DNA of 64,000 nucleotides from Candidatus Binatia bacterium (lineage in GTDB: Bacteria > Desulfobacterota > Binatia > UBA9968): NCBI GenBank assembly GCA_041483675.1, contig JBGPGE010000001.1, forward strand, positions 868 through 64,867, given 5' to 3'. This document shows, piece after piece, positions 1-64,000 of the stretch (positions are counted from its first letter, which is position 1; each line of letters opens with the position of its first letter). The translations under genes were made by a program, and so were the position numbers. A model generated the notes under the pieces. It was not told the origin of the DNA. It searched no databases and worked only from the letters and a program-made list of their open reading frames with translations.

Positions 1-9765: not shown

Positions 9766-10470
9766 TCAGGCCCCCGCCCTCTCTATCGCATAGTCGCGCT
9801 TGAGCAATAGGGCGAGCACGTCGTCGGGCTCGCGGTGCGCGTCGATAAATCCCCTGACGGCGTCCAGCTCCGCGGCGCTGAAGTGCGGGCTCAATTTCTG
9901 CATCAAGACATCCACCATAGGCGGCTCCAGCCAGCCGTACTCCAGAGAGGCGTCGGCATAGTCGTAGCCGACGACCTTGATGGCCTCCGGGTTCAGGTCG
10001 CCGACCAGGTCGTTGAACACTTCGATGAACAGATCGGTTTTCTCATCGGCCGTTCTCTCAGAGGCAACGGCACGCAGACGCTGCTTCATTTCCTTGCGCA
10101 GCCTCGCTTCCTGGATCGCCACCGCCACCCGGTAGGGCTTGAGCCGCCCGCGGATCAGCTCGAATTCGAGCGGCTCCGCGATCGTTTTGCGAAAGCGCCG
10201 GATAACGAAGGATTCCCGGCCGTTGGTCGCTTCAACGTAGCCGACCCGCATGGGATCGCCGGCGGCGCCGACCGGAAAACATTTTTCCCCGACCTCGGTC
10301 AGGGCCTCGAGCGGATGGCCGGTGTGGCGCTCGAGGAAAGCGCGGCCGTCGTCGCGGGAAAGCTGCCGCTCTTCCCCACCCTCCATGACGTAGGCCGGCG
10401 CGCCGTCGAACCGGGTGATGTGATGGAGTTTGTCGCACTCGCGGCAGCGGATGTATCTTTGCTCGGCCAT
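9766..10470 (-). CDS. Hypothetical protein with an N-terminal CxxC motif, embedded in the signalling operon
   Basis: 234 aa ORF co-oriented between the REC-HK hybrid and REC genes. I recognise no known family. Confidence 0.45.
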   Translation of the reverse strand: MAEQRYIRCRECDKLHHITRFDGAPAYVMEGGEERQLSRDDGRAFLERHTGHPLEALTEVGEKCFPVGAAGDPMRVGYVEATNGRESFVIRRFRKTIAEPLEFELIRGRLKPYRVAVAIQEARLRKEMKQRLRAVASERTADEKTDLFIEVFNDLVGDLNPEAIKVVGYDYADASLEYGWLEPPMVDVLMQKLSPHFSAAELDAVRGFIDAHREPDDVLALLLKRDYAIERAGA

Positions 10471-10479
10471 ACGCCACTC

Positions 10480-11592
10480 CTAAAATCGATGCGACGAAAT
10501 GCGGCTCAGCTCCGGCAACGCGCGCGACGGCAGGCTGAGCAACACCTCGGTGCCGACCCCGCGCTCGCTCTTCAACTTCAATGAGCCGCCGAGAAACTCT
10601 GTCAATCGCCGCGCCGCCGTCAGTCCCAGCCCCAACCCGGCAAACTCCCGGCGCATCGAGCCATCCAACTGCTGAAAAGGCTGGAACAGGCGGTCGATCT
10701 GGTCTTCGGGTATCCCCACGCCGGTGTCCCGGATTTCTATTTCAACCATCCCTTTCTGCGGAACTGTCCGGACTTTGATCGTCACTTTGCCCGCAGGCGT
10801 GAATTTGATCGCGTTGTGCAGCAGGTTCTGCACGATGCGCCCCGTCTTGTTGGGATCGCCGAGGATCATGATCCGGTCCTGCGGCCCTTCGATCGCGAGC
10901 CCCATCCCTTTTTCGTCCGCGAGCTTCTCATAGCGCCGCGCGCACTCCCTGAGCAAGAGGCAGATGTCGAATTCCTCCTCGGTGACGATCAACTCGCCGC
11001 TGTTGAGCGAGGTGATGATCAGCACGTTGTCGATCAGCTCGAGCAGCTCGCCGGAATTTTTGTAGACCTTTTCCAACACCTTGCGCTGGCCGTCGTTCAC
11101 GTCGCCGACCAGTTGATCGAGTAGGATCGACACGAAGCCGATCACCACGCTGAGCGGGGTGCGCAACTCGTGCGAGATATTCGCCATGAACTCCGACCGG
11201 ACGTTGCGCAGTTGCAGCCTGGCGATGCGGCGCTGCAAGGCGCGGCGGATCAACGCCAGGATATGGTTCACGTCGAACGGCTTGGAGATGTAGTCGAAGG
11301 CGCCGAGCCTGAGCCCTTCCACGGCGGTGTCCATCGATCCGTAGCCGGTGATGATGATTGCTTCGATGTCGGGGTCCTGCTCCTTGATCTTTTGCAGTAC
11401 CTTGGTGCCGGGAAGTCCCGGCATCTTGAGATCGACGGTGACGAGATCGACCGGCACTTCGCCGACCAGCCGGATCGCCTCGCTGCCCCGGTCGGTCGCG
11501 AAAACGTTGTAGTAGGGCTTGAGAATCATCTTGAGCGATTCTCTCGGCCCGAGCTCATCATCGACGATCAGTATGTTGGCTCTATCGTCCAT
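10480..11592 (-). CDS. Hybrid REC-histidine kinase (REC + HisKA + HATPase_c)
   Basis: N-terminal REC (ILIVDDELG ... LVTVDLKMPG ... KPF), H-box SHELRTPLSV, and G boxes (GTGVGIP ... GLGLGL). Confidence 0.85.
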   Translation of the reverse strand: MDDRANILIVDDELGPRESLKMILKPYYNVFATDRGSEAIRLVGEVPVDLVTVDLKMPGLPGTKVLQKIKEQDPDIEAIIITGYGSMDTAVEGLRLGAFDYISKPFDVNHILALIRRALQRRIARLQLRNVRSEFMANISHELRTPLSVVIGFVSILLDQLVGDVNDGQRKVLEKVYKNSGELLELIDNVLIITSLNSGELIVTEEEFDICLLLRECARRYEKLADEKGMGLAIEGPQDRIMILGDPNKTGRIVQNLLHNAIKFTPAGKVTIKVRTVPQKGMVEIEIRDTGVGIPEDQIDRLFQPFQQLDGSMRREFAGLGLGLTAARRLTEFLGGSLKLKSERGVGTEVLLSLPSRALPELSRISSHRF

Positions 11593-11637
11593 CGTGTCCG
11601 TCCGTAGCTGTAGGCTTAAGTTAGTCGGATGAGTCTA

Positions 11638-11654
11638 AAGCAACTCACATGCCA
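11638..11654 (-). promoter_or_regulatory. Candidate sigma-54 (-24/-12) promoter TGGCAT-N5-TTGCT upstream of the REC-HK gene
   Basis: The minus strand reads TGGCATGTGAGTTGCTT with correct GG/GC spacing, ~45 nt upstream of the ATG at 11592. An NtrC-type activator gene lies immediately upstream. Confidence 0.5.
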
Positions 11655-11836
11655 CCGGGAGGGTGGACGTAAGTCGCTGGAATTACAGGAGTTTAATTTT
11701 AAGACGACGAAGCGGGAGGAGACTGCTTAAACGGCTTTTCGAAGCCGCCCAACCGCAACATATGGGTGGCCGACCGGCGCCCAGCCACCATATGCCGGCC
11801 TGACGTGGGGAATTGCGAGGGCCACAGGACTGGCCA

Positions 11837-13243
11837 TCAGCTGGACACTTTTGCGCACTCGATTAACTCGGTATCCTCGGCAATCTGTAATTTTTCCATG
11901 CGATACCGTAGTACTCTTCTGCTGGTGCCGAGCAGAAAGGACGCTTTGGTCTGGTTGAATCCGGTCTTTTGGAGCGCCTTTAAGATCAACTCCCGCTCGA
12001 ACTCATCGACCGCGTCGCCGAGCGGACGCGCCCCTTCGAGCACCGCTTCTTTGAACGCGGGGCGGCTCTCGCCCCGGCGGATCTCCTCGGGAAGATCGTC
12101 CAGCCCGATCGCCTCGTGGCAGATCAATATCGTCAGCCGCTCGATCAGATTTTCCAGCTCTCGCACGTTGCCCGGCCACGAGTAGCCGAGCAGCTTGTCC
12201 ACCACCTCGGCCGACAGCCGCCGCTCGGCGACGGCGTTCTCGCCCGCCTTGACCGTCAAAAAGTGATGCAGCAGCAGCGGGATATCTTCTCTCCGCTCGC
12301 GCAGCGGCGGCAGCGGGATCGACACCACGTTTAAGCGATAAAATAAGTCGGCGCGGAAGCCGCCGTCCCTGGCCAGCTTCTCCAGCTCGCGGTTGCTCGC
12401 GGCGACGATCCGCACGTCCACTTTGTTCTCCTCCGTGCCGCCCAGCCGGTTGAAGGTCTCGGTCTCGATCGCCCGCAGGAGCTTCGACTGCACCGACAAT
12501 CCCATCTCCCCGATCTCGTCGAGGAACAGCGTGCCGCCGTGGGCGCTCTCGAAGTGGCCGATCTTTCTTTGGTAGGCGTTGGTGAACGCGCCTTTCTCAT
12601 AGCCGAACAGCTCGCTCTCGATCAGGTTGTCGGGCAGCGCGGCGCAGTTGACCACGACGAACGGCTTGCTGCGCCGCTCGCTGCCGAAGTGGATCGCGCG
12701 GGCGATCAGCTCCTTGCCCGTCCCGCTCTCGCCGGTGATCAGCACGGTGCTTTTGCGCTTCGCCACTAGGCTGACGGTCTTGAAGACCTCCATCATAGCC
12801 TTGGATTTTCCGACGATGTTCTCGATGCCGTATTTCCGCCCCACCTCTTCTTGCAGCCGCTCCAGCTCCCGGGAAAGACGGCTCCTTTCCAGCGCCCGCT
12901 CCACTCTGAGGCGCAGCTCGTCCACGTCGAACGGCTTGGTCACGTAGTCGAACGCCCCCGTCTCCTTGGCGGAAAAGGCGGTGCGCGCGGTGTTGAGCGC
13001 CGTCAGCATAATGACCTGCCCTTCGGGATGGGCCGCCCTCACCTGCTTGAGGGTTTCGAGGCCGTCCGTCCCCGGCATCATGATGTCGAGCAGGATCACC
13101 TCCGGCGTCTCCTCCTTGACCTTGCGGAGCGCCTCTTCGCCCGACCGGGCCTCGTGCACCCGCAGGCTCTTGCCGAAAATCAGGCGAATCGACTCGCGAA
13201 CCCCCGTCTCATCGTCCACAACTAAAAGCGATGCTTGTTTCAT
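11837..13243 (-). CDS. Sigma-54-dependent response regulator (NtrC/AtoC family: REC + AAA+ EBP + Fis-type HTH)
   Basis: REC, Walker A GESGTGKE, ESELFGYEKGAFT (GAFTGA-like), and a C-terminal HTH. Confidence 0.9.
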   Translation of the reverse strand: MKQASLLVVDDETGVRESIRLIFGKSLRVHEARSGEEALRKVKEETPEVILLDIMMPGTDGLETLKQVRAAHPEGQVIMLTALNTARTAFSAKETGAFDYVTKPFDVDELRLRVERALERSRLSRELERLQEEVGRKYGIENIVGKSKAMMEVFKTVSLVAKRKSTVLITGESGTGKELIARAIHFGSERRSKPFVVVNCAALPDNLIESELFGYEKGAFTNAYQRKIGHFESAHGGTLFLDEIGEMGLSVQSKLLRAIETETFNRLGGTEENKVDVRIVAASNRELEKLARDGGFRADLFYRLNVVSIPLPPLRERREDIPLLLHHFLTVKAGENAVAERRLSAEVVDKLLGYSWPGNVRELENLIERLTILICHEAIGLDDLPEEIRRGESRPAFKEAVLEGARPLGDAVDEFERELILKALQKTGFNQTKASFLLGTSRRVLRYRMEKLQIAEDTELIECAKVSS

Positions 13244-13259
13244 AGTGATCGGAACCCCC

Positions 13260-15110
13260 TTATAAAGCAGGCAACTCGGCGCGCAGCTGGACCGTCTCTC
13301 CGTCCGGGTAGCTGACGCGCAAGCCGCCGCCGTTTCGTTCGAGCAGAATCTTGGCGAGCAGGACGCGCAGCGGCAGCGCCTCCTCCCCGCCCTGCGCCGC
13401 CGTCAAGCCGAGATAGCGCGTGAGCGAGCTGATGCCGGCGGCCTCGCGGAGATACGAGATCACCACGGCGCCGCCGTTTTCCACTTTGACCTGGATCGAA
13501 TTTTTCGATTTCGCCTGGCTCAGGATCGCCAGAAATAGATTTTTGAAAGCAAAGAGAAAATGGGCTTTGTCGGCGAGGACCGCCATCGTCCGCCCCCGCT
13601 TGCCCCACTCGACGTTCTTGTCGTCCTTCACGGAATCCGGCAAGAGATCGTCGTGGATCCGGGAGAGCTGCTCGTAGAGATAGATCCGCTCCTTGGCCGG
13701 CTGGTTGAAGCGCGCGAATTCGAGCAGGGCCTCCAGCAGATCGTCCATCCGTTGAACGTCGTTGCTCACCGTCTCCTGGAAGCGGGAGCGGAAAGCGGCG
13801 TCGTCGAACCGGTCGCCGAGCAGTTGGGAGAAGGTCTTGATCGTGACCATCGGATTTTTAAGCTCGTGCGCCAGCTCGGTCATGAACAGGCGGAGGTCCG
13901 GCGGCTCGCCGTTGGCCGTCCGCGCGGCGGCGCTTCCGTTCTGCTGGGTCGCCGAACTGGACGTCTGATTTTCTTCAGCGGGCGGAGTGTCGCGGCGCGC
14001 TTCCGCAGAGGCGCCGGCGGAAATCGGCGCGCGCTCGGAGGTGAATTCAAAGATTAGATCCGGCGCGTCGAGCAGCTCTTTCCTGTGCGTCGCGAAGCTT
14101 CGGGCGACGACCGCCTCCAGCTCATCGAGATTGCCGAACCACAGATAGTTGCGCAGCCGGTCCACCGCCGCGGGAGAAAAAACCGCACGGTTCAAGCCCA
14201 GCCGCGCGCCGCATTCCCCGGCCAGCGCAGCCGCCAGGGCGGCGATATCGGCCTGCCGCTCCCGGAGCGGCTGAAGGCGGAGCACCAGCGCCGCCAGCCG
14301 GTAGTAGAGCGGATCGAGAAACGTCCCGCGGTAAACGCTCTCCAGCAAATCCGCGTGCGCGCTGGAGATGAGTTGGAGAGTTCTTCCCTCAGCCTCGCTC
14401 TCGCCCAAAAAGTCGATGAGGCCCGACTGAGCCGTGAGGCTCATGCGCTCGACACCGTAAAGAAACAAAGTCAACCGCGCCCCCGCCGGGCGTTCTTCGA
14501 CTCGCGCCTTGAGGTAGCCCTTCCCGATCTCCGGCGCATGGATAAACAGCGGCGTGCCGGCCTCCGAATTCAGCCGGTGGATCGCCCGCGCCACCCGCTC
14601 CTGCCCGCAGCCGGCCTCGCCGAGGATCAGCAGCGGAAACGGCGCCGCGGCGAACTTCTTGACCAGCGTCGCGACGGACTCTGGCACGTAGGGATACTCA
14701 AGACGAGAAAGGTCCGCGGCGCACGCGGGGACGACCGTCGACGGTTTCGCCGGCTGAGCGGCGGCTTGCGCCAATAGCCGCGCCACTTTTTCTCTCAGCT
14801 CGTAGGGATTGAACGGCTTGGCCAGGAGGTCGACATGCTTCGCGCCGGGATCGAACGGCGCGGTGGGCCGGGAGTCCGCCAGGAACAGCACGGGACAGGA
14901 GAACCGCGCGGCGACACGCGCGAGCGCCGCCGGCTCGGAGGCGGCCGTGCCGCCGACCGCCAGAATCATCAGGTCGATCTCCGTGCCGGAAATACCGGCG
15001 CTTCCGCTCTCCAGCGAGGCGCCGTGCGAGACCGCAAAATCGGGCCCGAGAATGAGCGCGACGGTCTCTCGCACGGCGGCGGACGGATCAATGACTCGAA
15101 TACGCTTCAT
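13260..15110 (-). CDS. Atypical signalling protein: REC-like domain, degenerate sigma-54-activator-like AAA domain and HK-like DHp/CA domains
   Basis: 616 aa. N-terminal receiver-like segment with KPF. The Walker-A-like GEAGCGQE is degenerate and GAFTGA is absent. An H-box-like HELKNPMVTIKTF is followed by a poorly conserved CA region. The gene overlaps the upstream HK gene by 23 nt. Confidence 0.65.
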   Translation of the reverse strand: MKRIRVIDPSAAVRETVALILGPDFAVSHGASLESGSAGISGTEIDLMILAVGGTAASEPAALARVAARFSCPVLFLADSRPTAPFDPGAKHVDLLAKPFNPYELREKVARLLAQAAAQPAKPSTVVPACAADLSRLEYPYVPESVATLVKKFAAAPFPLLILGEAGCGQERVARAIHRLNSEAGTPLFIHAPEIGKGYLKARVEERPAGARLTLFLYGVERMSLTAQSGLIDFLGESEAEGRTLQLISSAHADLLESVYRGTFLDPLYYRLAALVLRLQPLRERQADIAALAAALAGECGARLGLNRAVFSPAAVDRLRNYLWFGNLDELEAVVARSFATHRKELLDAPDLIFEFTSERAPISAGASAEARRDTPPAEENQTSSSATQQNGSAAARTANGEPPDLRLFMTELAHELKNPMVTIKTFSQLLGDRFDDAAFRSRFQETVSNDVQRMDDLLEALLEFARFNQPAKERIYLYEQLSRIHDDLLPDSVKDDKNVEWGKRGRTMAVLADKAHFLFAFKNLFLAILSQAKSKNSIQVKVENGGAVVISYLREAAGISSLTRYLGLTAAQGGEEALPLRVLLAKILLERNGGGLRVSYPDGETVQLRAELPAL

Positions 15111-17241
15111 GGACTTGAGGGCGATACTTGGCTCCCGATTGCGCGACGTATTTCAACGGCAGATTGATGAAGAACGCGGTCCCCCGACCGACCCCGCTCT
15201 CGACCAGGATATGGCCGCCGTGTTCCTTGACGATCTGGTGCGAGATGGAAAGGCCCAGCCCGTTCCCGTCTTTTTTCGTCGTGAAAAACGGATTAAAGAT
15301 GTTTTCGAGGTCCTTTTCCGGAATGCCGACGCCGGAATCCCGCACCTCGATTTGCACAAATTGCTCGTGGCCGTTCACCGGGGAGAGATGCGTGGCGATC
15401 TCAACCACGCCACCGCCTTCGATGGATTGAATGGCGTTTAGAATGAGATTCATGCAGACCTGCTTGGTCTGCTCTTTGTCAACGAAGATCTTGGGCAGGC
15501 CGGAAGCGAGGCGGAGCGCGATCCGCACGTCCTTGTCCTTCGCTTCGGTGTCCAGGAGGCGCGCGATGTTGTCGACGATGTCATTGATATTCTCGGCGGT
15601 CACGTTGGGCGTCGAAGGACGGGCGAAGCTCAGCAGGTCGGTGACCAAGCCGCAGATGCGGTCCACTTCCTTCAACGCCAGGCTCTGGAAGCTGTCGCGA
15701 AAATCTTTGTCCTCGTACCGTTCCGGCAGGAGCTGGGTGAAAGTCCGGATCGCCACCAGCGGGTTGCGGATCTCGTGGGCCAAGCCGGCCGTCAACATGC
15801 CGAGCGAGGAGAGCCGGTCCGCCCGGCGGATGATGTTCTGCGACTGTTTTAGATTTTCGTAGAGCCGGGCGTTGTCGATCGCGATCGCCGCCTGGTTGGC
15901 GAGCGTGGAGAGCACCTCGATATCCTCGTAAGAGTACATCGCGTTGCCCTCGCGGTGGCCGAGGTTGAGCATCCCGATGAGGCGGTCTTTGGTGAGGAGC
16001 GGCAGAGTCACCTCGGCCTCAAGCTGCGCCATCTTGGCCGACGCTTCCAGGGTCTCGCGGCCGTCGCGCAGCATCTCCAGCTCCTCCCGGATGATCGCCT
16101 CGCGCCGCTTGACGAGCGTCCGCACCAGGGGGTCGTCCTGCGCCACCACGGGCTGCTGCGACGGCTCGTACTTCAGGCCGACGTTGCTCTTGATCCGAAA
16201 CGAGCCGTTGCTTTCCTCCAGGAGAAACAGCGAGGCCTTCTCGATCTCCAGCGCCTTCACCACCGTCTGCACCAGGTTCTGGCACACGGCTTCCAGATCG
16301 ACCATGGAGATCATCTCCCTGCTGGAGCGGAGCAGAGTCTCGCGGTAGTCGTAATGCTTTTTGAACAGCACGCGCTCGAAGGCCTCCTCCGTGCGGAACC
16401 GCACCTTCGGGAAAAAGAAGCCGACGAGGATGAATAACGCCAGGGCGACGAGCGAAAATCCCGCGCTGACCTCCCCGAAAAAGAGCATCTGCGTCCCGAC
16501 GAGGACGAGATGACATGGAATGAGAAGCGCCAGCAGCAGGCAGGCGTAGATCAGGCTGCGCTTGATGACGACGTCGATGTCGAGGAGGCGGTACTGGATG
16601 ATCGCGTAAGCGATGATCCCCGCATGGATATTGGTAAAAATAAAACCGATCGGGTAAAGCTCGACGCCGTAATTCATCAGGAAGTCGAGCCCGGCGAGCG
16701 AGTAGATGATCGTGGATATGTACACATAGGTTACCTGGTTGACCCGCCCAGGCTGACCGGACAGATCGCGCCGGTGGGCAACAAGGAAGGCCAGCCCCGC
16801 GATCAGCAACGCGACCAGGAACACGAGGTACACGGGGTGGAGCACCCCGGCTTGCGGGTAATAGCCCCAGTAACCGCGGTAGACTCCCGCTACGAATGCG
16901 TCGCCGGTCCAGGTGGCGACCAGGAAGGCCGCGCCGACGCCGTACGACAGGTAGGCGACGATCCGCTTTCGGACGCTGTTCGTGAACTCGACGACGAAGT
17001 GAAAGAATGCGATGGGAATAAATATGATGCCGGAATATCCGAGGCGGGTCACGGTGTCGGCCGCGTGCGGATTCTGCAAGTTGAAGAGGACCGTCCAGTT
17101 TCCCTGCCAGTAAGCCGTGAGAAAACACCATAACGCAAAAGTGCGGCTGAGCGACGAGCGCGGATTTCTGAGCAAAACGAAGAATCCGAGACCGGAGGCA
17201 AGAAGGGCCGTGAGCAGTGAAGGGATAGAGTAAAGATTCAT
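15088..17241 (-). CDS. Membrane sensor histidine kinase with N-terminal 7TM sensor domain, GAF, HisKA and HATPase_c
   Basis: Seven predicted TM helices in the first ~280 aa, H-box AHEIRNPLVAI, and N/G boxes. Confidence 0.85.
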   Translation of the reverse strand: MNLYSIPSLLTALLASGLGFFVLLRNPRSSLSRTFALWCFLTAYWQGNWTVLFNLQNPHAADTVTRLGYSGIIFIPIAFFHFVVEFTNSVRKRIVAYLSYGVGAAFLVATWTGDAFVAGVYRGYWGYYPQAGVLHPVYLVFLVALLIAGLAFLVAHRRDLSGQPGRVNQVTYVYISTIIYSLAGLDFLMNYGVELYPIGFIFTNIHAGIIAYAIIQYRLLDIDVVIKRSLIYACLLLALLIPCHLVLVGTQMLFFGEVSAGFSLVALALFILVGFFFPKVRFRTEEAFERVLFKKHYDYRETLLRSSREMISMVDLEAVCQNLVQTVVKALEIEKASLFLLEESNGSFRIKSNVGLKYEPSQQPVVAQDDPLVRTLVKRREAIIREELEMLRDGRETLEASAKMAQLEAEVTLPLLTKDRLIGMLNLGHREGNAMYSYEDIEVLSTLANQAAIAIDNARLYENLKQSQNIIRRADRLSSLGMLTAGLAHEIRNPLVAIRTFTQLLPERYEDKDFRDSFQSLALKEVDRICGLVTDLLSFARPSTPNVTAENINDIVDNIARLLDTEAKDKDVRIALRLASGLPKIFVDKEQTKQVCMNLILNAIQSIEGGGVVEIATHLSPVNGHEQFVQIEVRDSGVGIPEKDLENIFNPFFTTKKDGNGLGLSISHQIVKEHGGHILVESGVGRGTAFFINLPLKYVAQSGAKYRPQVHEAYSSH

Positions 17242-17256
17242 GGCCCGTCCCGGGAT

Positions 17257-18543
17257 TCAGCTCGCATCGTATTTGCGGATAAGGCATGCGGCGTTGTAGC
17301 CGCCGAAGCCGAAGGACATGGACATCATGGTATCGACCTGGCGGCAGGACCCCTCGTTCGGAAGATAATTGAGATCGCAGAGCGGATCGCGCTCACGGAG
17401 GTTGATGGTGGGATGGAGATAGCGGTGCTTCATCATCAAACAGCAGGCGATCAGCTCCAGCGCTCCGCCGGCGCCCAGCGTGTGGCCGGTAAGCGGCTTG
17501 GTCGCGCTTATCGGAATCGCATAGGCCGCCTCGCCGAAGGCCTTGCGTAGAATGGCCGCCTCGCCGCGGTCATTGTCCGGGATGGCGATGCCGTGCGGAT
17601 TGATGTAGCCGACCTCCGCCGGATTCACGTGCGCCTCTTTGAGCGCGCCATGGATGGCCACGACCGGCTGCTCGAAACTCGGATCGAACGACATCACATG
17701 GTAGGCATCCGCCGAGCTGCCGAATCCCAGCACTTCGGCATAAATCCGCGCGCTGCGTTTGAGCGCGTGATCGAGATCTTCCAGAATCAGAATGCCGGCC
17801 CCCTCGCCCAACACAAAGCCGCTCGCGTCCTTGCTGTAAGGCCGAAACGAGGTCTCCGGGCTGTCGTTCTCGGTCGACAACAGTTGGATCGAAGAGAGCG
17901 TCGAGACCACCAGCGGCGTGATCGGCGCCTCGGAACCGCCCGCCAGGATCACGTCGTTCTCTCCGTCCCGGATGCTGTGAAAGGCTTCGCCCACGGCCCA
18001 GGTTCCGGAAGCGCAGGCCGTGGTAATCGTGCGCGACGGCCCCTTGATCTTGAGGTTCAACGTGATCTGGGTCGCGGCGCTGCTGGGGATCACCGAGGTT
18101 CCGAAGAACGGGTTGATCCTCGTCACCCCCTTCTCATAGAAAAGAGCGATCTGTTGCTCGGCGTAGCACAGCGTCCCGACGGAAGTTCCAAGGACGACTC
18201 CGGTTCTGGATTGCTCCCCGTTGTCGATCTTAAGGCGCGCATCTTTGACCGCGAGCTTGGCCGCGGCGAGCCCTAACTGCGCGAACCGGTCGATCCGGCG
18301 CGCCAGTTGCAGCGGCATGAAGTCCCCGGGGTCGAAATCCGAAATCTCCGCCGCGATCTGGCAAGGGTAGGTGGAAGCGTCGAAGCTGGTGATTTTTTTG
18401 ATGCCGGATCGGGCCGCGCGCAACGAGTCCCAATAGGCGGTCTTGCCGGTGCCGATCGCGGAGACCACCCCGAGTCCGGTAATCACCACGCGCCGGTTCC
18501 GCCCTTTCCCGTTGCTCGATCCGTTGCCGTTGCTATGAGCCAT
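17257..18543 (-). CDS. Beta-ketoacyl-ACP synthase II-like condensing enzyme (KAS/FabF family)
   Basis: 428 aa with active-site Cys TACASG and the two-His motifs (NPHGIA; KPLTGHTLGAGG). It has a Ser/Asn/Gly-rich N-terminal extension. It sits in an operon with sensor kinases rather than with fab genes. Confidence 0.8.
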   Translation of the reverse strand: MAHSNGNGSSNGKGRNRRVVITGLGVVSAIGTGKTAYWDSLRAARSGIKKITSFDASTYPCQIAAEISDFDPGDFMPLQLARRIDRFAQLGLAAAKLAVKDARLKIDNGEQSRTGVVLGTSVGTLCYAEQQIALFYEKGVTRINPFFGTSVIPSSAATQITLNLKIKGPSRTITTACASGTWAVGEAFHSIRDGENDVILAGGSEAPITPLVVSTLSSIQLLSTENDSPETSFRPYSKDASGFVLGEGAGILILEDLDHALKRSARIYAEVLGFGSSADAYHVMSFDPSFEQPVVAIHGALKEAHVNPAEVGYINPHGIAIPDNDRGEAAILRKAFGEAAYAIPISATKPLTGHTLGAGGALELIACCLMMKHRYLHPTINLRERDPLCDLNYLPNEGSCRQVDTMMSMSFGFGGYNAACLIRKYDAS

Positions 18544-18573
18544 TTGTGACTCTCTCCCGCCGCCTCTCGGACG

Positions 18574-18768
18574 TCACTGAGTCTTGCGAGTCGAGGGCAT
18601 GTTCGAGTTCCTTAACAACCACTCCTCGATCATTTTCCGGTTAAAACGCCACTGGCTGCCGACCCGAAAGGCCGGCAACTTTTTCTGAGCCACCAGGCGA
18701 TAAACCGTGAACTTGTCCACTTTGAGATAGCGGGCGACCTGCACCGCCGTTAAAAGATTTTCTTGCAT
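18574..18768 (-). CDS. Small HTH DNA-binding protein (excisionase/MerR-like HTH_17 family)
   Basis: 64 aa. LTAVQVARYLKVDKFTVYRLVAQKKLPAFRVGSQWRF matches the excisionase-family DNA-binding domain. It is the first gene of the minus-strand operon. Confidence 0.65.
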   Translation of the reverse strand: MQENLLTAVQVARYLKVDKFTVYRLVAQKKLPAFRVGSQWRFNRKMIEEWLLRNSNMPSTRKTQ

Positions 18769-18857
18769 TCCAGCCTCTTATATGGCAGCATTTGGCAACA
18801 TTGTACAATCATATACAATAGTTAACAAATGGCGTCAAGGGTTAATAGAGGTTAGCA

Positions 18858-37254: not shown

Positions 37255-39399
37255 TCAGGGCTGCTCGCTTATTGAATCGGCAACTGCGGAAGAAACTTTA
37301 GTCTCTGCGAGGAGTTTTTCGTAAAGCCCGGTGATCTGCTTATGATCCAGGCCGTCGTCCTGCCAGTATTGCTGGACGTCGGGCCAGAGGCTGCCGATCC
37401 ACTTGACGTAGAACCGCAGCCGGTCCGACTCCTCGCGCTCCGGCTCGGCGCCCGGAGCGACCAGAACGCTCTCCGGCGTGTAAACGGTCTTCCATCCGGC
37501 GGCTTCGGCCTGCAAACAGAAGTCGATGTCGTGCAGGCCGGCGGTATAGCCTTCGTCGATACCGCCTAGGGCGAGAAAGAGCTCCCGGCACGCGAGCAGA
37601 CAACCGCTGACCGCCCGCATCGCCCGCCGCTTGGCGGCGCCGGGTAGAGAGGCCGGAAGGAGTTGATAGAGAGACGAGGGGCTGAAGTTCATATCGAAAG
37701 CGATGCCGGCATGGTGGATCATCCCCTGAGGGTCGATGATCTTTCCGCCCACGATGCCGGTCGCCGGATCTCGTTCCATCTCCTCGACCAGGGCCTCCAG
37801 CCATCCGGGCTGCGGAATCAGACCGGGGGGCAGGATGCAAAGATAGCGCCCCCTGGCCTCCCTCGCGGCAAGATTCAAGAGCGTCGCGATCGACGTCGAA
37901 GAAGACGGGATCGAACGGACATCCCCCTGGACAAAGTCCTGAAGAGCCCGGCTCTCGTCGCCGGCCCCTGCCAAAAGACATTCGTAAGAGATGTCGGCAG
38001 ACGTGTGCTGCGCGACCCCGATGAGGCTCTCCGCCACGCCTTCCATCGAGGTAAAGGGAATGACGATCGAGCAAAGGAATTCTTCGCCTCCCGGTTTCTT
38101 GGCTGACGGGACGTGCGACGAGTTGCGCCTGGCGGCCGGCGCCCGCTTGTTGACCTCCTCCCGCGTCTCGAGCATCTGTTGGATCAGGTCGAGCGTCCTC
38201 TCCATGTTTTCACCGCCAAGCGAATGGAGATTGCGAACCAGATATTGCTCTACCTTCTCTCTCCGCTCTTGCGAAACTCCCTTTTGCAGGATCGACTCCG
38301 CCACTTCCGGCAGGTCCGGCAAGTCGCCGGCCTGATCGGCGACGCCGAGCGAGGTAAACGAGTAATGTTGTCCCGGAACGCGGATCTCCACCAGCGGCTT
38401 GCCGAAGGCCAGTGCCTCCAGACCCGCGGTCGAATTGCCGAACACCGCGCAAACGTCGCTGACCGCCAGGAGCCGGTAGGTGTCGTCCTGCTGGAGCGAA
38501 CGAATGTTGCGAAAGCCGGCGAGCCTCTCGCCGATCTGGTCGATGATCCGTTTGTTGTTGAAGGGATGCCACTTGAAGATCAGGGTCAGGTCCTTCCTGC
38601 GGCGGGCCCAATCGAGCAACGGTTTGGGAAACTCAAAGTCGCTGCCATAACCGAGACCGCCCATCAGGACGGTGACCACGCGCGTTTTGTGGTCGAGCTT
38701 CAGCCGCCGCCGGGTCTGTTTCATCGCCTCCGGCTCCGTCGCCTCGCGTATCGCCGCCGGCAGGTGGGTATTCCCCACCAGATAGATTTTATCCGCCGAG
38801 CTGCCCGAGCGGACCAGCACTTCGCGCGCGGACTCTCCCCACGCGAAGCAGGCGGTCGAGTACTCCGTGTGATAGCGGTAGACTCCCGTGGGTCCCCAGT
38901 AGAGCCCTTCCTGAAGGGTGATGAAAGGAATTCGCAACTCGTTACAGAGATAGCCGAGCATCTTTCCCCAGCTGTTGAGCTCGTGCAGGGCCAGAACCAG
39001 ATCGGGCTTCTCGACCTCGAACATCCGCCGCAGGAGATAGAAATTCTCGAGATGCATGCGCAGCGCTTTGTCCTGGATGGAAAGAGTGAAGTGGTGGAGG
39101 ATGTCGTTCTCCAGGAATCTCTCCTTCCACTGACCCCTCACTTCCCGGTAGGCCCGCTCGATCTCATCGGCGACCTCCGGTGTCAGATAAGAGAACGTAT
39201 GATGGTAAGGCAAACCCTCATCCAGCATCGTGATCTCGAACGGGCTTTCCGCCTGGGCCGTGGGATAGAGGACTTCCATGCCCCGGGCCGCCAGCGCGCG
39301 CGTGATCGGGAAGAGGAAACGGCCGTGATGCTTGAGCGCGATGAAGCAGAACGCCTTCTTGCCTTTAAGATCCATAATGAGCGGCCTCCGGTTTGGCAT
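37255..39399 (-). CDS. Two-domain glycosyltransferase: N-terminal GT-B-like (TagF/capsule-synthesis-like) domain fused to a C-terminal GT2 (GT-A) domain. Candidate flagellin glycosyltransferase
   Basis: 714 aa. The N-terminal half has GT-B-like motifs (TVLMGGLGYG ... FKWHP ... GNSTAGLEALAFGKP). The C-terminal ~260 aa has a GT2 pattern (CSIVIPFTS ... DES ... CLLACRELF ... GGIDEGY). It is the first gene upstream of the flagellins. Confidence 0.65.
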   Translation of the reverse strand: MPNRRPLIMDLKGKKAFCFIALKHHGRFLFPITRALAARGMEVLYPTAQAESPFEITMLDEGLPYHHTFSYLTPEVADEIERAYREVRGQWKERFLENDILHHFTLSIQDKALRMHLENFYLLRRMFEVEKPDLVLALHELNSWGKMLGYLCNELRIPFITLQEGLYWGPTGVYRYHTEYSTACFAWGESAREVLVRSGSSADKIYLVGNTHLPAAIREATEPEAMKQTRRRLKLDHKTRVVTVLMGGLGYGSDFEFPKPLLDWARRRKDLTLIFKWHPFNNKRIIDQIGERLAGFRNIRSLQQDDTYRLLAVSDVCAVFGNSTAGLEALAFGKPLVEIRVPGQHYSFTSLGVADQAGDLPDLPEVAESILQKGVSQERREKVEQYLVRNLHSLGGENMERTLDLIQQMLETREEVNKRAPAARRNSSHVPSAKKPGGEEFLCSIVIPFTSMEGVAESLIGVAQHTSADISYECLLAGAGDESRALQDFVQGDVRSIPSSSTSIATLLNLAAREARGRYLCILPPGLIPQPGWLEALVEEMERDPATGIVGGKIIDPQGMIHHAGIAFDMNFSPSSLYQLLPASLPGAAKRRAMRAVSGCLLACRELFLALGGIDEGYTAGLHDIDFCLQAEAAGWKTVYTPESVLVAPGAEPEREESDRLRFYVKWIGSLWPDVQQYWQDDGLDHKQITGLYEKLLAETKVSSAVADSISEQP

Positions 39400-40582
39400 C
39401 GCGGGACGTCGTGAGGATGTGGCTGATAATTCCGTTCAGGCTTTTCCTGCGCAATAAGCGCCTCTCGATCCAGGATTCGATCATCGGGATGGCCCGCTCA
39501 GGCTCCGGTTCCATGACGAGGTGCTCCCCCACCCAGGCCTTCTGCCCGAACCGCTGGCTGATAATGGTGAGCTTGTCGTAAAAAGAAGATATCTCCGCGT
39601 AAACCGAACAGGCCGCCCCCCAGACGATATCGCCGTAGAGCAGCGTCCAGAGCCATCCCGGCTCCTCGTTGATGATGACGCAGGGAAGGTCCGCGAGTTC
39701 CTTTCGATAGACCTTCTCGACCATTTCTTTCTCCTTGAGACTGTGGCGCGCGACGTTCGGATCGACGTTCAACACCACGGCGACCGGATACTTGAGCAGC
39801 TTGAGGGCCTTGAGGATCTCCCGCGTCTCATAGATGAAGGCGACATTGTGCGGAATAAAAATCACGGTGCTGCCGCCGAGCATGCGAATCTTCGCCTTGA
39901 GCGCCACTGCCTGCTGAAAATATTCATCGAGCACGGAATCCTGCCGGCAAGAGAGCAGATAGACCTCTTCGGGCGGAAGAATGAAGCTCTGCCCGGGGGA
40001 GGCCAGCTCCTGGGACTCGACGAATGAACGCGAAAACTCGCTCTTGACCGCGTAGTAGTCGGCCAGAGACGCGGCGAAGGTCTGACGGTTGCCGAGCGGC
40101 GAAATTTCGACGCCGATCACGGTGGCCGCGGCTTTTTTTGCCTCCAGCGCCATGCCGCCGTAGAAATGAGACGAATCGGCGGTGGTGTTGTCGATGCCTA
40201 TAAGAGGATAGACCAGGACATCCGGCCGGATCGGCAGCGGCGGTCTCTTGTGGAGGCTGAGACAACCCATGTAGTCGTCCATCGCGATGGTTTTCCACAG
40301 CGGGAGCCGGCTGCCGGGAAAGTCGATGTCCTGAATCAGGCGGATCATCAGATCGGTCATCGAAATCGCGTGCTCGGGCAGATGGCGCACGACCTCTTCT
40401 TCGAGATGAAAACTTTTTATCGGGCTATCCGAGAACGCAGCGCAAATCTCCTTGGAGTGGCTAGCCACGCTCACCTCCCACTGCCCGGTGGCGGCGGCCA
40501 TGCTCACTAAATGGCGCAGTTTCCCGTACGTATATTTCCATTCCACTTCGCCGATGGCGAAAAGAACTTGCGGCTTTTTCAT
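39365..40582 (-). CDS. Hypothetical protein (405 aa) in the glycosylation island
   Basis: Co-oriented ORF overlapping the GT gene by 35 nt. I recognise no clear family motifs. Confidence 0.45.
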   Translation of the reverse strand: MKKPQVLFAIGEVEWKYTYGKLRHLVSMAAATGQWEVSVASHSKEICAAFSDSPIKSFHLEEEVVRHLPEHAISMTDLMIRLIQDIDFPGSRLPLWKTIAMDDYMGCLSLHKRPPLPIRPDVLVYPLIGIDNTTADSSHFYGGMALEAKKAAATVIGVEISPLGNRQTFAASLADYYAVKSEFSRSFVESQELASPGQSFILPPEEVYLLSCRQDSVLDEYFQQAVALKAKIRMLGGSTVIFIPHNVAFIYETREILKALKLLKYPVAVVLNVDPNVARHSLKEKEMVEKVYRKELADLPCVIINEEPGWLWTLLYGDIVWGAACSVYAEISSFYDKLTIISQRFGQKAWVGEHLVMEPEPERAIPMIESWIERRLLRRKSLNGIISHILTTSRDAKPEAAHYGS

Positions 40583-40752
40583 CCGTTAAGGCCTCCTGCG
40601 GCAGAACTCGGCTTGAACCGGAAGAAGCAATTAACATGCCCGGCAAAAGGGGAAAATTTTGCCGCCTGAAAAACATTTTTTCGCAGTCTGAATCCTTACT
40701 TAAGACTCTCCGCGAGAAACCGATTAGAAGCTTGAAGCAAGGAGTATTTGCC

Positions 40753-41370
40753 ATGAAGTCGCAAACTACATATCGCGAGATCGAAGATTTCTCTCCCGCC
40801 GGATTCCCGCTCTGCGAGCCTCGCAGCCCGATGGCGGTGAATAAGGGCAGCGTCCTGGCCTATCTGGCAACGGTCCTGGCGACCATGGCCCAGGAGCTGG
40901 CGCGTTCCCCAAAGACAGATTCCACCTGTCTCCTCTGTTCCGACGCGATCCACTCGACCCAGGTGACGGCCGAGGATCAAGGAAATCCGGTCCACGCCAT
41001 ATGCCTTGAGATGAAACAGCGAAAAAACGCCCTTTTGCAGAAGGCCAAACAGCACGATCATGCCTGCGAGCTCTGCGGGCAAAAAGTGCCGCCCACCGGC
41101 ATTTATCTCCACGAGGCCGGCTTGACGCTCTCCTACGCCTGCGCGGAGGGGAGACATGACGAGCCGAATCTCTTTTCTCTGCCGGTGACGACGGAGGAGA
41201 GCCGACGCGTCGGAATGTGGGAGGCCAGGCTGCGCGAGCGGCTGAAGCAAAAAGGATTCGTGCGTTGTTGTGAATGCGGCCGCCTGATCCACCAGGGAAA
41301 GGCCCGCCTCCTGGGGCCGGGATGGCACTATTGCGGCTGCCTGCCGGAGCTTTGGAGAACGGGACCCTAG
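40753..41370 (+). CDS. Cys-rich hypothetical protein (opposite strand to the island genes)
   Basis: Start at an internal Met preceded by AAGGAG. Multiple CxxC/CC pairs (LCSDAIH ... CELCGQ ... CCECGRL ... CGC). Confidence 0.4.
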   Translation: MKSQTTYREIEDFSPAGFPLCEPRSPMAVNKGSVLAYLATVLATMAQELARSPKTDSTCLLCSDAIHSTQVTAEDQGNPVHAICLEMKQRKNALLQKAKQHDHACELCGQKVPPTGIYLHEAGLTLSYACAEGRHDEPNLFSLPVTTEESRRVGMWEARLRERLKQKGFVRCCECGRLIHQGKARLLGPGWHYCGCLPELWRTGP

Positions 41371-41401
41371 CGGCATTCCGGGAAGATGAAGGGAAACCGC
41401 T

Positions 41402-41749
41402 GTGAACATCCCCGTCCTACTCCATGAGATCGCGCGATGGGCCGTTCCATTTTTGACCGTCCCCGCCGATGTCAAAAAGCGGGCGGACAGCGGTCTTCTG
41501 ACACCCGCGGATTGCCGACTCATTGCCGGGCAACTGAGCGACCTCGGACGATCTCTCGCCGGGAAAGACCACGCCAATGAGGCCGCGCGTTTGGGCGAGG
41601 AGACGGTGAAGCTCGTCCGCCTCGCGCAAGAGGACGGCGAGCTGAGAGAGTGCCTGCAATCCCTCTATGAGATATCCGGCCAACAGCCCCGGCGCGCCTG
41701 CCTGCAATTCTTTTTCTCCCTCGCTTCATTTCGCCGCACACCCCACTGA
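41402..41749 (+). CDS. Hypothetical protein
   Basis: 115 aa ORF following the Cys-rich gene. No recognisable features. Confidence 0.25.
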   Translation: MNIPVLLHEIARWAVPFLTVPADVKKRADSGLLTPADCRLIAGQLSDLGRSLAGKDHANEAARLGEETVKLVRLAQEDGELRECLQSLYEISGQQPRRACLQFFFSLASFRRTPH

Positions 41750-41909
41750 GGCCCGATCCTAACTCCCTAAGCGACTCCCCGGGGCGTAAGCTCGCGGCTT
41801 CCAAGTGAAAGCCGGTGCCCGGTCGGAGATCCCGCGCATCCGATACTGCCGGTGGAAATAAGTAGCTACCCATTGCGCGGGATCGGAGAGCGGGTGCCGG
41901 CTTTCGTCG

Positions 41910-42710
41910 TCAAGAGCGATTCTCTAAGAACTTCCACGACATCACTTCCTGCTTGGCCGCGCCCCCGGCCTGGGGAAAGACGAAGCTGTCGGGCCGCGTC
42001 GTATTGCGCGCCGTCAGCTCCGGCCGGCTGTCCAGGAAACGAACAATGTCGTCGGCGTCGAAATCGGCCCGGACGGGATACAGCGCCTCATAGATCTCCC
42101 TGACCAGATCGAGATCCTCCTGGTAATCGACGCACAGGCGGTAGCGCGGCCGATCAAGATTTTCCGGCGCGCGGAGGTTGAGCAGGCGGTAGCGCTGCGG
42201 GTTGCGATAGATAAAGGGCGAAACGTTGCCGCGGTCGTAGGGATCGCTCGTCAAACGCGACACTTCGCGCAGCAAGCCGGCCGAATAGAGCTGAACGTCG
42301 AAGCCGATGGGGAACGAAAGAACGTCGAGCACATTGGTGAGATAATCGCAGCCGCCCGTGAGATACCGGGTAACCGCAGCATCGACGATGCCGGGGTCGA
42401 TCAGCGGACAGTCACCGGTAATGTCGGCGACGATATCGGCGTCGAGCGACTGCGCGGCGCCGATAAGGCGCCCCAGCACGTCGTCCAGAGAGCCGCGGTA
42501 GCAGGCGACGCCTTCAGTTCCCGCAATCTCTTCGAGAACGTCGTCCGGCGGTTCCGCGCTCGTCGCCAAACAGACGGCATCGACTTTTTGGCATCGCTTC
42601 AACCGCTCCAGCAGGCGCCGCGCCATCGGTTGTCCGAGAATCGGCTTTAAATGTTTCCCCGGCAGCCGGCTGGAGCTCATCCGGCTCCTGACCGTGGCCA
42701 CAACTCGCAT
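41910..42710 (-). CDS. Cytidylyltransferase (SpsF/PseF-like CMP-sugar synthetase family, CTP_transf_3)
   Basis: N-terminal RSRMSSSRLPGKHL motif and 266 aa. Confidence 0.65.
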   Translation of the reverse strand: MRVVATVRSRMSSSRLPGKHLKPILGQPMARRLLERLKRCQKVDAVCLATSAEPPDDVLEEIAGTEGVACYRGSLDDVLGRLIGAAQSLDADIVADITGDCPLIDPGIVDAAVTRYLTGGCDYLTNVLDVLSFPIGFDVQLYSAGLLREVSRLTSDPYDRGNVSPFIYRNPQRYRLLNLRAPENLDRPRYRLCVDYQEDLDLVREIYEALYPVRADFDADDIVRFLDSRPELTARNTTRPDSFVFPQAGGAAKQEVMSWKFLENRS

Positions 42711-42932
42711 CGAAGCTATCCCTCTTTTTTTGGTTCTTCCGGGTTTCCTGTGGGGGAGTATTCACCACAGAGGCACAGAGTTCGCAGAGTTCGGAGTATT
42801 ACTTCATCAAAAACTCTTTACTCCGCGACCTCAGCGCCTCTGCGGTGCAATATCCGAATCCTTCTTTACCGCGAACTGGAACAGCGTTGACCCGCTTACC
42901 CATACAGAAGTCTCAAGCCCCCCTTTTTTCGG

Positions 42933-44162
42933 CTACTCCAACAACTCGATCTTCGGCGTCAGCGAGAGCACCTTGGAACTGAGACCGTAACGATCGCGGA
43001 TGTCGCGGGTGATTTCGGCGCTGTACTGGGAGCAGACCAGAATGTAGTCGGGCGCGTTTTTCTGAAGAACCTCAGGCGGCGACACCGCGGTATCGAGATT
43101 CAAAAACTTAAGGCCGTGTTTTCTTCCATCCCGATCGACCACTGCCGTCACCCGCTCGGCGAGCAGCGGCGCGAGCGTCAAGAGCGTGATGCCGAAGGAG
43201 CCGGCGCCCCAGAGGGCGAGGGTCGATCCCTGGCGATTCAGCTTTTCAGCGAGAGAAGTCAACTGCGAGAGATAGGCGTCGAACCGGCTCGCGAAATCCT
43301 TGGCCTGCCCGACCAACCGCTCGACGCGAGACCGGTCGTTGGAGATCTCCGGCCTTCCGGACGCTATGCTGCATAAGGCGACTAAATTCCCCGTCTCATC
43401 AAACAGCCGCTCGACTTTCAGCCCCGCCCGCTCCAGACAAACGCGGAGAGAATTGGGCGTGAAAACCGAGAGATGCTCGAAGTGACAAGGGAGACCCAAG
43501 GGATTGTGCTCGACGAAATAGGCCCCGTTGGGCGTCTCGATAGCGACGAAGCCGTCCGCCCGAACACACTCGCGCGCAGCCGCCGCAAACTTCACGGGAT
43601 CGTCGAGATGCTCGATCAGGTGGCGATTGATCACCGCGCCGAAGCTGCCGCGATCGAACAGCTCGGGTGAAAAGAATTCGCGGACGATCGGAATGCCTCG
43701 CTGCTCGCCGATCTTCGCCCCTTCGCTAGGATCGCAGCCGAGCACCGAAAACCCCTCTTTGGCGAGCTGCAGGAGTAGATAGCCGTCGTAGCAGCCGATC
43801 TCCAGGATGCGCGCTCCCGCTGGCAGCCGCGGCTTGATGTTCTCTTTGAACACGGCGACAAATTCATCCGCGTCCTCAGTGGCGAAGCCCAGCTCCAGCT
43901 TGGATAGATAGGTGGTGTAGAGGCTGCGATAGAGGTCCTGAAGCATGTCGTCGCTCGGTCTCGACAGCAGAAGAAAATGGCCGCAATCGCGACAAATGCC
44001 CAGCCTGAGCGGTAAAGTGGGCGAAATATTCTTGCTTTTCAGCTCGGCGATCCCCGCGTCGGAGATCGGCCGCAGCACCAGGGGAAATTGCGGAAACGCG
44101 CAGACCGGCTCGATATTTTTGCCGCGGCAGACATTACACTCGTGGACATCCAGTAGTTTCAT
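42933..44162 (-). CDS. SAM-dependent methyltransferase with N-terminal Zn-ribbon (sugar C-/O-methyltransferase type)
   Basis: CNVCRG ... CRDCGH zinc-ribbon, then class-I MTase motif ILEIGCYDG. The start at 44162 has a strong RBS GGAGAGG. Confidence 0.7.
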   Translation of the reverse strand: MKLLDVHECNVCRGKNIEPVCAFPQFPLVLRPISDAGIAELKSKNISPTLPLRLGICRDCGHFLLLSRPSDDMLQDLYRSLYTTYLSKLELGFATEDADEFVAVFKENIKPRLPAGARILEIGCYDGYLLLQLAKEGFSVLGCDPSEGAKIGEQRGIPIVREFFSPELFDRGSFGAVINRHLIEHLDDPVKFAAAARECVRADGFVAIETPNGAYFVEHNPLGLPCHFEHLSVFTPNSLRVCLERAGLKVERLFDETGNLVALCSIASGRPEISNDRSRVERLVGQAKDFASRFDAYLSQLTSLAEKLNRQGSTLALWGAGSFGITLLTLAPLLAERVTAVVDRDGRKHGLKFLNLDTAVSPPEVLQKNAPDYILVCSQYSAEITRDIRDRYGLSSKVLSLTPKIELLE

Positions 44163-44225
44163 AATTTTCCTCTCCGTTCTTGGAACTTGCTCCATTTCAC
44201 TGGAGGTCGACTACCTCCCCATTCC

Positions 44226-44333
44226 GTCATTCCCGCGCAAGCGGGAATCCAGTCTTTGCCTCATGGCCCGCTCCGCCACCAGCCTGGATGCCCGCTTTCG
44301 CGGGCATGACGGACTTTCGCTTCGCCTAAAGCC
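44226..44333. repeat. MITE-like palindromic repeat, copy 4 (type 2)
   Basis: About 90% identical to 29883-29990. The track ORF 43945..44559 runs through it and is spurious. Confidence 0.8.
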
Positions 44334-44365
44334 TGCCCCCGACCCGATCGGGGGGCGAGGGGTTT

Positions 44366-45235
44366 CTACCACCCCCGATAAGGACACGAAGCCTCGGCCA
44401 CCACGCTCCCTTCAAAGTCGTCGATTTCAAAACGCCGCCCCAGCCGTTCCAGCATGGGCTCTACCCAGTTTCTCGACTGCTCATCGAGAAGATAAAGGGG
44501 GTTCCGGCCGAGACGCTCGGTCCACAAGCGAACGAGGCCGCGCGCCGACGCCGCGATGAACCGGCTCCCGTTCGATTCCCACGCGCGGCACACTCCGGCC
44601 GAGATCGAATCCAAAAGCAACTTTTCCCAGTCGTAGTCCAGCCAACGGTTCAACGGGCGGACGTGGTAAAGGAGCAGAATGCGCTGAACCATCCGGTCCG
44701 CGCCGATGACTTCGCCCGGAAACCGTTTGTCGTAGCGGTACAGCGGCCCGCCCGCTGAGCGCTCGACATGATGGATAATCGTCGCGGCGGAAAACGGCGC
44801 GCCGTAAAACAGAATCGCGCCGTCCTGCTCGACGAGCCTGGCAAACGGCGACCTCGGGCCGAAGGGATCTATTTGCCCCACGCGATCGAACTCCGGGCGC
44901 CGCCCTACCCCGGCAAACGAAAACACCGGCGTCGGTGTGCGCCACCGCGCGACGGTGGTCCGAAAATGTTCCGTCAAGGGGCCAACCTCGGAGACGTCGC
45001 TCAAGACGTCGTAACTCCCGGAGCGGGGAAAGCCATAGTTGAACGCCGGCATCCAGAGTCCCCGCTCCCCGGCGATTTCACGCACGAGATCGACGTGAGC
45101 CGTGAGCCACTCATTCCGCCCCGCGGAGACCGGGAGCAGACGGCCCGCGCGCAACAGGTCCGAGTGAACCAACAAAGGCCCGTCGCCCAATCCGTCGATC
45201 AGACGCTCAAGGGTCGTTTTCGGCGTTTCCGTCAT
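44366..45235 (-). CDS. AAC(3)-family (aminoglycoside N3-acetyltransferase-like) acyltransferase
   Basis: About 290 aa from the internal Met. LLVHSDLL ... motif and length fit the Antibiotic_NAT family. Its start overlaps the ACP stop. Confidence 0.55.
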   Translation of the reverse strand: MTETPKTTLERLIDGLGDGPLLVHSDLLRAGRLLPVSAGRNEWLTAHVDLVREIAGERGLWMPAFNYGFPRSGSYDVLSDVSEVGPLTEHFRTTVARWRTPTPVFSFAGVGRRPEFDRVGQIDPFGPRSPFARLVEQDGAILFYGAPFSAATIIHHVERSAGGPLYRYDKRFPGEVIGADRMVQRILLLYHVRPLNRWLDYDWEKLLLDSISAGVCRAWESNGSRFIAASARGLVRLWTERLGRNPLYLLDEQSRNWVEPMLERLGRRFEIDDFEGSVVAEASCPYRGW

Positions 45236-45480
45236 TGCAACAGCGCGCCTTCGCCGCCGAGTTTGGAAGCCAGGGCCTCCACGCTGTCCATCTTCTCGAT
45301 CTCCTCGGCGCTGAAGTGAACTTGGAACTCTTCTTCGAGCGCCAAGATAGTGCGCAGGTGATTGAGCGAGTCCCATTTTTCGCAATCGGCGAGCGGCGAC
45401 TTGAGCGGCACCCGCTCCACGGCGATGGCCAGCATATCCGCGACCACCTGCCGGACTTTTTGGATGATGACATTGTTCAT
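45232..45480 (-). CDS. Acyl carrier protein
   Basis: 82 aa with the DSL phosphopantetheine-attachment motif (EKWDSLNHLRTILALEEEF). Confidence 0.8.
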   Translation of the reverse strand: MNNVIIQKVRQVVADMLAIAVERVPLKSPLADCEKWDSLNHLRTILALEEEFQVHFSAEEIEKMDSVEALASKLGGEGALLQ

Positions 45481-54206: not shown

Positions 54207-56032
54207 AGAGCGAACTCCTCCAGAAACATTTTGCTCGTGAGAAAGTAGAAGAGAAACTTGCTCTCGCTGTTGGGCAGCTCGGCCTTTTTGATCAACGCTT
54301 CGATCGGCTCGCGCCGGAGATAGTCGAAGATCGGGCTCGGCTCGAGCAGCGCCTCGCGCACCTGCGGGTCGCGCACGTCGAGAAAGGAAAAGATCGGCGC
54401 GTTGAAGCCCACCTTGCGCGGGTTCGCGAGGATGCGCTCCGGCGCGATGCCGCGCATGGCGTCTCTCAGCACCGCCTTGGCGAAGCCGTCGCGGATCAGA
54501 TGGCGCGACGGGATCGAGTGGCAAAACTCGAACAGCCGCCGGTCGAGATAGGGCGAGCGATTCTCGATCGAAAAATACATCGCGTTGAGATCGTCTTCGT
54601 GGAGGATCACCGGCACCGCTTCGTGAAAGATCTCGTTCAGCATGCGGTTGCGGAGCACGCTCTCGCTGTAGCGCTCCTCGCCGAACGGCTCGGTCCAGTC
54701 GGTCGTCAGATAGCGGCCGAAGCCGTCGGCGTTGAGGAAGATGTGGTCGCGCAGCTCGGGATTGGCGATGAAGGCGTCGGGGTCGCTGAGATAGGGATTG
54801 CGCACGATCGGTTTGATCTTGTCCATCCATGCCCGGCGCGCCGCCGGATAGAGCGTCGCGTCGCCGTGAATCTCATGGAGATAGGCCAGGTGGTGATCGA
54901 AGTAGCCGGTGAACAGCTCGTCGGCGCCGGTGCCGCTGACTGAAATGCGGTAGCCGTGTTGTGCCACACTCTCCATCAGCAGCCAGTGGGCGAAGTAGGT
55001 GATGGTATAGACCGGGGCGTCGTGGTATCGGATCAGCTCGCGGAGCTTGGCGAGAAAGCGGTCGGTGTTTACCGGGATGGTCGTGTGGCGGATGGCGAGC
55101 TCGCCGACCGCGTACTCGACCAGCTCCTGCTCTTCGTAACGGGCATCGGAGTTGGCGATGGTGAAGCCGTGGACGTCGTAGTTGAAAACGTTTTTCGCGA
55201 TGGCAATGAGCGCGTTGGAATCGACGCCGCCGCTCATGCAAAAGGCGAGCGGCACGTCGGCGCGGAGCCTCAACCCGACGGAGCGGATCAGCTGCTCGCG
55301 CGCGCCGGCGACCGCGTCGCCGTAACTCATCCTCTCGTCGGGCGCGATTCGGGGCTGCCAGTAGCGATACTGTTCCTCGCGGCCGGCGGCGTCGAGCAGC
55401 AGGACGGAGCCGGGCTTCAACTCGGAAAGGCCGTTAAAGAAGGTGTGACCATTTTTGTAAAGCGATTTGTAGCCGTTCACGAGATAGCGGAAGACCTGCT
55501 CGCGATCGACTTCCAGCCGCCGTCCCCGGAGGGCCGTGATAAATTTCACTTCCGAGCCGAAATAGAGCCCGCTCTCGTCGCGGTAGAGATAGAGCGGTTT
55601 TTCGCCGAAGCGGTCCCGGCTGAGCAGCAGCGAGCCGTCCCGCGTGTCGTAGAGCGCGAAGGCCCACATCCCTTCGCACCGGTCCAAGCCCTGCCAGCCG
55701 AATTCACCGACGGCCCGGAGCAGCACCTCCGTGTCGGACTCTGTTTCGAAGGAGTGGCCGAGAGCAGCCAGCTCCTGCTTAAGCTCCACGTAGTTGTAAA
55801 GCTCGCCGTTGTAGATCAACGCCTTGGAACCGACGCGAAACGGCTGATGAGAACGCTCGTCGAGGTCGATGATGCTGAGCCTGGTGTGGAGCAGATAGGC
55901 GTTGCGCGTCGCGAAGCGGTGGTGAAACAGCGCCGCATGGTCCGGCCCGCGCCGCCCCATGAGGCGGAGACACTCATCCAGCCGCTCGCGACCGATCTCC
56001 TTGCTGCCGATGTATCCTGCGATGCCACACAT
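54203..56032 (-). CDS. asnB: Asparagine synthetase (glutamine-hydrolysing) family amidotransferase
   Basis: N-terminal MCGIAG Ntn nucleophile, PP-loop CMSGGVDS, and 609 aa. Confidence 0.85.
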   Translation of the reverse strand: MCGIAGYIGSKEIGRERLDECLRLMGRRGPDHAALFHHRFATRNAYLLHTRLSIIDLDERSHQPFRVGSKALIYNGELYNYVELKQELAALGHSFETESDTEVLLRAVGEFGWQGLDRCEGMWAFALYDTRDGSLLLSRDRFGEKPLYLYRDESGLYFGSEVKFITALRGRRLEVDREQVFRYLVNGYKSLYKNGHTFFNGLSELKPGSVLLLDAAGREEQYRYWQPRIAPDERMSYGDAVAGAREQLIRSVGLRLRADVPLAFCMSGGVDSNALIAIAKNVFNYDVHGFTIANSDARYEEQELVEYAVGELAIRHTTIPVNTDRFLAKLRELIRYHDAPVYTITYFAHWLLMESVAQHGYRISVSGTGADELFTGYFDHHLAYLHEIHGDATLYPAARRAWMDKIKPIVRNPYLSDPDAFIANPELRDHIFLNADGFGRYLTTDWTEPFGEERYSESVLRNRMLNEIFHEAVPVILHEDDLNAMYFSIENRSPYLDRRLFEFCHSIPSRHLIRDGFAKAVLRDAMRGIAPERILANPRKVGFNAPIFSFLDVRDPQVREALLEPSPIFDYLRREPIEALIKKAELPNSESKFLFYFLTSKMFLEEFAL

Positions 56033-56033
56033 A

Positions 56034-56066
56034 AATTTTGGATTTTCGATTTTAGATTTTGGATTA
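56034..56066. repeat. Heptamer array (Ngatttt units) immediately upstream of the asnB start codon
   Basis: aaatttt ggatttt cgatttt agatttt ggatt abuts the ATG at 56032. A similar motif occurs at 6405-6420. Confidence 0.6.
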
Positions 56067-56070
56067 AAAC

Positions 56071-56090
56071 GGGCGCGATGAATCGCGCCC
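56071..56090 (-). terminator. Rho-independent terminator after the neuB-like gene
   Basis: GGGCGCGA-TGAA-TCGCGCCC stem-loop followed on the minus strand by GTTTTAATCC. Confidence 0.6.
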
Positions 56091-56103
56091 CTACGCTTGG
56101 CTC

Positions 56104-56176
56104 TTACCTCTTTCTTTCTATCCTCTATCCTCCATCCTCGATCCTCCTGCCTCTTGCCTCCTGCCTTCTGCCTCCA
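56104..56176. repeat. Heptamer-periodic array (tatcctc/gatcctc/ctgcctc units) spanning the 3' end of the neuB-like gene
   Basis: About 10 degenerate 7-bp units. They encode the last ~18 aa of the ORF (..EAEGRRQEAGGSRMEDRG*) and the stop. Confidence 0.65.
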
Positions 56177-57188
56177 CCTGCAGGTGGCGCTCCAGCACCG
56201 CCTCGTGCCGTCGGAGCGGCACCGCCAGGCGGCGCCCCGCGAGATAACGCGCCGCCGAGGGCGGCAGCCCGTTGCCCGGTCTCACAAATTCAAAATCGTC
56301 AAGCGACAGCCGCGCCCCCGCCGGCAGGTTGCGGGCGGCCACCACGCTCCTTCGCGCCGCCGCCATCGTCTCCATCTCCGAGACGCCGGGTCGCTTTTTG
56401 CCGTCGCCCATCATCTCATCCAACGAGTGAAGCGCCTGGGCGAGCCGCTTGAGATCGGCGGGATCGGCCGACATCGCGTGGTCACGAAACGTGGCGCGGC
56501 TCTTGTCCAGCGTGAAATGCTTTTCAATGACGCGCGCGCCGAGACAGGCGGCGACGATCGCCGCCTCGATGCCCAGCGTGTGGTCCGAGTAGCCGGTGAT
56601 AAAACCGAACGCCTCTTCCAGCGTCTCGATCGCCTTGAGGTTGGCCTCGGCCAGCGGCGTCGGATAGGCGCTGACGCAATGGAGCAGCGCGAGCGAGTCG
56701 AACAACAACTTCTCCGGCGGAAGATTGAGCGCGACCGTCGCCACCGCCCGCTCGACCTCTTCGAGCGTCCCCATGCCGGTCGAGAGAATCATCGGCTTGC
56801 CCGTCTCAGCGGCGGCCGAAAGGAGCTGGACGTAATTGAGATCGCCCGAAGCGATCTTGATCGCGTCGGCCAGCCCCGCCACTTCGCCGAGGCTATGCGG
56901 ATCGAACGGCGTGGCGATGAACAACATTCCTTCGGATCGGGCGAGATCGGCCATCGCCTCGAACGTCCCTTCCGGCAGCCGGAATCGCTCCAGTTGCGCG
57001 ACGCGCTCCTGCTGGGCGGCGTTCACCAGCCGTTCGGCGCGGATCGCCTGGACTTTTACGGCGTCGGCGCCGGCTTCGGCGGCCGCGGCCACCATTTCCA
57101 TCGCCAGCGACGGCTCCCCTTCGTGGTTGTTGCCGATCTCCGCGACGAGCAGGCGCTGTCGCTTCAAGTCGCGGCCTTCGAGAATCAT
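56118..57188 (-). CDS. N-acylneuraminate-9-phosphate/pseudaminic/legionaminic acid synthase family (NeuB/PseI/LegI-like) with C-terminal SAF domain
   Basis: Hallmark AEIGNNHEG motif, YPTP motif, and a C-terminal antifreeze-like domain. The start is at the internal Met (57188), overlapping the GNAT stop. Confidence 0.8.
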   Translation of the reverse strand: MILEGRDLKRQRLLVAEIGNNHEGEPSLAMEMVAAAAEAGADAVKVQAIRAERLVNAAQQERVAQLERFRLPEGTFEAMADLARSEGMLFIATPFDPHSLGEVAGLADAIKIASGDLNYVQLLSAAAETGKPMILSTGMGTLEEVERAVATVALNLPPEKLLFDSLALLHCVSAYPTPLAEANLKAIETLEEAFGFITGYSDHTLGIEAAIVAACLGARVIEKHFTLDKSRATFRDHAMSADPADLKRLAQALHSLDEMMGDGKKRPGVSEMETMAAARRSVVAARNLPAGARLSLDDFEFVRPGNGLPPSAARYLAGRRLAVPLRRHEAVLERHLQVEAEGRRQEAGGSRMEDRG

Positions 57189-58009
57189 CCCAAACACCTC
57201 GCCTTCTTCAAATGACAATGGAGCACGTAAGCGGTCTCGGCGATGCGGAACCCGAGCCCTTCGTAGAGTCTGAGGGAAAGCAGATTGGCGGCTTGCGTGC
57301 CGACACGCAGCAACAGTCCCGCGGACGCCGCCTCTTCTTGCAGATTGGAGACCAGCGCCTTGCCGACGCCCGAGCCCTGGTGCGTCCGATCCACTCCGAT
57401 GAGGTCGATCGTGCGGCACGGCTCGCTGTCGAGGCTCGACGCGAGCACCGCGAGAAACCCGACCGGCGTCCCGTGGCGCAAAGCAACGAGCAGCTTCTCG
57501 CCGCGCTGCCGCGTGAGGTAGCTCTTCACCCATTCGCGCTTGATCGCGTGAGCGAGCGCGGTTGGGATTTCAGGGTCGAGGCGAAAGCGCGAGTAGGCAA
57601 AGCAGGAGCCGGCGATGTCCAACACCGCGTCATATTCGGCGGGCAGAATTTCCCGCACCGTGACCGGCAACGCATCGTTCTCCCGCGCGCGCCGCGGCGA
57701 TTGGTATTCGAAAGTTACGTTCACGTCCACTACCCCGAAGCCCGACTGCGCCAACGCTTGCACAAAATCCACCCGCCGGGTCGGGACCTTGGCATAGTAA
57801 AACGCCCGAGCGCCCGCTGAGGCGCCTGTCAGCAGCCGCAGTTGATGCGCGGCAACCGCTTCTCCAAGGTCGGCGGCGGAAGGCCGGCCGCCGTCGAACG
57901 GGACCTTAAAGGCATCGTAGCCGAAGATCCTCGACAGCCAGGCGTCGCGCTCAATCTTCACCCCGGACACGACGGGCCGCGCCGGGGATGGGGATGGTTC
58001 GAGGTTCAT
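57185..58009 (-). CDS. GNAT-family N-acetyltransferase (PseH-like candidate)
   Basis: GNAT motif A (LIGVDRTHQGSGVGKALV). The start at 58009 overlaps the SDR stop (ATGA). Confidence 0.65.
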   Translation of the reverse strand: MNLEPSPSPARPVVSGVKIERDAWLSRIFGYDAFKVPFDGGRPSAADLGEAVAAHQLRLLTGASAGARAFYYAKVPTRRVDFVQALAQSGFGVVDVNVTFEYQSPRRARENDALPVTVREILPAEYDAVLDIAGSCFAYSRFRLDPEIPTALAHAIKREWVKSYLTRQRGEKLLVALRHGTPVGFLAVLASSLDSEPCRTIDLIGVDRTHQGSGVGKALVSNLQEEAASAGLLLRVGTQAANLLSLRLYEGLGFRIAETAYVLHCHLKKARCLG

Positions 58010-59052
58010 CAGGCGACTTTTTTCTCGGCCGGAGCGATCTTCCGGTCCAGCTCGCGGTACCACTCGATGTATCTGGGGAAGCCCACCTCCACCGGATTCG
58101 CCGGCTGGTAGCCGAGCAGGCGGCGCGCTTTATCGACACACAAGGTTCCGCGCATCGGCATGAGATGGTCGCGCTCGACGTACTCCACGCGCACGGCGGG
58201 AAACGCCTGCTTGACGACTTCGAGGAGATCTTTGATCGAGCGCGACTCGCCGTAGGTCAGATTGAAGATCTGATTTTTCGCCTCCGGCCGCTGCAAGACG
58301 AGCAGAATCCCCTGCACCAGGTCGTCGATGTGGGTGAAGTCGAGTTTTTCGCCGCCGTCGCCGTCGACGCGCAGCGTGGCGCTGCTCATCGCGCTCTCGA
58401 TAAAGATCTGCCCGACGCGGCGGCTCACGCAGCGCGGCCCGTAGAGCGCCGAGGGGCGGACGATCGTGTAGGGCAGGTCGAACACCTGCTGGTAGGCGAT
58501 GACCAGTTTTTCGCCGCCGACCTTGAGCGCGCCGTAGATGCCGATCGGCTCCAGCGGATGCGTTTCCTCGACCTGCTCGGTGAGAAAGTTGCCGTAGGCC
58601 ATGCTGGAGGAGAAAAAGACAAACTGTTCGAGCGCGACGCCGCGCGCGTAGTCGAGCGCGTTCTCCAACGTCACCAGGCTGTTGTCGAACGTGCTGTAGG
58701 GGTCCTTGTTGGAGCGCCCGGCGTGGGCGATCGCCGCGAGGTGGACGATGGCCTGCGGCTGGATCTGGCCAAGCACCCGCGATAGGCCGTGATAGTCGCG
58801 GGCGTCGAGCATGGAGATCGGCACCCTGGCTTCGCGCAAGAGCTCCAGCCGCTCGCCGATGATGCTGAGATAGAGCTCCCGCTGCGCCAGCTCCGGCATC
58901 TTGGCCGCGAACGACAGCAGGTTGTTGTGCTGCATGCTGTCGATGATGCTCACCTCGGCATGCTGCGCGGCGAGCGCGATCGCCAGGTTGTGGCCGATGA
59001 ATCCTGCGCCGCCGATCAATGCTATTTTTCGTCCTTTTAACGAAACACTCAT
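58009..59052 (-). CDS. NAD-dependent epimerase/dehydratase (extended SDR; nucleotide-sugar 4,6-dehydratase/epimerase)
   Basis: GGAGFIGHNL Rossmann motif and YGALK catalytic YxxxK. 347 aa from the internal Met. Confidence 0.8.
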   Translation of the reverse strand: MSVSLKGRKIALIGGAGFIGHNLAIALAAQHAEVSIIDSMQHNNLLSFAAKMPELAQRELYLSIIGERLELLREARVPISMLDARDYHGLSRVLGQIQPQAIVHLAAIAHAGRSNKDPYSTFDNSLVTLENALDYARGVALEQFVFFSSSMAYGNFLTEQVEETHPLEPIGIYGALKVGGEKLVIAYQQVFDLPYTIVRPSALYGPRCVSRRVGQIFIESAMSSATLRVDGDGGEKLDFTHIDDLVQGILLVLQRPEAKNQIFNLTYGESRSIKDLLEVVKQAFPAVRVEYVERDHLMPMRGTLCVDKARRLLGYQPANPVEVGFPRYIEWYRELDRKIAPAEKKVA

Positions 59053-60218
59053 TATTGCATCTCCTTTGTCGCCTGTGTCGCCTGGACGAAACTTTCCGCT
59101 ATGTAATCCATGTCCGCCGGCGTCAGGTGCGGCCCGACCGGCAACGCGATCGACTGGTCGCTGATCCGCGCGGCGTTGGGAAAATCCTCGGCGCGGTAGC
59201 CGTATTTGTCCCGGTAATAGGTCATGCGCGGCACCGGCTGGGGATAGTAAACGCTCGTGCCCACGCCGCGCTGCTGAAGCCGGGCGACGATCTCGTTGCG
59301 CTGCTTGCCCAACTCGCCGAGCAGCACGGCGCTGAAGCAATAGTGGCTGTTGTCCTGCGACTCCTCGACCGCGTCCAAGACCAACACGCCTTCCTGCTTC
59401 CCGAGATGGGACTTAAGCCGATAGAAATTGTCGCGGCGGCGCTCGAGGTTTTCCTCGATGCGGGCGATCTGCTGCCGGCCGAGCGCCGCTTGCAGCTCGC
59501 TCATCCGATAGTTGAGGCCGAGCGTCGGCACGTCGTAGAGGCCCGGCACCGAGCGTTCGCCGTGCGTCCGGTCCACTCCAAAGGCGCGCAGCTTATCCAC
59601 CCCTGCCGCGACGTCCTTACGGCGCGTCACCAGCATCCCGCCCTCTCCGGTGGTGATGTGCTTGACCGGGTAGAAAGAAAAACAGCCGGCGTCGCCGAAC
59701 AGCCCGACGTGCTGTCGCCGATAACGCGAGCCGAGCGCGACGGCGCAGTCTTCCACGACTTTCAGGCCCCGGCGCTCAGCCAACGCCATGATCTCCGTCA
59801 TGCCGCAGGGAATGCCGAGCAGGTGGACCACCGACAGCGCCTTGGTCTTGGGCGTCAGCGCCGCTTCGATCCGCTCCGCCGTGAGATTTCCCGTCGCCGG
59901 GTCGCAATCGACGAAGATCGGCTTCGCGCCGACCCATTCCACGGCGTGGACGGTGGCGACGTGCGTCTGGGCGGGCACGATCACTTCGTCGCCGGGGCCG
60001 ACGCCGAGTTGCAGGTAGGCCAGGTGCAGCGCCGCCATGCAGGAGCTCAAGCTCACGCAATGGGCGCCGCGGCCGATAAACGCGCCGAACTCTTCCTCGA
60101 ATGCTTTGCCTTCGGGGCCGTGCGTCAACACCGGCCCTTGCAGCACGGCCGTCACCGCCTTGCGCTCGTCATCGGTAATCCAGGGTTTGCCGAAAGGAAT
60201 CGATCGTTGCGTAGTCAT
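59052..60218 (-). CDS. DegT/DnrJ/EryC1/StrS-family PLP-dependent sugar aminotransferase (PseC/LegC-like)
   Basis: Conserved Lys region (SFYPVKHITTGEGGML) and overall DegT pattern. About 389 aa from the internal Met. Confidence 0.85.
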   Translation of the reverse strand: MTTQRSIPFGKPWITDDERKAVTAVLQGPVLTHGPEGKAFEEEFGAFIGRGAHCVSLSSCMAALHLAYLQLGVGPGDEVIVPAQTHVATVHAVEWVGAKPIFVDCDPATGNLTAERIEAALTPKTKALSVVHLLGIPCGMTEIMALAERRGLKVVEDCAVALGSRYRRQHVGLFGDAGCFSFYPVKHITTGEGGMLVTRRKDVAAGVDKLRAFGVDRTHGERSVPGLYDVPTLGLNYRMSELQAALGRQQIARIEENLERRRDNFYRLKSHLGKQEGVLVLDAVEESQDNSHYCFSAVLLGELGKQRNEIVARLQQRGVGTSVYYPQPVPRMTYYRDKYGYRAEDFPNAARISDQSIALPVGPHLTPADMDYIAESFVQATQATKEMQ

Positions 60219-61225
60219 ACGTAGGGAACCTCCTCTTCTAATCCGGATTGCAAGGACCGGTCGCACGCCGCGCAAACGCTGATCGCGTCGAACATCTCCT
60301 GCGTGTGGCCGCCGAGATCGGCATCGGACAAAATCGCGTCGACGAACGGGCCGATCCCCACGCCCTTGCCCGCGGGGAGCGCGCCGAGGTCAATCGGTTT
60401 AGCCGCCGTCGCCGGATCTCTCGTCGAGTGCCAGCGCGCGCCCGCATCGTCGGTGACGAGCGTCGCCTCGGTGCCGAACAGGCGCAAGACGTGCTGGTGG
60501 CGATGGACGCAGCCGAAGTTCGCGGTGACGCGGGCGAGCAGTCCCGACGGGCAGCGCAACTCAGCGGCAACGTAATCGAGATAGCGAAACGGCGTGTTCT
60601 CGGAGCAGATGCGGTTGCCCGCGGCATGGACCGACTGCGGCCGCTCGCCGGTGAGCCACAACAGCAGGTCCACGAGATGGACGCCGCCTCCCGCCATGAC
60701 GGAATAGTTTTCCACCCGGCTGCGCCATCCTTCCATGATCTTGCCGAGCCGTCCGTAAAGATAGTCGCCGTCGAAGGCATAGAGCTTGCCGAAGCGGCCA
60801 GCGTCGATAGTCTCTTTGATCCAGCCGTAGAGCGGCGCCTGGCGCAGCACCATGTTGGAGGAGAGCTTCAACCGCCCTCCGTGTCTCAGCCAGGCGCGTT
60901 TGATCGCGAGCAGCTCGTCCACCGTGCGGCAGAGCGGCTTTTCGACGAAGACGTGCTTGCCCGCTTCGAGCGCGGCGATCGCCTGGCCGAAGTGTGCGTC
61001 GTCGTAGGAGGCGATCGAGATCGCCTGCACTTCGGGATCTTCGAGAATCTGTTCGAAATGGGTGGCGGCTTTTTCCGCGCCCAGCTCGGCCGCCAGCGCG
61101 CCCGCTTTGGGCGCGTCGATGTCGTAGAGCCATCTGAGCCGGCAGCGACCCGTCGCCCGATAGGCGCGGGCATGCTCCGCCCCGATGCCCAGACCGACTA
61201 CTGCGACGCCGAGTGGAGCGCTCAT
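60215..61225 (-). CDS. Gfo/Idh/MocA-family NAD(P)-dependent oxidoreductase
   Basis: N-terminal Rossmann fold VAVVGLGIGAEHA and the EKPL motif. About 336 aa from the internal Met. Confidence 0.75.
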   Translation of the reverse strand: MSAPLGVAVVGLGIGAEHARAYRATGRCRLRWLYDIDAPKAGALAAELGAEKAATHFEQILEDPEVQAISIASYDDAHFGQAIAALEAGKHVFVEKPLCRTVDELLAIKRAWLRHGGRLKLSSNMVLRQAPLYGWIKETIDAGRFGKLYAFDGDYLYGRLGKIMEGWRSRVENYSVMAGGGVHLVDLLLWLTGERPQSVHAAGNRICSENTPFRYLDYVAAELRCPSGLLARVTANFGCVHRHQHVLRLFGTEATLVTDDAGARWHSTRDPATAAKPIDLGALPAGKGVGIGPFVDAILSDADLGGHTQEMFDAISVCAACDRSLQSGLEEEVPYV

Positions 61226-61890
61226 GCGACCCGCTTGACCTCCTGCATGAGGACTTTCGGTGGAAACAACTCCTGAGAGCACAAGTGTTCCAGATGAATC
61301 AGATCCTCCAGCGTATCGACCGCGTAGCTCGTCTCGGCGAGCTTGGGCTCGGCCGACTCGATATTGACGATGTTGAAAATTTCCGGGTGGTAATAATAAA
61401 TTTGCGTGGCGTGCTCTTTTTGCTGTGGCGTCAGCCGGCTCGCGTCGATCGCCGCGAAGGTGGCCGCGCGAATCAGCTCCACGCTCTGCCCTTTGGGGAA
61501 GGTCCGCGGGAAGACGTTGGTTACGAGGTCTATATCTTTACCGTCTTGATAGCGCATGGCGGCGCTGAGCAGCGAAGGATCGAGCAGCGGGCTGTCGGCG
61601 CAGAGACGAAAGAACCAGTCGCAGGGGTTGGCGCGGAGACAGCCCTGGAACCGCTCCACGACGTTCTCCAGCGGGCCGCGGAACACCGAGACACCGAGCT
61701 CCCGGACGTAGCAGGCCAGCGGATCGTCCGCCGCCGTCGCGCTGGTGGCGACGGTGATGCGGTCGCGCGCCACCGCCTCGGCGGCCGCGTCGATCAGGCG
61801 GGCAATAATCGCCTTGCCTTGAAACGGCGCGAGGACTTTGCCGGGAAATCGCCTGGAACCCATGCGGGCCTGAATGAATACTCGGACCAT
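61222..61890 (-). CDS. Acylneuraminate cytidylyltransferase family (CMP-nonulosonic acid synthetase, NeuA/PseF/LegF-like)
   Basis: N-terminal IQARMGSRRFPGKVL motif. About 222 aa from the internal Met. Confidence 0.8.
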   Translation of the reverse strand: MVRVFIQARMGSRRFPGKVLAPFQGKAIIARLIDAAAEAVARDRITVATSATAADDPLACYVRELGVSVFRGPLENVVERFQGCLRANPCDWFFRLCADSPLLDPSLLSAAMRYQDGKDIDLVTNVFPRTFPKGQSVELIRAATFAAIDASRLTPQQKEHATQIYYYHPEIFNIVNIESAEPKLAETSYAVDTLEDLIHLEHLCSQELFPPKVLMQEVKRVA

Positions 61891-61933
61891 TGCCCCAACG
61901 CATGAAGCAAGATGCAGGCCACGCAAAGAACAA

Positions 61934-61958
61934 GGGATGAAGGATGAGGGATGAAAGG
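61934..61958. repeat. Short heptamer array (gggatga/aggatga x3) upstream of the neuA-like gene
   Basis: gggatga aggatga gggatga aagg lies in the spacer between the HK stop and the neuA-like ATG. Confidence 0.45.
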
Positions 61959-61979
61959 AAAAAAGTTCCGGAGAGTCGG

Positions 61980-64000: not shown

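What the first reader, a model, noticed from the sequence alone, without database searches (positions are those of the whole stretch)
11638..11654. Good sigma-54 promoter match directly downstream of the NtrC-type activator gene, driving the REC-HK/hypothetical/REC operon
The minus strand reads TGGCATGTGAGTTGCTT (consensus TGGCAC-N5-TTGCW) about 45 nt upstream of the ATG at 11592. The adjacent upstream gene encodes a sigma-54 enhancer-binding response regulator. This suggests a feed-forward cascade in which the EBP activates transcription of a second kinase/regulator set. A weaker sigma-54-like element (33601-33618) precedes the cheY-like/fliC1 operon. fliC2 has a classical sigma-28 promoter (37075-37101). 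So the two flagellin copies appear to sit under different sigma factors, as in Campylobacter/Helicobacter flaB (sigma-54) versus flaA (sigma-28).
Basis: partly seen in the sequence, partly recalled or inferred. Interest (0 to 1): 0.5.

Follow-up and report, generated by a model that had tools for sequence, protein, structure and literature searches.

The report
Conserved sigma-54 promoter for a signalling operon
The flagged 16-base motif is very probably a genuine sigma-54 promoter, kept intact across many uncultured Binatia-type bacteria, that switches on a second set of signalling genes next to its likely activator; this is a solid but ordinary kind of bacterial gene control.

Summary
The motif is there. 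The minus strand at 11654-11639 reads TGGCATGTGAGTTGCT, 46 nt before the ATG of the REC-histidine-kinase gene. It is the only exact TGGCAY-N5-TTGCW match in 64 kb (0.06 expected) and the top hit of a heuristic sigma-54 matrix.

The decisive evidence is comparative. In eight independent orthologous loci (window, L005-L011; REC-HK 59-70% identical), plus near-identical L002 and L004, gene order is conserved: sensor kinase, pseudo-EBP/HisKA protein, REC-AAA+-HTH activator, spacer, REC-HK. Each spacer carries TGGCA[CT]-N5-TTGCT while the rest of the spacer has diverged.

The adjacent activator is intact, with a conserved GAFTNA loop variant. It is the most likely activator, but this is inferred from synteny only.

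The flagellin side-claims also hold, with one correction. fliC2 carries two tandem sigma-28 sites. This split is conserved in relatives with about 70% identical flagellins.

Verdict: a real feature and a new member of a known kind, of modest interest. The most unusual item nearby is the conserved ATPase-dead pseudo-EBP fused to a HisKA domain.

The parts
11639..11654 (-). Sigma-54 (-24/-12) promoter element TGGCATGTGAGTTGCT. The predicted transcription start is near 11628 (inferred as 12 nt after the -12 C).
   Evidence: Conserved as TGGCA[CT]-N5-TTGCT in L002 and L004-L011.
10480..11592 (-). First gene of the driven operon: a REC-HisKA-HATPase hybrid kinase of 370 aa. It has the receiver Asp in VDLKMPG and the H-box SHELRTPL.
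   Evidence: Pfam and translation. More than 100 orthologs at 57-94% identity, from Binatia and 'Deltaproteobacteria' MAGs.
9766..10470 (-). Second gene: a 234-aa protein of an uncharacterised family. It is present at this position in only some lineages.
   Evidence: No Pfam or NCBIfam hit. A 39% identical homolog sits at the same position in L011. The exhaustive search found 192 representative clusters at E<=1e-3. It is absent from L005-L010.
9358..9732 (-). Third gene: a single-domain receiver (REC) of 124 aa, the probable phosphorylation partner of the REC-HK.
   Evidence: Pfam. A REC gene follows the REC-HK in L002, L005, L006, L007 and L009.
9276..9320 (-). Strong G+C-rich hairpin (CCCTCACCCTCGCCCTCTCCC...GGGAGAGGGTAGGGGTGAGGG) after the REC gene. 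It is the likely end of the operon, lying between convergent genes.
   Evidence: Sequence. It produced spurious miRNA-hairpin hits in Rfam. The terminator scan did not call it because there is no T-run.
11837..13243 (-). NtrC-type enhancer-binding response regulator (REC + sigma-54 AAA+ + HTH_8, 468 aa), the putative activator. It has Walker A GESGTGK and an L1 loop reading GAFTNA.
11824..11853 (-). Candidate enhancer (UAS): a conserved block with partial dyad symmetry, CAAAAGTGTCCAGCTGATGGCCAGTCCTGT (TGTCCA-N5-TGGCCA), spanning the activator's stop codon about 185 bp upstream of the promoter.
   Evidence: In L010 the same block (TTTGTCCAGTCGATGGACA, with perfect 6-bp arms) lies entirely after the stop codon. 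Spacing varies between loci and L007 lacks the right half, so the assignment is tentative.
11669..11686 (-). Conserved upstream box GTAATTCCAGCGACTTAC (GTAAyTyCA-N4-GyTTAC), 14 nt upstream of TGGCA. Its role is unknown; it could be an IHF-like bending site or a proximal activator site.
   Evidence: It sits at the same distance in the window, L002, L004, L005, L007 and L008, and further upstream in L006 and L009.
13260..15110 (-). Pseudo-EBP/HisKA protein of 616 aa. It has a receiver-like N-terminus, a sigma-54-type AAA+ domain with Walker A Lys->Gln (GCGQE) and no GAFTGA, a HisKA H-box (ELAHELKNPM) and a degenerate C-terminus. It is a conserved member of the upstream operon.
15088..17241 (-). 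Sensor histidine kinase (7TM-GAF-HisKA-HATPase, 717 aa), the probable cognate kinase of the activator.
   Evidence: In orthologous loci it is either this type or an sCache/HAMP kinase.
32987..33002 (-). Sigma-54 site TGGCATAGATTCTGCT, 29 nt before the fliC1 ATG.
   Evidence: 14.3 bits, second best in the window. Conserved 28 nt before the ATG in L017 and L048.
33602..33617 (-). Sigma-54 site TGGCATCGTTCGTGCT, 114 nt before the cheY-like gene.
   Evidence: Conserved in L017 (TGGCACCGATCGTGCTT) and L048 (TGGCATTCAAACTGCTT).
37075..37101 (-). Proximal sigma-28 promoter TAAAGTTT-N11-GGCGATAA, 105 nt before the fliC2 ATG.
37274..37300 (-). Distal sigma-28-like promoter TAAAGTTT-N11-GCCGATTC, inside the 3' end of the upstream 714-aa gene.
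   Evidence: A tandem proximal plus distal pair is found in L012, L013, L014, L015 and L018.
40626..40641 (-). Sigma-54 site GGGCATGTTAATTGCT, 44 nt before a 405-aa gene that precedes the 714-aa glycosyltransferase-like gene.
   Evidence: Conserved in L015 and L018, together with a GCGGCAAAATTTTCCC box just upstream.

Best explanation
The element at 11654-11639 (minus strand) is a functional sigma-54 (-24/-12) promoter. Transcription should start near 11628 and run through the REC-histidine-kinase gene, the 234-aa gene and the single-domain receiver gene, ending at the hairpin at 9320-9276. Sigma-54 holoenzyme cannot open DNA unaided, so the promoter should stay silent until an enhancer-binding ATPase acts on it. 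The most likely activator is the NtrC-type response regulator encoded immediately upstream (11837-13243). It would be phosphorylated by the 7TM-GAF sensor kinase of its own operon, and would bind upstream DNA (candidate site 11853-11824, spanning its own stop codon). The result is a two-tier cascade: a signal sensed by the first two-component system causes synthesis of a second kinase/receiver pair. What is shown: the motif, its statistical rarity, its position, its conservation in orthologous loci, and the intact activator domains. What is inferred: the transcription start, the identity of the activator, the binding site, phosphotransfer partners and the operon end.
For: - The consensus match is exact and unique in the window, with 0.06 expected.
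- It is the best matrix score in the window at 18.4 bits, above all 50 shuffles.
- The top three matrix sites in the window all lie in intergenic DNA, on the right strand, 29-47 nt before a start codon. The chance of that placement is about 1e-5.
- Gene order (sensor HK, pseudo-EBP/HisKA, EBP, spacer, REC-HK) is conserved in eight orthologous loci. Every spacer contains TGGCA[CT]-N5-TTGCT at 17.7-18.4 bits, while the N5 and the flanks vary. The chance per spacer is about 1e-4.
- There is no sigma-70-like promoter in 9200-12000 and no Rfam element in the spacer.
- The EBP has REC, Sigma54_activat (235 bits), AAA_lid and HTH_8 domains, plus Walker A GESGTGK.
- Its L1 loop reads GAFTNA and is conserved in the orthologs. 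Fifth-position variants GAFTDA and GAFTHA occur in Desulfovibrio vulgaris EBPs that are assigned target operons (PMC4641369).
- In the same D. vulgaris table, many EBPs are assigned targets whose locus tags adjoin the EBP gene.
Against: - There is no transcript data, and the organism is uncultured.
- rpoN is not in the window and could not be searched for in the genome.
- GAFTNA itself is not among the variants listed as functional.
- The candidate enhancer is only partly symmetric, varies in spacing between loci, and its left half overlaps coding sequence.
- In L006 and L009 the motif ends only 13-15 nt before the annotated ATG, which implies nearly leaderless mRNAs or mis-called starts.
- The weight matrix was written from memory of published compilations and is heuristic.
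- Other EBPs exist in these genomes. L007 has a second one just downstream.
Confidence: 0.72

Rival explanations
1. The promoter is a real sigma-54 promoter, but it is activated in trans by a different enhancer-binding protein. The adjacent EBP controls other targets.
For: These genomes encode several EBPs. One example is the REC-less EBP just downstream of the operon in L007. The flagellar sigma-54 sites in the window must have an activator that is not identified here. The candidate enhancer is not cleanly defined.
Against: EBP-promoter adjacency is invariant across all loci even though the sensor kinase type and the downstream neighbours change. The upstream boxes of this promoter differ from the GGGAA-N5-TTCCC boxes of the flagellar sigma-54 sites.
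Confidence: 0.15
2. REC-HK is transcribed mainly by read-through from the upstream sensor-kinase/EBP operon. The sigma-54 site is then only a minor internal boost promoter, giving positive-feedback amplification rather than a switch.
For: All six genes lie on one strand. No canonical intrinsic terminator is called between the EBP and REC-HK genes on the minus strand. The fold of the spacer RNA is no more stable than shuffled sequence (z = -0.7).
Against: The spacer is 133-244 nt long in every locus and contains hairpins after the EBP stop codon in several loci. Strict conservation of a near-consensus -24/-12 element argues that it carries the main regulatory load.
Confidence: 0.1
3. The motif is a chance match, or the conserved bases serve another purpose such as a different DNA-binding protein or an RNA element.
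For: At 2 mismatches the consensus is no more frequent than in shuffled sequence.
Against: The conservation pattern is exactly that of sigma-54. TGGCA and TTGCT are invariant, are spaced identically, and have a freely varying N5, across ten loci. The chance per locus is about 1e-4. There is no Rfam hit.
Confidence: 0.02

Closest known systems
Sigma-54 promoters beside the gene of their own NtrC-family activator, for example the many EBP/target pairs mapped in Desulfovibrio vulgaris Hildenborough (PMC4641369), and classical atoSC-atoDAEB or zraSR-zraP
   Same: A two-component EBP gene sits next to a near-consensus -24/-12 promoter that drives the neighbouring operon. The enhancer is expected within about 200 bp upstream. 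Variation at position 5 of the GAFTGA loop is tolerated.
   Different: The driven operon encodes no enzymes or transporters. It encodes a second signalling pair (REC-HK plus a stand-alone REC), so the output is another phosphorelay tier. The EBP scores below the curated cut-offs for AtoC, NtrC, PrsR and ZraR, so it belongs to none of those named orthologous groups. The upstream operon carries an extra pseudo-EBP/HisKA gene.
Campylobacter jejuni / Helicobacter pylori flagellar hierarchy: flaB and glycosylation genes under RpoN with FlgS/FlgR; flaA, the filament cap and chaperones under FliA (review PMC3930126)
   Same: There are two flagellin paralogs (85% identical here). The copy linked to fliD-fliS-fliT has sigma-28 promoters. 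The other copy has a sigma-54 promoter. A sigma-54 site also precedes glycosyltransferase-like genes in the flagellin glycosylation island.
   Different: The phylum is unrelated (Binatia-type MAGs). The sigma-54 flagellin here is linked to a cheY-like gene, a second fliS and motAB. The sigma-28 promoters are tandem. No FlgS/FlgR-type pair was identified in the window, and nothing has been tested experimentally.
PrsK/PrsR (PEP-CTERM/XrtA system: a multi-TM GAF histidine kinase plus a sigma-54 response regulator)
   Same: A 7TM-GAF histidine kinase is paired with a REC-AAA+-HTH EBP. Both give partial hits to TIGR02916 and TIGR02915.
   Different: Both scores fall well below the curated cut-offs (159 against 300 bits, and 395 against 503 bits). 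No PEP-CTERM, XrtA or EPS genes are nearby. In half of the orthologous loci the kinase is replaced by an sCache/HAMP type.

Membership tests
Sigma-54 (RpoN) -24/-12 promoter | GG and GC dinucleotides exactly 10 bp apart within TGGCAC-N5-TTGCW | tested here: met
   TGGCATGTGAGTTGCT matches 10 of the 11 specified bases, with one C->T change that is common in compilations. It is the only such match in the window.
Sigma-54 (RpoN) -24/-12 promoter | Located in non-coding DNA upstream of a gene and co-oriented with it, with no need for -35/-10 hexamers | tested here: met
   It lies 46 nt before the ATG at 11592 inside a 244-nt spacer. There is no sigma-70-like site in 9200-12000.
Sigma-54 (RpoN) -24/-12 promoter | Conserved in orthologous upstream regions (phylogenetic footprint) | tested here: met
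   Ten of ten loci carry TGGCA[CT]-N5-TTGCT, with a variable N5 and variable flanks.
Sigma-54 (RpoN) -24/-12 promoter | An enhancer-binding AAA+ activator is available, and an rpoN gene is present in the genome | tested here: inconclusive
   An intact EBP is encoded next door. rpoN is not in the 64-kb window, and the rest of the genome could not be searched.
Sigma-54 (RpoN) -24/-12 promoter | Transcription start about 12 nt after the GC, and dependence on RpoN | not testable with these tools
   This needs 5' end mapping or in vitro transcription.
NtrC-family bacterial enhancer-binding protein | REC + Sigma54_activat AAA+ + Fis-type HTH architecture, with Walker A | tested here: met
   PF00072 scores 100 bits, PF00158 235 bits and PF02954 49 bits. 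GESGTGK is present.
NtrC-family bacterial enhancer-binding protein | GAFTGA sigma-54-contact loop | tested here: inconclusive
   The loop reads GAFTNA, is conserved in eight orthologs, and reads GAFTHA in L011. GAFTDA and GAFTHA are reported in D. vulgaris EBPs with assigned regulons (PMC4641369). GAFTNA itself is not documented there.
Named EBP orthologous groups (AtoC, NtrC, PrsR, ZraR, FlgR, FlbD) | Score above the NCBIfam curated cut-off | tested here: not met
   AtoC 490 against 714; NtrC 459 against 559; PrsR 395 against 503; ZraR 376 against 760; FlbD 342 against 750; FlgR 332 against 750.
Dual-sigma flagellin control (Campylobacter/Helicobacter/Vibrio type) | Two or more flagellin paralogs, one behind a sigma-28 promoter and another behind a sigma-54 promoter | tested here: met
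   fliC2 has TAAAGTTT-N11-GGCGATAA (15/16) plus a distal 14/16 site. fliC1 has TGGCAT-N5-CTGCT and no sigma-28 match of 12/16 or better. The split follows synteny in L012-L018 and L048.
Dual-sigma flagellin control (Campylobacter/Helicobacter/Vibrio type) | A dedicated flagellar EBP (FlgR, FlrC, FleQ or FlbD) and FliA/FlgM are present, and the expression dependence has been shown | not tested
   None of these genes lies in the window. Expression cannot be tested here.

The most novel reading that the evidence does not exclude
The conserved 616-aa protein encoded between the sensor kinase and the activator would be a new kind of controller of sigma-54 activation. It has a receiver-like N-terminus, an ATPase-dead sigma-54-type AAA+ domain (Walker A Lys->Gln, no GAFTGA), a HisKA phosphotransfer domain and a degenerate catalytic domain. 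It could poison or scaffold the activator's AAA+ ring. Alternatively it could shuttle or remove phosphate between the sensor kinase, the activator and the sigma-54-induced REC-HK. In either case it would gate the promoter at 11654-11639 and close a feedback loop with the operon that promoter drives.
Probability: 0.15. Interest if true: 0.6.

Novelty: new member of a known kind. Interest (0 to 1): 0.3.

Why it matters
It gives a well-supported regulatory annotation in an uncultured lineage (Binatia-type MAGs) where nothing is known about transcription control. That annotation covers a conserved five-to-six-gene signalling module whose second tier is sigma-54 dependent. It also includes a flagellar region in which sigma-54 and sigma-28 divide the two flagellins, the cap and chaperone genes, and the glycosylation genes, much as in epsilonproteobacteria. 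The mechanism itself is textbook, so the value is mainly in annotation and comparison. The module could be reconstituted in E. coli. The pseudo-EBP/HisKA protein is the one component that might teach something new.

Tried and rejected
- The bare consensus with 2 mismatches gave 24 hits against 20.9 expected, so it is not informative alone.
- The pattern TGGCAT-N6-TGCTT gave 3 hits against 0.02 expected. It was derived post hoc from those same three sites, so I used it as description only, not as a test.
- The terminator scan found no canonical terminator on the minus strand between the EBP and REC-HK genes or after the REC gene. The fold of the spacer RNA is not unusually stable. The CATATGGTGGC...GCCACCCATATG inverted repeat (about 11795-11760) is shared only with the 91%-identical relatives, so I did not interpret it.
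- The Rfam scan of 9200-12000 returned only sub-threshold chance hits.
- A 12-mer conservation scan of the spacer recovered only the block at the EBP stop codon. It cannot see gapped motifs. The dyad there is tentative because its spacing varies.
- PrsK/PrsR, AtoS/AtoC and NtrB/NtrC memberships were rejected on curated cut-offs.
- The 234-aa protein had no family hit. The word-index search found only relatives at 83% identity or above, whereas the exhaustive search found 192 clusters. An AlphaFold model from the shallow alignment was poor (pLDDT 52), so no fold search was run.
- A fifth sigma-54-like site at 61906-61921 lies too close to the likely start codon to interpret.
- One orthologous contig (for P0010) had no retrievable DNA.
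- Literature searches found nothing on sigma-54 or flagellar regulation in Binatia.

Full report
**1. The observation**

On the minus strand, 11654-11638 reads TGGCATGTGAGTTGCTT. GG and GC are exactly 10 bp apart. The only departure from TGGCAC-N5-TTGCW is the frequent C->T at the sixth base.

The motif lies in a 244-nt spacer. That spacer sits between the stop codon of a REC-AAA+-HTH gene (11837-13243) and the ATG (11592) of a REC-HisKA-HATPase gene. The motif ends 46 nt before that ATG.

Several measures show how rare the match is:
- TGGCAY-N5-TTGCW occurs once in the window on both strands, against 0.06 expected.
- A heuristic sigma-54 weight matrix gives 18.4 bits, the best site in the window. 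I wrote the weights from memory of published promoter compilations, so they are approximate. The best site in 50 shuffles averaged 14.4 bits, and none reached 18.4.
- With two mismatches allowed, the consensus is no commoner than chance (24 hits against 20.9). Match quality alone would therefore not settle the matter.

**2. Context**

The minus-strand gene row is as follows:
- a fabF-like gene;
- a 7TM-GAF histidine kinase (15088-17241);
- a 616-aa protein with a degenerate sigma-54 AAA+ domain fused to HisKA (13260-15110);
- the NtrC-type EBP (11837-13243);
- the spacer with the motif;
- the REC-HK (10480-11592);
- a 234-aa protein with no family hit (9766-10470);
- a single-domain receiver (9358-9732);
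- a strong hairpin (9320-9276), followed by a convergent ABC-transporter operon.

No sigma-70-like promoter is called anywhere in 9200-12000. No Rfam family matches the spacer.

**3. Comparative test**

The closest genome in GTDB is 'Deltaproteobacteria bacterium RIFCSPLOWO2_12_FULL_60_19', whose 234-aa protein is 91% identical. REC-HK relatives are named Candidatus Binatia or Deltaproteobacteria MAGs.

I fetched eight further loci, whose REC-HK is 59-70% identical in L005-L011 and about 94% in the near-identical L002. All keep the same order: sensor kinase, pseudo-EBP/HisKA, EBP, a spacer of 133-238 nt, then REC-HK. A REC gene usually follows.

Other parts of the locus vary. The sensor kinase is either the 7TM-GAF type or an sCache/HAMP type. 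The downstream neighbours differ from locus to locus. The 234-aa gene is present only in the window's close relatives and, at 39% identity, in L011.

In every spacer the best matrix site is TGGCA[CT]-N5-TTGCT, scoring 17.7-18.4 bits. The N5 and the surrounding sequence differ freely. L004 has the motif as well. The analytic chance of such a site in one 250-nt spacer on one strand is about 1e-4. Eight independent loci therefore exclude coincidence, and the pattern of invariant and free positions is the sigma-54 pattern. I conclude that the promoter is real.

One caveat remains. In L006 and L009 the motif ends 13-15 nt before the annotated ATG. This implies near-leaderless transcripts or mis-called start codons.

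**4. Who activates it**

The adjacent EBP has the following features:
- a receiver Asp, in ILLDIMMPG;
- Walker A GESGTGK;
- a full Sigma54_activat domain (235 bits);
- an HTH_8 domain.

Its sigma-54-contact loop reads GAFTNA rather than GAFTGA. The variant is conserved in eight orthologs, and L011 has GAFTHA. Fifth-position variants such as GAFTDA and GAFTHA occur in D. vulgaris EBPs with assigned sigma-54 regulons. In that organism many EBPs are assigned targets whose locus tags adjoin the EBP gene (PMC4641369).

Two conserved upstream blocks are candidate protein sites:
- The first is a partly dyad-symmetric block across the EBP stop codon (window 11853-11824, TGTCCA-N5-TGGCCA). In L010 it lies wholly in non-coding DNA with perfect arms.
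- The second is a GTAAyTyCA-N4-GyTTAC box, 14 nt upstream of TGGCA in six loci.

Neither block is well enough defined to call. I therefore hold the activator assignment at about 0.7, on synteny and domain integrity. The promoter itself I hold at about 0.95.

**5. Mechanism proposed**

The proposed sequence of events is:
- a signal is sensed by the sensor kinase;
- the kinase phosphorylates the EBP;
- the EBP forms its ATPase ring at the enhancer;
- the ring opens the sigma-54 closed complex at 11654-11639;
- the REC-HK, the optional 234-aa protein and the stand-alone REC are synthesised.

This is a second phosphotransfer tier made only when the first is active. 'Cascade' is supported. 'Feed-forward' would additionally need the first tier to act directly on the second-tier proteins, and that is untested.

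**6. The flagellin side-claims**

The window holds two flagellins that are 85% identical, in two gene groups:
- fliC2 (36103-36969) is followed by fliD, fliS and fliT.
- fliC1 (32086-32958) is preceded by a cheY-like gene and followed by a second fliS and motAB.

fliC2 has TAAAGTTT-N11-GGCGATAA (15/16 matches, 105 nt before the ATG) and a second site (14/16, 304 nt before the ATG). These are the only two hits of 13/16 or better in the window.

fliC1 has no sigma-28 match. It does have TGGCATAGATTCTGCT 29 nt before its ATG, the second-best sigma-54 site in the window.

A metagenome scan recovered relatives with 68-71% identical flagellins:
- Copies in the fliD-linked position (L013, L014, L015, L018, and also L012) carry tandem sigma-28 sites.
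- Copies in the cheY/mot-linked position (L017, L048) carry TGGCAY-N5-xTGCT 28 nt before the ATG.
- Both L017 and L048 also keep a sigma-54 site before the cheY-like gene.

A further sigma-54 site (40626-40641) precedes a 405-aa gene and a 714-aa glycosyltransferase-like gene in the flagellin-glycosylation island. It is conserved in L015 and L018.

The top three matrix sites in the window are all intergenic, correctly oriented and 29-47 nt before a start codon. The chance of that placement is about 1e-5.

The partition is therefore:
- under sigma-54: one flagellin and glycosylation-type genes;
- under sigma-28: the other flagellin, the cap and the chaperones.

This mirrors the partition reviewed for H. 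pylori and C. jejuni (PMC3930126).

**7. Comparison and novelty**

An EBP gene next to its sigma-54 target, and flagellin paralogs split between RpoN and FliA, are both established themes. The EBP falls below the curated cut-offs of every named group, so it is an unnamed NtrC-family member. The finding is a new member of a known kind, in an uncultured phylum.

The least ordinary component is the pseudo-EBP/HisKA protein. It has Walker A Lys->Gln, no GAFTGA, and a conserved H-box. More than 100 full-length relatives exist, and all carry only generic names. Its role is unknown.

**8. Verdict**

fliC1 has its own sigma-54 promoter, and 'feed-forward' overstates what is shown. Interest is modest at 0.3.

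Noticed in passing
window 13260-15110 (-); orthologs in L005-L011: A 616-aa protein with a receiver-like N-terminus, an ATPase-dead sigma-54-type AAA+ domain (Walker A GCGQE, Lys->Gln; no GAFTGA), a HisKA domain with a conserved H-box (ELAHELKNPM) and a degenerate C-terminus. It always lies between the sensor kinase and the EBP. More than 100 full-length relatives (42-87% identical) exist in Binatia-type MAGs, with generic names only.
   Followed up: partly
window 32987-33002 (-): fliC1 has its own sigma-54 site (TGGCATAGATTCTGCT) 29 nt before its ATG.
   Followed up: yes
window 40626-40641 (-) and 40649-40663 (-): A sigma-54 site (GGGCATGTTAATTGCT) lies 44 nt before a 405-aa gene with no family, followed by a 714-aa glycosyltransferase-like gene. 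A conserved GGCAAAATTTTCCCC box sits 8 nt upstream of the site. Both are conserved in L015 and L018.
   Followed up: partly
window 37274-37300 (-): A second, distal sigma-28-like promoter (TAAAGTTT-N11-GCCGATTC) lies inside the 3' end of the gene upstream of fliC2. Tandem proximal and distal sigma-28 sites recur in L012-L015 and L018.
   Followed up: yes
window 33694-33708 (-) and 33082-33096 (-); L017, L048: A palindromic box GGGAA-N5-TTCCC (GGGAAATAAATTCCC / GGAAACAAATTCC) lies about 80-90 nt upstream of both the cheY-like and the fliC1 sigma-54 sites. It is also present in L017 and L048, and is a candidate enhancer for an unidentified flagellar EBP.
   Followed up: partly
window 9766-10470 (-): The 234-aa protein has an N-terminal CxxC...HxxH-like region. 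It belongs to an uncharacterised family (192 representative clusters, no Pfam or NCBIfam model). It is inserted between REC-HK and REC in only some lineages. The AlphaFold model was poor.
   Followed up: partly
window 37255-62000 (-): A large island lies upstream of fliC2. It encodes NeuB-like synthase, two cytidylyltransferases, aminotransferase, dehydratase, asparagine-synthase-like, methyltransferase, FkbH-like and GNAT proteins. It looks like a nonulosonic-acid flagellin glycosylation island.
   Followed up: no
window 61906-61921 (-): A sigma-54-like TGGCCTGCATCTTGCT lies between the HDOD-GAF kinase gene and a cytidylyltransferase gene. It is only about 17 nt before the likely ATG, so its function is doubtful.
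   Followed up: no
L012 (Ga0315281_10323693): A flagellin 96% identical to fliC1 sits in the fliC2-type position, after the 714-aa gene and behind sigma-28 sites. It is followed by a fliS that is only 44% identical. This suggests recombination or gene conversion between the flagellin copies.
   Followed up: no
L006 and L009, upstream of the REC-HK gene: The sigma-54 motif ends only 13-15 nt before the annotated ATG. This implies nearly leaderless REC-HK mRNAs in these lineages, or mis-called start codons.
   Followed up: no

What the first reader, a model, noticed from the sequence alone, without database searches (positions are those of the whole stretch)
13260..15110. 616-aa protein fusing a receiver-like domain, a degenerate sigma-54-activator AAA domain and a histidine-kinase-like DHp/CA module
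This ORF sits between a 7TM sensor kinase (overlapping its stop by 23 nt) and a canonical NtrC-type activator. The EBP-like central domain has a degenerate Walker A (GEAGCGQE versus GESGTGKE) and lacks the GAFTGA sigma-54 contact loop. The C-terminal part keeps an H-box-like HELKNPMVTIKTF, but the ATP-binding N, G1 and G2 boxes are poorly conserved. This architecture suggests a pseudo-enzyme scaffold or phosphorelay connector. It might titrate the neighbouring EBP through hetero-oligomerisation of AAA rings, or shuttle phosphate from the 7TM kinase. I do not know a characterised protein with this REC-pseudoEBP-pseudoHK arrangement.
Basis: partly seen in the sequence, partly recalled or inferred. 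Interest (0 to 1): 0.65.

Follow-up and report, generated by a model that had tools for sequence, protein, structure and literature searches.

The report
Dead activator fused to kinase-dead transmitter
A conserved 616-residue protein encoded between a membrane sensor kinase and its sigma-54 activator is a fusion of catalytically dead copies of both partners that keeps only the phosphorylatable histidine site, so it is most likely a third component that resets or buffers the activator's phosphorylation in a signalling cassette widespread in uncultured bacteria.

Summary
ORF 13260..15110 (-) is real, overlaps the upstream kinase gene by 23 nt, and has four folded modules:
- a receiver-like domain with no acceptor Asp;
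- an NtrC-type AAA+ domain with Walker A K->Q, Walker B DE->YG, no arginine finger, no sensor II Arg and no GAFTGA loop;
- an intact HisKA helical hairpin (ELAHELKNPMVTIKTF);
- a kinase-like ATP-binding fold lacking the N, G1 and G2 boxes.

It is not a decaying gene. Over 100 full-length homologues exist, and dN/dS is 0.05 for the hairpin and 0.12-0.21 for the dead domains. The order ketoacyl synthase - 7TM/GAF kinase - X - NtrC, followed by a sigma-54 promoter and a receiver-containing gene, recurs in 80 Binatia-type genomes and in distant Desulfobacterota-type contigs.

Its two halves most resemble its two neighbours. His, Asn(+4) and the regulator-docking face of helix 1 are invariant across 117 cluster representatives.

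My best reading (about 0.4) is an ATP-independent phosphatase or phosphate sink acting on the neighbouring NtrC, tethered by a decoy REC-AAA module. Rivals are a ChpT-like relay and a heterodimer with the kinase. No flagellar link was found. No characterised member turned up, so this is a new variant of known kinds.

The parts
13260..15110 (-). Gene X: 616-aa protein with pseudo-REC, pseudo-AAA+ (EBP type), DHp and pseudo-CA modules
   Evidence: ORF. Pfam domains. More than 100 full-length homologues. AF2 model. Foldseek hits.
14757..15110 (-). Pseudo-receiver domain (residues 1-118). Strand 3 'LMILAVGG' (14949..14972) has no acceptor Asp. K98-P99-F100 are retained.
   Evidence: The family profile hits the neighbouring NtrC REC at 41 bits, and the Asp column aligns to Gly/Ala51. 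AF2 gives a beta-alpha fold. Foldseek aligns REC + AAA to 4l4u and 1ny5. dN/dS is 0.12.
14265..14693 (-). Pseudo-AAA+ alpha/beta subdomain (residues 140-282). Walker A is GEAGCGQE (14598..14621), Walker B is TLFLYGVE (14448..14471), the GAFTGA loop is deleted, and the arginine finger is FLDPLYYRL (14295..14321).
   Evidence: Pfam Sigma54_activ_2 at E 1.6e-13. Alignments to NtrC1 and to the neighbouring NtrC. Family conservation of the substitutions. pLDDT about 90.
14046..14264 (-). AAA+ lid subdomain (residues 283-355) with the invariant YLWFGN(L)xE(L)E motif (14115..14147). The sensor II Arg is replaced by Asp.
   Evidence: Pfam AAA_lid_14 at E 1.3e-12. Invariant columns W324, F325, N327 and E330. 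dN/dS is 0.16.
13902..14042 (-). Disordered, fast-evolving tether (residues 357-403) between the decoy REC-AAA module and the transmitter-like module
   Evidence: pLDDT below 50. Mean pairwise identity 0.14. dN/dS is 0.44.
13701..13901 (-). DHp (HisKA) helical hairpin (residues 404-470). The H-box is ELAHELKNPMVTIKTF (13830..13877) and the His415 codon is 13866..13868.
   Evidence: Pfam HisKA at E 4.9e-11. H415, E416, N419 and P420 are invariant. H, N(+4) and P(+5) are present in 117/117, 117/117 and 116/117 cluster representatives. dN/dS is 0.05. 34% identity to the neighbouring kinase over the hairpin and the start of CA.
13263..13691 (-). Pseudo-CA domain (residues 474-616). The N box is FKNLFLAILSQ (second Asn replaced by Ala), G1 is SYLREAAGI (no DxGxG), and G2 is EALPLR (no GxGLG).
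   Evidence: No Pfam HATPase_c hit. Profile alignment to the neighbouring kinase CA. Motif table. Foldseek ZraS 9jfj_A at E 4e-12. The region where the ATP lid would be (558-577) has pLDDT below 50. dN/dS is 0.13.
15088..17241 (-). HK1: a 7TM + GAF + HisKA + HATPase_c sensor kinase. It is complete and its stop overlaps the start of X by 23 nt.
   Evidence: It lies upstream of X in most of the 80 loci; a ~32%-identity clade lacks it. It is also upstream of X in L082, L083 and L084.
11837..13243 (-). Cassette NtrC: a complete REC + sigma-54 AAA+ (GAFTNA) + HTH_8 activator, 16 nt downstream of X
   Evidence: It lies directly downstream of X in nearly all loci. GAFTNA is present in 64/78 orthologues.
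11639..11654 (-). Sigma-54 type -24/-12 promoter TGGCATGTGAGTTGCT, 47 nt upstream of the REC-kinase hybrid gene
   Evidence: The element is present in 57/67 equivalent intergenic regions. 57 of 65 strict matches in 1.18 Mb of loci lie at this position.
10480..11592 (-). HK2: a REC + HisKA + HATPase_c hybrid kinase and probable sigma-54 target of the cassette NtrC
   Evidence: It is replaced by a REC-HD protein in L083 and L084.
9766..10470 (-). Conserved 234-aa protein with no Pfam family, downstream of HK2
9358..9732 (-). Single-domain receiver at the end of the cluster
17257..18543 (-). FabF-like beta-ketoacyl synthase, 15 nt upstream of HK1 on the same strand. It is conserved with the cassette even in distant lineages.

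Best explanation
**What it is (well supported).** X is the third component of a conserved operon: ketoacyl synthase - 7TM/GAF kinase (HK1) - X - NtrC-type activator.
- Its N-terminal REC-AAA half resembles the neighbouring NtrC without the DNA-binding domain.
- Its C-terminal DHp-CA half resembles the neighbouring HK1 without the sensor.
- Every catalytic site has been lost: acceptor Asp, Walker A and B, arginine finger, sensor II, GAFTGA loop, and the N, G1 and G2 boxes.
- The one exception is the histidine hairpin. Its His, Asn(+4), Pro(+5) and regulator-docking face of helix 1 are invariant.

**How it most likely works (inferred).**
1. X cannot autophosphorylate and cannot remodel sigma-54.
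2. X dimerises through its DHp four-helix bundle.
3. The bundle docks on the receiver domain of the neighbouring NtrC, because it has the same helix-1 docking residues as HK1.
4. It removes the phosphoryl group by ATP-independent phosphatase action (the HExxN motif) or by back-transfer onto His415.
5. X thereby acts as a constitutive or conditionally masked reset or buffer that sets the threshold and off-rate of NtrC~P.
6. This controls sigma-54-dependent expression of the downstream REC-kinase / unknown / REC genes.
7. The flexibly tethered dead REC-AAA module serves as a decoy that localises X to NtrC or HK1, or masks X's own DHp.

**Possible origin (inferred).** A tandem duplication HK1-NtrC-HK1'-NtrC', followed by a deletion joining NtrC (REC-AAA) to HK1' (DHp-CA), would give the observed order HK1-X-NtrC.
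For: **Architecture and loss of catalytic motifs.**

**The dead domains are still under selection.**
- dN/dS is 0.05 for DHp, 0.12 for REC*, 0.13 for CA*, 0.16 for the lid, 0.21 for AAA* and 0.44 for the linker.
- Mean pairwise identity is 0.69 for DHp, 0.43-0.57 for the other folded domains and 0.14 for the linker.

**The histidine site is the conserved core.**
- H is present in 117/117 cluster representatives, N(+4) in 117/117 and P(+5) in 116/117.
- Helix-1 positions +7 V, +10 K, +11 T and +12 F are nearly fixed.
- In the same representatives the Walker A state varies (lysine kept in some clades) and only one has intact N, G1 and G2 boxes.
- A REC-less subgroup has lost Glu(+1), which I recall is needed for autokinase activity, but keeps His and Asn: ELVHRIKNP in 24/26.

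**Same docking residues as HK1.**
- The helix-1 residues match those of HK1 but not those of the other kinase in the cluster.
- The X C-terminal profile scores 90 bits on HK1 and 10 bits on HK2.
- X's REC profile scores 41 bits on the NtrC REC and 14-17 bits on the other receivers.
- A less diverged X (P0145) scores higher on cassette NtrCs (median 153 bits) and on HK1s (median 61) than on other EBPs or kinases present in the loci.

**NtrC is the constant partner.** X sits directly upstream of NtrC in essentially all 80 loci. This includes a ~32%-identity clade that lacks HK1 and distant contigs.

**Tight coupling.** HK1 and X overlap by 23 nt in 31/56 loci. X and NtrC mostly overlap by 4-26 nt or lie less than 30 nt apart.

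**Output of the system.** A conserved sigma-54 promoter lies upstream of the next gene.

**Precedent.** RedE of Myxococcus is a kinase-like protein that cannot autophosphorylate, accepts phosphate from a receiver and dephosphorylates RedF~P (PMC2755868).
Against: - No biochemical or genetic data exist for any member. All homologues come from uncultured organisms.
- An invariant His with an HExxN motif fits a phosphotransferase as well as a phosphatase.
- HK1 itself carries HEIRNP and could be the phosphatase, which would make a second one seem redundant.
- The similarity of helix 1 between X and HK1 may partly be a signature of the whole kinase subfamily that pairs with NtrC-type regulators, rather than proof of a shared partner.
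- Nothing here shows physical contact between X and NtrC.
- The interdomain arrangement in the AF2 model is uncertain (pTM 0.42).
- Some distant clades keep the Walker A Lys and sensor II Arg. The AAA module may therefore still bind nucleotide there and have a role I have not captured.
Confidence: 0.4

Rival explanations
1. X is a ChpT/Spo0B-like dimeric histidine phosphotransferase. His415 receives phosphate from a receiver domain, such as the REC of the hybrid kinase or the single-domain REC of the cluster. It passes the phosphate on to NtrC, or in the reverse direction, which turns the two-component pair into a multi-step relay.
For: - A DHp with an invariant His plus a CA-like domain that cannot bind ATP is the ChpT design (PMC3433190).
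- The cluster contains extra receiver domains.
- RedE accepts phosphate from a receiver.
Against: - HK1 and NtrC form a complete pair without a relay. HK1 has no receiver domain to feed an HPt.
- The extra receivers lie behind the sigma-54 promoter, downstream of NtrC in the hierarchy.
- These receivers differ between lineages: a REC-kinase hybrid in some and a REC-HD protein in others.
- No sequence match to ChpT was found in the PDB search.
Confidence: 0.2
2. X is a partner of the kinase HK1. X's DHp, a paralogue of HK1's DHp, forms a heterodimer with it. X then either blocks HK1 autophosphorylation, as RetS does to GacS, or is phosphorylated in trans by HK1's CA domain.
For: - X's DHp is collinear with HK1's DHp and 34% identical to it.
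- The 23-nt overlap of the two genes would favour co-assembly at the site of synthesis.
- RetS-GacS is a precedent from my own knowledge; I did not check it in a paper here.
Against: - A clade of X homologues has no adjacent HK1 but keeps NtrC.
- Helix 2 and the pre-His segment differ between X and HK1.
- Paralogous kinases usually evolve away from heterodimerisation (general knowledge).
- This role gives no explanation for the REC-AAA half.
Confidence: 0.15
3. X is an anti-activator or scaffold that works without phosphoryl chemistry. The dead REC-AAA module co-assembles with NtrC (mixed REC dimers, or poisoning of the AAA+ ring), or the kinase-like half binds the NtrC AAA+ domain as NifL binds NifA.
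For: - X's REC-AAA half aligns collinearly with NtrC over about 330 residues.
- It keeps the beta5-alpha5 KPFxxxEL segment and the lid motif.
- Co-dependent or mixed EBP assemblies are known, for example HrpR/HrpS (PMC3105312).
- NifL-NifA is a precedent from my own knowledge.
Against: This reading does not explain why His415, Asn419 and the whole H-box are the most conserved part of the protein across the superfamily while the AAA and REC parts drift. A subgroup lacks the REC altogether.
Confidence: 0.12
4. X is a decaying gene fusion with no function, or an assembly artefact.
For: Nearly all enzymatic motifs are lost.
Against: - A single intact ORF of about 600-640 aa occurs in more than 100 clusters and in 80 species-level genomes.
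- dN/dS is 0.05-0.21 in all folded domains.
- The folds are predicted with confidence.
- Synteny is conserved across distant lineages.
Confidence: 0.02

Closest known systems
NtrC-family enhancer-binding response regulators (NtrC1 of Aquifex, 1ny5/4l4u; NtrX, 5m7p; VpsR, 7v2b)
   Same: The REC + AAA+ + lid folds are the same and in the same order. These are the best PDB sequence and fold matches. NtrX and VpsR are also EBP-like proteins. VpsR 'lacks conserved residues needed' for the sigma-54 mechanism (PMC6158489).
   Different: - X has no acceptor Asp, no Walker A Lys, no Walker B DE, no arginine finger, no GAFTGA and no HTH.
- It carries a kinase-like transmitter module in place of a DNA-binding domain.
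HisKA sensor kinases that pair with NtrC-type regulators (ZraS 9jfj, AtoS; and the neighbouring HK1)
   Same: The DHp hairpin has the HE(L/I)(K/R)NP H-box and the TF.QLL...D..FR..F continuation. The CA fold is kinase-like.
   Different: - The N, G1 and G2 boxes are absent and there is no Pfam HATPase_c hit, so X is predicted unable to bind ATP.
- It has no sensor or membrane part.
- A dead regulator is fused at its N-terminus.
ChpT (Caulobacter) and Spo0B (Bacillus): dimeric histidine phosphotransferases with a kinase-like fold
   Same: Both have a DHp four-helix bundle carrying the transferring His, plus a Bergerat-like C-terminal domain that does not bind ATP and does not autophosphorylate (PMC3433190).
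   Different: - No detectable sequence relationship to ChpT.
- X keeps a full HisKA H-box including HExxN.
- X carries an extra 400-residue pseudo-REC/pseudo-AAA module.
- The kinase next to X has no receiver domain to feed a relay.
RedE of the Myxococcus RedCDEF 'four-component' system
   Same: RedE is a kinase-like protein that cannot autophosphorylate, is encoded with a true kinase and regulators, accepts phosphate from a receiver and dephosphorylates the output regulator (PMC2755868).
   Different: - RedE has no REC or AAA+ module.
- Its regulator is a single-domain receiver, not a sigma-54 activator.
- Homology of X to RedE was not tested.
NifL-NifA, FleN-FleQ and PspA-PspF anti-activators; HrpR/HrpS co-dependent EBPs
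   Same: All are accessory proteins encoded next to an EBP that control it through protein contact. NifL is kinase-like (own knowledge). HrpR and HrpS are paralogous EBPs that work only together (PMC3105312).
   Different: - From my own knowledge, NifL keeps nucleotide binding and does not need its His.
- From my own knowledge, FleN and PspA are unrelated folds.
- HrpR and HrpS are active ATPases.
- X combines a dead EBP with a His-retaining transmitter module.

Membership tests
Bacterial enhancer-binding protein (sigma-54 activator, Pfam PF00158) | AAA+ domain homologous to the EBP clade | tested here: met
   Sigma54_activat scores 46.3 bits against a cut-off of 20.2. Sigma54_activ_2 and AAA_lid_14 are also above cut-off. 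NtrC1 scores E 5.7e-19. Foldseek TM (target-normalised) is about 0.7 to PspF and NtrC1 AAA domains.
Bacterial enhancer-binding protein (sigma-54 activator, Pfam PF00158) | Walker A GxxxxGK and Walker B hhhhDE for ATP binding and hydrolysis | tested here: not met
   GEAGCGQE has K replaced by Q, and Q170 is near-invariant. TLFLYG replaces TLFLDE.
Bacterial enhancer-binding protein (sigma-54 activator, Pfam PF00158) | GAFTGA L1 loop that contacts sigma-54 | tested here: not met
   The region is deleted or unalignable in X. No X-like representative with an H-box has GAFTGA.
Bacterial enhancer-binding protein (sigma-54 activator, Pfam PF00158) | Arginine finger and sensor II arginine | tested here: not met
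   FRxDLYYRL is replaced by FLDPLYYRL. GNVREL is replaced by GNLDEL.
Bacterial enhancer-binding protein (sigma-54 activator, Pfam PF00158) | C-terminal DNA-binding HTH (HTH_8) | tested here: not met
   There is no HTH_8 hit. The C-terminus is HisKA plus a CA-like fold.
Response regulator receiver domain (PF00072) | (beta/alpha)5 fold homologous to receivers | tested here: met
   The family profile scores 41 bits on the NtrC REC. The AF2 secondary structure fits. Foldseek REC + AAA alignments support it. Some homologues have a PF00072 hit. The window protein itself has no Pfam hit.
Response regulator receiver domain (PF00072) | Phospho-acceptor Asp at the end of strand 3 | tested here: not met
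   Residues 49-54 are ILAVGG. Ala51 is at the acceptor position here and Gly51 in at least 90% of homologues.
Response regulator receiver domain (PF00072) | Conserved Lys at the end of strand 5 | tested here: met
   K98-P99-F100 are invariant.
HisKA-type histidine kinase | DHp domain with H-box histidine | tested here: met
   HisKA scores 43 bits against a cut-off of 26.9. H415 is invariant.
HisKA-type histidine kinase | CA domain with N, G1 and G2 boxes that bind ATP-Mg | tested here: not met
   There is no HATPase_c hit. The second N-box Asn is replaced by Ala, G1 DxGxG is absent, and G2 GxGLG is replaced by ALPLR. None of the X-like hits has PF02518.
HisKA-type histidine kinase | Autophosphorylation from ATP | not testable with these tools
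   This needs a radiolabel or Phos-tag assay with purified protein.
ChpT/Spo0B-type dimeric histidine phosphotransferase | DHp with the transferring His plus a CA-like domain unable to bind ATP | tested here: met
   Met at the level of sequence motifs and a predicted structure only. The ChpT description is from PMC3433190.
ChpT/Spo0B-type dimeric histidine phosphotransferase | Sequence homology to ChpT or Spo0B | tested here: not met
   Neither ChpT nor Spo0B is among the PDB phmmer hits at E <= 0.01. X's DHp-CA is closest to ZraS/AtoS-type kinases.
ChpT/Spo0B-type dimeric histidine phosphotransferase | Receives phosphate from one receiver and donates it to another | not testable with these tools
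   This needs in vitro phosphotransfer profiling.
HisKA-family phosphatase activity (E/DxxN/T motif next to His) | Asn or Thr at His+4 and an acidic residue at His+1 | tested here: met
   The motif is HELKN. N(+4) is present in 117/117 and E/D(+1) in 114/117 representatives. The role of the motif is from my own knowledge of HisKA kinases. Activity itself was not testable.

The most novel reading that the evidence does not exclude
X defines a previously unrecognised class of 'partner-mimic' third components. It is a single polypeptide made of dead copies of both members of a two-component pair. In this reading it physically bridges the kinase and the sigma-54 activator. The pseudo-REC sits on a DHp, the DHp sits on the NtrC receiver, and the dead AAA+ sits in or on the activator ring. 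Phosphate on His415 gates whether the activator ring can assemble. If so, this would be a new way of building thresholds or memory into sigma-54 cascades. The cassette also links to a conserved ketoacyl synthase and a FadL-type transporter, which would point to lipid-derived signalling.
Probability: 0.15. Interest if true: 0.8.

Novelty: new variant of a known kind. Interest (0 to 1): 0.55.

Why it matters
Two-component systems are usually read as pairs. Here a third gene sits between the kinase and the activator in every genome that has the cassette. It has lost every enzymatic site except the phosphohistidine site.

If it is a dedicated phosphatase, sink or relay, three things follow:
- The kinetics of a whole group of sigma-54 cascades in Binatia and Desulfobacterota-type bacteria cannot be predicted from the kinase and regulator alone.
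- Automatic annotation is wrong. The protein is currently named 'DNA-binding NtrC family response regulator' or 'sigma 54-interacting transcriptional regulator'.
- The family shows stepwise decay of an AAA+ ATPase and a GHKL ATPase around one retained active site, which makes it a natural case for studying how pseudo-enzymes arise from duplicated signalling partners.

Tried and rejected
- **Conventional bifunctional enzyme.** Rejected by per-motif inspection across the family.
- **Pseudogene or mis-assembly.** Rejected by conservation, dN/dS and synteny.
- **Flagellar regulator.**
  - No flagellar gene lies within 10 kb in 80 loci.
  - The conserved sigma-54 promoter is in front of the next signalling gene.
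  - The sigma-54 scan of the whole window was no better than chance overall: 24 matches against 20.9 expected. Only the site at 11639..11654 gained meaning through conservation.
- **PEP-CTERM PrsK/PrsR system.** HK1 and NtrC hit these NCBIfam models but fall below the cut-offs: 159 against 300 bits, and 395 against 502.6 bits.
- **Literature searches.** Searches for a described REC-AAA-HisKA pseudo-enzyme found nothing specific.
- **Search for a cultured or named member.** Two large protein searches, one representative search and a GTDB genome scan returned only metagenome-assembled genomes.
- **Covariation between X's DHp and receiver domains.** Not attempted, because helix 1 is almost invariant and gives no signal.
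- **Complex prediction.** Complexes (X with NtrC, X with HK1) cannot be submitted to the structure tool, so no interface was modelled.


Full report
**1. The observation**

The ORF 13260..15110 on the minus strand (616 aa, ATG start) exists. Its start overlaps the stop of the upstream 717-aa gene (15088..17241) by 23 nt.

Pfam on the three adjacent genes gives the following.

| Gene | Pfam domains |
|---|---|
| Upstream (HK1) | HisKA_7TM + GAF + HisKA + HATPase_c |
| Downstream (11837..13243) | Response_reg + Sigma54_activat + AAA_lid + HTH_8 |
| Target | Sigma54_activ_2 (149-282), AAA_lid_14 (283-360), fragmentary Sigma54_activat, HisKA (406-470); no Response_reg, no HATPase_c |

All NCBIfam hits on the target are far below their cut-offs, so no curated family covers it.

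**2. Per-motif inspection**

I compared the target with NtrC1 in the PDB, with the neighbouring NtrC and with 116 full-length homologues (40 of them form alignment A1).

AAA+ domain:
- Walker A is GEAGCGQE. The Lys is replaced by Gln, and Gln170 is near-invariant.
- About 11-14 residues are missing where the GAFTGA loop should be.
- Walker B is TLFLYG instead of TLFLDE.
- The arginine finger FRxDLYYRL has become FLDPLYYRL.
- Sensor II GNVREL has become GNLDEL.

N-terminal domain:
- The first 118 residues are a genuine receiver homologue. The family profile scores 41 bits on the NtrC receiver.
- Foldseek aligns REC plus AAA over about 390-408 columns to NtrC1, NtrX, NtrC4, VpsR, LuxO and FleQ.
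- Strand 3 ends in ILAVGG with no Asp. Ala51 sits at the acceptor position here, and most homologues have Gly. Lys98-Pro99-Phe100 are invariant.

C-terminal 220 residues:
- They align to the transmitter of the upstream kinase. BLASTP gives 34% identity over 152 residues at E 1e-16, and the profile scores 90 bits.
- The second N-box Asn, the G1 DxGxG and the G2 GxGLG are replaced (FKNLFLAIL, SYLREAAGI, EALPLR).

AF2 model (mean pLDDT 76):
- It shows four folded modules.
- The linker (357-404) is disordered.
- The segment 558-577, where the ATP lid would be, is also disordered.
- Foldseek matches the C-terminal part to the ZraS cytoplasmic domain (E 4e-12).

**3. It is a functional gene**
- More than 100 full-length homologues at 42-57% identity exist, all from metagenome-assembled genomes labelled Candidatus Binatia or 'Deltaproteobacteria'.
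- Eighty species-level genomes in the GTDB collection carry it.
- Nei-Gojobori dN/dS on 23 pairs of orthologues is well below 1 in every folded module.
- The dead domains evolve faster than their live paralogues in the same genomes.

| Module of X | dN/dS | Mean pairwise identity | Live paralogue, identity |
|---|---|---|---|
| REC* | 0.12 | 0.51 | NtrC REC, 0.73 |
| AAA* | 0.21 | 0.45 | NtrC AAA, 0.84 |
| Lid | 0.16 | 0.57 | NtrC lid, 0.72 |
| Linker | 0.44 | 0.14 | none |
| DHp | 0.05 | 0.69 | HK1 DHp, 0.90 |
| CA* | 0.13 | 0.43 | HK1 CA, 0.65 |

**4. Genomic context**

In the 80 loci the gene order is as follows:
- FadL/TodX transporter (opposite strand)
- [ketoacyl synthase]
- 7TM/GAF kinase (HK1)
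- X
- NtrC
- REC-HisKA-HATPase hybrid (HK2)
- [Pfam-less 234-aa protein]
- [single receiver]

Further points on the context:
- HK1 and X overlap by 23 nt in 31 of 56 loci. X and NtrC mostly overlap by 4-26 nt or are less than 30 nt apart.
- A clade at about 32% identity lacks the adjacent HK1 but keeps X-NtrC-HK2-unknown.
- A sigma-54 type promoter, TGGCATGTGAGTTGCT, lies at 11654..11639 (-), 47 nt upstream of HK2.
- The same element is present in 57 of 67 equivalent intergenic regions.
- 57 of the 65 strict matches in 1.18 Mb of locus DNA are at that position. None is upstream of FadL, the synthase or HK1.
- The cassette NtrC therefore most likely drives the next tier of signalling genes.

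**5. The wider superfamily**

An HMM search of 1.84 billion cluster representatives finds many further X-like proteins down to about 200 bits, including REC-less forms of about 460-520 aa.

A motif table and an H-box census show the following.
- Across 117 representatives His is 117/117, Asn(+4) 117/117, Pro(+5) 116/117 and Glu/Asp(+1) 114/117.
- Helix-1 positions +7 V, +10 K, +11 T and +12 F are almost fixed.
- None of the X-like proteins has GAFTGA.
- Walker A Lys and sensor II Arg survive in some distant clades.
- Only one protein (P0215) has intact N, G1 and G2 boxes.

A REC-less subgroup has ELVHRIKNP in 24 of 26 members. Glu(+1) is lost while His and Asn are kept.

Contigs of distant members show the same core.
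- P0145, P0368 and P0355 come from 'Deltaproteobacteria' or Thermodesulfobacteriota-type samples.
- The order is ketoacyl synthase - HisKA_7TM/GAF kinase - X - NtrC, then a sigma-54 promoter.
- A receiver-containing gene follows: a REC-kinase hybrid or a REC-HD protein.
- A homologue of the Pfam-less protein comes next.
- In these lineages HK1, NtrC and the synthase score about 470-570 bits against the window proteins, while X scores only 117-135 bits. This is as expected for a fast-evolving pseudo-enzyme.

**6. Origin (inference)**
- X's N-terminal half aligns collinearly with the neighbouring NtrC (residues 6-337 against 8-369, E 1e-20).
- X's C-terminal half aligns with HK1.
- The less diverged X of P0145 scores higher on cassette NtrCs (median 153 bits) than on other EBPs in the loci (82-132 bits). 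It scores higher on HK1s (median 61 bits) than on other kinases (18-24 bits).
- A tandem duplication of the HK1-NtrC pair, followed by a deletion joining the first NtrC after its AAA+ lid to the second kinase before its DHp, would give exactly the observed order HK1 - X - NtrC. This is an inference, not a tested phylogeny.

**7. Mechanism**

What is shown:
- By sequence criteria X cannot bind ATP at either ATPase fold, cannot be phosphorylated on a receiver Asp and cannot contact sigma-54.
- Its only conserved chemistry is the HisKA histidine site.
- The docking face of that site matches HK1's docking face and differs from HK2's.
- Its constant neighbour is NtrC.

What I infer:
- X's DHp dimer docks on the NtrC receiver.
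- It removes phosphate through the HExxN phosphatase chemistry of HisKA kinases (own knowledge) or by back-transfer to His415.
- X thus acts as an ATP-independent reset or buffer of NtrC~P.
- The dead REC-AAA module, on a 47-residue flexible tether, acts as a decoy that targets or masks the DHp.
- RedE of Myxococcus is a direct precedent for a non-autophosphorylating kinase-like phosphatase within a multi-component system (PMC2755868).

Confidences:

| Reading | Confidence |
|---|---|
| ATP-independent phosphatase or sink acting on NtrC | about 0.4 |
| ChpT-like relay (PMC3433190) | 0.2 |
| DHp heterodimer with HK1 | 0.15 |
| Anti-activator or scaffold without phosphoryl chemistry | 0.12 |

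The last reading fits the conservation pattern less well, because the H-box is the most constrained part of the protein.

**8. Comparison with known systems and novelty**

Each module has precedents:
- receivers without the acceptor Asp;
- EBP-like proteins without GAFTGA, such as VpsR (PMC6158489) and Caulobacter NtrC (bioRxiv 2023.06.06.543975), both listed;
- DHp plus dead-CA phosphotransferases such as ChpT.

I found no described protein that combines them. No member has a specific name or comes from a cultured organism.

X fails the defining catalytic features of EBPs, response regulators and histidine kinases, so it should not be filed as a member of any of them. I class it as a new variant built from known kinds. 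Interest is moderate to fairly high (0.55). It is a widespread, strictly conserved third component of a sigma-54 two-component cassette whose role is directly testable in vitro.

**9. The flagellar idea**
- The window does contain two flagellin genes, fliD and sugar-modification genes at about 28-56 kb.
- Nothing ties them to X. No flagellin or FliD lies within 10 kb in 80 related loci.
- The conserved sigma-54 promoter of the cassette is in front of HK2.

Noticed in passing
window 11639..11654 (-): A sigma-54 type -24/-12 promoter (TGGCAT-N5-TTGCT) lies 47 nt upstream of the REC-HisKA-HATPase hybrid gene. It is conserved at the same place in 57/67 related loci and also in distant contigs L081 and L084. 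It points to a two-tier cascade in which the cassette NtrC activates the next signalling operon.
   Followed up: yes
window 17257..18543 (-) and 18858..20156 (+); L083 3576..4829; L084 1502..2746: A FabF-like beta-ketoacyl synthase sits directly upstream of the 7TM/GAF kinase (15-nt gap) and stays with the kinase-X-NtrC core even in distant lineages. A FadL/TodX outer-membrane transporter lies divergently upstream in most Binatia loci. In distant lineages the sigma-54-driven gene is a REC-HD (HD_5) protein. Together these hint at a lipid-derived signal, loosely reminiscent of DSF/RpfG signalling. This is speculative.
   Followed up: partly
window 9766..10470 (-): A 234-aa protein with no Pfam family has conserved CRxCDxxHH, HxGHxLE and DPMxVGYxExTNGRE motifs. 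It always follows the sigma-54-driven receiver gene, including in distant contigs (63-109 bits). It may bind a metal. Its function is unknown.
   Followed up: partly
window 11837..13243 (-): The cassette NtrC carries GAFTNA instead of the canonical GAFTGA sigma-54 contact motif. This variant is found in 64 of 78 orthologues, so it is a conserved feature rather than an error.
   Followed up: partly
window 20165..22159 (+) and 22334..23755 (-): Two large proteins (664 and 473 aa) have no Pfam hit. They lie next to the FadL gene and are conserved upstream of the cassette in 28 and 23 of the 80 loci.
   Followed up: no
window 28531..56032; 32987..33002 (-): Two flagellin genes (32086..32958 and 36103..36969), fliD (34608..35948) and a long run of sugar-nucleotide, methyltransferase and asparagine-synthase-like genes look like a flagellin glycosylation island. 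A sigma-54-like TGGCAT-N5-CTGCT lies 29 nt upstream of one flagellin. Across the whole window, matches to this pattern were no more frequent than chance.
   Followed up: no
L083 7001..8548 and about 25 proteins of ~515 aa: A REC-less subgroup of X-like proteins has the H-box ELVHRIKNP. Glu after His is replaced by Arg, while His and Asn are kept. It also retains Walker A GEQGTGKE and sensor II GNLRELE. The pattern of decay therefore differs between lineages.
   Followed up: partly
L084 2750..7056: One distant lineage has two tandem paralogues of the 7TM/GAF kinase upstream of X. This shows that tandem duplication of cassette genes does occur, as the proposed origin of X requires.
   Followed up: no
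window 2280..5018 (+): A separate 912-aa REC + three GAF + HisKA + HATPase_c hybrid kinase lies next to a PrpF-family gene (1001..2137) and an ABC transporter operon (5082..9264).
   Followed up: no

Follow-up and report, generated by a model that had tools for sequence, protein, structure and literature searches.

Layout of the island

The window (the whole 64,000-nt stretch of DNA analyzed) carries 19 close-set genes at 37255-61926, which the ORF map places upstream of a flagellin gene, fliD and fliS. A sequence-only reading had already described an island beside these three genes and on the same strand. The ORF map and the Pfam/NCBIfam scans confirmed this, and every gene family it had named was recovered when the families were checked with HMMs. 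The 25-kb sugar island adjoining the flagellin genes is real. All island genes, fliD, fliS, flagellin A and the promoters given below are on the minus strand. The gene set had been called contiguous. The genes are indeed close-set and share a strand, but they are interrupted at 40.6-41.9 kb by two plus-strand ORFs, a Cys-rich one of 205 aa (40753-41370) and another of 115 aa (41402-41749), both lacking a family match in Pfam/NCBIfam. These ORFs divide the island into a 17-gene operon (61890 to 41910) and a 2-gene unit, p405 and GT714. Both of them are also kept beside the p405-GT714 pair in L007 (66% and 57% identity), L008 and L011. ATGA-type stop/start overlaps occur all through the island, and the transcription units therefore seem to be tightly coupled. 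The closest relatives of the host, an uncultured bacterium, were Binatia and "Deltaproteobacteria" MAGs.

The presumed acceptor is flagellin A (36103-36969; 288 aa, Flagellin_N and Flagellin_C), with fliD (34608-35948) and fliS (34192-34590) downstream of it. It shares 83% identity with flagellin B (32086-32958). The central regions of the flagellins, previously described as Ser/Thr-rich, are enriched, although mildly at most (26-27% Ser+Thr versus 20% overall; 27% in flagellin A). Upstream of flagellin A we found a sigma-28 (FliA)-type promoter, TAAAGTTT-N11-GGCGATAA (37075-37101), which gives this gene its own promoter 154 bp past the GT714 stop codon. A motif match also revealed a weaker second copy at 37274-37300. 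The window has two matches to the sigma-28 motif versus 0.15 expected by chance. A sigma-54-like site upstream of p405 was not above chance.

Probable nonulosonic-acid core pathway

The core contains a NeuB-family nonulosonate synthase with a SAF domain (56118-57188; PF03102, 233.6 bits; AEIGNNHEG motif) and a DegT/PseC/LegC-type sugar aminotransferase (59052-60218; PF01041, 375 bits). The Pfam/NCBIfam scans also assigned a WecD-like GNAT N-acetyltransferase (57185-58009) and an SDR-type NDP-sugar 4,6-dehydratase/epimerase (58009-59052), which is RmlB-like and weakly LegB-like. A family scan identified a Gfo/Idh/MocA oxidoreductase (60215-61225), a family that also adjoins CTP_transf_3 in L004, L005 and L087. 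Two genes belong to CTP_transf_3 (PF02348). One encodes a 266-aa cytidylyltransferase (41910-42710; 97.7 bits), the probable CMP-nonulosonic acid (NulO) synthetase. This type accompanies the p405-GT714 pair elsewhere: L003, L019 and L070 have homologues next to the pair, and L004, L005 and L089 have CTP_transf_3-Aminotran_3 fusions there. The other is a divergent nucleotidyltransferase (61222-61890; 72.7 bits), with 31 bits against the PseF model versus a cut-off of 205.7.

In the NCBIfam scan of the core genes, every pseudaminic (Pse) and legionaminic (Leg) equivalog model stayed under its cut-off. The synthase scored 286 versus 399.65 with NeuB_NnaB and 219 versus 340.25 with PseI, and the aminotransferase scored 298 versus 423.5 with PseC and 213 versus 420 with LegC. 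The synthase is on its own branch, outside both clades defined by Pse and Leg context. The homologue comparison found no PseB, PseG, PseH, LegG, LegH or PtmE homologues in the island core. At the sequence level, the biosynthetic core matches neither the canonical pseudaminic nor the canonical legionaminic pathway. Because it falls under all Pse and Leg equivalog cut-offs, it may make something other than a 5,7-diamino nonulosonate.

Decoration genes

Three SAM methyltransferases were found, rather than the four counted previously. One has a Zn-ribbon (42933-44195; CxxC...CxxC in the translation), and its domain set (Methyltransf_13/23/14) is that of sugar C-methyltransferases. The others are a Methyltransf_11 protein (50866-51618) and a second Zn-ribbon enzyme with an N-terminal extension (51695-52978; Methyltransf_23). 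An acylation module comprises an AAC(3)-like N-acyltransferase (44366-45235, start codon refined; PF02522, 65 bits), an 82-aa acyl carrier protein (ACP; 45232-45480; PP-binding, 29.6 bits; WDSL serine motif) with 40 bits against ACP models, under the cut-off, and an FkbH-type glyceryl-ACP loader (45477-47420; FkbH_N and HAD-IIIC; TIGR01686, 312.8 bits versus a cut-off of 146.65). The AAC(3)-like enzyme presumably passes an acyl group from the ACP to a sugar amine. The set also has an aminopeptidase-fold protein (47404-48798; DUF4910/DUF2172/HTH_47, the last a wHTH; PF16254, 297 bits) that matches PDB 3K9T (E=2.6e-111) and is of the same described type as Campylobacter jejuni Cj1295. Two AsnB-like glutamine amidotransferases (48803-50779, Asn_synthase, 201 bits, plus GATase_7; 54203-56032, TIGR01536, 381 bits versus a cut-off of 267) and a WbuX/PseA-type PP-loop N-acetyl-sugar amidotransferase (53052-54206; TIGR03573, 338.5 bits versus a cut-off of 203.2; SGGKDS PP-loop) complete the set.

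The sugar had been predicted to be unusually elaborate. This was overstated, as Pse in C. jejuni NCTC 11168 bears both acetamidino and 2,3-di-O-methylglyceroyl groups (PMC3068675, PMC7099621). Di-O-methylglyceroyl-Pse in C. jejuni requires the aminopeptidase-like gene Cj1295 (PMC3068675), and the FkbH-domain gene cj1302 lies within the same flagellin locus (PMC3068675, PMC7099621). The WbuX/PseA-type, FkbH-ACP-acyltransferase, Cj1295-like and methyltransferase genes of the island resemble the C. jejuni 11168 genes linked to this sugar. As the decoration set parallels that of C. jejuni 11168, the sugar would be elaborate, yet with precedent. Tannerella forsythia makes Pse5Am7Gra.

The p405-GT714 pair

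GT714 (37255-39375; P0001; 706 aa, given as 706/714) has an N-terminal GT-B domain and a C-terminal degenerate GT2 domain. Its start is overlapped by 11 nt by p405 (39365-40582; 405 aa), an orphan GT-B-fold partner. The N-domain of GT714 is Epimerase_2/TagF/BFO_1060-like, with Pfam Epimerase_2 above threshold. Its top profile match was the BFO_1060 family glycosyltransferase at 52.5 bits (E=4e-14), versus 24.8 bits for WecB. LQEG and KWHP motifs were invariant in the homologue alignment, and the GT714 model shows a GT-B fold (pLDDT 93). Stand-alone N-domain proteins occur. Six loci from Leg contexts group in the N-domain tree as a separate clade, distinct from relatives in Pse contexts. Genetic data show that Pse/Leg transfer depends on members of the BFO_1060 family, which have D/E-D/E-G and HP motifs (PMC5420450). 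The closest characterized relatives of the N-domain, Tannerella BFO_1060/Tanf_01245, use an S-layer oligosaccharide rather than flagellin as the acceptor of NulO (PMC5420450). In the clade of the window, the DNGS-D and NND(T) motifs seen in the nearest GT2 relatives are missing from the GT2 domain; some clades still have Asp at the DXD site (SPD or DEY in Desulfobacterales). p405 had no Pfam or NCBIfam match and no sequence match to PDB, and its AlphaFold2 model has a GT-B fold (pLDDT 86). Of the glycosyltransferases announced for the island, one two-domain GT-like protein thus stands, while p405 is GT-B by predicted structure only.

The organization had been equated with that of the Campylobacter, Helicobacter, Aeromonas and Clostridium loci. 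It differs from them in two defining respects, Maf and the core: the island core has no PseB/G/H or LegG/H/PtmE homologues, and the window as a whole carries no Maf gene. Family scans of the window found neither Maf nor FlmG, and neither was present in six annotated related loci.

We compared 80 species-level representative genomes with GT714 homologues. In 68 of the 80, p405 was directly upstream of GT714, and 56 of these 68 pair-carrying loci had flagellin and/or NeuB nearby. Considering only the 67 loci with enough flanking sequence, a flagellin gene started no more than 1.5 kb downstream of the pair in 29. NeuB was found within 10 kb in 45 of the 80 genomes. The remaining 12 GT714 homologues were solo, lacking p405, flagellin and NeuB in their vicinity, and came mostly from magnetotactic and other Nitrospirota MAGs. 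In several phyla, the pair is set among flgK/L, fliW, flagellin, flaG, fliD, fliS and motAB. It also accompanies complete Pse-type islands containing PseG (L004, L005, L088) and complete Leg-type islands containing LegG (L087, L034, L073, L075). The terminal pair is linked to flagellin genes in many genomes, and the proposal of a flagellin-linked NulO island whose decoration genes cover amidino, acyl/glyceroyl and methyl groups is supported. As a whole, the earlier interpretation was partly supported.

Proposed function of the island

Three GT-like modules (two GT-B and one GT2-like) exceed the need of a single transfer. One might place a linking sugar on flagellin, and a second cap that sugar with the decorated nonulosonic acid, in line with the Aeromonas flagellin glycans, which are heterogeneous and extend a Pse-like sugar (PMC7874193), and with the Asp retained at the DXD position in some clades. 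However, the minimal islands L089, L004 and L005 hold NulO-pathway genes only and no second activated-sugar pathway, and both acidic motifs are gone from the GT2 domain in the clade of the window. Such an oligosaccharide seems unlikely. We give similarly little credence to the GT-B modules (the GT714 N-domain and/or p405) being divergent NDP-sugar hydrolysing 2-epimerases/hydrolases that supply the missing LegG/PseG-type step, with flagellin attachment left to the GT2-like domain alone or to an enzyme encoded elsewhere. The Epimerase_2 match fits this, and HVEAG, GDT and PVHP align with LQEG, HEL and KWHP of GT714. In p405, VDNNT, LEVS and IPH recall GDT, EAG and HRREN, by eye only. The window holds no other PseG or LegG candidate, so in this organism the pair could still have such a role. 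However, GT714 has not kept the third catalytic carboxylate (PEE) or the HRxEN histidine of the epimerases, and the BFO_1060 transferase profile scored 28 bits above WecB. Orthologous pairs coexist with bona fide LegG (L087, L034, L073, L075, L078) and with PseG (L004, L005, L013, L014 and others), and therefore the pair is not the missing biosynthetic hydrolase/epimerase there. As both nucleotide/metal motifs are gone from the GT2 domain in the clade of the window, these islands would on such a reading also hold no plausible transferase.

LPS or capsule synthesis is a common role of NulO clusters, and the place of the island beside flagellin could be coincidental or reflect co-regulation. The S-layer target of the Tannerella relatives, the solo Nitrospirota homologues with no link to flagellar genes and a nearby NDP-sugar dehydrogenase gene (28531-29856) point that way. 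However, no island protein has transmembrane-like segments, all being predicted soluble, and family scans of the island found no flippase, polymerase, priming transferase, Wzx/Wzy, ABC exporter or O-antigen ligase, which speaks against a part in LPS or capsule synthesis. So do the flagellar surroundings of the pair in several phyla, the flagellin right after it in 29 of 67 loci and the separate sigma-28 promoter of flagellin A. We regard this role as very unlikely.

It seems probable that this is a filament glycosylation island, in which a 17-gene NulO operon supplies a sugar that p405 and GT714 transfer to flagellin, replacing Maf/FlmG. The translationally coupled operon would make a CMP-activated sialic-acid-like (nonulosonic) sugar. 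An NDP-hexosamine would be dehydrated by the SDR enzyme, aminated by DegT and N-acylated by GNAT; the NeuB-family synthase would condense the product with PEP, and a CTP_transf_3 enzyme would activate it. In this scheme no step falls to the Gfo/Idh/MocA oxidoreductase or to the second nucleotidyltransferase. By analogy, the WbuX/PseA-type amidotransferase may convert an N-acetyl to an acetamidino group, and the Cj1295-like aminopeptidase-fold protein may take off an N-acyl group. FkbH would then load a glyceryl unit onto the ACP, from which the AAC(3)-like enzyme would move it to the freed amine. The three methyltransferases may methylate glyceroyl or amidino groups, and the two AsnB-like enzymes may form amide bonds. 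Neighborhood and fold suggest that p405 and GT714, as a separate two-gene unit upstream of the sigma-28 flagellin gene, would put the sugar on flagellin Ser/Thr in the cytoplasm before export, as a substitute for Maf or FlmG. The likeliest catalytic module is the GT-B N-domain of GT714, whose kin include TagF-type CDP-donor enzymes as well as the BFO_1060 NulO transferases of Tannerella. An acceptor-binding or adaptor role would probably fall to p405 and/or the GT2-like C-domain, from which the acidic motifs for nucleotide and metal binding are gone. Judged from its genes, the island is of a known kind, but here the usual attaching enzyme (Maf or FlmG) is absent and an uncharacterized pair appears in its place. 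Should flagellin NulO transferases have a third class, p405 and GT714 are its strongest candidate.

Gene content and operons of the island

Nearly all coding capacity of window positions 37255-61926 lies on the minus strand, and this segment had been described in the sequence-only reading as a contiguous flagellin-linked nonulosonic acid (NulO) island. The G+C content is ~61% throughout the window. Pfam and NCBIfam scans bore out all of the gene families that had been named. The island encodes, on the minus strand, a NeuB-family synthase with an AEIGNNHEG motif (PF03102, 233.6 bits against a gathering threshold of 22.1; SAF, 40.9 against 21), two CTP_transf_3 nucleotidyltransferases, a DegT aminotransferase, an SDR, a GNAT, a Gfo/Idh/MocA oxidoreductase and two AsnB-like amidotransferases. 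A WbuX/PseA-type PP-loop amidotransferase with an SGGKDS motif (TIGR03573, 338.5 bits, cut-off 203.2) and an FkbH protein (TIGR01686, 312.8 bits, cut-off 146.65) are on the same strand. The gene after FkbH encodes an 82-aa ACP, which is absent from the mechanical ORF list, and is followed by the gene of an AAC(3)-like acyltransferase assigned by Pfam. The remaining minus-strand products are an aminopeptidase-fold DUF4910/DUF2172/wHTH protein (PF16254, 297 bits; PF09940, 114; PF16221, 86), three SAM methyltransferases found by Pfam (two carry Zn-ribbons), a 706-aa protein whose halves resemble Epimerase_2 and GT2 (GT714, 37255-39375) and a 405-aa protein without an assigned family (p405, 39365-40582).

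Four methyltransferases had been claimed rather than three. The ORF at 50819-51643 is a wrong frame of the methyltransferase at 50866-51618, and those at 40696-41577 and 41520-41873 run antisense to conserved plus-strand genes. The claim of contiguity also fails, as a 1.3-kb stretch (40583-41909) carries two conserved plus-strand genes. One encodes a Cys-rich product of 205 aa with several CxxC motifs (40753-41370) and the other a product of 115 aa (41402-41749). Neither had a match in Pfam or NCBIfam. Both are kept beside p405 and GT714 in three related loci, L007 (66% and 57% identity, at the same position), L008 and L011. Their products might regulate the p405/GT714 module or assist it as accessory proteins.

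After start-codon refinement, neighboring genes mostly overlap by 1-4 nt. On this basis, 17 genes form one operon (61890 to 41910), and p405 and GT714 form a separate unit of two (40582 to 37255). Next on the same strand come flagellin A, fliD, fliS and a FliT-like gene. Farther downstream, there is a second flagellin gene (83% identical) with its own fliS, and then motAB. The linkage is that of a flagellin glycosylation island: on one strand, flagellin, fliD and fliS are preceded by the NeuB, DegT, SDR and CTP_transf_3 genes at distances of 0.3-25 kb, and related loci are alike. A near-consensus sigma-28 promoter, TAAAGTTT-N11-GGCGATAA, is located 105 bp upstream of flagellin A, with only 0.15 matches expected per window. 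A candidate sigma-54 promoter upstream of p405 (GGGCATGTTAATTGCT, 40626-40641) was rejected, as the window contained eight matches against 8.4 expected. The Ser/Thr enrichment attributed to the flagellin is real, although it is weak and not diagnostic.

The second filament locus (28531-33488) comprises flagellin B (290 aa, 32086-32958), its fliS (31621-32049), motA/motB (29983-31661) and a response regulator with a single domain (33096-33488). It also includes an NDP-sugar dehydrogenase (28531-29856; TIGR03026, 439 bits), which is of the UDP-ManNAc/GlcNAc dehydrogenase type. No sigma-28 match with three or fewer mismatches was found upstream of flagellin B. A REP-like palindrome of ~30 nt, GTCATTCCCG-N4-6-CGGGAATCCAG, has four intergenic copies, at 28424, 29886, 37201 and 44229. 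Two of them flank the NDP-sugar dehydrogenase gene, and the other two come after GT714 and after a Zn-ribbon methyltransferase gene.

Two other contigs of ~16.9 kb each, from GCA_041490805.1 (L001) and JGI 3300053057 (L002), carry identical p405, GT714, flagellin, fliD and fliS. Both stop in the gap that separates the p405/GT714 unit from the decoration operon, at about 41430-41500 of the window. This suggests an assembly break at the junction, possibly caused by strain heterogeneity.

Decoration genes and the predicted sugar

The DUF4910/DUF2172 protein was matched by family description, not by sequence, to the Cj1295-type aminopeptidase-like polysaccharide biosynthesis proteins (PMC3068675). 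In C. jejuni, Cj1295 is needed for the flagellin modification 7-acetamido-5-(2,3-di-O-methylglyceroyl)-pseudaminic acid and its acetamidino variant (PMC3068675), and the FkbH-domain gene cj1302 is found in the same locus (PMC7099621). Tannerella forsythia makes Pse5Am7Gra, a pseudaminic acid (Pse) with acetimidoyl and glyceroyl groups (PMC5378307). The block of DUF4910, FkbH, ACP, AAC(3)-like, methyltransferase and WbuX genes thus predicts an N-(O-methyl)glyceroyl, N-acetamidino nonulosonate. By analogy with these two organisms, the predicted sugar is elaborate yet of a known kind. It had been called unusually elaborate; the elaboration stands, and the decoration has precedents in both C. jejuni and T. 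forsythia.

By the same analogy, the aminopeptidase-fold protein would take off an N-acyl group and FkbH would charge the ACP with a glyceryl unit. This unit would then be passed to the freed amine by the AAC(3)-like enzyme and methylated by the methyltransferases, and WbuX would make the amidino group. The scheme gives no role to the two AsnB-like enzymes or to the methyltransferase at 42933-44195. The latter has a Methyltransf_13 (Zn), Methyltransf_23 and Methyltransf_14 architecture. Such an architecture is typical of NDP-hexose C-methyltransferases, which hints at C-methylation rather than O- or N-methylation by this enzyme. In a Pse-type island of another genome (L088), a HisH-like GATase gene and a HisF-like gene (585-1226 and 1-574) adjoin two NeuB paralogues. 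We take them to resemble WbuY/WbuZ-type partners for acetamidino formation.

A biosynthetic core outside the textbook pathways

The NulO core of the window, judged by sequence, matches neither the Pse nor the legionaminic acid (Leg) textbook pathway. All of the NCBIfam equivalog models of these pathways scored below their cut-offs in the window: PseC (298 bits, cut-off 423.5), LegC (TIGR04181; 213, cut-off 420), PseI (219, cut-off 340.25), NeuB_NnaB (TIGR03569; 286, cut-off 399.65), LegB (TIGR04180; 91, cut-off 475) and PseF (31, cut-off 205.7). We also searched the window at E<1e-8 with marker proteins from two loci of unambiguous context, L005 (Pse type) and L087 (Leg type). At this threshold, the window had no match to the PseB of L005, a Polysacc_synt_2 inverting 4,6-dehydratase, and no homologue of PseG, a GT28-like UDP-sugar hydrolase, or of PseH. 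Likewise, the hydrolysing 2-epimerase LegG, the PglD-like LegH and the nucleotidyltransferase PtmE of L087 had no window match at E<1e-8. The SDR of the window is RmlB-like and reached only 100 bits against LegB, and its GNAT is WecD-like.

The synthase itself does not type the sugar. In a tree of 59 NeuB homologues labeled by context, it was placed on a long branch outside the Pse-context and Leg-context clades. Against PDB sequences, it scored 141 bits with NeuB, 131 with PseI and 116 with SpsE. Equivalogs, PDB comparison and tree each favored neither Pse nor Leg. Because NeuB adjoins the DegT, SDR and GNAT genes, a 5,7-diamino-type nonulosonate is the probable product.

The locus organization had been likened to that of Campylobacter. 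C. jejuni does have NulO synthase, aminotransferase, dehydratase and CMP-transferase genes in its flagellin-modification locus, and it shares the Cj1295-type protein and the FkbH-domain gene tied to the glyceroyl and acetamidino forms of Pse. However, C. jejuni has several Maf paralogues alongside the canonical enzymes PseB/C/H/G/I/F and LegB/C/H/G/I/F, whereas the window lacks PseB/G/H, LegG/H, PtmE and Maf, and the likeness does not extend to the organization.

A minimal island was observed between fliW and the pair formed by p405 and GT714 in another genome (L089, 3773-8767; also in L010). It consists only of an SDR, NeuB, a methyltransferase and a CTP_transf_3-Aminotran_3 fusion, and is devoid of DegT, GNAT and PseG. 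This suggests a further ulosonic-acid route that supplies the same transferase pair.

A conserved gene pair in islands without Maf or FlmG

Two classes of proteins have been described for the attachment of Pse or Leg to flagellin, the widespread Maf and FlmG, which is limited to Caulobacterales. MAF_flag10 (PF01973) had no match among the scanned ORFs of the 64-kb window and was absent from the gene calls of the related loci L003-L005 and L087-L089. No FlmG-like TPR plus GT-B architecture was found among the scanned window ORFs, and neither GT714 nor p405 had a TPR match. The sole GT-like genes in the window are p405 and GT714, just upstream of flagellin A. Each of them defines a family of "hypothetical" proteins. 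We found no description of the GT714/p405 family, or of a non-Maf, non-FlmG NulO flagellin transferase, in the incomplete library of literature that could be searched.

Relatives at 28-55% identity have the same neighborhood arrangement, again without Maf. The typical order is NulO genes, a ~400-aa protein, a ~700-aa protein, flagellin(s), flaG, fliD, fliS and motAB. In one related locus, this series comes directly after flgM/N/K/L, csrA and fliW. We surveyed 80 loci, with one genome scanned per species. The p405 gene was directly upstream of GT714 in 68 of the 80. A flagellin gene was present anywhere in the locus in 38 of 80, and started within 1.5 kb downstream on the same strand in 29 of the 67 loci with enough flank. 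NeuB was found within 10 kb in 45 of 80. Flagellin or NeuB was present in 56 of the 68 pair-carrying loci.

The other 12 loci have a solo GT714 homologue, with no p405, flagellin or NeuB within 10 kb (L006, L039, L052, L064, L066, L067, L077, L079, L081-L083 and L086). They are mostly from magnetotactic and other Nitrospirota MAGs. These homologues may act on another acceptor. In L006, the neighbors are genes for a cNMP-binding protein and a CHASE2 Ser/Thr kinase.

The pair is carried by MAGs labeled Binatia, 'Deltaproteobacteria', Desulfobacterales, Nitrospirota, Methylomirabilota, Zixibacteria and Verrucomicrobiia, and by the cultured Desulfospira joergensenii DSM 10085 (L070) and Dissulfurispira thermophila (P0177). 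It occurs with complete Pse-type islands that include PseG (e.g. L004, L005, L013, L014 and L088) and with complete Leg-type islands that include an Epimerase_2 LegG, a PglD-like LegH and PtmE (L087, L034, L073, L075 and L078). Therefore, the pair adds to the biosynthetic genes and does not stand in for a hydrolase or epimerase among them, which leaves it, by elimination, as the sole transferase candidate of these islands.

In Desulfobacterales, the pair adjoins genes of giant flagellins of 945 to ~1360 aa (L003/L043, 13131-22091; L087, 12269-18385; L070, 4633-8718), in up to three tandem copies. In those of L003 and L087, the inserted region matches Flagellin_IN and, faintly, left-handed beta-helix (Hexapep/LbH) models.

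Anatomy of GT714 and p405

The AlphaFold2 models were confident, with a pLDDT of 93 and a pTM of 0.91 for GT714 and a pLDDT of 86 for p405. Residues 1-420 of GT714 are predicted to adopt a GT-B fold. The best profile match of this N-terminal domain was the BFO_1060 family (NF046086; 52.5 bits, E = 4e-14), ahead of WecB (24.8 bits). This match falls far short of the 200-bit cut-off and spans only profile positions 209-365 of 365, the C-terminal Rossmann half with the HP motif. The Pfam Epimerase_2 match (43.5 bits, gathering threshold 30.6) is also partial, covering profile positions 120-287 of 347. Two motifs of GT714, L-Q155-E156-G157 and K268-W-H270-P271, are invariant across 82 sequences.

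In an alignment to a solved 2-epimerase, the EAG motif corresponds to Q-E156-G, GDT to H-E132-L and HP to H270-P271. The E132 and E156 positions are conserved, while PEE is replaced by PTG and HRAEN by MGGLG, so that both of these motifs are lost in GT714. The equivalent catalytic residues of E. coli WecB are presumably D95, E117, E131 and H213. As the QEG and HP motifs of GT714 occupy the epimerase EAG and HP positions, fold and motifs do not by themselves tell a transferase from an epimerase.

The N-domain also occurs in stand-alone proteins. A profile search with this domain alone, aimed at distant relatives such as FlmG, returned at least 120 matches, and all of those listed belonged to the same family. 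In the N-domain tree, six Leg-context loci of Desulfobacterales form one clade, apart from Pse-context loci with the same genus label. This is weak evidence that the N-domain follows the donor sugar.

The C-terminal domain of GT714 is modeled as a GT-A/GT2 fold, with PF00535 at 23.1 against a threshold of 23.3. In the clade of the window, VDNGS-D is replaced by LAGAG and FLNNDT by ILPPGL (L-P-P-G at the DXD position), and HH..ES is missing. The D-x-D-[LF]-C aspartate (D618) is retained. It seemed from the motif losses that this is a degenerate GT2 domain. Its nearest relatives are GT2 modules, of which giant multi-GT proteins (P0225-P0362; 1000-4400 aa) contain 2-7 copies. Modules in P0283, P0290 and P0309 retain FLNNDT or FLDNDT and ED-x-DLC, and P0343 has two GT2 modules. 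Counts from the representative-library search are dominated by the GT2 domain and thus are no measure of family size.

No Pfam, NCBIfam or PDB sequence match was obtained for p405; PDB matches to ribosome-inactivating proteins were spurious. Its model is also of the GT-B type. Homology with the GT714 N-domain had an hhalign probability of only 11%, and the two are regarded as having a fold in common rather than as established paralogues.

Comparison with known transferases

Like Maf, the pair would transfer CMP-Pse or CMP-Leg in the cytoplasm to flagellin Ser/Thr as an O-linked modification, and it is encoded next to flagellin and NulO genes. Maf-2 and GlfM offer a possible catalytic and adaptor arrangement for the pair (bioRxiv 10.1101/2023.12.03.569772). 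However, the window lacks MAF_flag10, the candidate catalytic module is GT-B and Maf is GT-A-like, and the partner is a 405-aa GT-B-fold protein without a Pfam or NCBIfam match.

FlmG of Caulobacter and Brevundimonas (TPR plus GT-B) is likewise a two-module protein with a GT-B domain. It combines a donor-specific GT-B domain with a non-catalytic acceptor-binding module, and Pse- and Leg-specific versions exist. Compared by architecture rather than by sequence, GT714 differs in lacking TPR, in having the GT-B domain N-terminal on a degenerate GT2 domain and in being accompanied by an extra GT-B-fold protein. In addition, FlmG has been reported in Caulobacterales only.

Tannerella Tanf_01245 and TFUB4_00887 are genetically required for adding Pse5Am7Gra or a Leg derivative and have D/E-D/E-G and HP motifs (PMC5420450). 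The GT714 N-domain has its best profile match in this GT-B/TagB-like BFO_1060 family. Its Q155-E156-G157 and H270-P271 stand in the order expected of the family motifs, but the same positions align with EAG and HP of the 2-epimerases. One of the Tannerella donors, Pse5Am7Gra, is an amidino and glyceroyl NulO, like the sugar predicted here. In contrast, the Tannerella NulO goes onto ManNAcA of a protein-bound oligosaccharide, not directly onto flagellin, and the similarity to the family is limited to 52.5 bits against a cut-off of 200 over ~40% of the profile, with another domain architecture. The motif positions EAG/QEG, GNT and HP are common to the GT714 N-domain and to WecB/MnaA, NeuC/LegG and TagF/TarL. 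Of the four key residues of the 2-epimerases, GT714 conserves only two, and its genomic role is also different, since the pair is found together with genuine LegG or PseG.

Proposed mechanism and alternatives

Sialic-acid-like glycosylation of flagellin is needed for filament assembly in many bacteria. We think it fairly probable that the window encodes a flagellin NulO island together with its transferase pair. The 17-gene operon would make and decorate a CMP-nonulosonate in the cytoplasm; its proteins are all predicted to be soluble, and it has no export genes. Before flagellin is exported, the N-domain of GT714 would attach the sugar to its Ser/Thr residues. The acceptor would be recognized by the degenerate GT2 domain, by p405 or by both, in analogy to the FlmG TPR domain and to GlfM as the partner of Maf-2. 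Gene families, operon structure, the sigma-28 promoter, neighborhood conservation, predicted folds and motif losses are results of the analysis, whereas the enzymatic steps, the choice of catalytic module and the glycosylation of the flagellin are proposed from them.

It is unlikely that the GT-B modules act as an epimerase or hydrolase. The fold similarity and the missing LegG/PseG step of the window are in line with such a role. However, the genomic argument separates the two activities: a genuine LegG or PseG is encoded beside the pair elsewhere. Catalytic residues have also been lost, and the islands would be left without a transferase. The same modules might instead build an oligosaccharide together, above all in clades that retain an Asp at the DXD position; we consider this improbable as well. 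Still less credible is a target other than the flagellum, given that the pair is embedded in flagellar operons and that no membrane or export component was found.

Flagellin glycosylation islands as a kind, and the decoration chemistry, were already known. What is new is a non-Maf, non-FlmG candidate transferase pair conserved in several phyla and a non-textbook core. The odds seem to us about even that p405 and GT714 represent a third class of flagellin NulO transferases, evolutionarily independent of Maf and FlmG. In such a class, a GT-B catalytic domain related to the Tannerella enzymes would be joined to a degenerate GT2 domain and work with its own GT-B-fold partner, and there would be Pse- and Leg-associated lineages. 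Its substrate in the window would come from a non-canonical NulO pathway. If real, it would explain how filaments are modified in sulfate reducers, Nitrospirota and Binatia that lack Maf and FlmG. A GT-B enzyme with Pse- and Leg-associated lineages would also enlarge the small glyco-engineering toolbox for sialylation-type modification of proteins, and the non-textbook NulO core is a lead toward new sugar chemistry.

What the first reader, a model, noticed from the sequence alone, without database searches (positions are those of the whole stretch)
37255..39399. 714-aa GT-B-like + GT2 fusion protein immediately upstream of flagellin: candidate flagellin glycosyltransferase replacing Maf-type enzymes
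No Maf/DUF115-type motility-accessory-factor gene is evident in the island. Instead, the gene adjacent to fliC encodes a TagF/capsule-synthesis-like GT-B domain (FKWHP, GNSTAGLEALAFGKP) fused to a GT-A/GT2 domain with a DxD-like DES. Retaining Kdo/nonulosonate transferases of the KpsC/KpsS class share the GT-B-like fold of the N-terminal half. A bifunctional enzyme could add a nonulosonic acid and a second sugar, or transfer a disaccharide, onto flagellin Ser/Thr. A 405-aa protein of unknown function is translationally coupled to it.
Basis: inference. Interest (0 to 1): 0.6.

Follow-up and report, generated by a model that had tools for sequence, protein, structure and literature searches.

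The report
Candidate third-class flagellin sialic-acid-like glycosyltransferase
A conserved two-gene module sits between a nonulosonic-acid sugar pathway and the flagellin gene in several uncultured phyla that lack the known Maf or FlmG enzymes, so it is the best candidate for a new kind of flagellin-glycosylating enzyme, but this is not proven.

Summary
The ORF is real (37255-39399, minus strand). Its true start is probably M9 (ATG at 39375), giving 706 aa. The N-half is a confident GT-B fold. The upstream 405-aa gene overlaps it by 11 nt and is itself a divergent GT-B-like protein.

Context across 80 species-level genomes (Binatia, Desulfobacterales, Nitrospirota, Methylomirabilota):
- The partner lies directly upstream in 64 of 72 loci.
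- Flagellin lies directly downstream in 29 of 67.
- NeuB or flagellin is nearby in 37 of 48.
- A separate PseG/NeuC-type hydrolase is present in 22 of 48, so the N-half is not generally the pathway hydrolase.
- No Maf, TPR or other glycosyltransferase is common in these islands.

The closest curated sequence family is the Tannerella Pse/Leg transferases. Relatives without the GT2 domain sit inside Pse clusters of polysaccharide loci. However, the closest solved structures are UDP-GlcNAc 2-epimerases and TagF.

Verdict: a plausible non-Maf, non-FlmG flagellin nonulosonate transferase system. Which of the three GT-like modules catalyses transfer is unresolved, and two-sugar bifunctionality is doubtful.

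The parts
37255..39375 (-). Fusion gene, probably 706 aa from M9. The maximal ORF reaches 39399 (714 aa).
   Evidence: ORF list and translation. GGAGG plus ATG at 39375 and an 11-nt overlap with the upstream stop codon. Public gene call is 706 aa. About 115 full-length homologues.
38110..39375 (-). N-terminal GT-B domain (aa 9 to ~430). Proposed CMP-nonulosonate-binding catalytic module.
38563..38574 (-). KWHP motif (K276, H278 and P279 invariant). H278 aligns with WecB H213 and matches the 'HP' nucleotide-phosphate motif of bacterial sialyltransferase-type GT-B enzymes.
   Evidence: Motif definition from PMC5420450 and PMC7439481.
38905..38913 (-). QEG (Q163-E164-G165; E164 and G165 invariant) at the end of a beta-strand of the N-terminal Rossmann subdomain. 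It aligns with WecB E117-A-G and is a possible D/E-D/E-G-type catalytic motif.
37330..38079 (-). C-terminal GT-A/GT2-like domain (aa 441 to ~690) without a DxD motif. Proposed acceptor-binding or atypical second module.
   Evidence: Pfam PF00535 23.1 bits; NCBIfam MftF E 3e-9. Profile against PDB GT2 domains, E 7e-10. Only 5 invariant columns out of 249; mean pairwise identity 33% against 40% for the N-half.
37822..37833 (-). LPPG at the position of the canonical GT-A DxD motif.
   Evidence: Aligned to K4CP L-D-C-D and ppGalNAc-T1 L-D-A-H. Column counts: P 55 of 76, G 58 of 76. Translation.
39365..40582 (-). 405-aa partner gene, translationally coupled to the fusion gene. Divergent GT-B-like protein with no Pfam or NCBIfam family.
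36103..36969 (-). Flagellin (288 aa), the proposed acceptor. It has a Ser/Thr-rich central segment.
   Evidence: Flagellin_N and Flagellin_C Pfam hits. Sequence.
37075..37101 (-). Sigma-28-like promoter TAAAGTTT-N11-GGCGATAA in the spacer upstream of flagellin.
   Evidence: 1 mismatch to the consensus. Only 2 matches in the window against 0.15 expected. Sequence.
41910..42710 (-). CMP-sugar cytidylyltransferase (CTP_transf_3), which activates the donor sugar.
42933..61282 (-). Nonulosonic-acid biosynthesis and decoration island. It encodes two methyltransferases, an aminoglycoside-N-acetyltransferase-like protein, FkbH, DUF4910, two AsnB-like proteins, a WbuX amidotransferase, NeuB (56118-57533), a GNAT, a 4,6-dehydratase, a DegT aminotransferase and a Gfo/Idh/MocA oxidoreductase.
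31621..35948 (-). Flagellar filament genes downstream: fliD, fliS, a fliT-like gene, a response regulator, a second flagellin (32086-32958) and a second fliS.

Best explanation
The fusion protein and its co-translated 405-aa partner form a cytoplasmic flagellin O-glycosylation system. It uses the CMP-activated nonulosonic acid (Pse/Leg-type) made by the adjacent island. It fills the role that Maf or FlmG enzymes play in other bacteria.

Proposed mechanism (inferred):
- The N-terminal GT-B domain binds CMP-NulO in its C-terminal Rossmann subdomain, using KWHP His278, Ser323/Thr324 and Glu328.
- It uses conserved N-subdomain residues (HH-R 24-27, HE-N-WGK 139-146, QEG 163-165) to transfer the sugar to Ser/Thr hydroxyls of flagellin before export.
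- The C-terminal GT2-like domain has lost the DxD metal site and evolves faster. It most likely acts as an acceptor (flagellin)-recognition or scaffolding module rather than a classical UDP-sugar transferase.
- The GT-B-like partner is an obligate accessory subunit (specificity factor) or a second enzyme.

Shown: folds, motifs, family-wide conservation and synteny. Inferred: donor, acceptor, and which module is catalytic.
For: 1. Synteny across phyla. The partner is directly upstream in 64 of 72 loci. Flagellin lies within 1.2 kb downstream on the same strand in 29 of 67. In 48 loci with at least 5 kb on both sides, 37 hold flagellin or NeuB. This includes cultured Desulfospira joergensenii: flagellin-partner-fusion-PseB-?-PseI-PseF-PseG.
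2. No alternative transferase. A Pfam census of 89 neighbouring ORFs from 16 flagellin-adjacent loci gives NeuB (13), CTP_transf_3 (12), methyltransferases, dehydratases and aminotransferases. No MAF_flag10, TPR or other GT family is in the top 25. None appears in the window island.
3. Not the pathway hydrolase. A separate PseG- or NeuC-like gene is present in 22 of 48 loci, including complete Pse sets in L005 and L076.
4. All 8 diverse members hit the BFO_1060 model (best E 7e-16). That family is the genetically validated Tannerella Pse/Leg transferases. 6 of 8 hit TIGR04396.
5. Relatives of the N-half that lack the GT2 domain are embedded in Pse clusters of polysaccharide loci (L092, L093).
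6. The GT-B fold is confident. The transferases among the top structural neighbours (TagF, TarL, Bcs3) use cytidine-nucleotide donors.
7. The invariant KWHP and QEG resemble the HP and D/E-D/E-G sialyltransferase motifs.
8. The 11-nt start/stop overlap with the partner is conserved in L001 and L004.
Against: - There are no biochemical or genetic data for any family member.
- The closest solved structures by Foldseek are UDP-GlcNAc 2-epimerases (E 6e-16). hhalign to an epimerase profile gives 98.4% over the full length, with E140~D95 and H278~H213 retained.
- The window island and several compact islands (e.g. L001) contain no recognisable PseG/LegG, so a biosynthetic role cannot be excluded there.
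- About half of the loci have no flagellin within 7 kb. A Magnetobacterium-group clade has no partner, NeuB or flagellin nearby.
- The BFO_1060 hit covers only the nucleotide-binding half and is far below the model cut-off (50 bits against 200).
- In B. subtilis, SpsA (GT2) and SpsB (TagB-like with DEG/HP motifs) lie next to Leg genes but were not required for Leg transfer.
Confidence: 0.55

Rival explanations
1. Biosynthetic enzyme. The epimerase-like N-half, or the partner, is the nucleotide-sugar hydrolase or hydrolysing 2-epimerase (PseG/LegG/NeuC function) that this island otherwise lacks. It would be fused to a GT2-like module, and the real flagellin transferase would be elsewhere or be the GT-A-like half.
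For: - Pfam Epimerase_2 scores above its gathering cut-off (43.5 against 30.6 bits).
- hhalign to an epimerase profile gives 98.4% over the full length, with E140~D95, Q163/E164~E117 and H278~H213.
- No PseG/NeuC/WecB-like ORF exists anywhere in the 64-kb window.
- The compact island in L001 also lacks one.
Against: - 22 of 48 loci carry a separate PseG- or NeuC-like gene together with both partner and fusion, including complete Pse operons in L005 and L076.
- The WecB E131 loop is deleted, and the GTRPE..K UDP-binding motif is replaced by ALKHHxRF.
- The wecB equivalog model scores 22.9 bits against a 210 cut-off, and no hydrolysing-epimerase model was reported at E <= 0.01.
- The best curated match is a NulO transferase family in 8 of 8 members, against wecB in 2 of 8.
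Confidence: 0.13
2. Glycan-building or other-acceptor transferase. The pair works on nonulosonate-containing glycans but not directly on flagellin Ser/Thr. It could extend or modify a glycan already attached to flagellin, or glycosylate another surface protein or polysaccharide. Flagellin adjacency would then reflect a shared sugar supply.
For: - Only 29 of 67 loci have flagellin directly downstream. Many Desulfobacteraceae loci show the pair among sugar-modification genes without flagellin within 7 kb.
- Relatives of the N-half occur in polysaccharide loci with flippases.
- Three GT-like modules suggest more than one transfer step.
Against: - No other candidate for the first, protein-linked transfer is encoded in flagellin-adjacent islands.
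- The same gene order, partner-fusion-flagellin, recurs in Binatia, Desulfobacterota, Nitrospirota and Methylomirabilota.
- The proteins have no recognisable membrane or export features, whereas polysaccharide relatives have a different architecture with the domain at the C-terminus.
Confidence: 0.2
3. The GT-A-like C-half is the real CMP-NulO transferase. It would be metal-independent and DxD-less, as in GT42 or Maf-type folds. The epimerase-like N-half and the partner would be non-catalytic or regulatory.
For: - Loss of DxD is expected for CMP-sugar enzymes that need no metal (cites this for sialyltransferases).
- Maf enzymes are GT-A-like.
- D626, N509, G565 and N571 are invariant.
Against: - The C-half is the less conserved half: 5 invariant columns out of 249, against 26 of 406 for the N-half.
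- It is homologous to ordinary UDP-sugar GT2 enzymes, not to GT42 or Maf.
- N-half relatives occur in Pse clusters without it.
Confidence: 0.1

Closest known systems
Maf (motility accessory factor; MAF_flag10/DUF115) flagellin nonulosonate transferases
   Same: Proposed role and genomic logic are the same. Both are cytoplasmic enzymes encoded beside flagellin and a CMP-Pse/Leg pathway. Some Maf enzymes need a cis-encoded partner (Maf-2 with GlfM), which parallels the conserved 405-aa partner.
   Different: No MAF_flag10 domain. The architecture is GT-B plus a GT2-like domain, and the partner is a 405-aa GT-B-like protein rather than a four-helix bundle.
FlmG (Caulobacterales; TPR + GT-B flagellin Pse/Leg transferase)
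   Same: A modular protein O-glycosyltransferase in which a GT-B catalytic domain is joined to a separate, presumed acceptor-binding domain.
   Different: There is no TPR. The GT-B domain is N-terminal, and the second module is a DxD-less GT-A-like domain. The taxonomic range also differs. Homology of the two GT-B domains could not be tested because no FlmG sequence was available.
Tannerella forsythia Tanf_01245 / TFUB4_00887 (BFO_1060 family) Pse/Leg-derivative transferases
   Same: This is the best curated sequence match for the nucleotide-binding subdomain (8 of 8 members; best E 7e-16). Both have an HP motif and association with CMP-NulO loci.
   Different: The match covers only model positions 209-365 at 50 bits, against a 200-bit cut-off. 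The acceptor there is a glycan (ManNAcA) on S-layer O-glycans, not a protein hydroxyl. Those proteins are 445 aa with no GT2 fusion.
UDP-GlcNAc 2-epimerases (WecB / NeuC / LegG; Pfam Epimerase_2)
   Same: These are the closest solved structures, with full-length profile homology (Foldseek E 6e-16; hhalign 98.4%). GNT, H213 and E296 equivalents are retained.
   Different: The E131 loop is deleted and the UDP-binding GTRPE motif is replaced. Equivalog models are not met. The protein co-occurs with separate PseG/NeuC genes and is fused to a GT2-like domain.
TagF / TarL / Bcs3 CDP-polyol phosphotransferases (GT-B)
   Different: The window protein has no Pfam Glyphos_transf hit. There is no polyol-phosphate pathway in the island.
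KpsC/KpsS (GT107, Capsule_synth) and KpsS1 (GT118) retaining Kdo/Pse transferases.
   Same: A weak Capsule_synth signal (E 1.5e-3) and the HP region align.

Membership tests
Maf flagellin glycosyltransferases | MAF_flag10 / DUF115 (PF01973) domain | tested here: not met
   Pfam and NCBIfam scans of the fusion and the partner at E <= 0.01 list no such domain.
FlmG | N-terminal TPR flagellin-binding domain followed by a C-terminal GT-B domain | tested here: not met
   No TPR hit. The GT-B domain is N-terminal and the C-terminal domain is GT2-like. FlmG definition.
FlmG | Sequence homology of the GT-B domain to the FlmG catalytic domain | not testable with these tools
   No FlmG sequence could be fetched. 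The ~600-aa relatives with a C-terminal domain that were checked lie in polysaccharide loci and show no TPR.
UDP-GlcNAc 2-epimerase (Epimerase_2; WecB/NeuC/LegG) | Pfam PF02350 score above the gathering cut-off | tested here: met
   43.5 bits against 30.6, but only profile positions 120-287 of 347 are matched. A full-length profile-profile match gives 98.4%.
UDP-GlcNAc 2-epimerase (Epimerase_2; WecB/NeuC/LegG) | Equivalog-level model (TIGR00236 wecB, or a hydrolysing NeuC model) | tested here: not met
   wecB scores 22.9 bits against a 210 cut-off. No NeuC-type model was reported.
UDP-GlcNAc 2-epimerase (Epimerase_2; WecB/NeuC/LegG) | Catalytic carboxylates D95 / E117 / E131, plus H213 (E. coli WecB numbering; from my knowledge of the family) | tested here: inconclusive
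   E140 aligns with D95, Q163/E164 with E117 and H278 with H213, but the E131 loop (SPWPEEA) falls in a deletion. This is a sequence alignment only, without superposition of coordinates.
UDP-GlcNAc 2-epimerase (Epimerase_2; WecB/NeuC/LegG) | Being the only hydrolase/epimerase of the NulO pathway in its locus | tested here: not met
   A separate PseG- or NeuC-like gene is present in 22 of 48 well-flanked loci. None is found in this window, however.
BFO_1060 family NulO transferases (NF046086) | Score at or above the curated cut-off over the whole model | tested here: not met
   50 bits against 200. Only model positions 209-365 of 365 are matched. 8 of 8 family members hit at E <= 1e-3.
Bacterial GT-B sialyltransferase-type enzymes | HP motif | tested here: met
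   KWHP, with K276, H278 and P279 invariant in 76 sequences. The motif is described.
Bacterial GT-B sialyltransferase-type enzymes | D/E-D/E-G motif | tested here: inconclusive
   QEG (E164 and G165 invariant; Q163 at least 90% conserved) is a partial match at a structurally plausible position.
GT2 / GT-A glycosyltransferases | Homology to PF00535 or to solved GT2 domains | tested here: met
   PF00535 scores 23.1 bits against 23.3 for this protein. Many homologues carry PF00535 or PF13641. The profile matches PDB GT2 domains at E 7e-10.
GT2 / GT-A glycosyltransferases | DxD (or DxH) metal/nucleotide-binding motif | tested here: not met
   LPPG occupies the aligned position. No acidic residue is conserved there.
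KpsC/KpsS (Capsule_synth, GT107) | PF05159 score above the cut-off; close fold match | tested here: not met
TagF-like CDP-glycerol phosphotransferases | PF04464 match | tested here: inconclusive

The most novel reading that the evidence does not exclude
This is a third, evolutionarily independent class of flagellin nonulosonate O-glycosyltransferase system. It would consist of a GT-B catalytic domain recruited from the 2-epimerase/TagF lineage, fused to a degenerate (DxD-less) GT-A domain that serves as the flagellin-recognition module, plus an obligate pseudo-GT-B partner. It would be widespread in Desulfobacterota, Nitrospirota, Binatota and Methylomirabilota, which lack Maf and FlmG.
Probability: 0.35. 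Interest if true: 0.75.

Novelty: new variant of a known kind. Interest (0 to 1): 0.62.

Why it matters
Only two enzyme classes, Maf and FlmG, are known to put sialic-acid-like sugars on flagellin. How flagellin is recognised is understood only for TPR domains and GlfM.

A third architecture would:
- explain how large, mostly uncultured lineages with Pse/Leg islands but no Maf glycosylate their flagella;
- give a new example of glycosyltransferase-like folds reused as substrate-recognition or accessory modules;
- add a soluble protein-O-nonulosonyl transferase to the glyco-engineering toolbox.

A cultured host, Desulfospira joergensenii DSM 10085, carries a compact version (flagellin-partner-fusion-Pse operon), which makes the hypothesis directly testable.

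Tried and rejected
- A possible paralogue pair at 15088-18543 (717 aa + 428 aa) turned out to be a histidine kinase and a ketoacyl synthase.
- A sequence-only PDB search could not place the N-half; the hits were epimerases at E ~1e-3.
- hhalign of the partner family against the fusion (9.6%) and against WecB (2%) is not significant, although the alignments are colinear.
- The afdb50 fold library was unavailable, so no annotated AlphaFold neighbours were obtained.
- The listing of cluster members gave no useful names for distant relatives.
- The ~600-aa relatives that I suspected were FlmG-like have no TPR and lie in polysaccharide loci.
- phmmer with PseG, NeuC and WecB found no hydrolase in the window.
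- Literature searches for a described third class or a 'pseudaminyltransferase' of this type found nothing beyond Maf, FlmG, Tannerella and KpsS1.
- Only the N-half and the partner were modelled.
Full report
**1. Observation**

The ORF 37255..39399 (minus strand, ATG, 714 codons) exists. FKWHP is at aa 275-279 and GNSTAGLEALAFGKP at aa 321-335.

The upstream 405-aa ORF (39365..40582) ends ...CAT TAT GGA TCT TAA. The in-frame ATG of residue M9 of the fusion sits in ATGGATCTTAA, with GGAGG 9 nt upstream. Public gene calls for the identical protein give 706 aa (P0001), and all homologues start at this position. The real protein is therefore most likely 706 aa, with an 11-nt start/stop overlap with the partner gene. 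The same overlap is seen in L001 and L004.

A 288-aa flagellin follows after a 285-bp spacer. The spacer holds a sigma-28-like site, TAAAGTTT-N11-GGCGATAA.

**2. The surrounding island (all on the minus strand)**

Downstream lie fliD, fliS, a fliT-like gene, a response regulator, a second flagellin, a second fliS and motA/motB.

Upstream of the pair lie:
- a CTP_transf_3 cytidylyltransferase;
- two methyltransferases and an N-acetyltransferase;
- FkbH, DUF4910 and two AsnB-like enzymes;
- a WbuX amidotransferase;
- NeuB, a GNAT, a 4,6-dehydratase, a DegT aminotransferase and a Gfo/Idh/MocA oxidoreductase.

This is a nonulosonic-acid (NulO) biosynthesis and decoration island. No ORF in it hits MAF_flag10, TPR or any other glycosyltransferase family. 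No PseG/NeuC/WecB-like ORF exists anywhere in the 64-kb window.

**3. Anatomy of the fusion**

*N-half.* AlphaFold2, using a 76-sequence alignment, gives pLDDT 91 for aa 1-440. The model has two Rossmann subdomains plus a helical insertion at aa 74-130.
- Foldseek ranks 2-epimerases first (E 6e-16).
- Profile-profile comparison with a small epimerase alignment gives 98.4% probability over the full length. E140 aligns with WecB D95, Q163/E164 with E117, GNTH with GNTVID, H278 with H213 and E328 with E296.
- However, the loop carrying E131 is deleted, and the UDP-binding GTRPE..K motif is replaced by the family-specific ALKHHxRF.

Equally, the fold alone cannot separate a transferase from an epimerase or hydrolase.

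At the curated-family level:
- Pfam Epimerase_2 is above its cut-off (43.5 bits), but only for the central part of the profile.
- Capsule_synth is below its cut-off.
- The best NCBIfam hit is BFO_1060 (E 2.4e-13, aa 259-411).
- All 8 diverse members hit BFO_1060, 6 of 8 hit TIGR04396 and only 2 of 8 hit wecB.

BFO_1060 is the family of Tannerella forsythia Tanf_01245 and TFUB4_00887. Their deletion removes the terminal Pse or Leg derivative from the S-layer O-glycan while the CMP-sugar pool persists. They carry the HP and D/E-D/E-G motifs (PMC5420450).

*C-half.* It is homologous to GT2 enzymes: chondroitin synthase E 7e-10, ppGalNAc-T1 E 9e-9, MftF E 3e-9.
- In both PDB alignments the DxD/DxH position (K4CP L-D-C-D; ppGalNAc-T1 L-D-A-H) aligns with L-P-P-G (aa 523-526). 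Across 76 sequences this is P in 55 and G in 58, with no conserved acid.
- The C-half has 5 invariant columns out of 249 and mean pairwise identity of 33%. The N-half has 26 of 406 and 40%.

**4. Comparative genomics**

The fusion architecture is conserved full-length in about 115 cluster representatives. A scan of one genome per GTDB species returned 80 loci. They come from Binatia, Desulfobacterales, Nitrospirota, Methylomirabilota, Syntrophorhabdus and others. One is cultured Desulfospira joergensenii DSM 10085.

Counts:

| Feature | Loci |
|---|---|
| Partner directly upstream | 64 of 72 |
| Flagellin within 1.2 kb downstream, same strand | 29 of 67 |
| Flagellin present (loci with >= 5 kb both sides) | 24 of 48 |
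| NeuB present | 32 of 48 |
| Flagellin or NeuB present | 37 of 48 |
| Separate PseG- or NeuC-like gene | 22 of 48 |
| None of these (Magnetobacterium-group clade, also lacking the partner) | 5 of 48 |

Complete canonical Pse gene sets co-occur with the pair:
- L005: PseC, PseG, PseH, PseI and others.
- D. joergensenii: flagellin (1339 aa)-partner-fusion-PseB-?-PseI-PseF-PseG.

I ran a Pfam census of 89 neighbouring ORFs from 16 flagellin-adjacent loci. It found NeuB (13), CTP_transf_3 (12), methyltransferases, dehydratases and aminotransferases. No Maf, TPR or other GT family was among the 25 commonest.

A full-database phmmer search with the N-half found 949 representatives at E <= 1e-3. They include stand-alone ~400-aa proteins and ~600-aa proteins with the domain at the C-terminus. 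Two of the latter lie inside Pse clusters of polysaccharide loci. The clearest is L093: PseB-rSAM-[590 aa]-PseC-PseF/PseI-PseG-PseH, with a flippase nearby.

**5. Interpretation**

The most economical reading is that this domain family has one function everywhere. That function is not a step of CMP-NulO synthesis, because it coexists with complete pathways. It is tied to CMP-NulO supply, and in about half of the lineages it is tied physically to flagellin, where no other transferase is encoded. This points to a NulO transferase acting on flagellin.

I favour the N-half as the catalytic module for three reasons:
- it has dense invariant polar residues;
- it resembles the BFO_1060 family;
- its relatives occur in Pse clusters without the GT2 domain.

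I read the DxD-less, faster-evolving GT2-like half as an acceptor-recognition or scaffolding module. This would be analogous to the TPR domain of FlmG and Maf-1, or to GlfM of Maf-2. The partner would be an accessory subunit or a second enzyme. All of this is inference.

Known flagellin NulO transferases are only Maf and FlmG. I found no description of this architecture.

**6. Caveats and rivals**

- The epimerase homology is real. This window lacks any recognisable PseG/LegG, so a biosynthetic hydrolase role cannot be excluded locally (confidence 0.13).
- About half of the loci lack a nearby flagellin, so the pair may serve other acceptors or extend glycans (confidence 0.20).
- The GT-A-like half could be the metal-independent NulO transferase (confidence 0.10).
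- The B. subtilis precedent is a warning. SpsA (GT2) and SpsB (TagB-like with DEG/HP motifs) lie next to Leg genes but are dispensable for Leg transfer (PMC7439481).

**7. Verdict**

The interpretation as a Maf-replacing flagellin glycosyltransferase is the best-supported hypothesis (confidence about 0.55) but is unproven. The two-sugar bifunctional idea is weakened. Novelty: a new variant of a known kind of system. Interest: 0.62.

Noticed in passing
window 42933-56032: The sugar-decoration part of the island encodes FkbH (a glyceryl-ACP-forming type), a WbuX N-acetyl-sugar amidotransferase, two AsnB-like amidotransferases, a DUF4910/DUF2172 aminopeptidase-like protein and two methyltransferases, one with a C-methyltransferase C-terminal domain. 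This suggests a heavily modified nonulosonate, for example with acetamidino and glyceroyl groups as in Tannerella Pse5Am7Gra.
   Followed up: no
window 1-64000 (island 41910-61282): No PseG-, NeuC/LegG- or WecB-like ORF is detectable anywhere in the window, although NeuB, a cytidylyltransferase, a dehydratase, an aminotransferase and an acetyltransferase are present. The nucleotide-sugar hydrolase step is unaccounted for locally.
   Followed up: partly
window 37274-37300 (-): A second sigma-28-like site (TAAAGTTT-N11-GCCGATTC, 2 mismatches) lies inside the last 45 nt of the fusion gene, about 200 nt upstream of the intergenic one. These are the only two matches in the window (0.15 expected). 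Two hairpin-forming inverted repeats lie between them, at roughly 37165-37225.
   Followed up: partly
window 40636-41577: This stretch is ambiguous. There is a 293-aa ORF on the minus strand and a 244-aa ORF on the plus strand. Public gene calls use the plus-strand one. Neither has any Pfam or NCBIfam match. It separates the partner gene from the cytidylyltransferase.
   Followed up: partly
L003, L006, L067, L070, L076, L079, L080, L089: In Desulfobacterales the pair sits next to giant flagellins of 945-1339 aa, some with left-handed beta-helix (Hexapep/LbH)-like inserts, often in tandem copies. In Binatia and in this window the flagellins are minimal (284-290 aa).
   Followed up: no
L045, L069, L074, L082, L085-L088, L090 (Magnetobacterium-group Nitrospirota); L007: A divergent clade of the fusion (26-29% identity) lacks the partner, NeuB and flagellin nearby. 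In L085 it follows a 694-aa radical-SAM protein and a GT2-like gene, which suggests a different substrate.
   Followed up: partly
L094 (protein P0169): A stand-alone 443-aa homologue of the N-half (36% identity, E 3e-80) lies in a phage-like gene string (RNA ligase, polynucleotide kinase/phosphatase-like gene, many small ORFs) with no sugar genes in view.
   Followed up: no
L001, L004, L005, L014, L018, L052: Many related islands encode a ~690-aa fusion of a CMP-sugar cytidylyltransferase (CTP_transf_3) with a class-III aminotransferase, immediately upstream of the partner gene. This is an unusual pathway fusion.
   Followed up: no
window 31621-36969: There are two flagellin paralogues (288 and 290 aa), each followed by its own fliS. 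A stand-alone response-regulator gene (33096-33488) lies between the two filament modules.
   Followed up: partly
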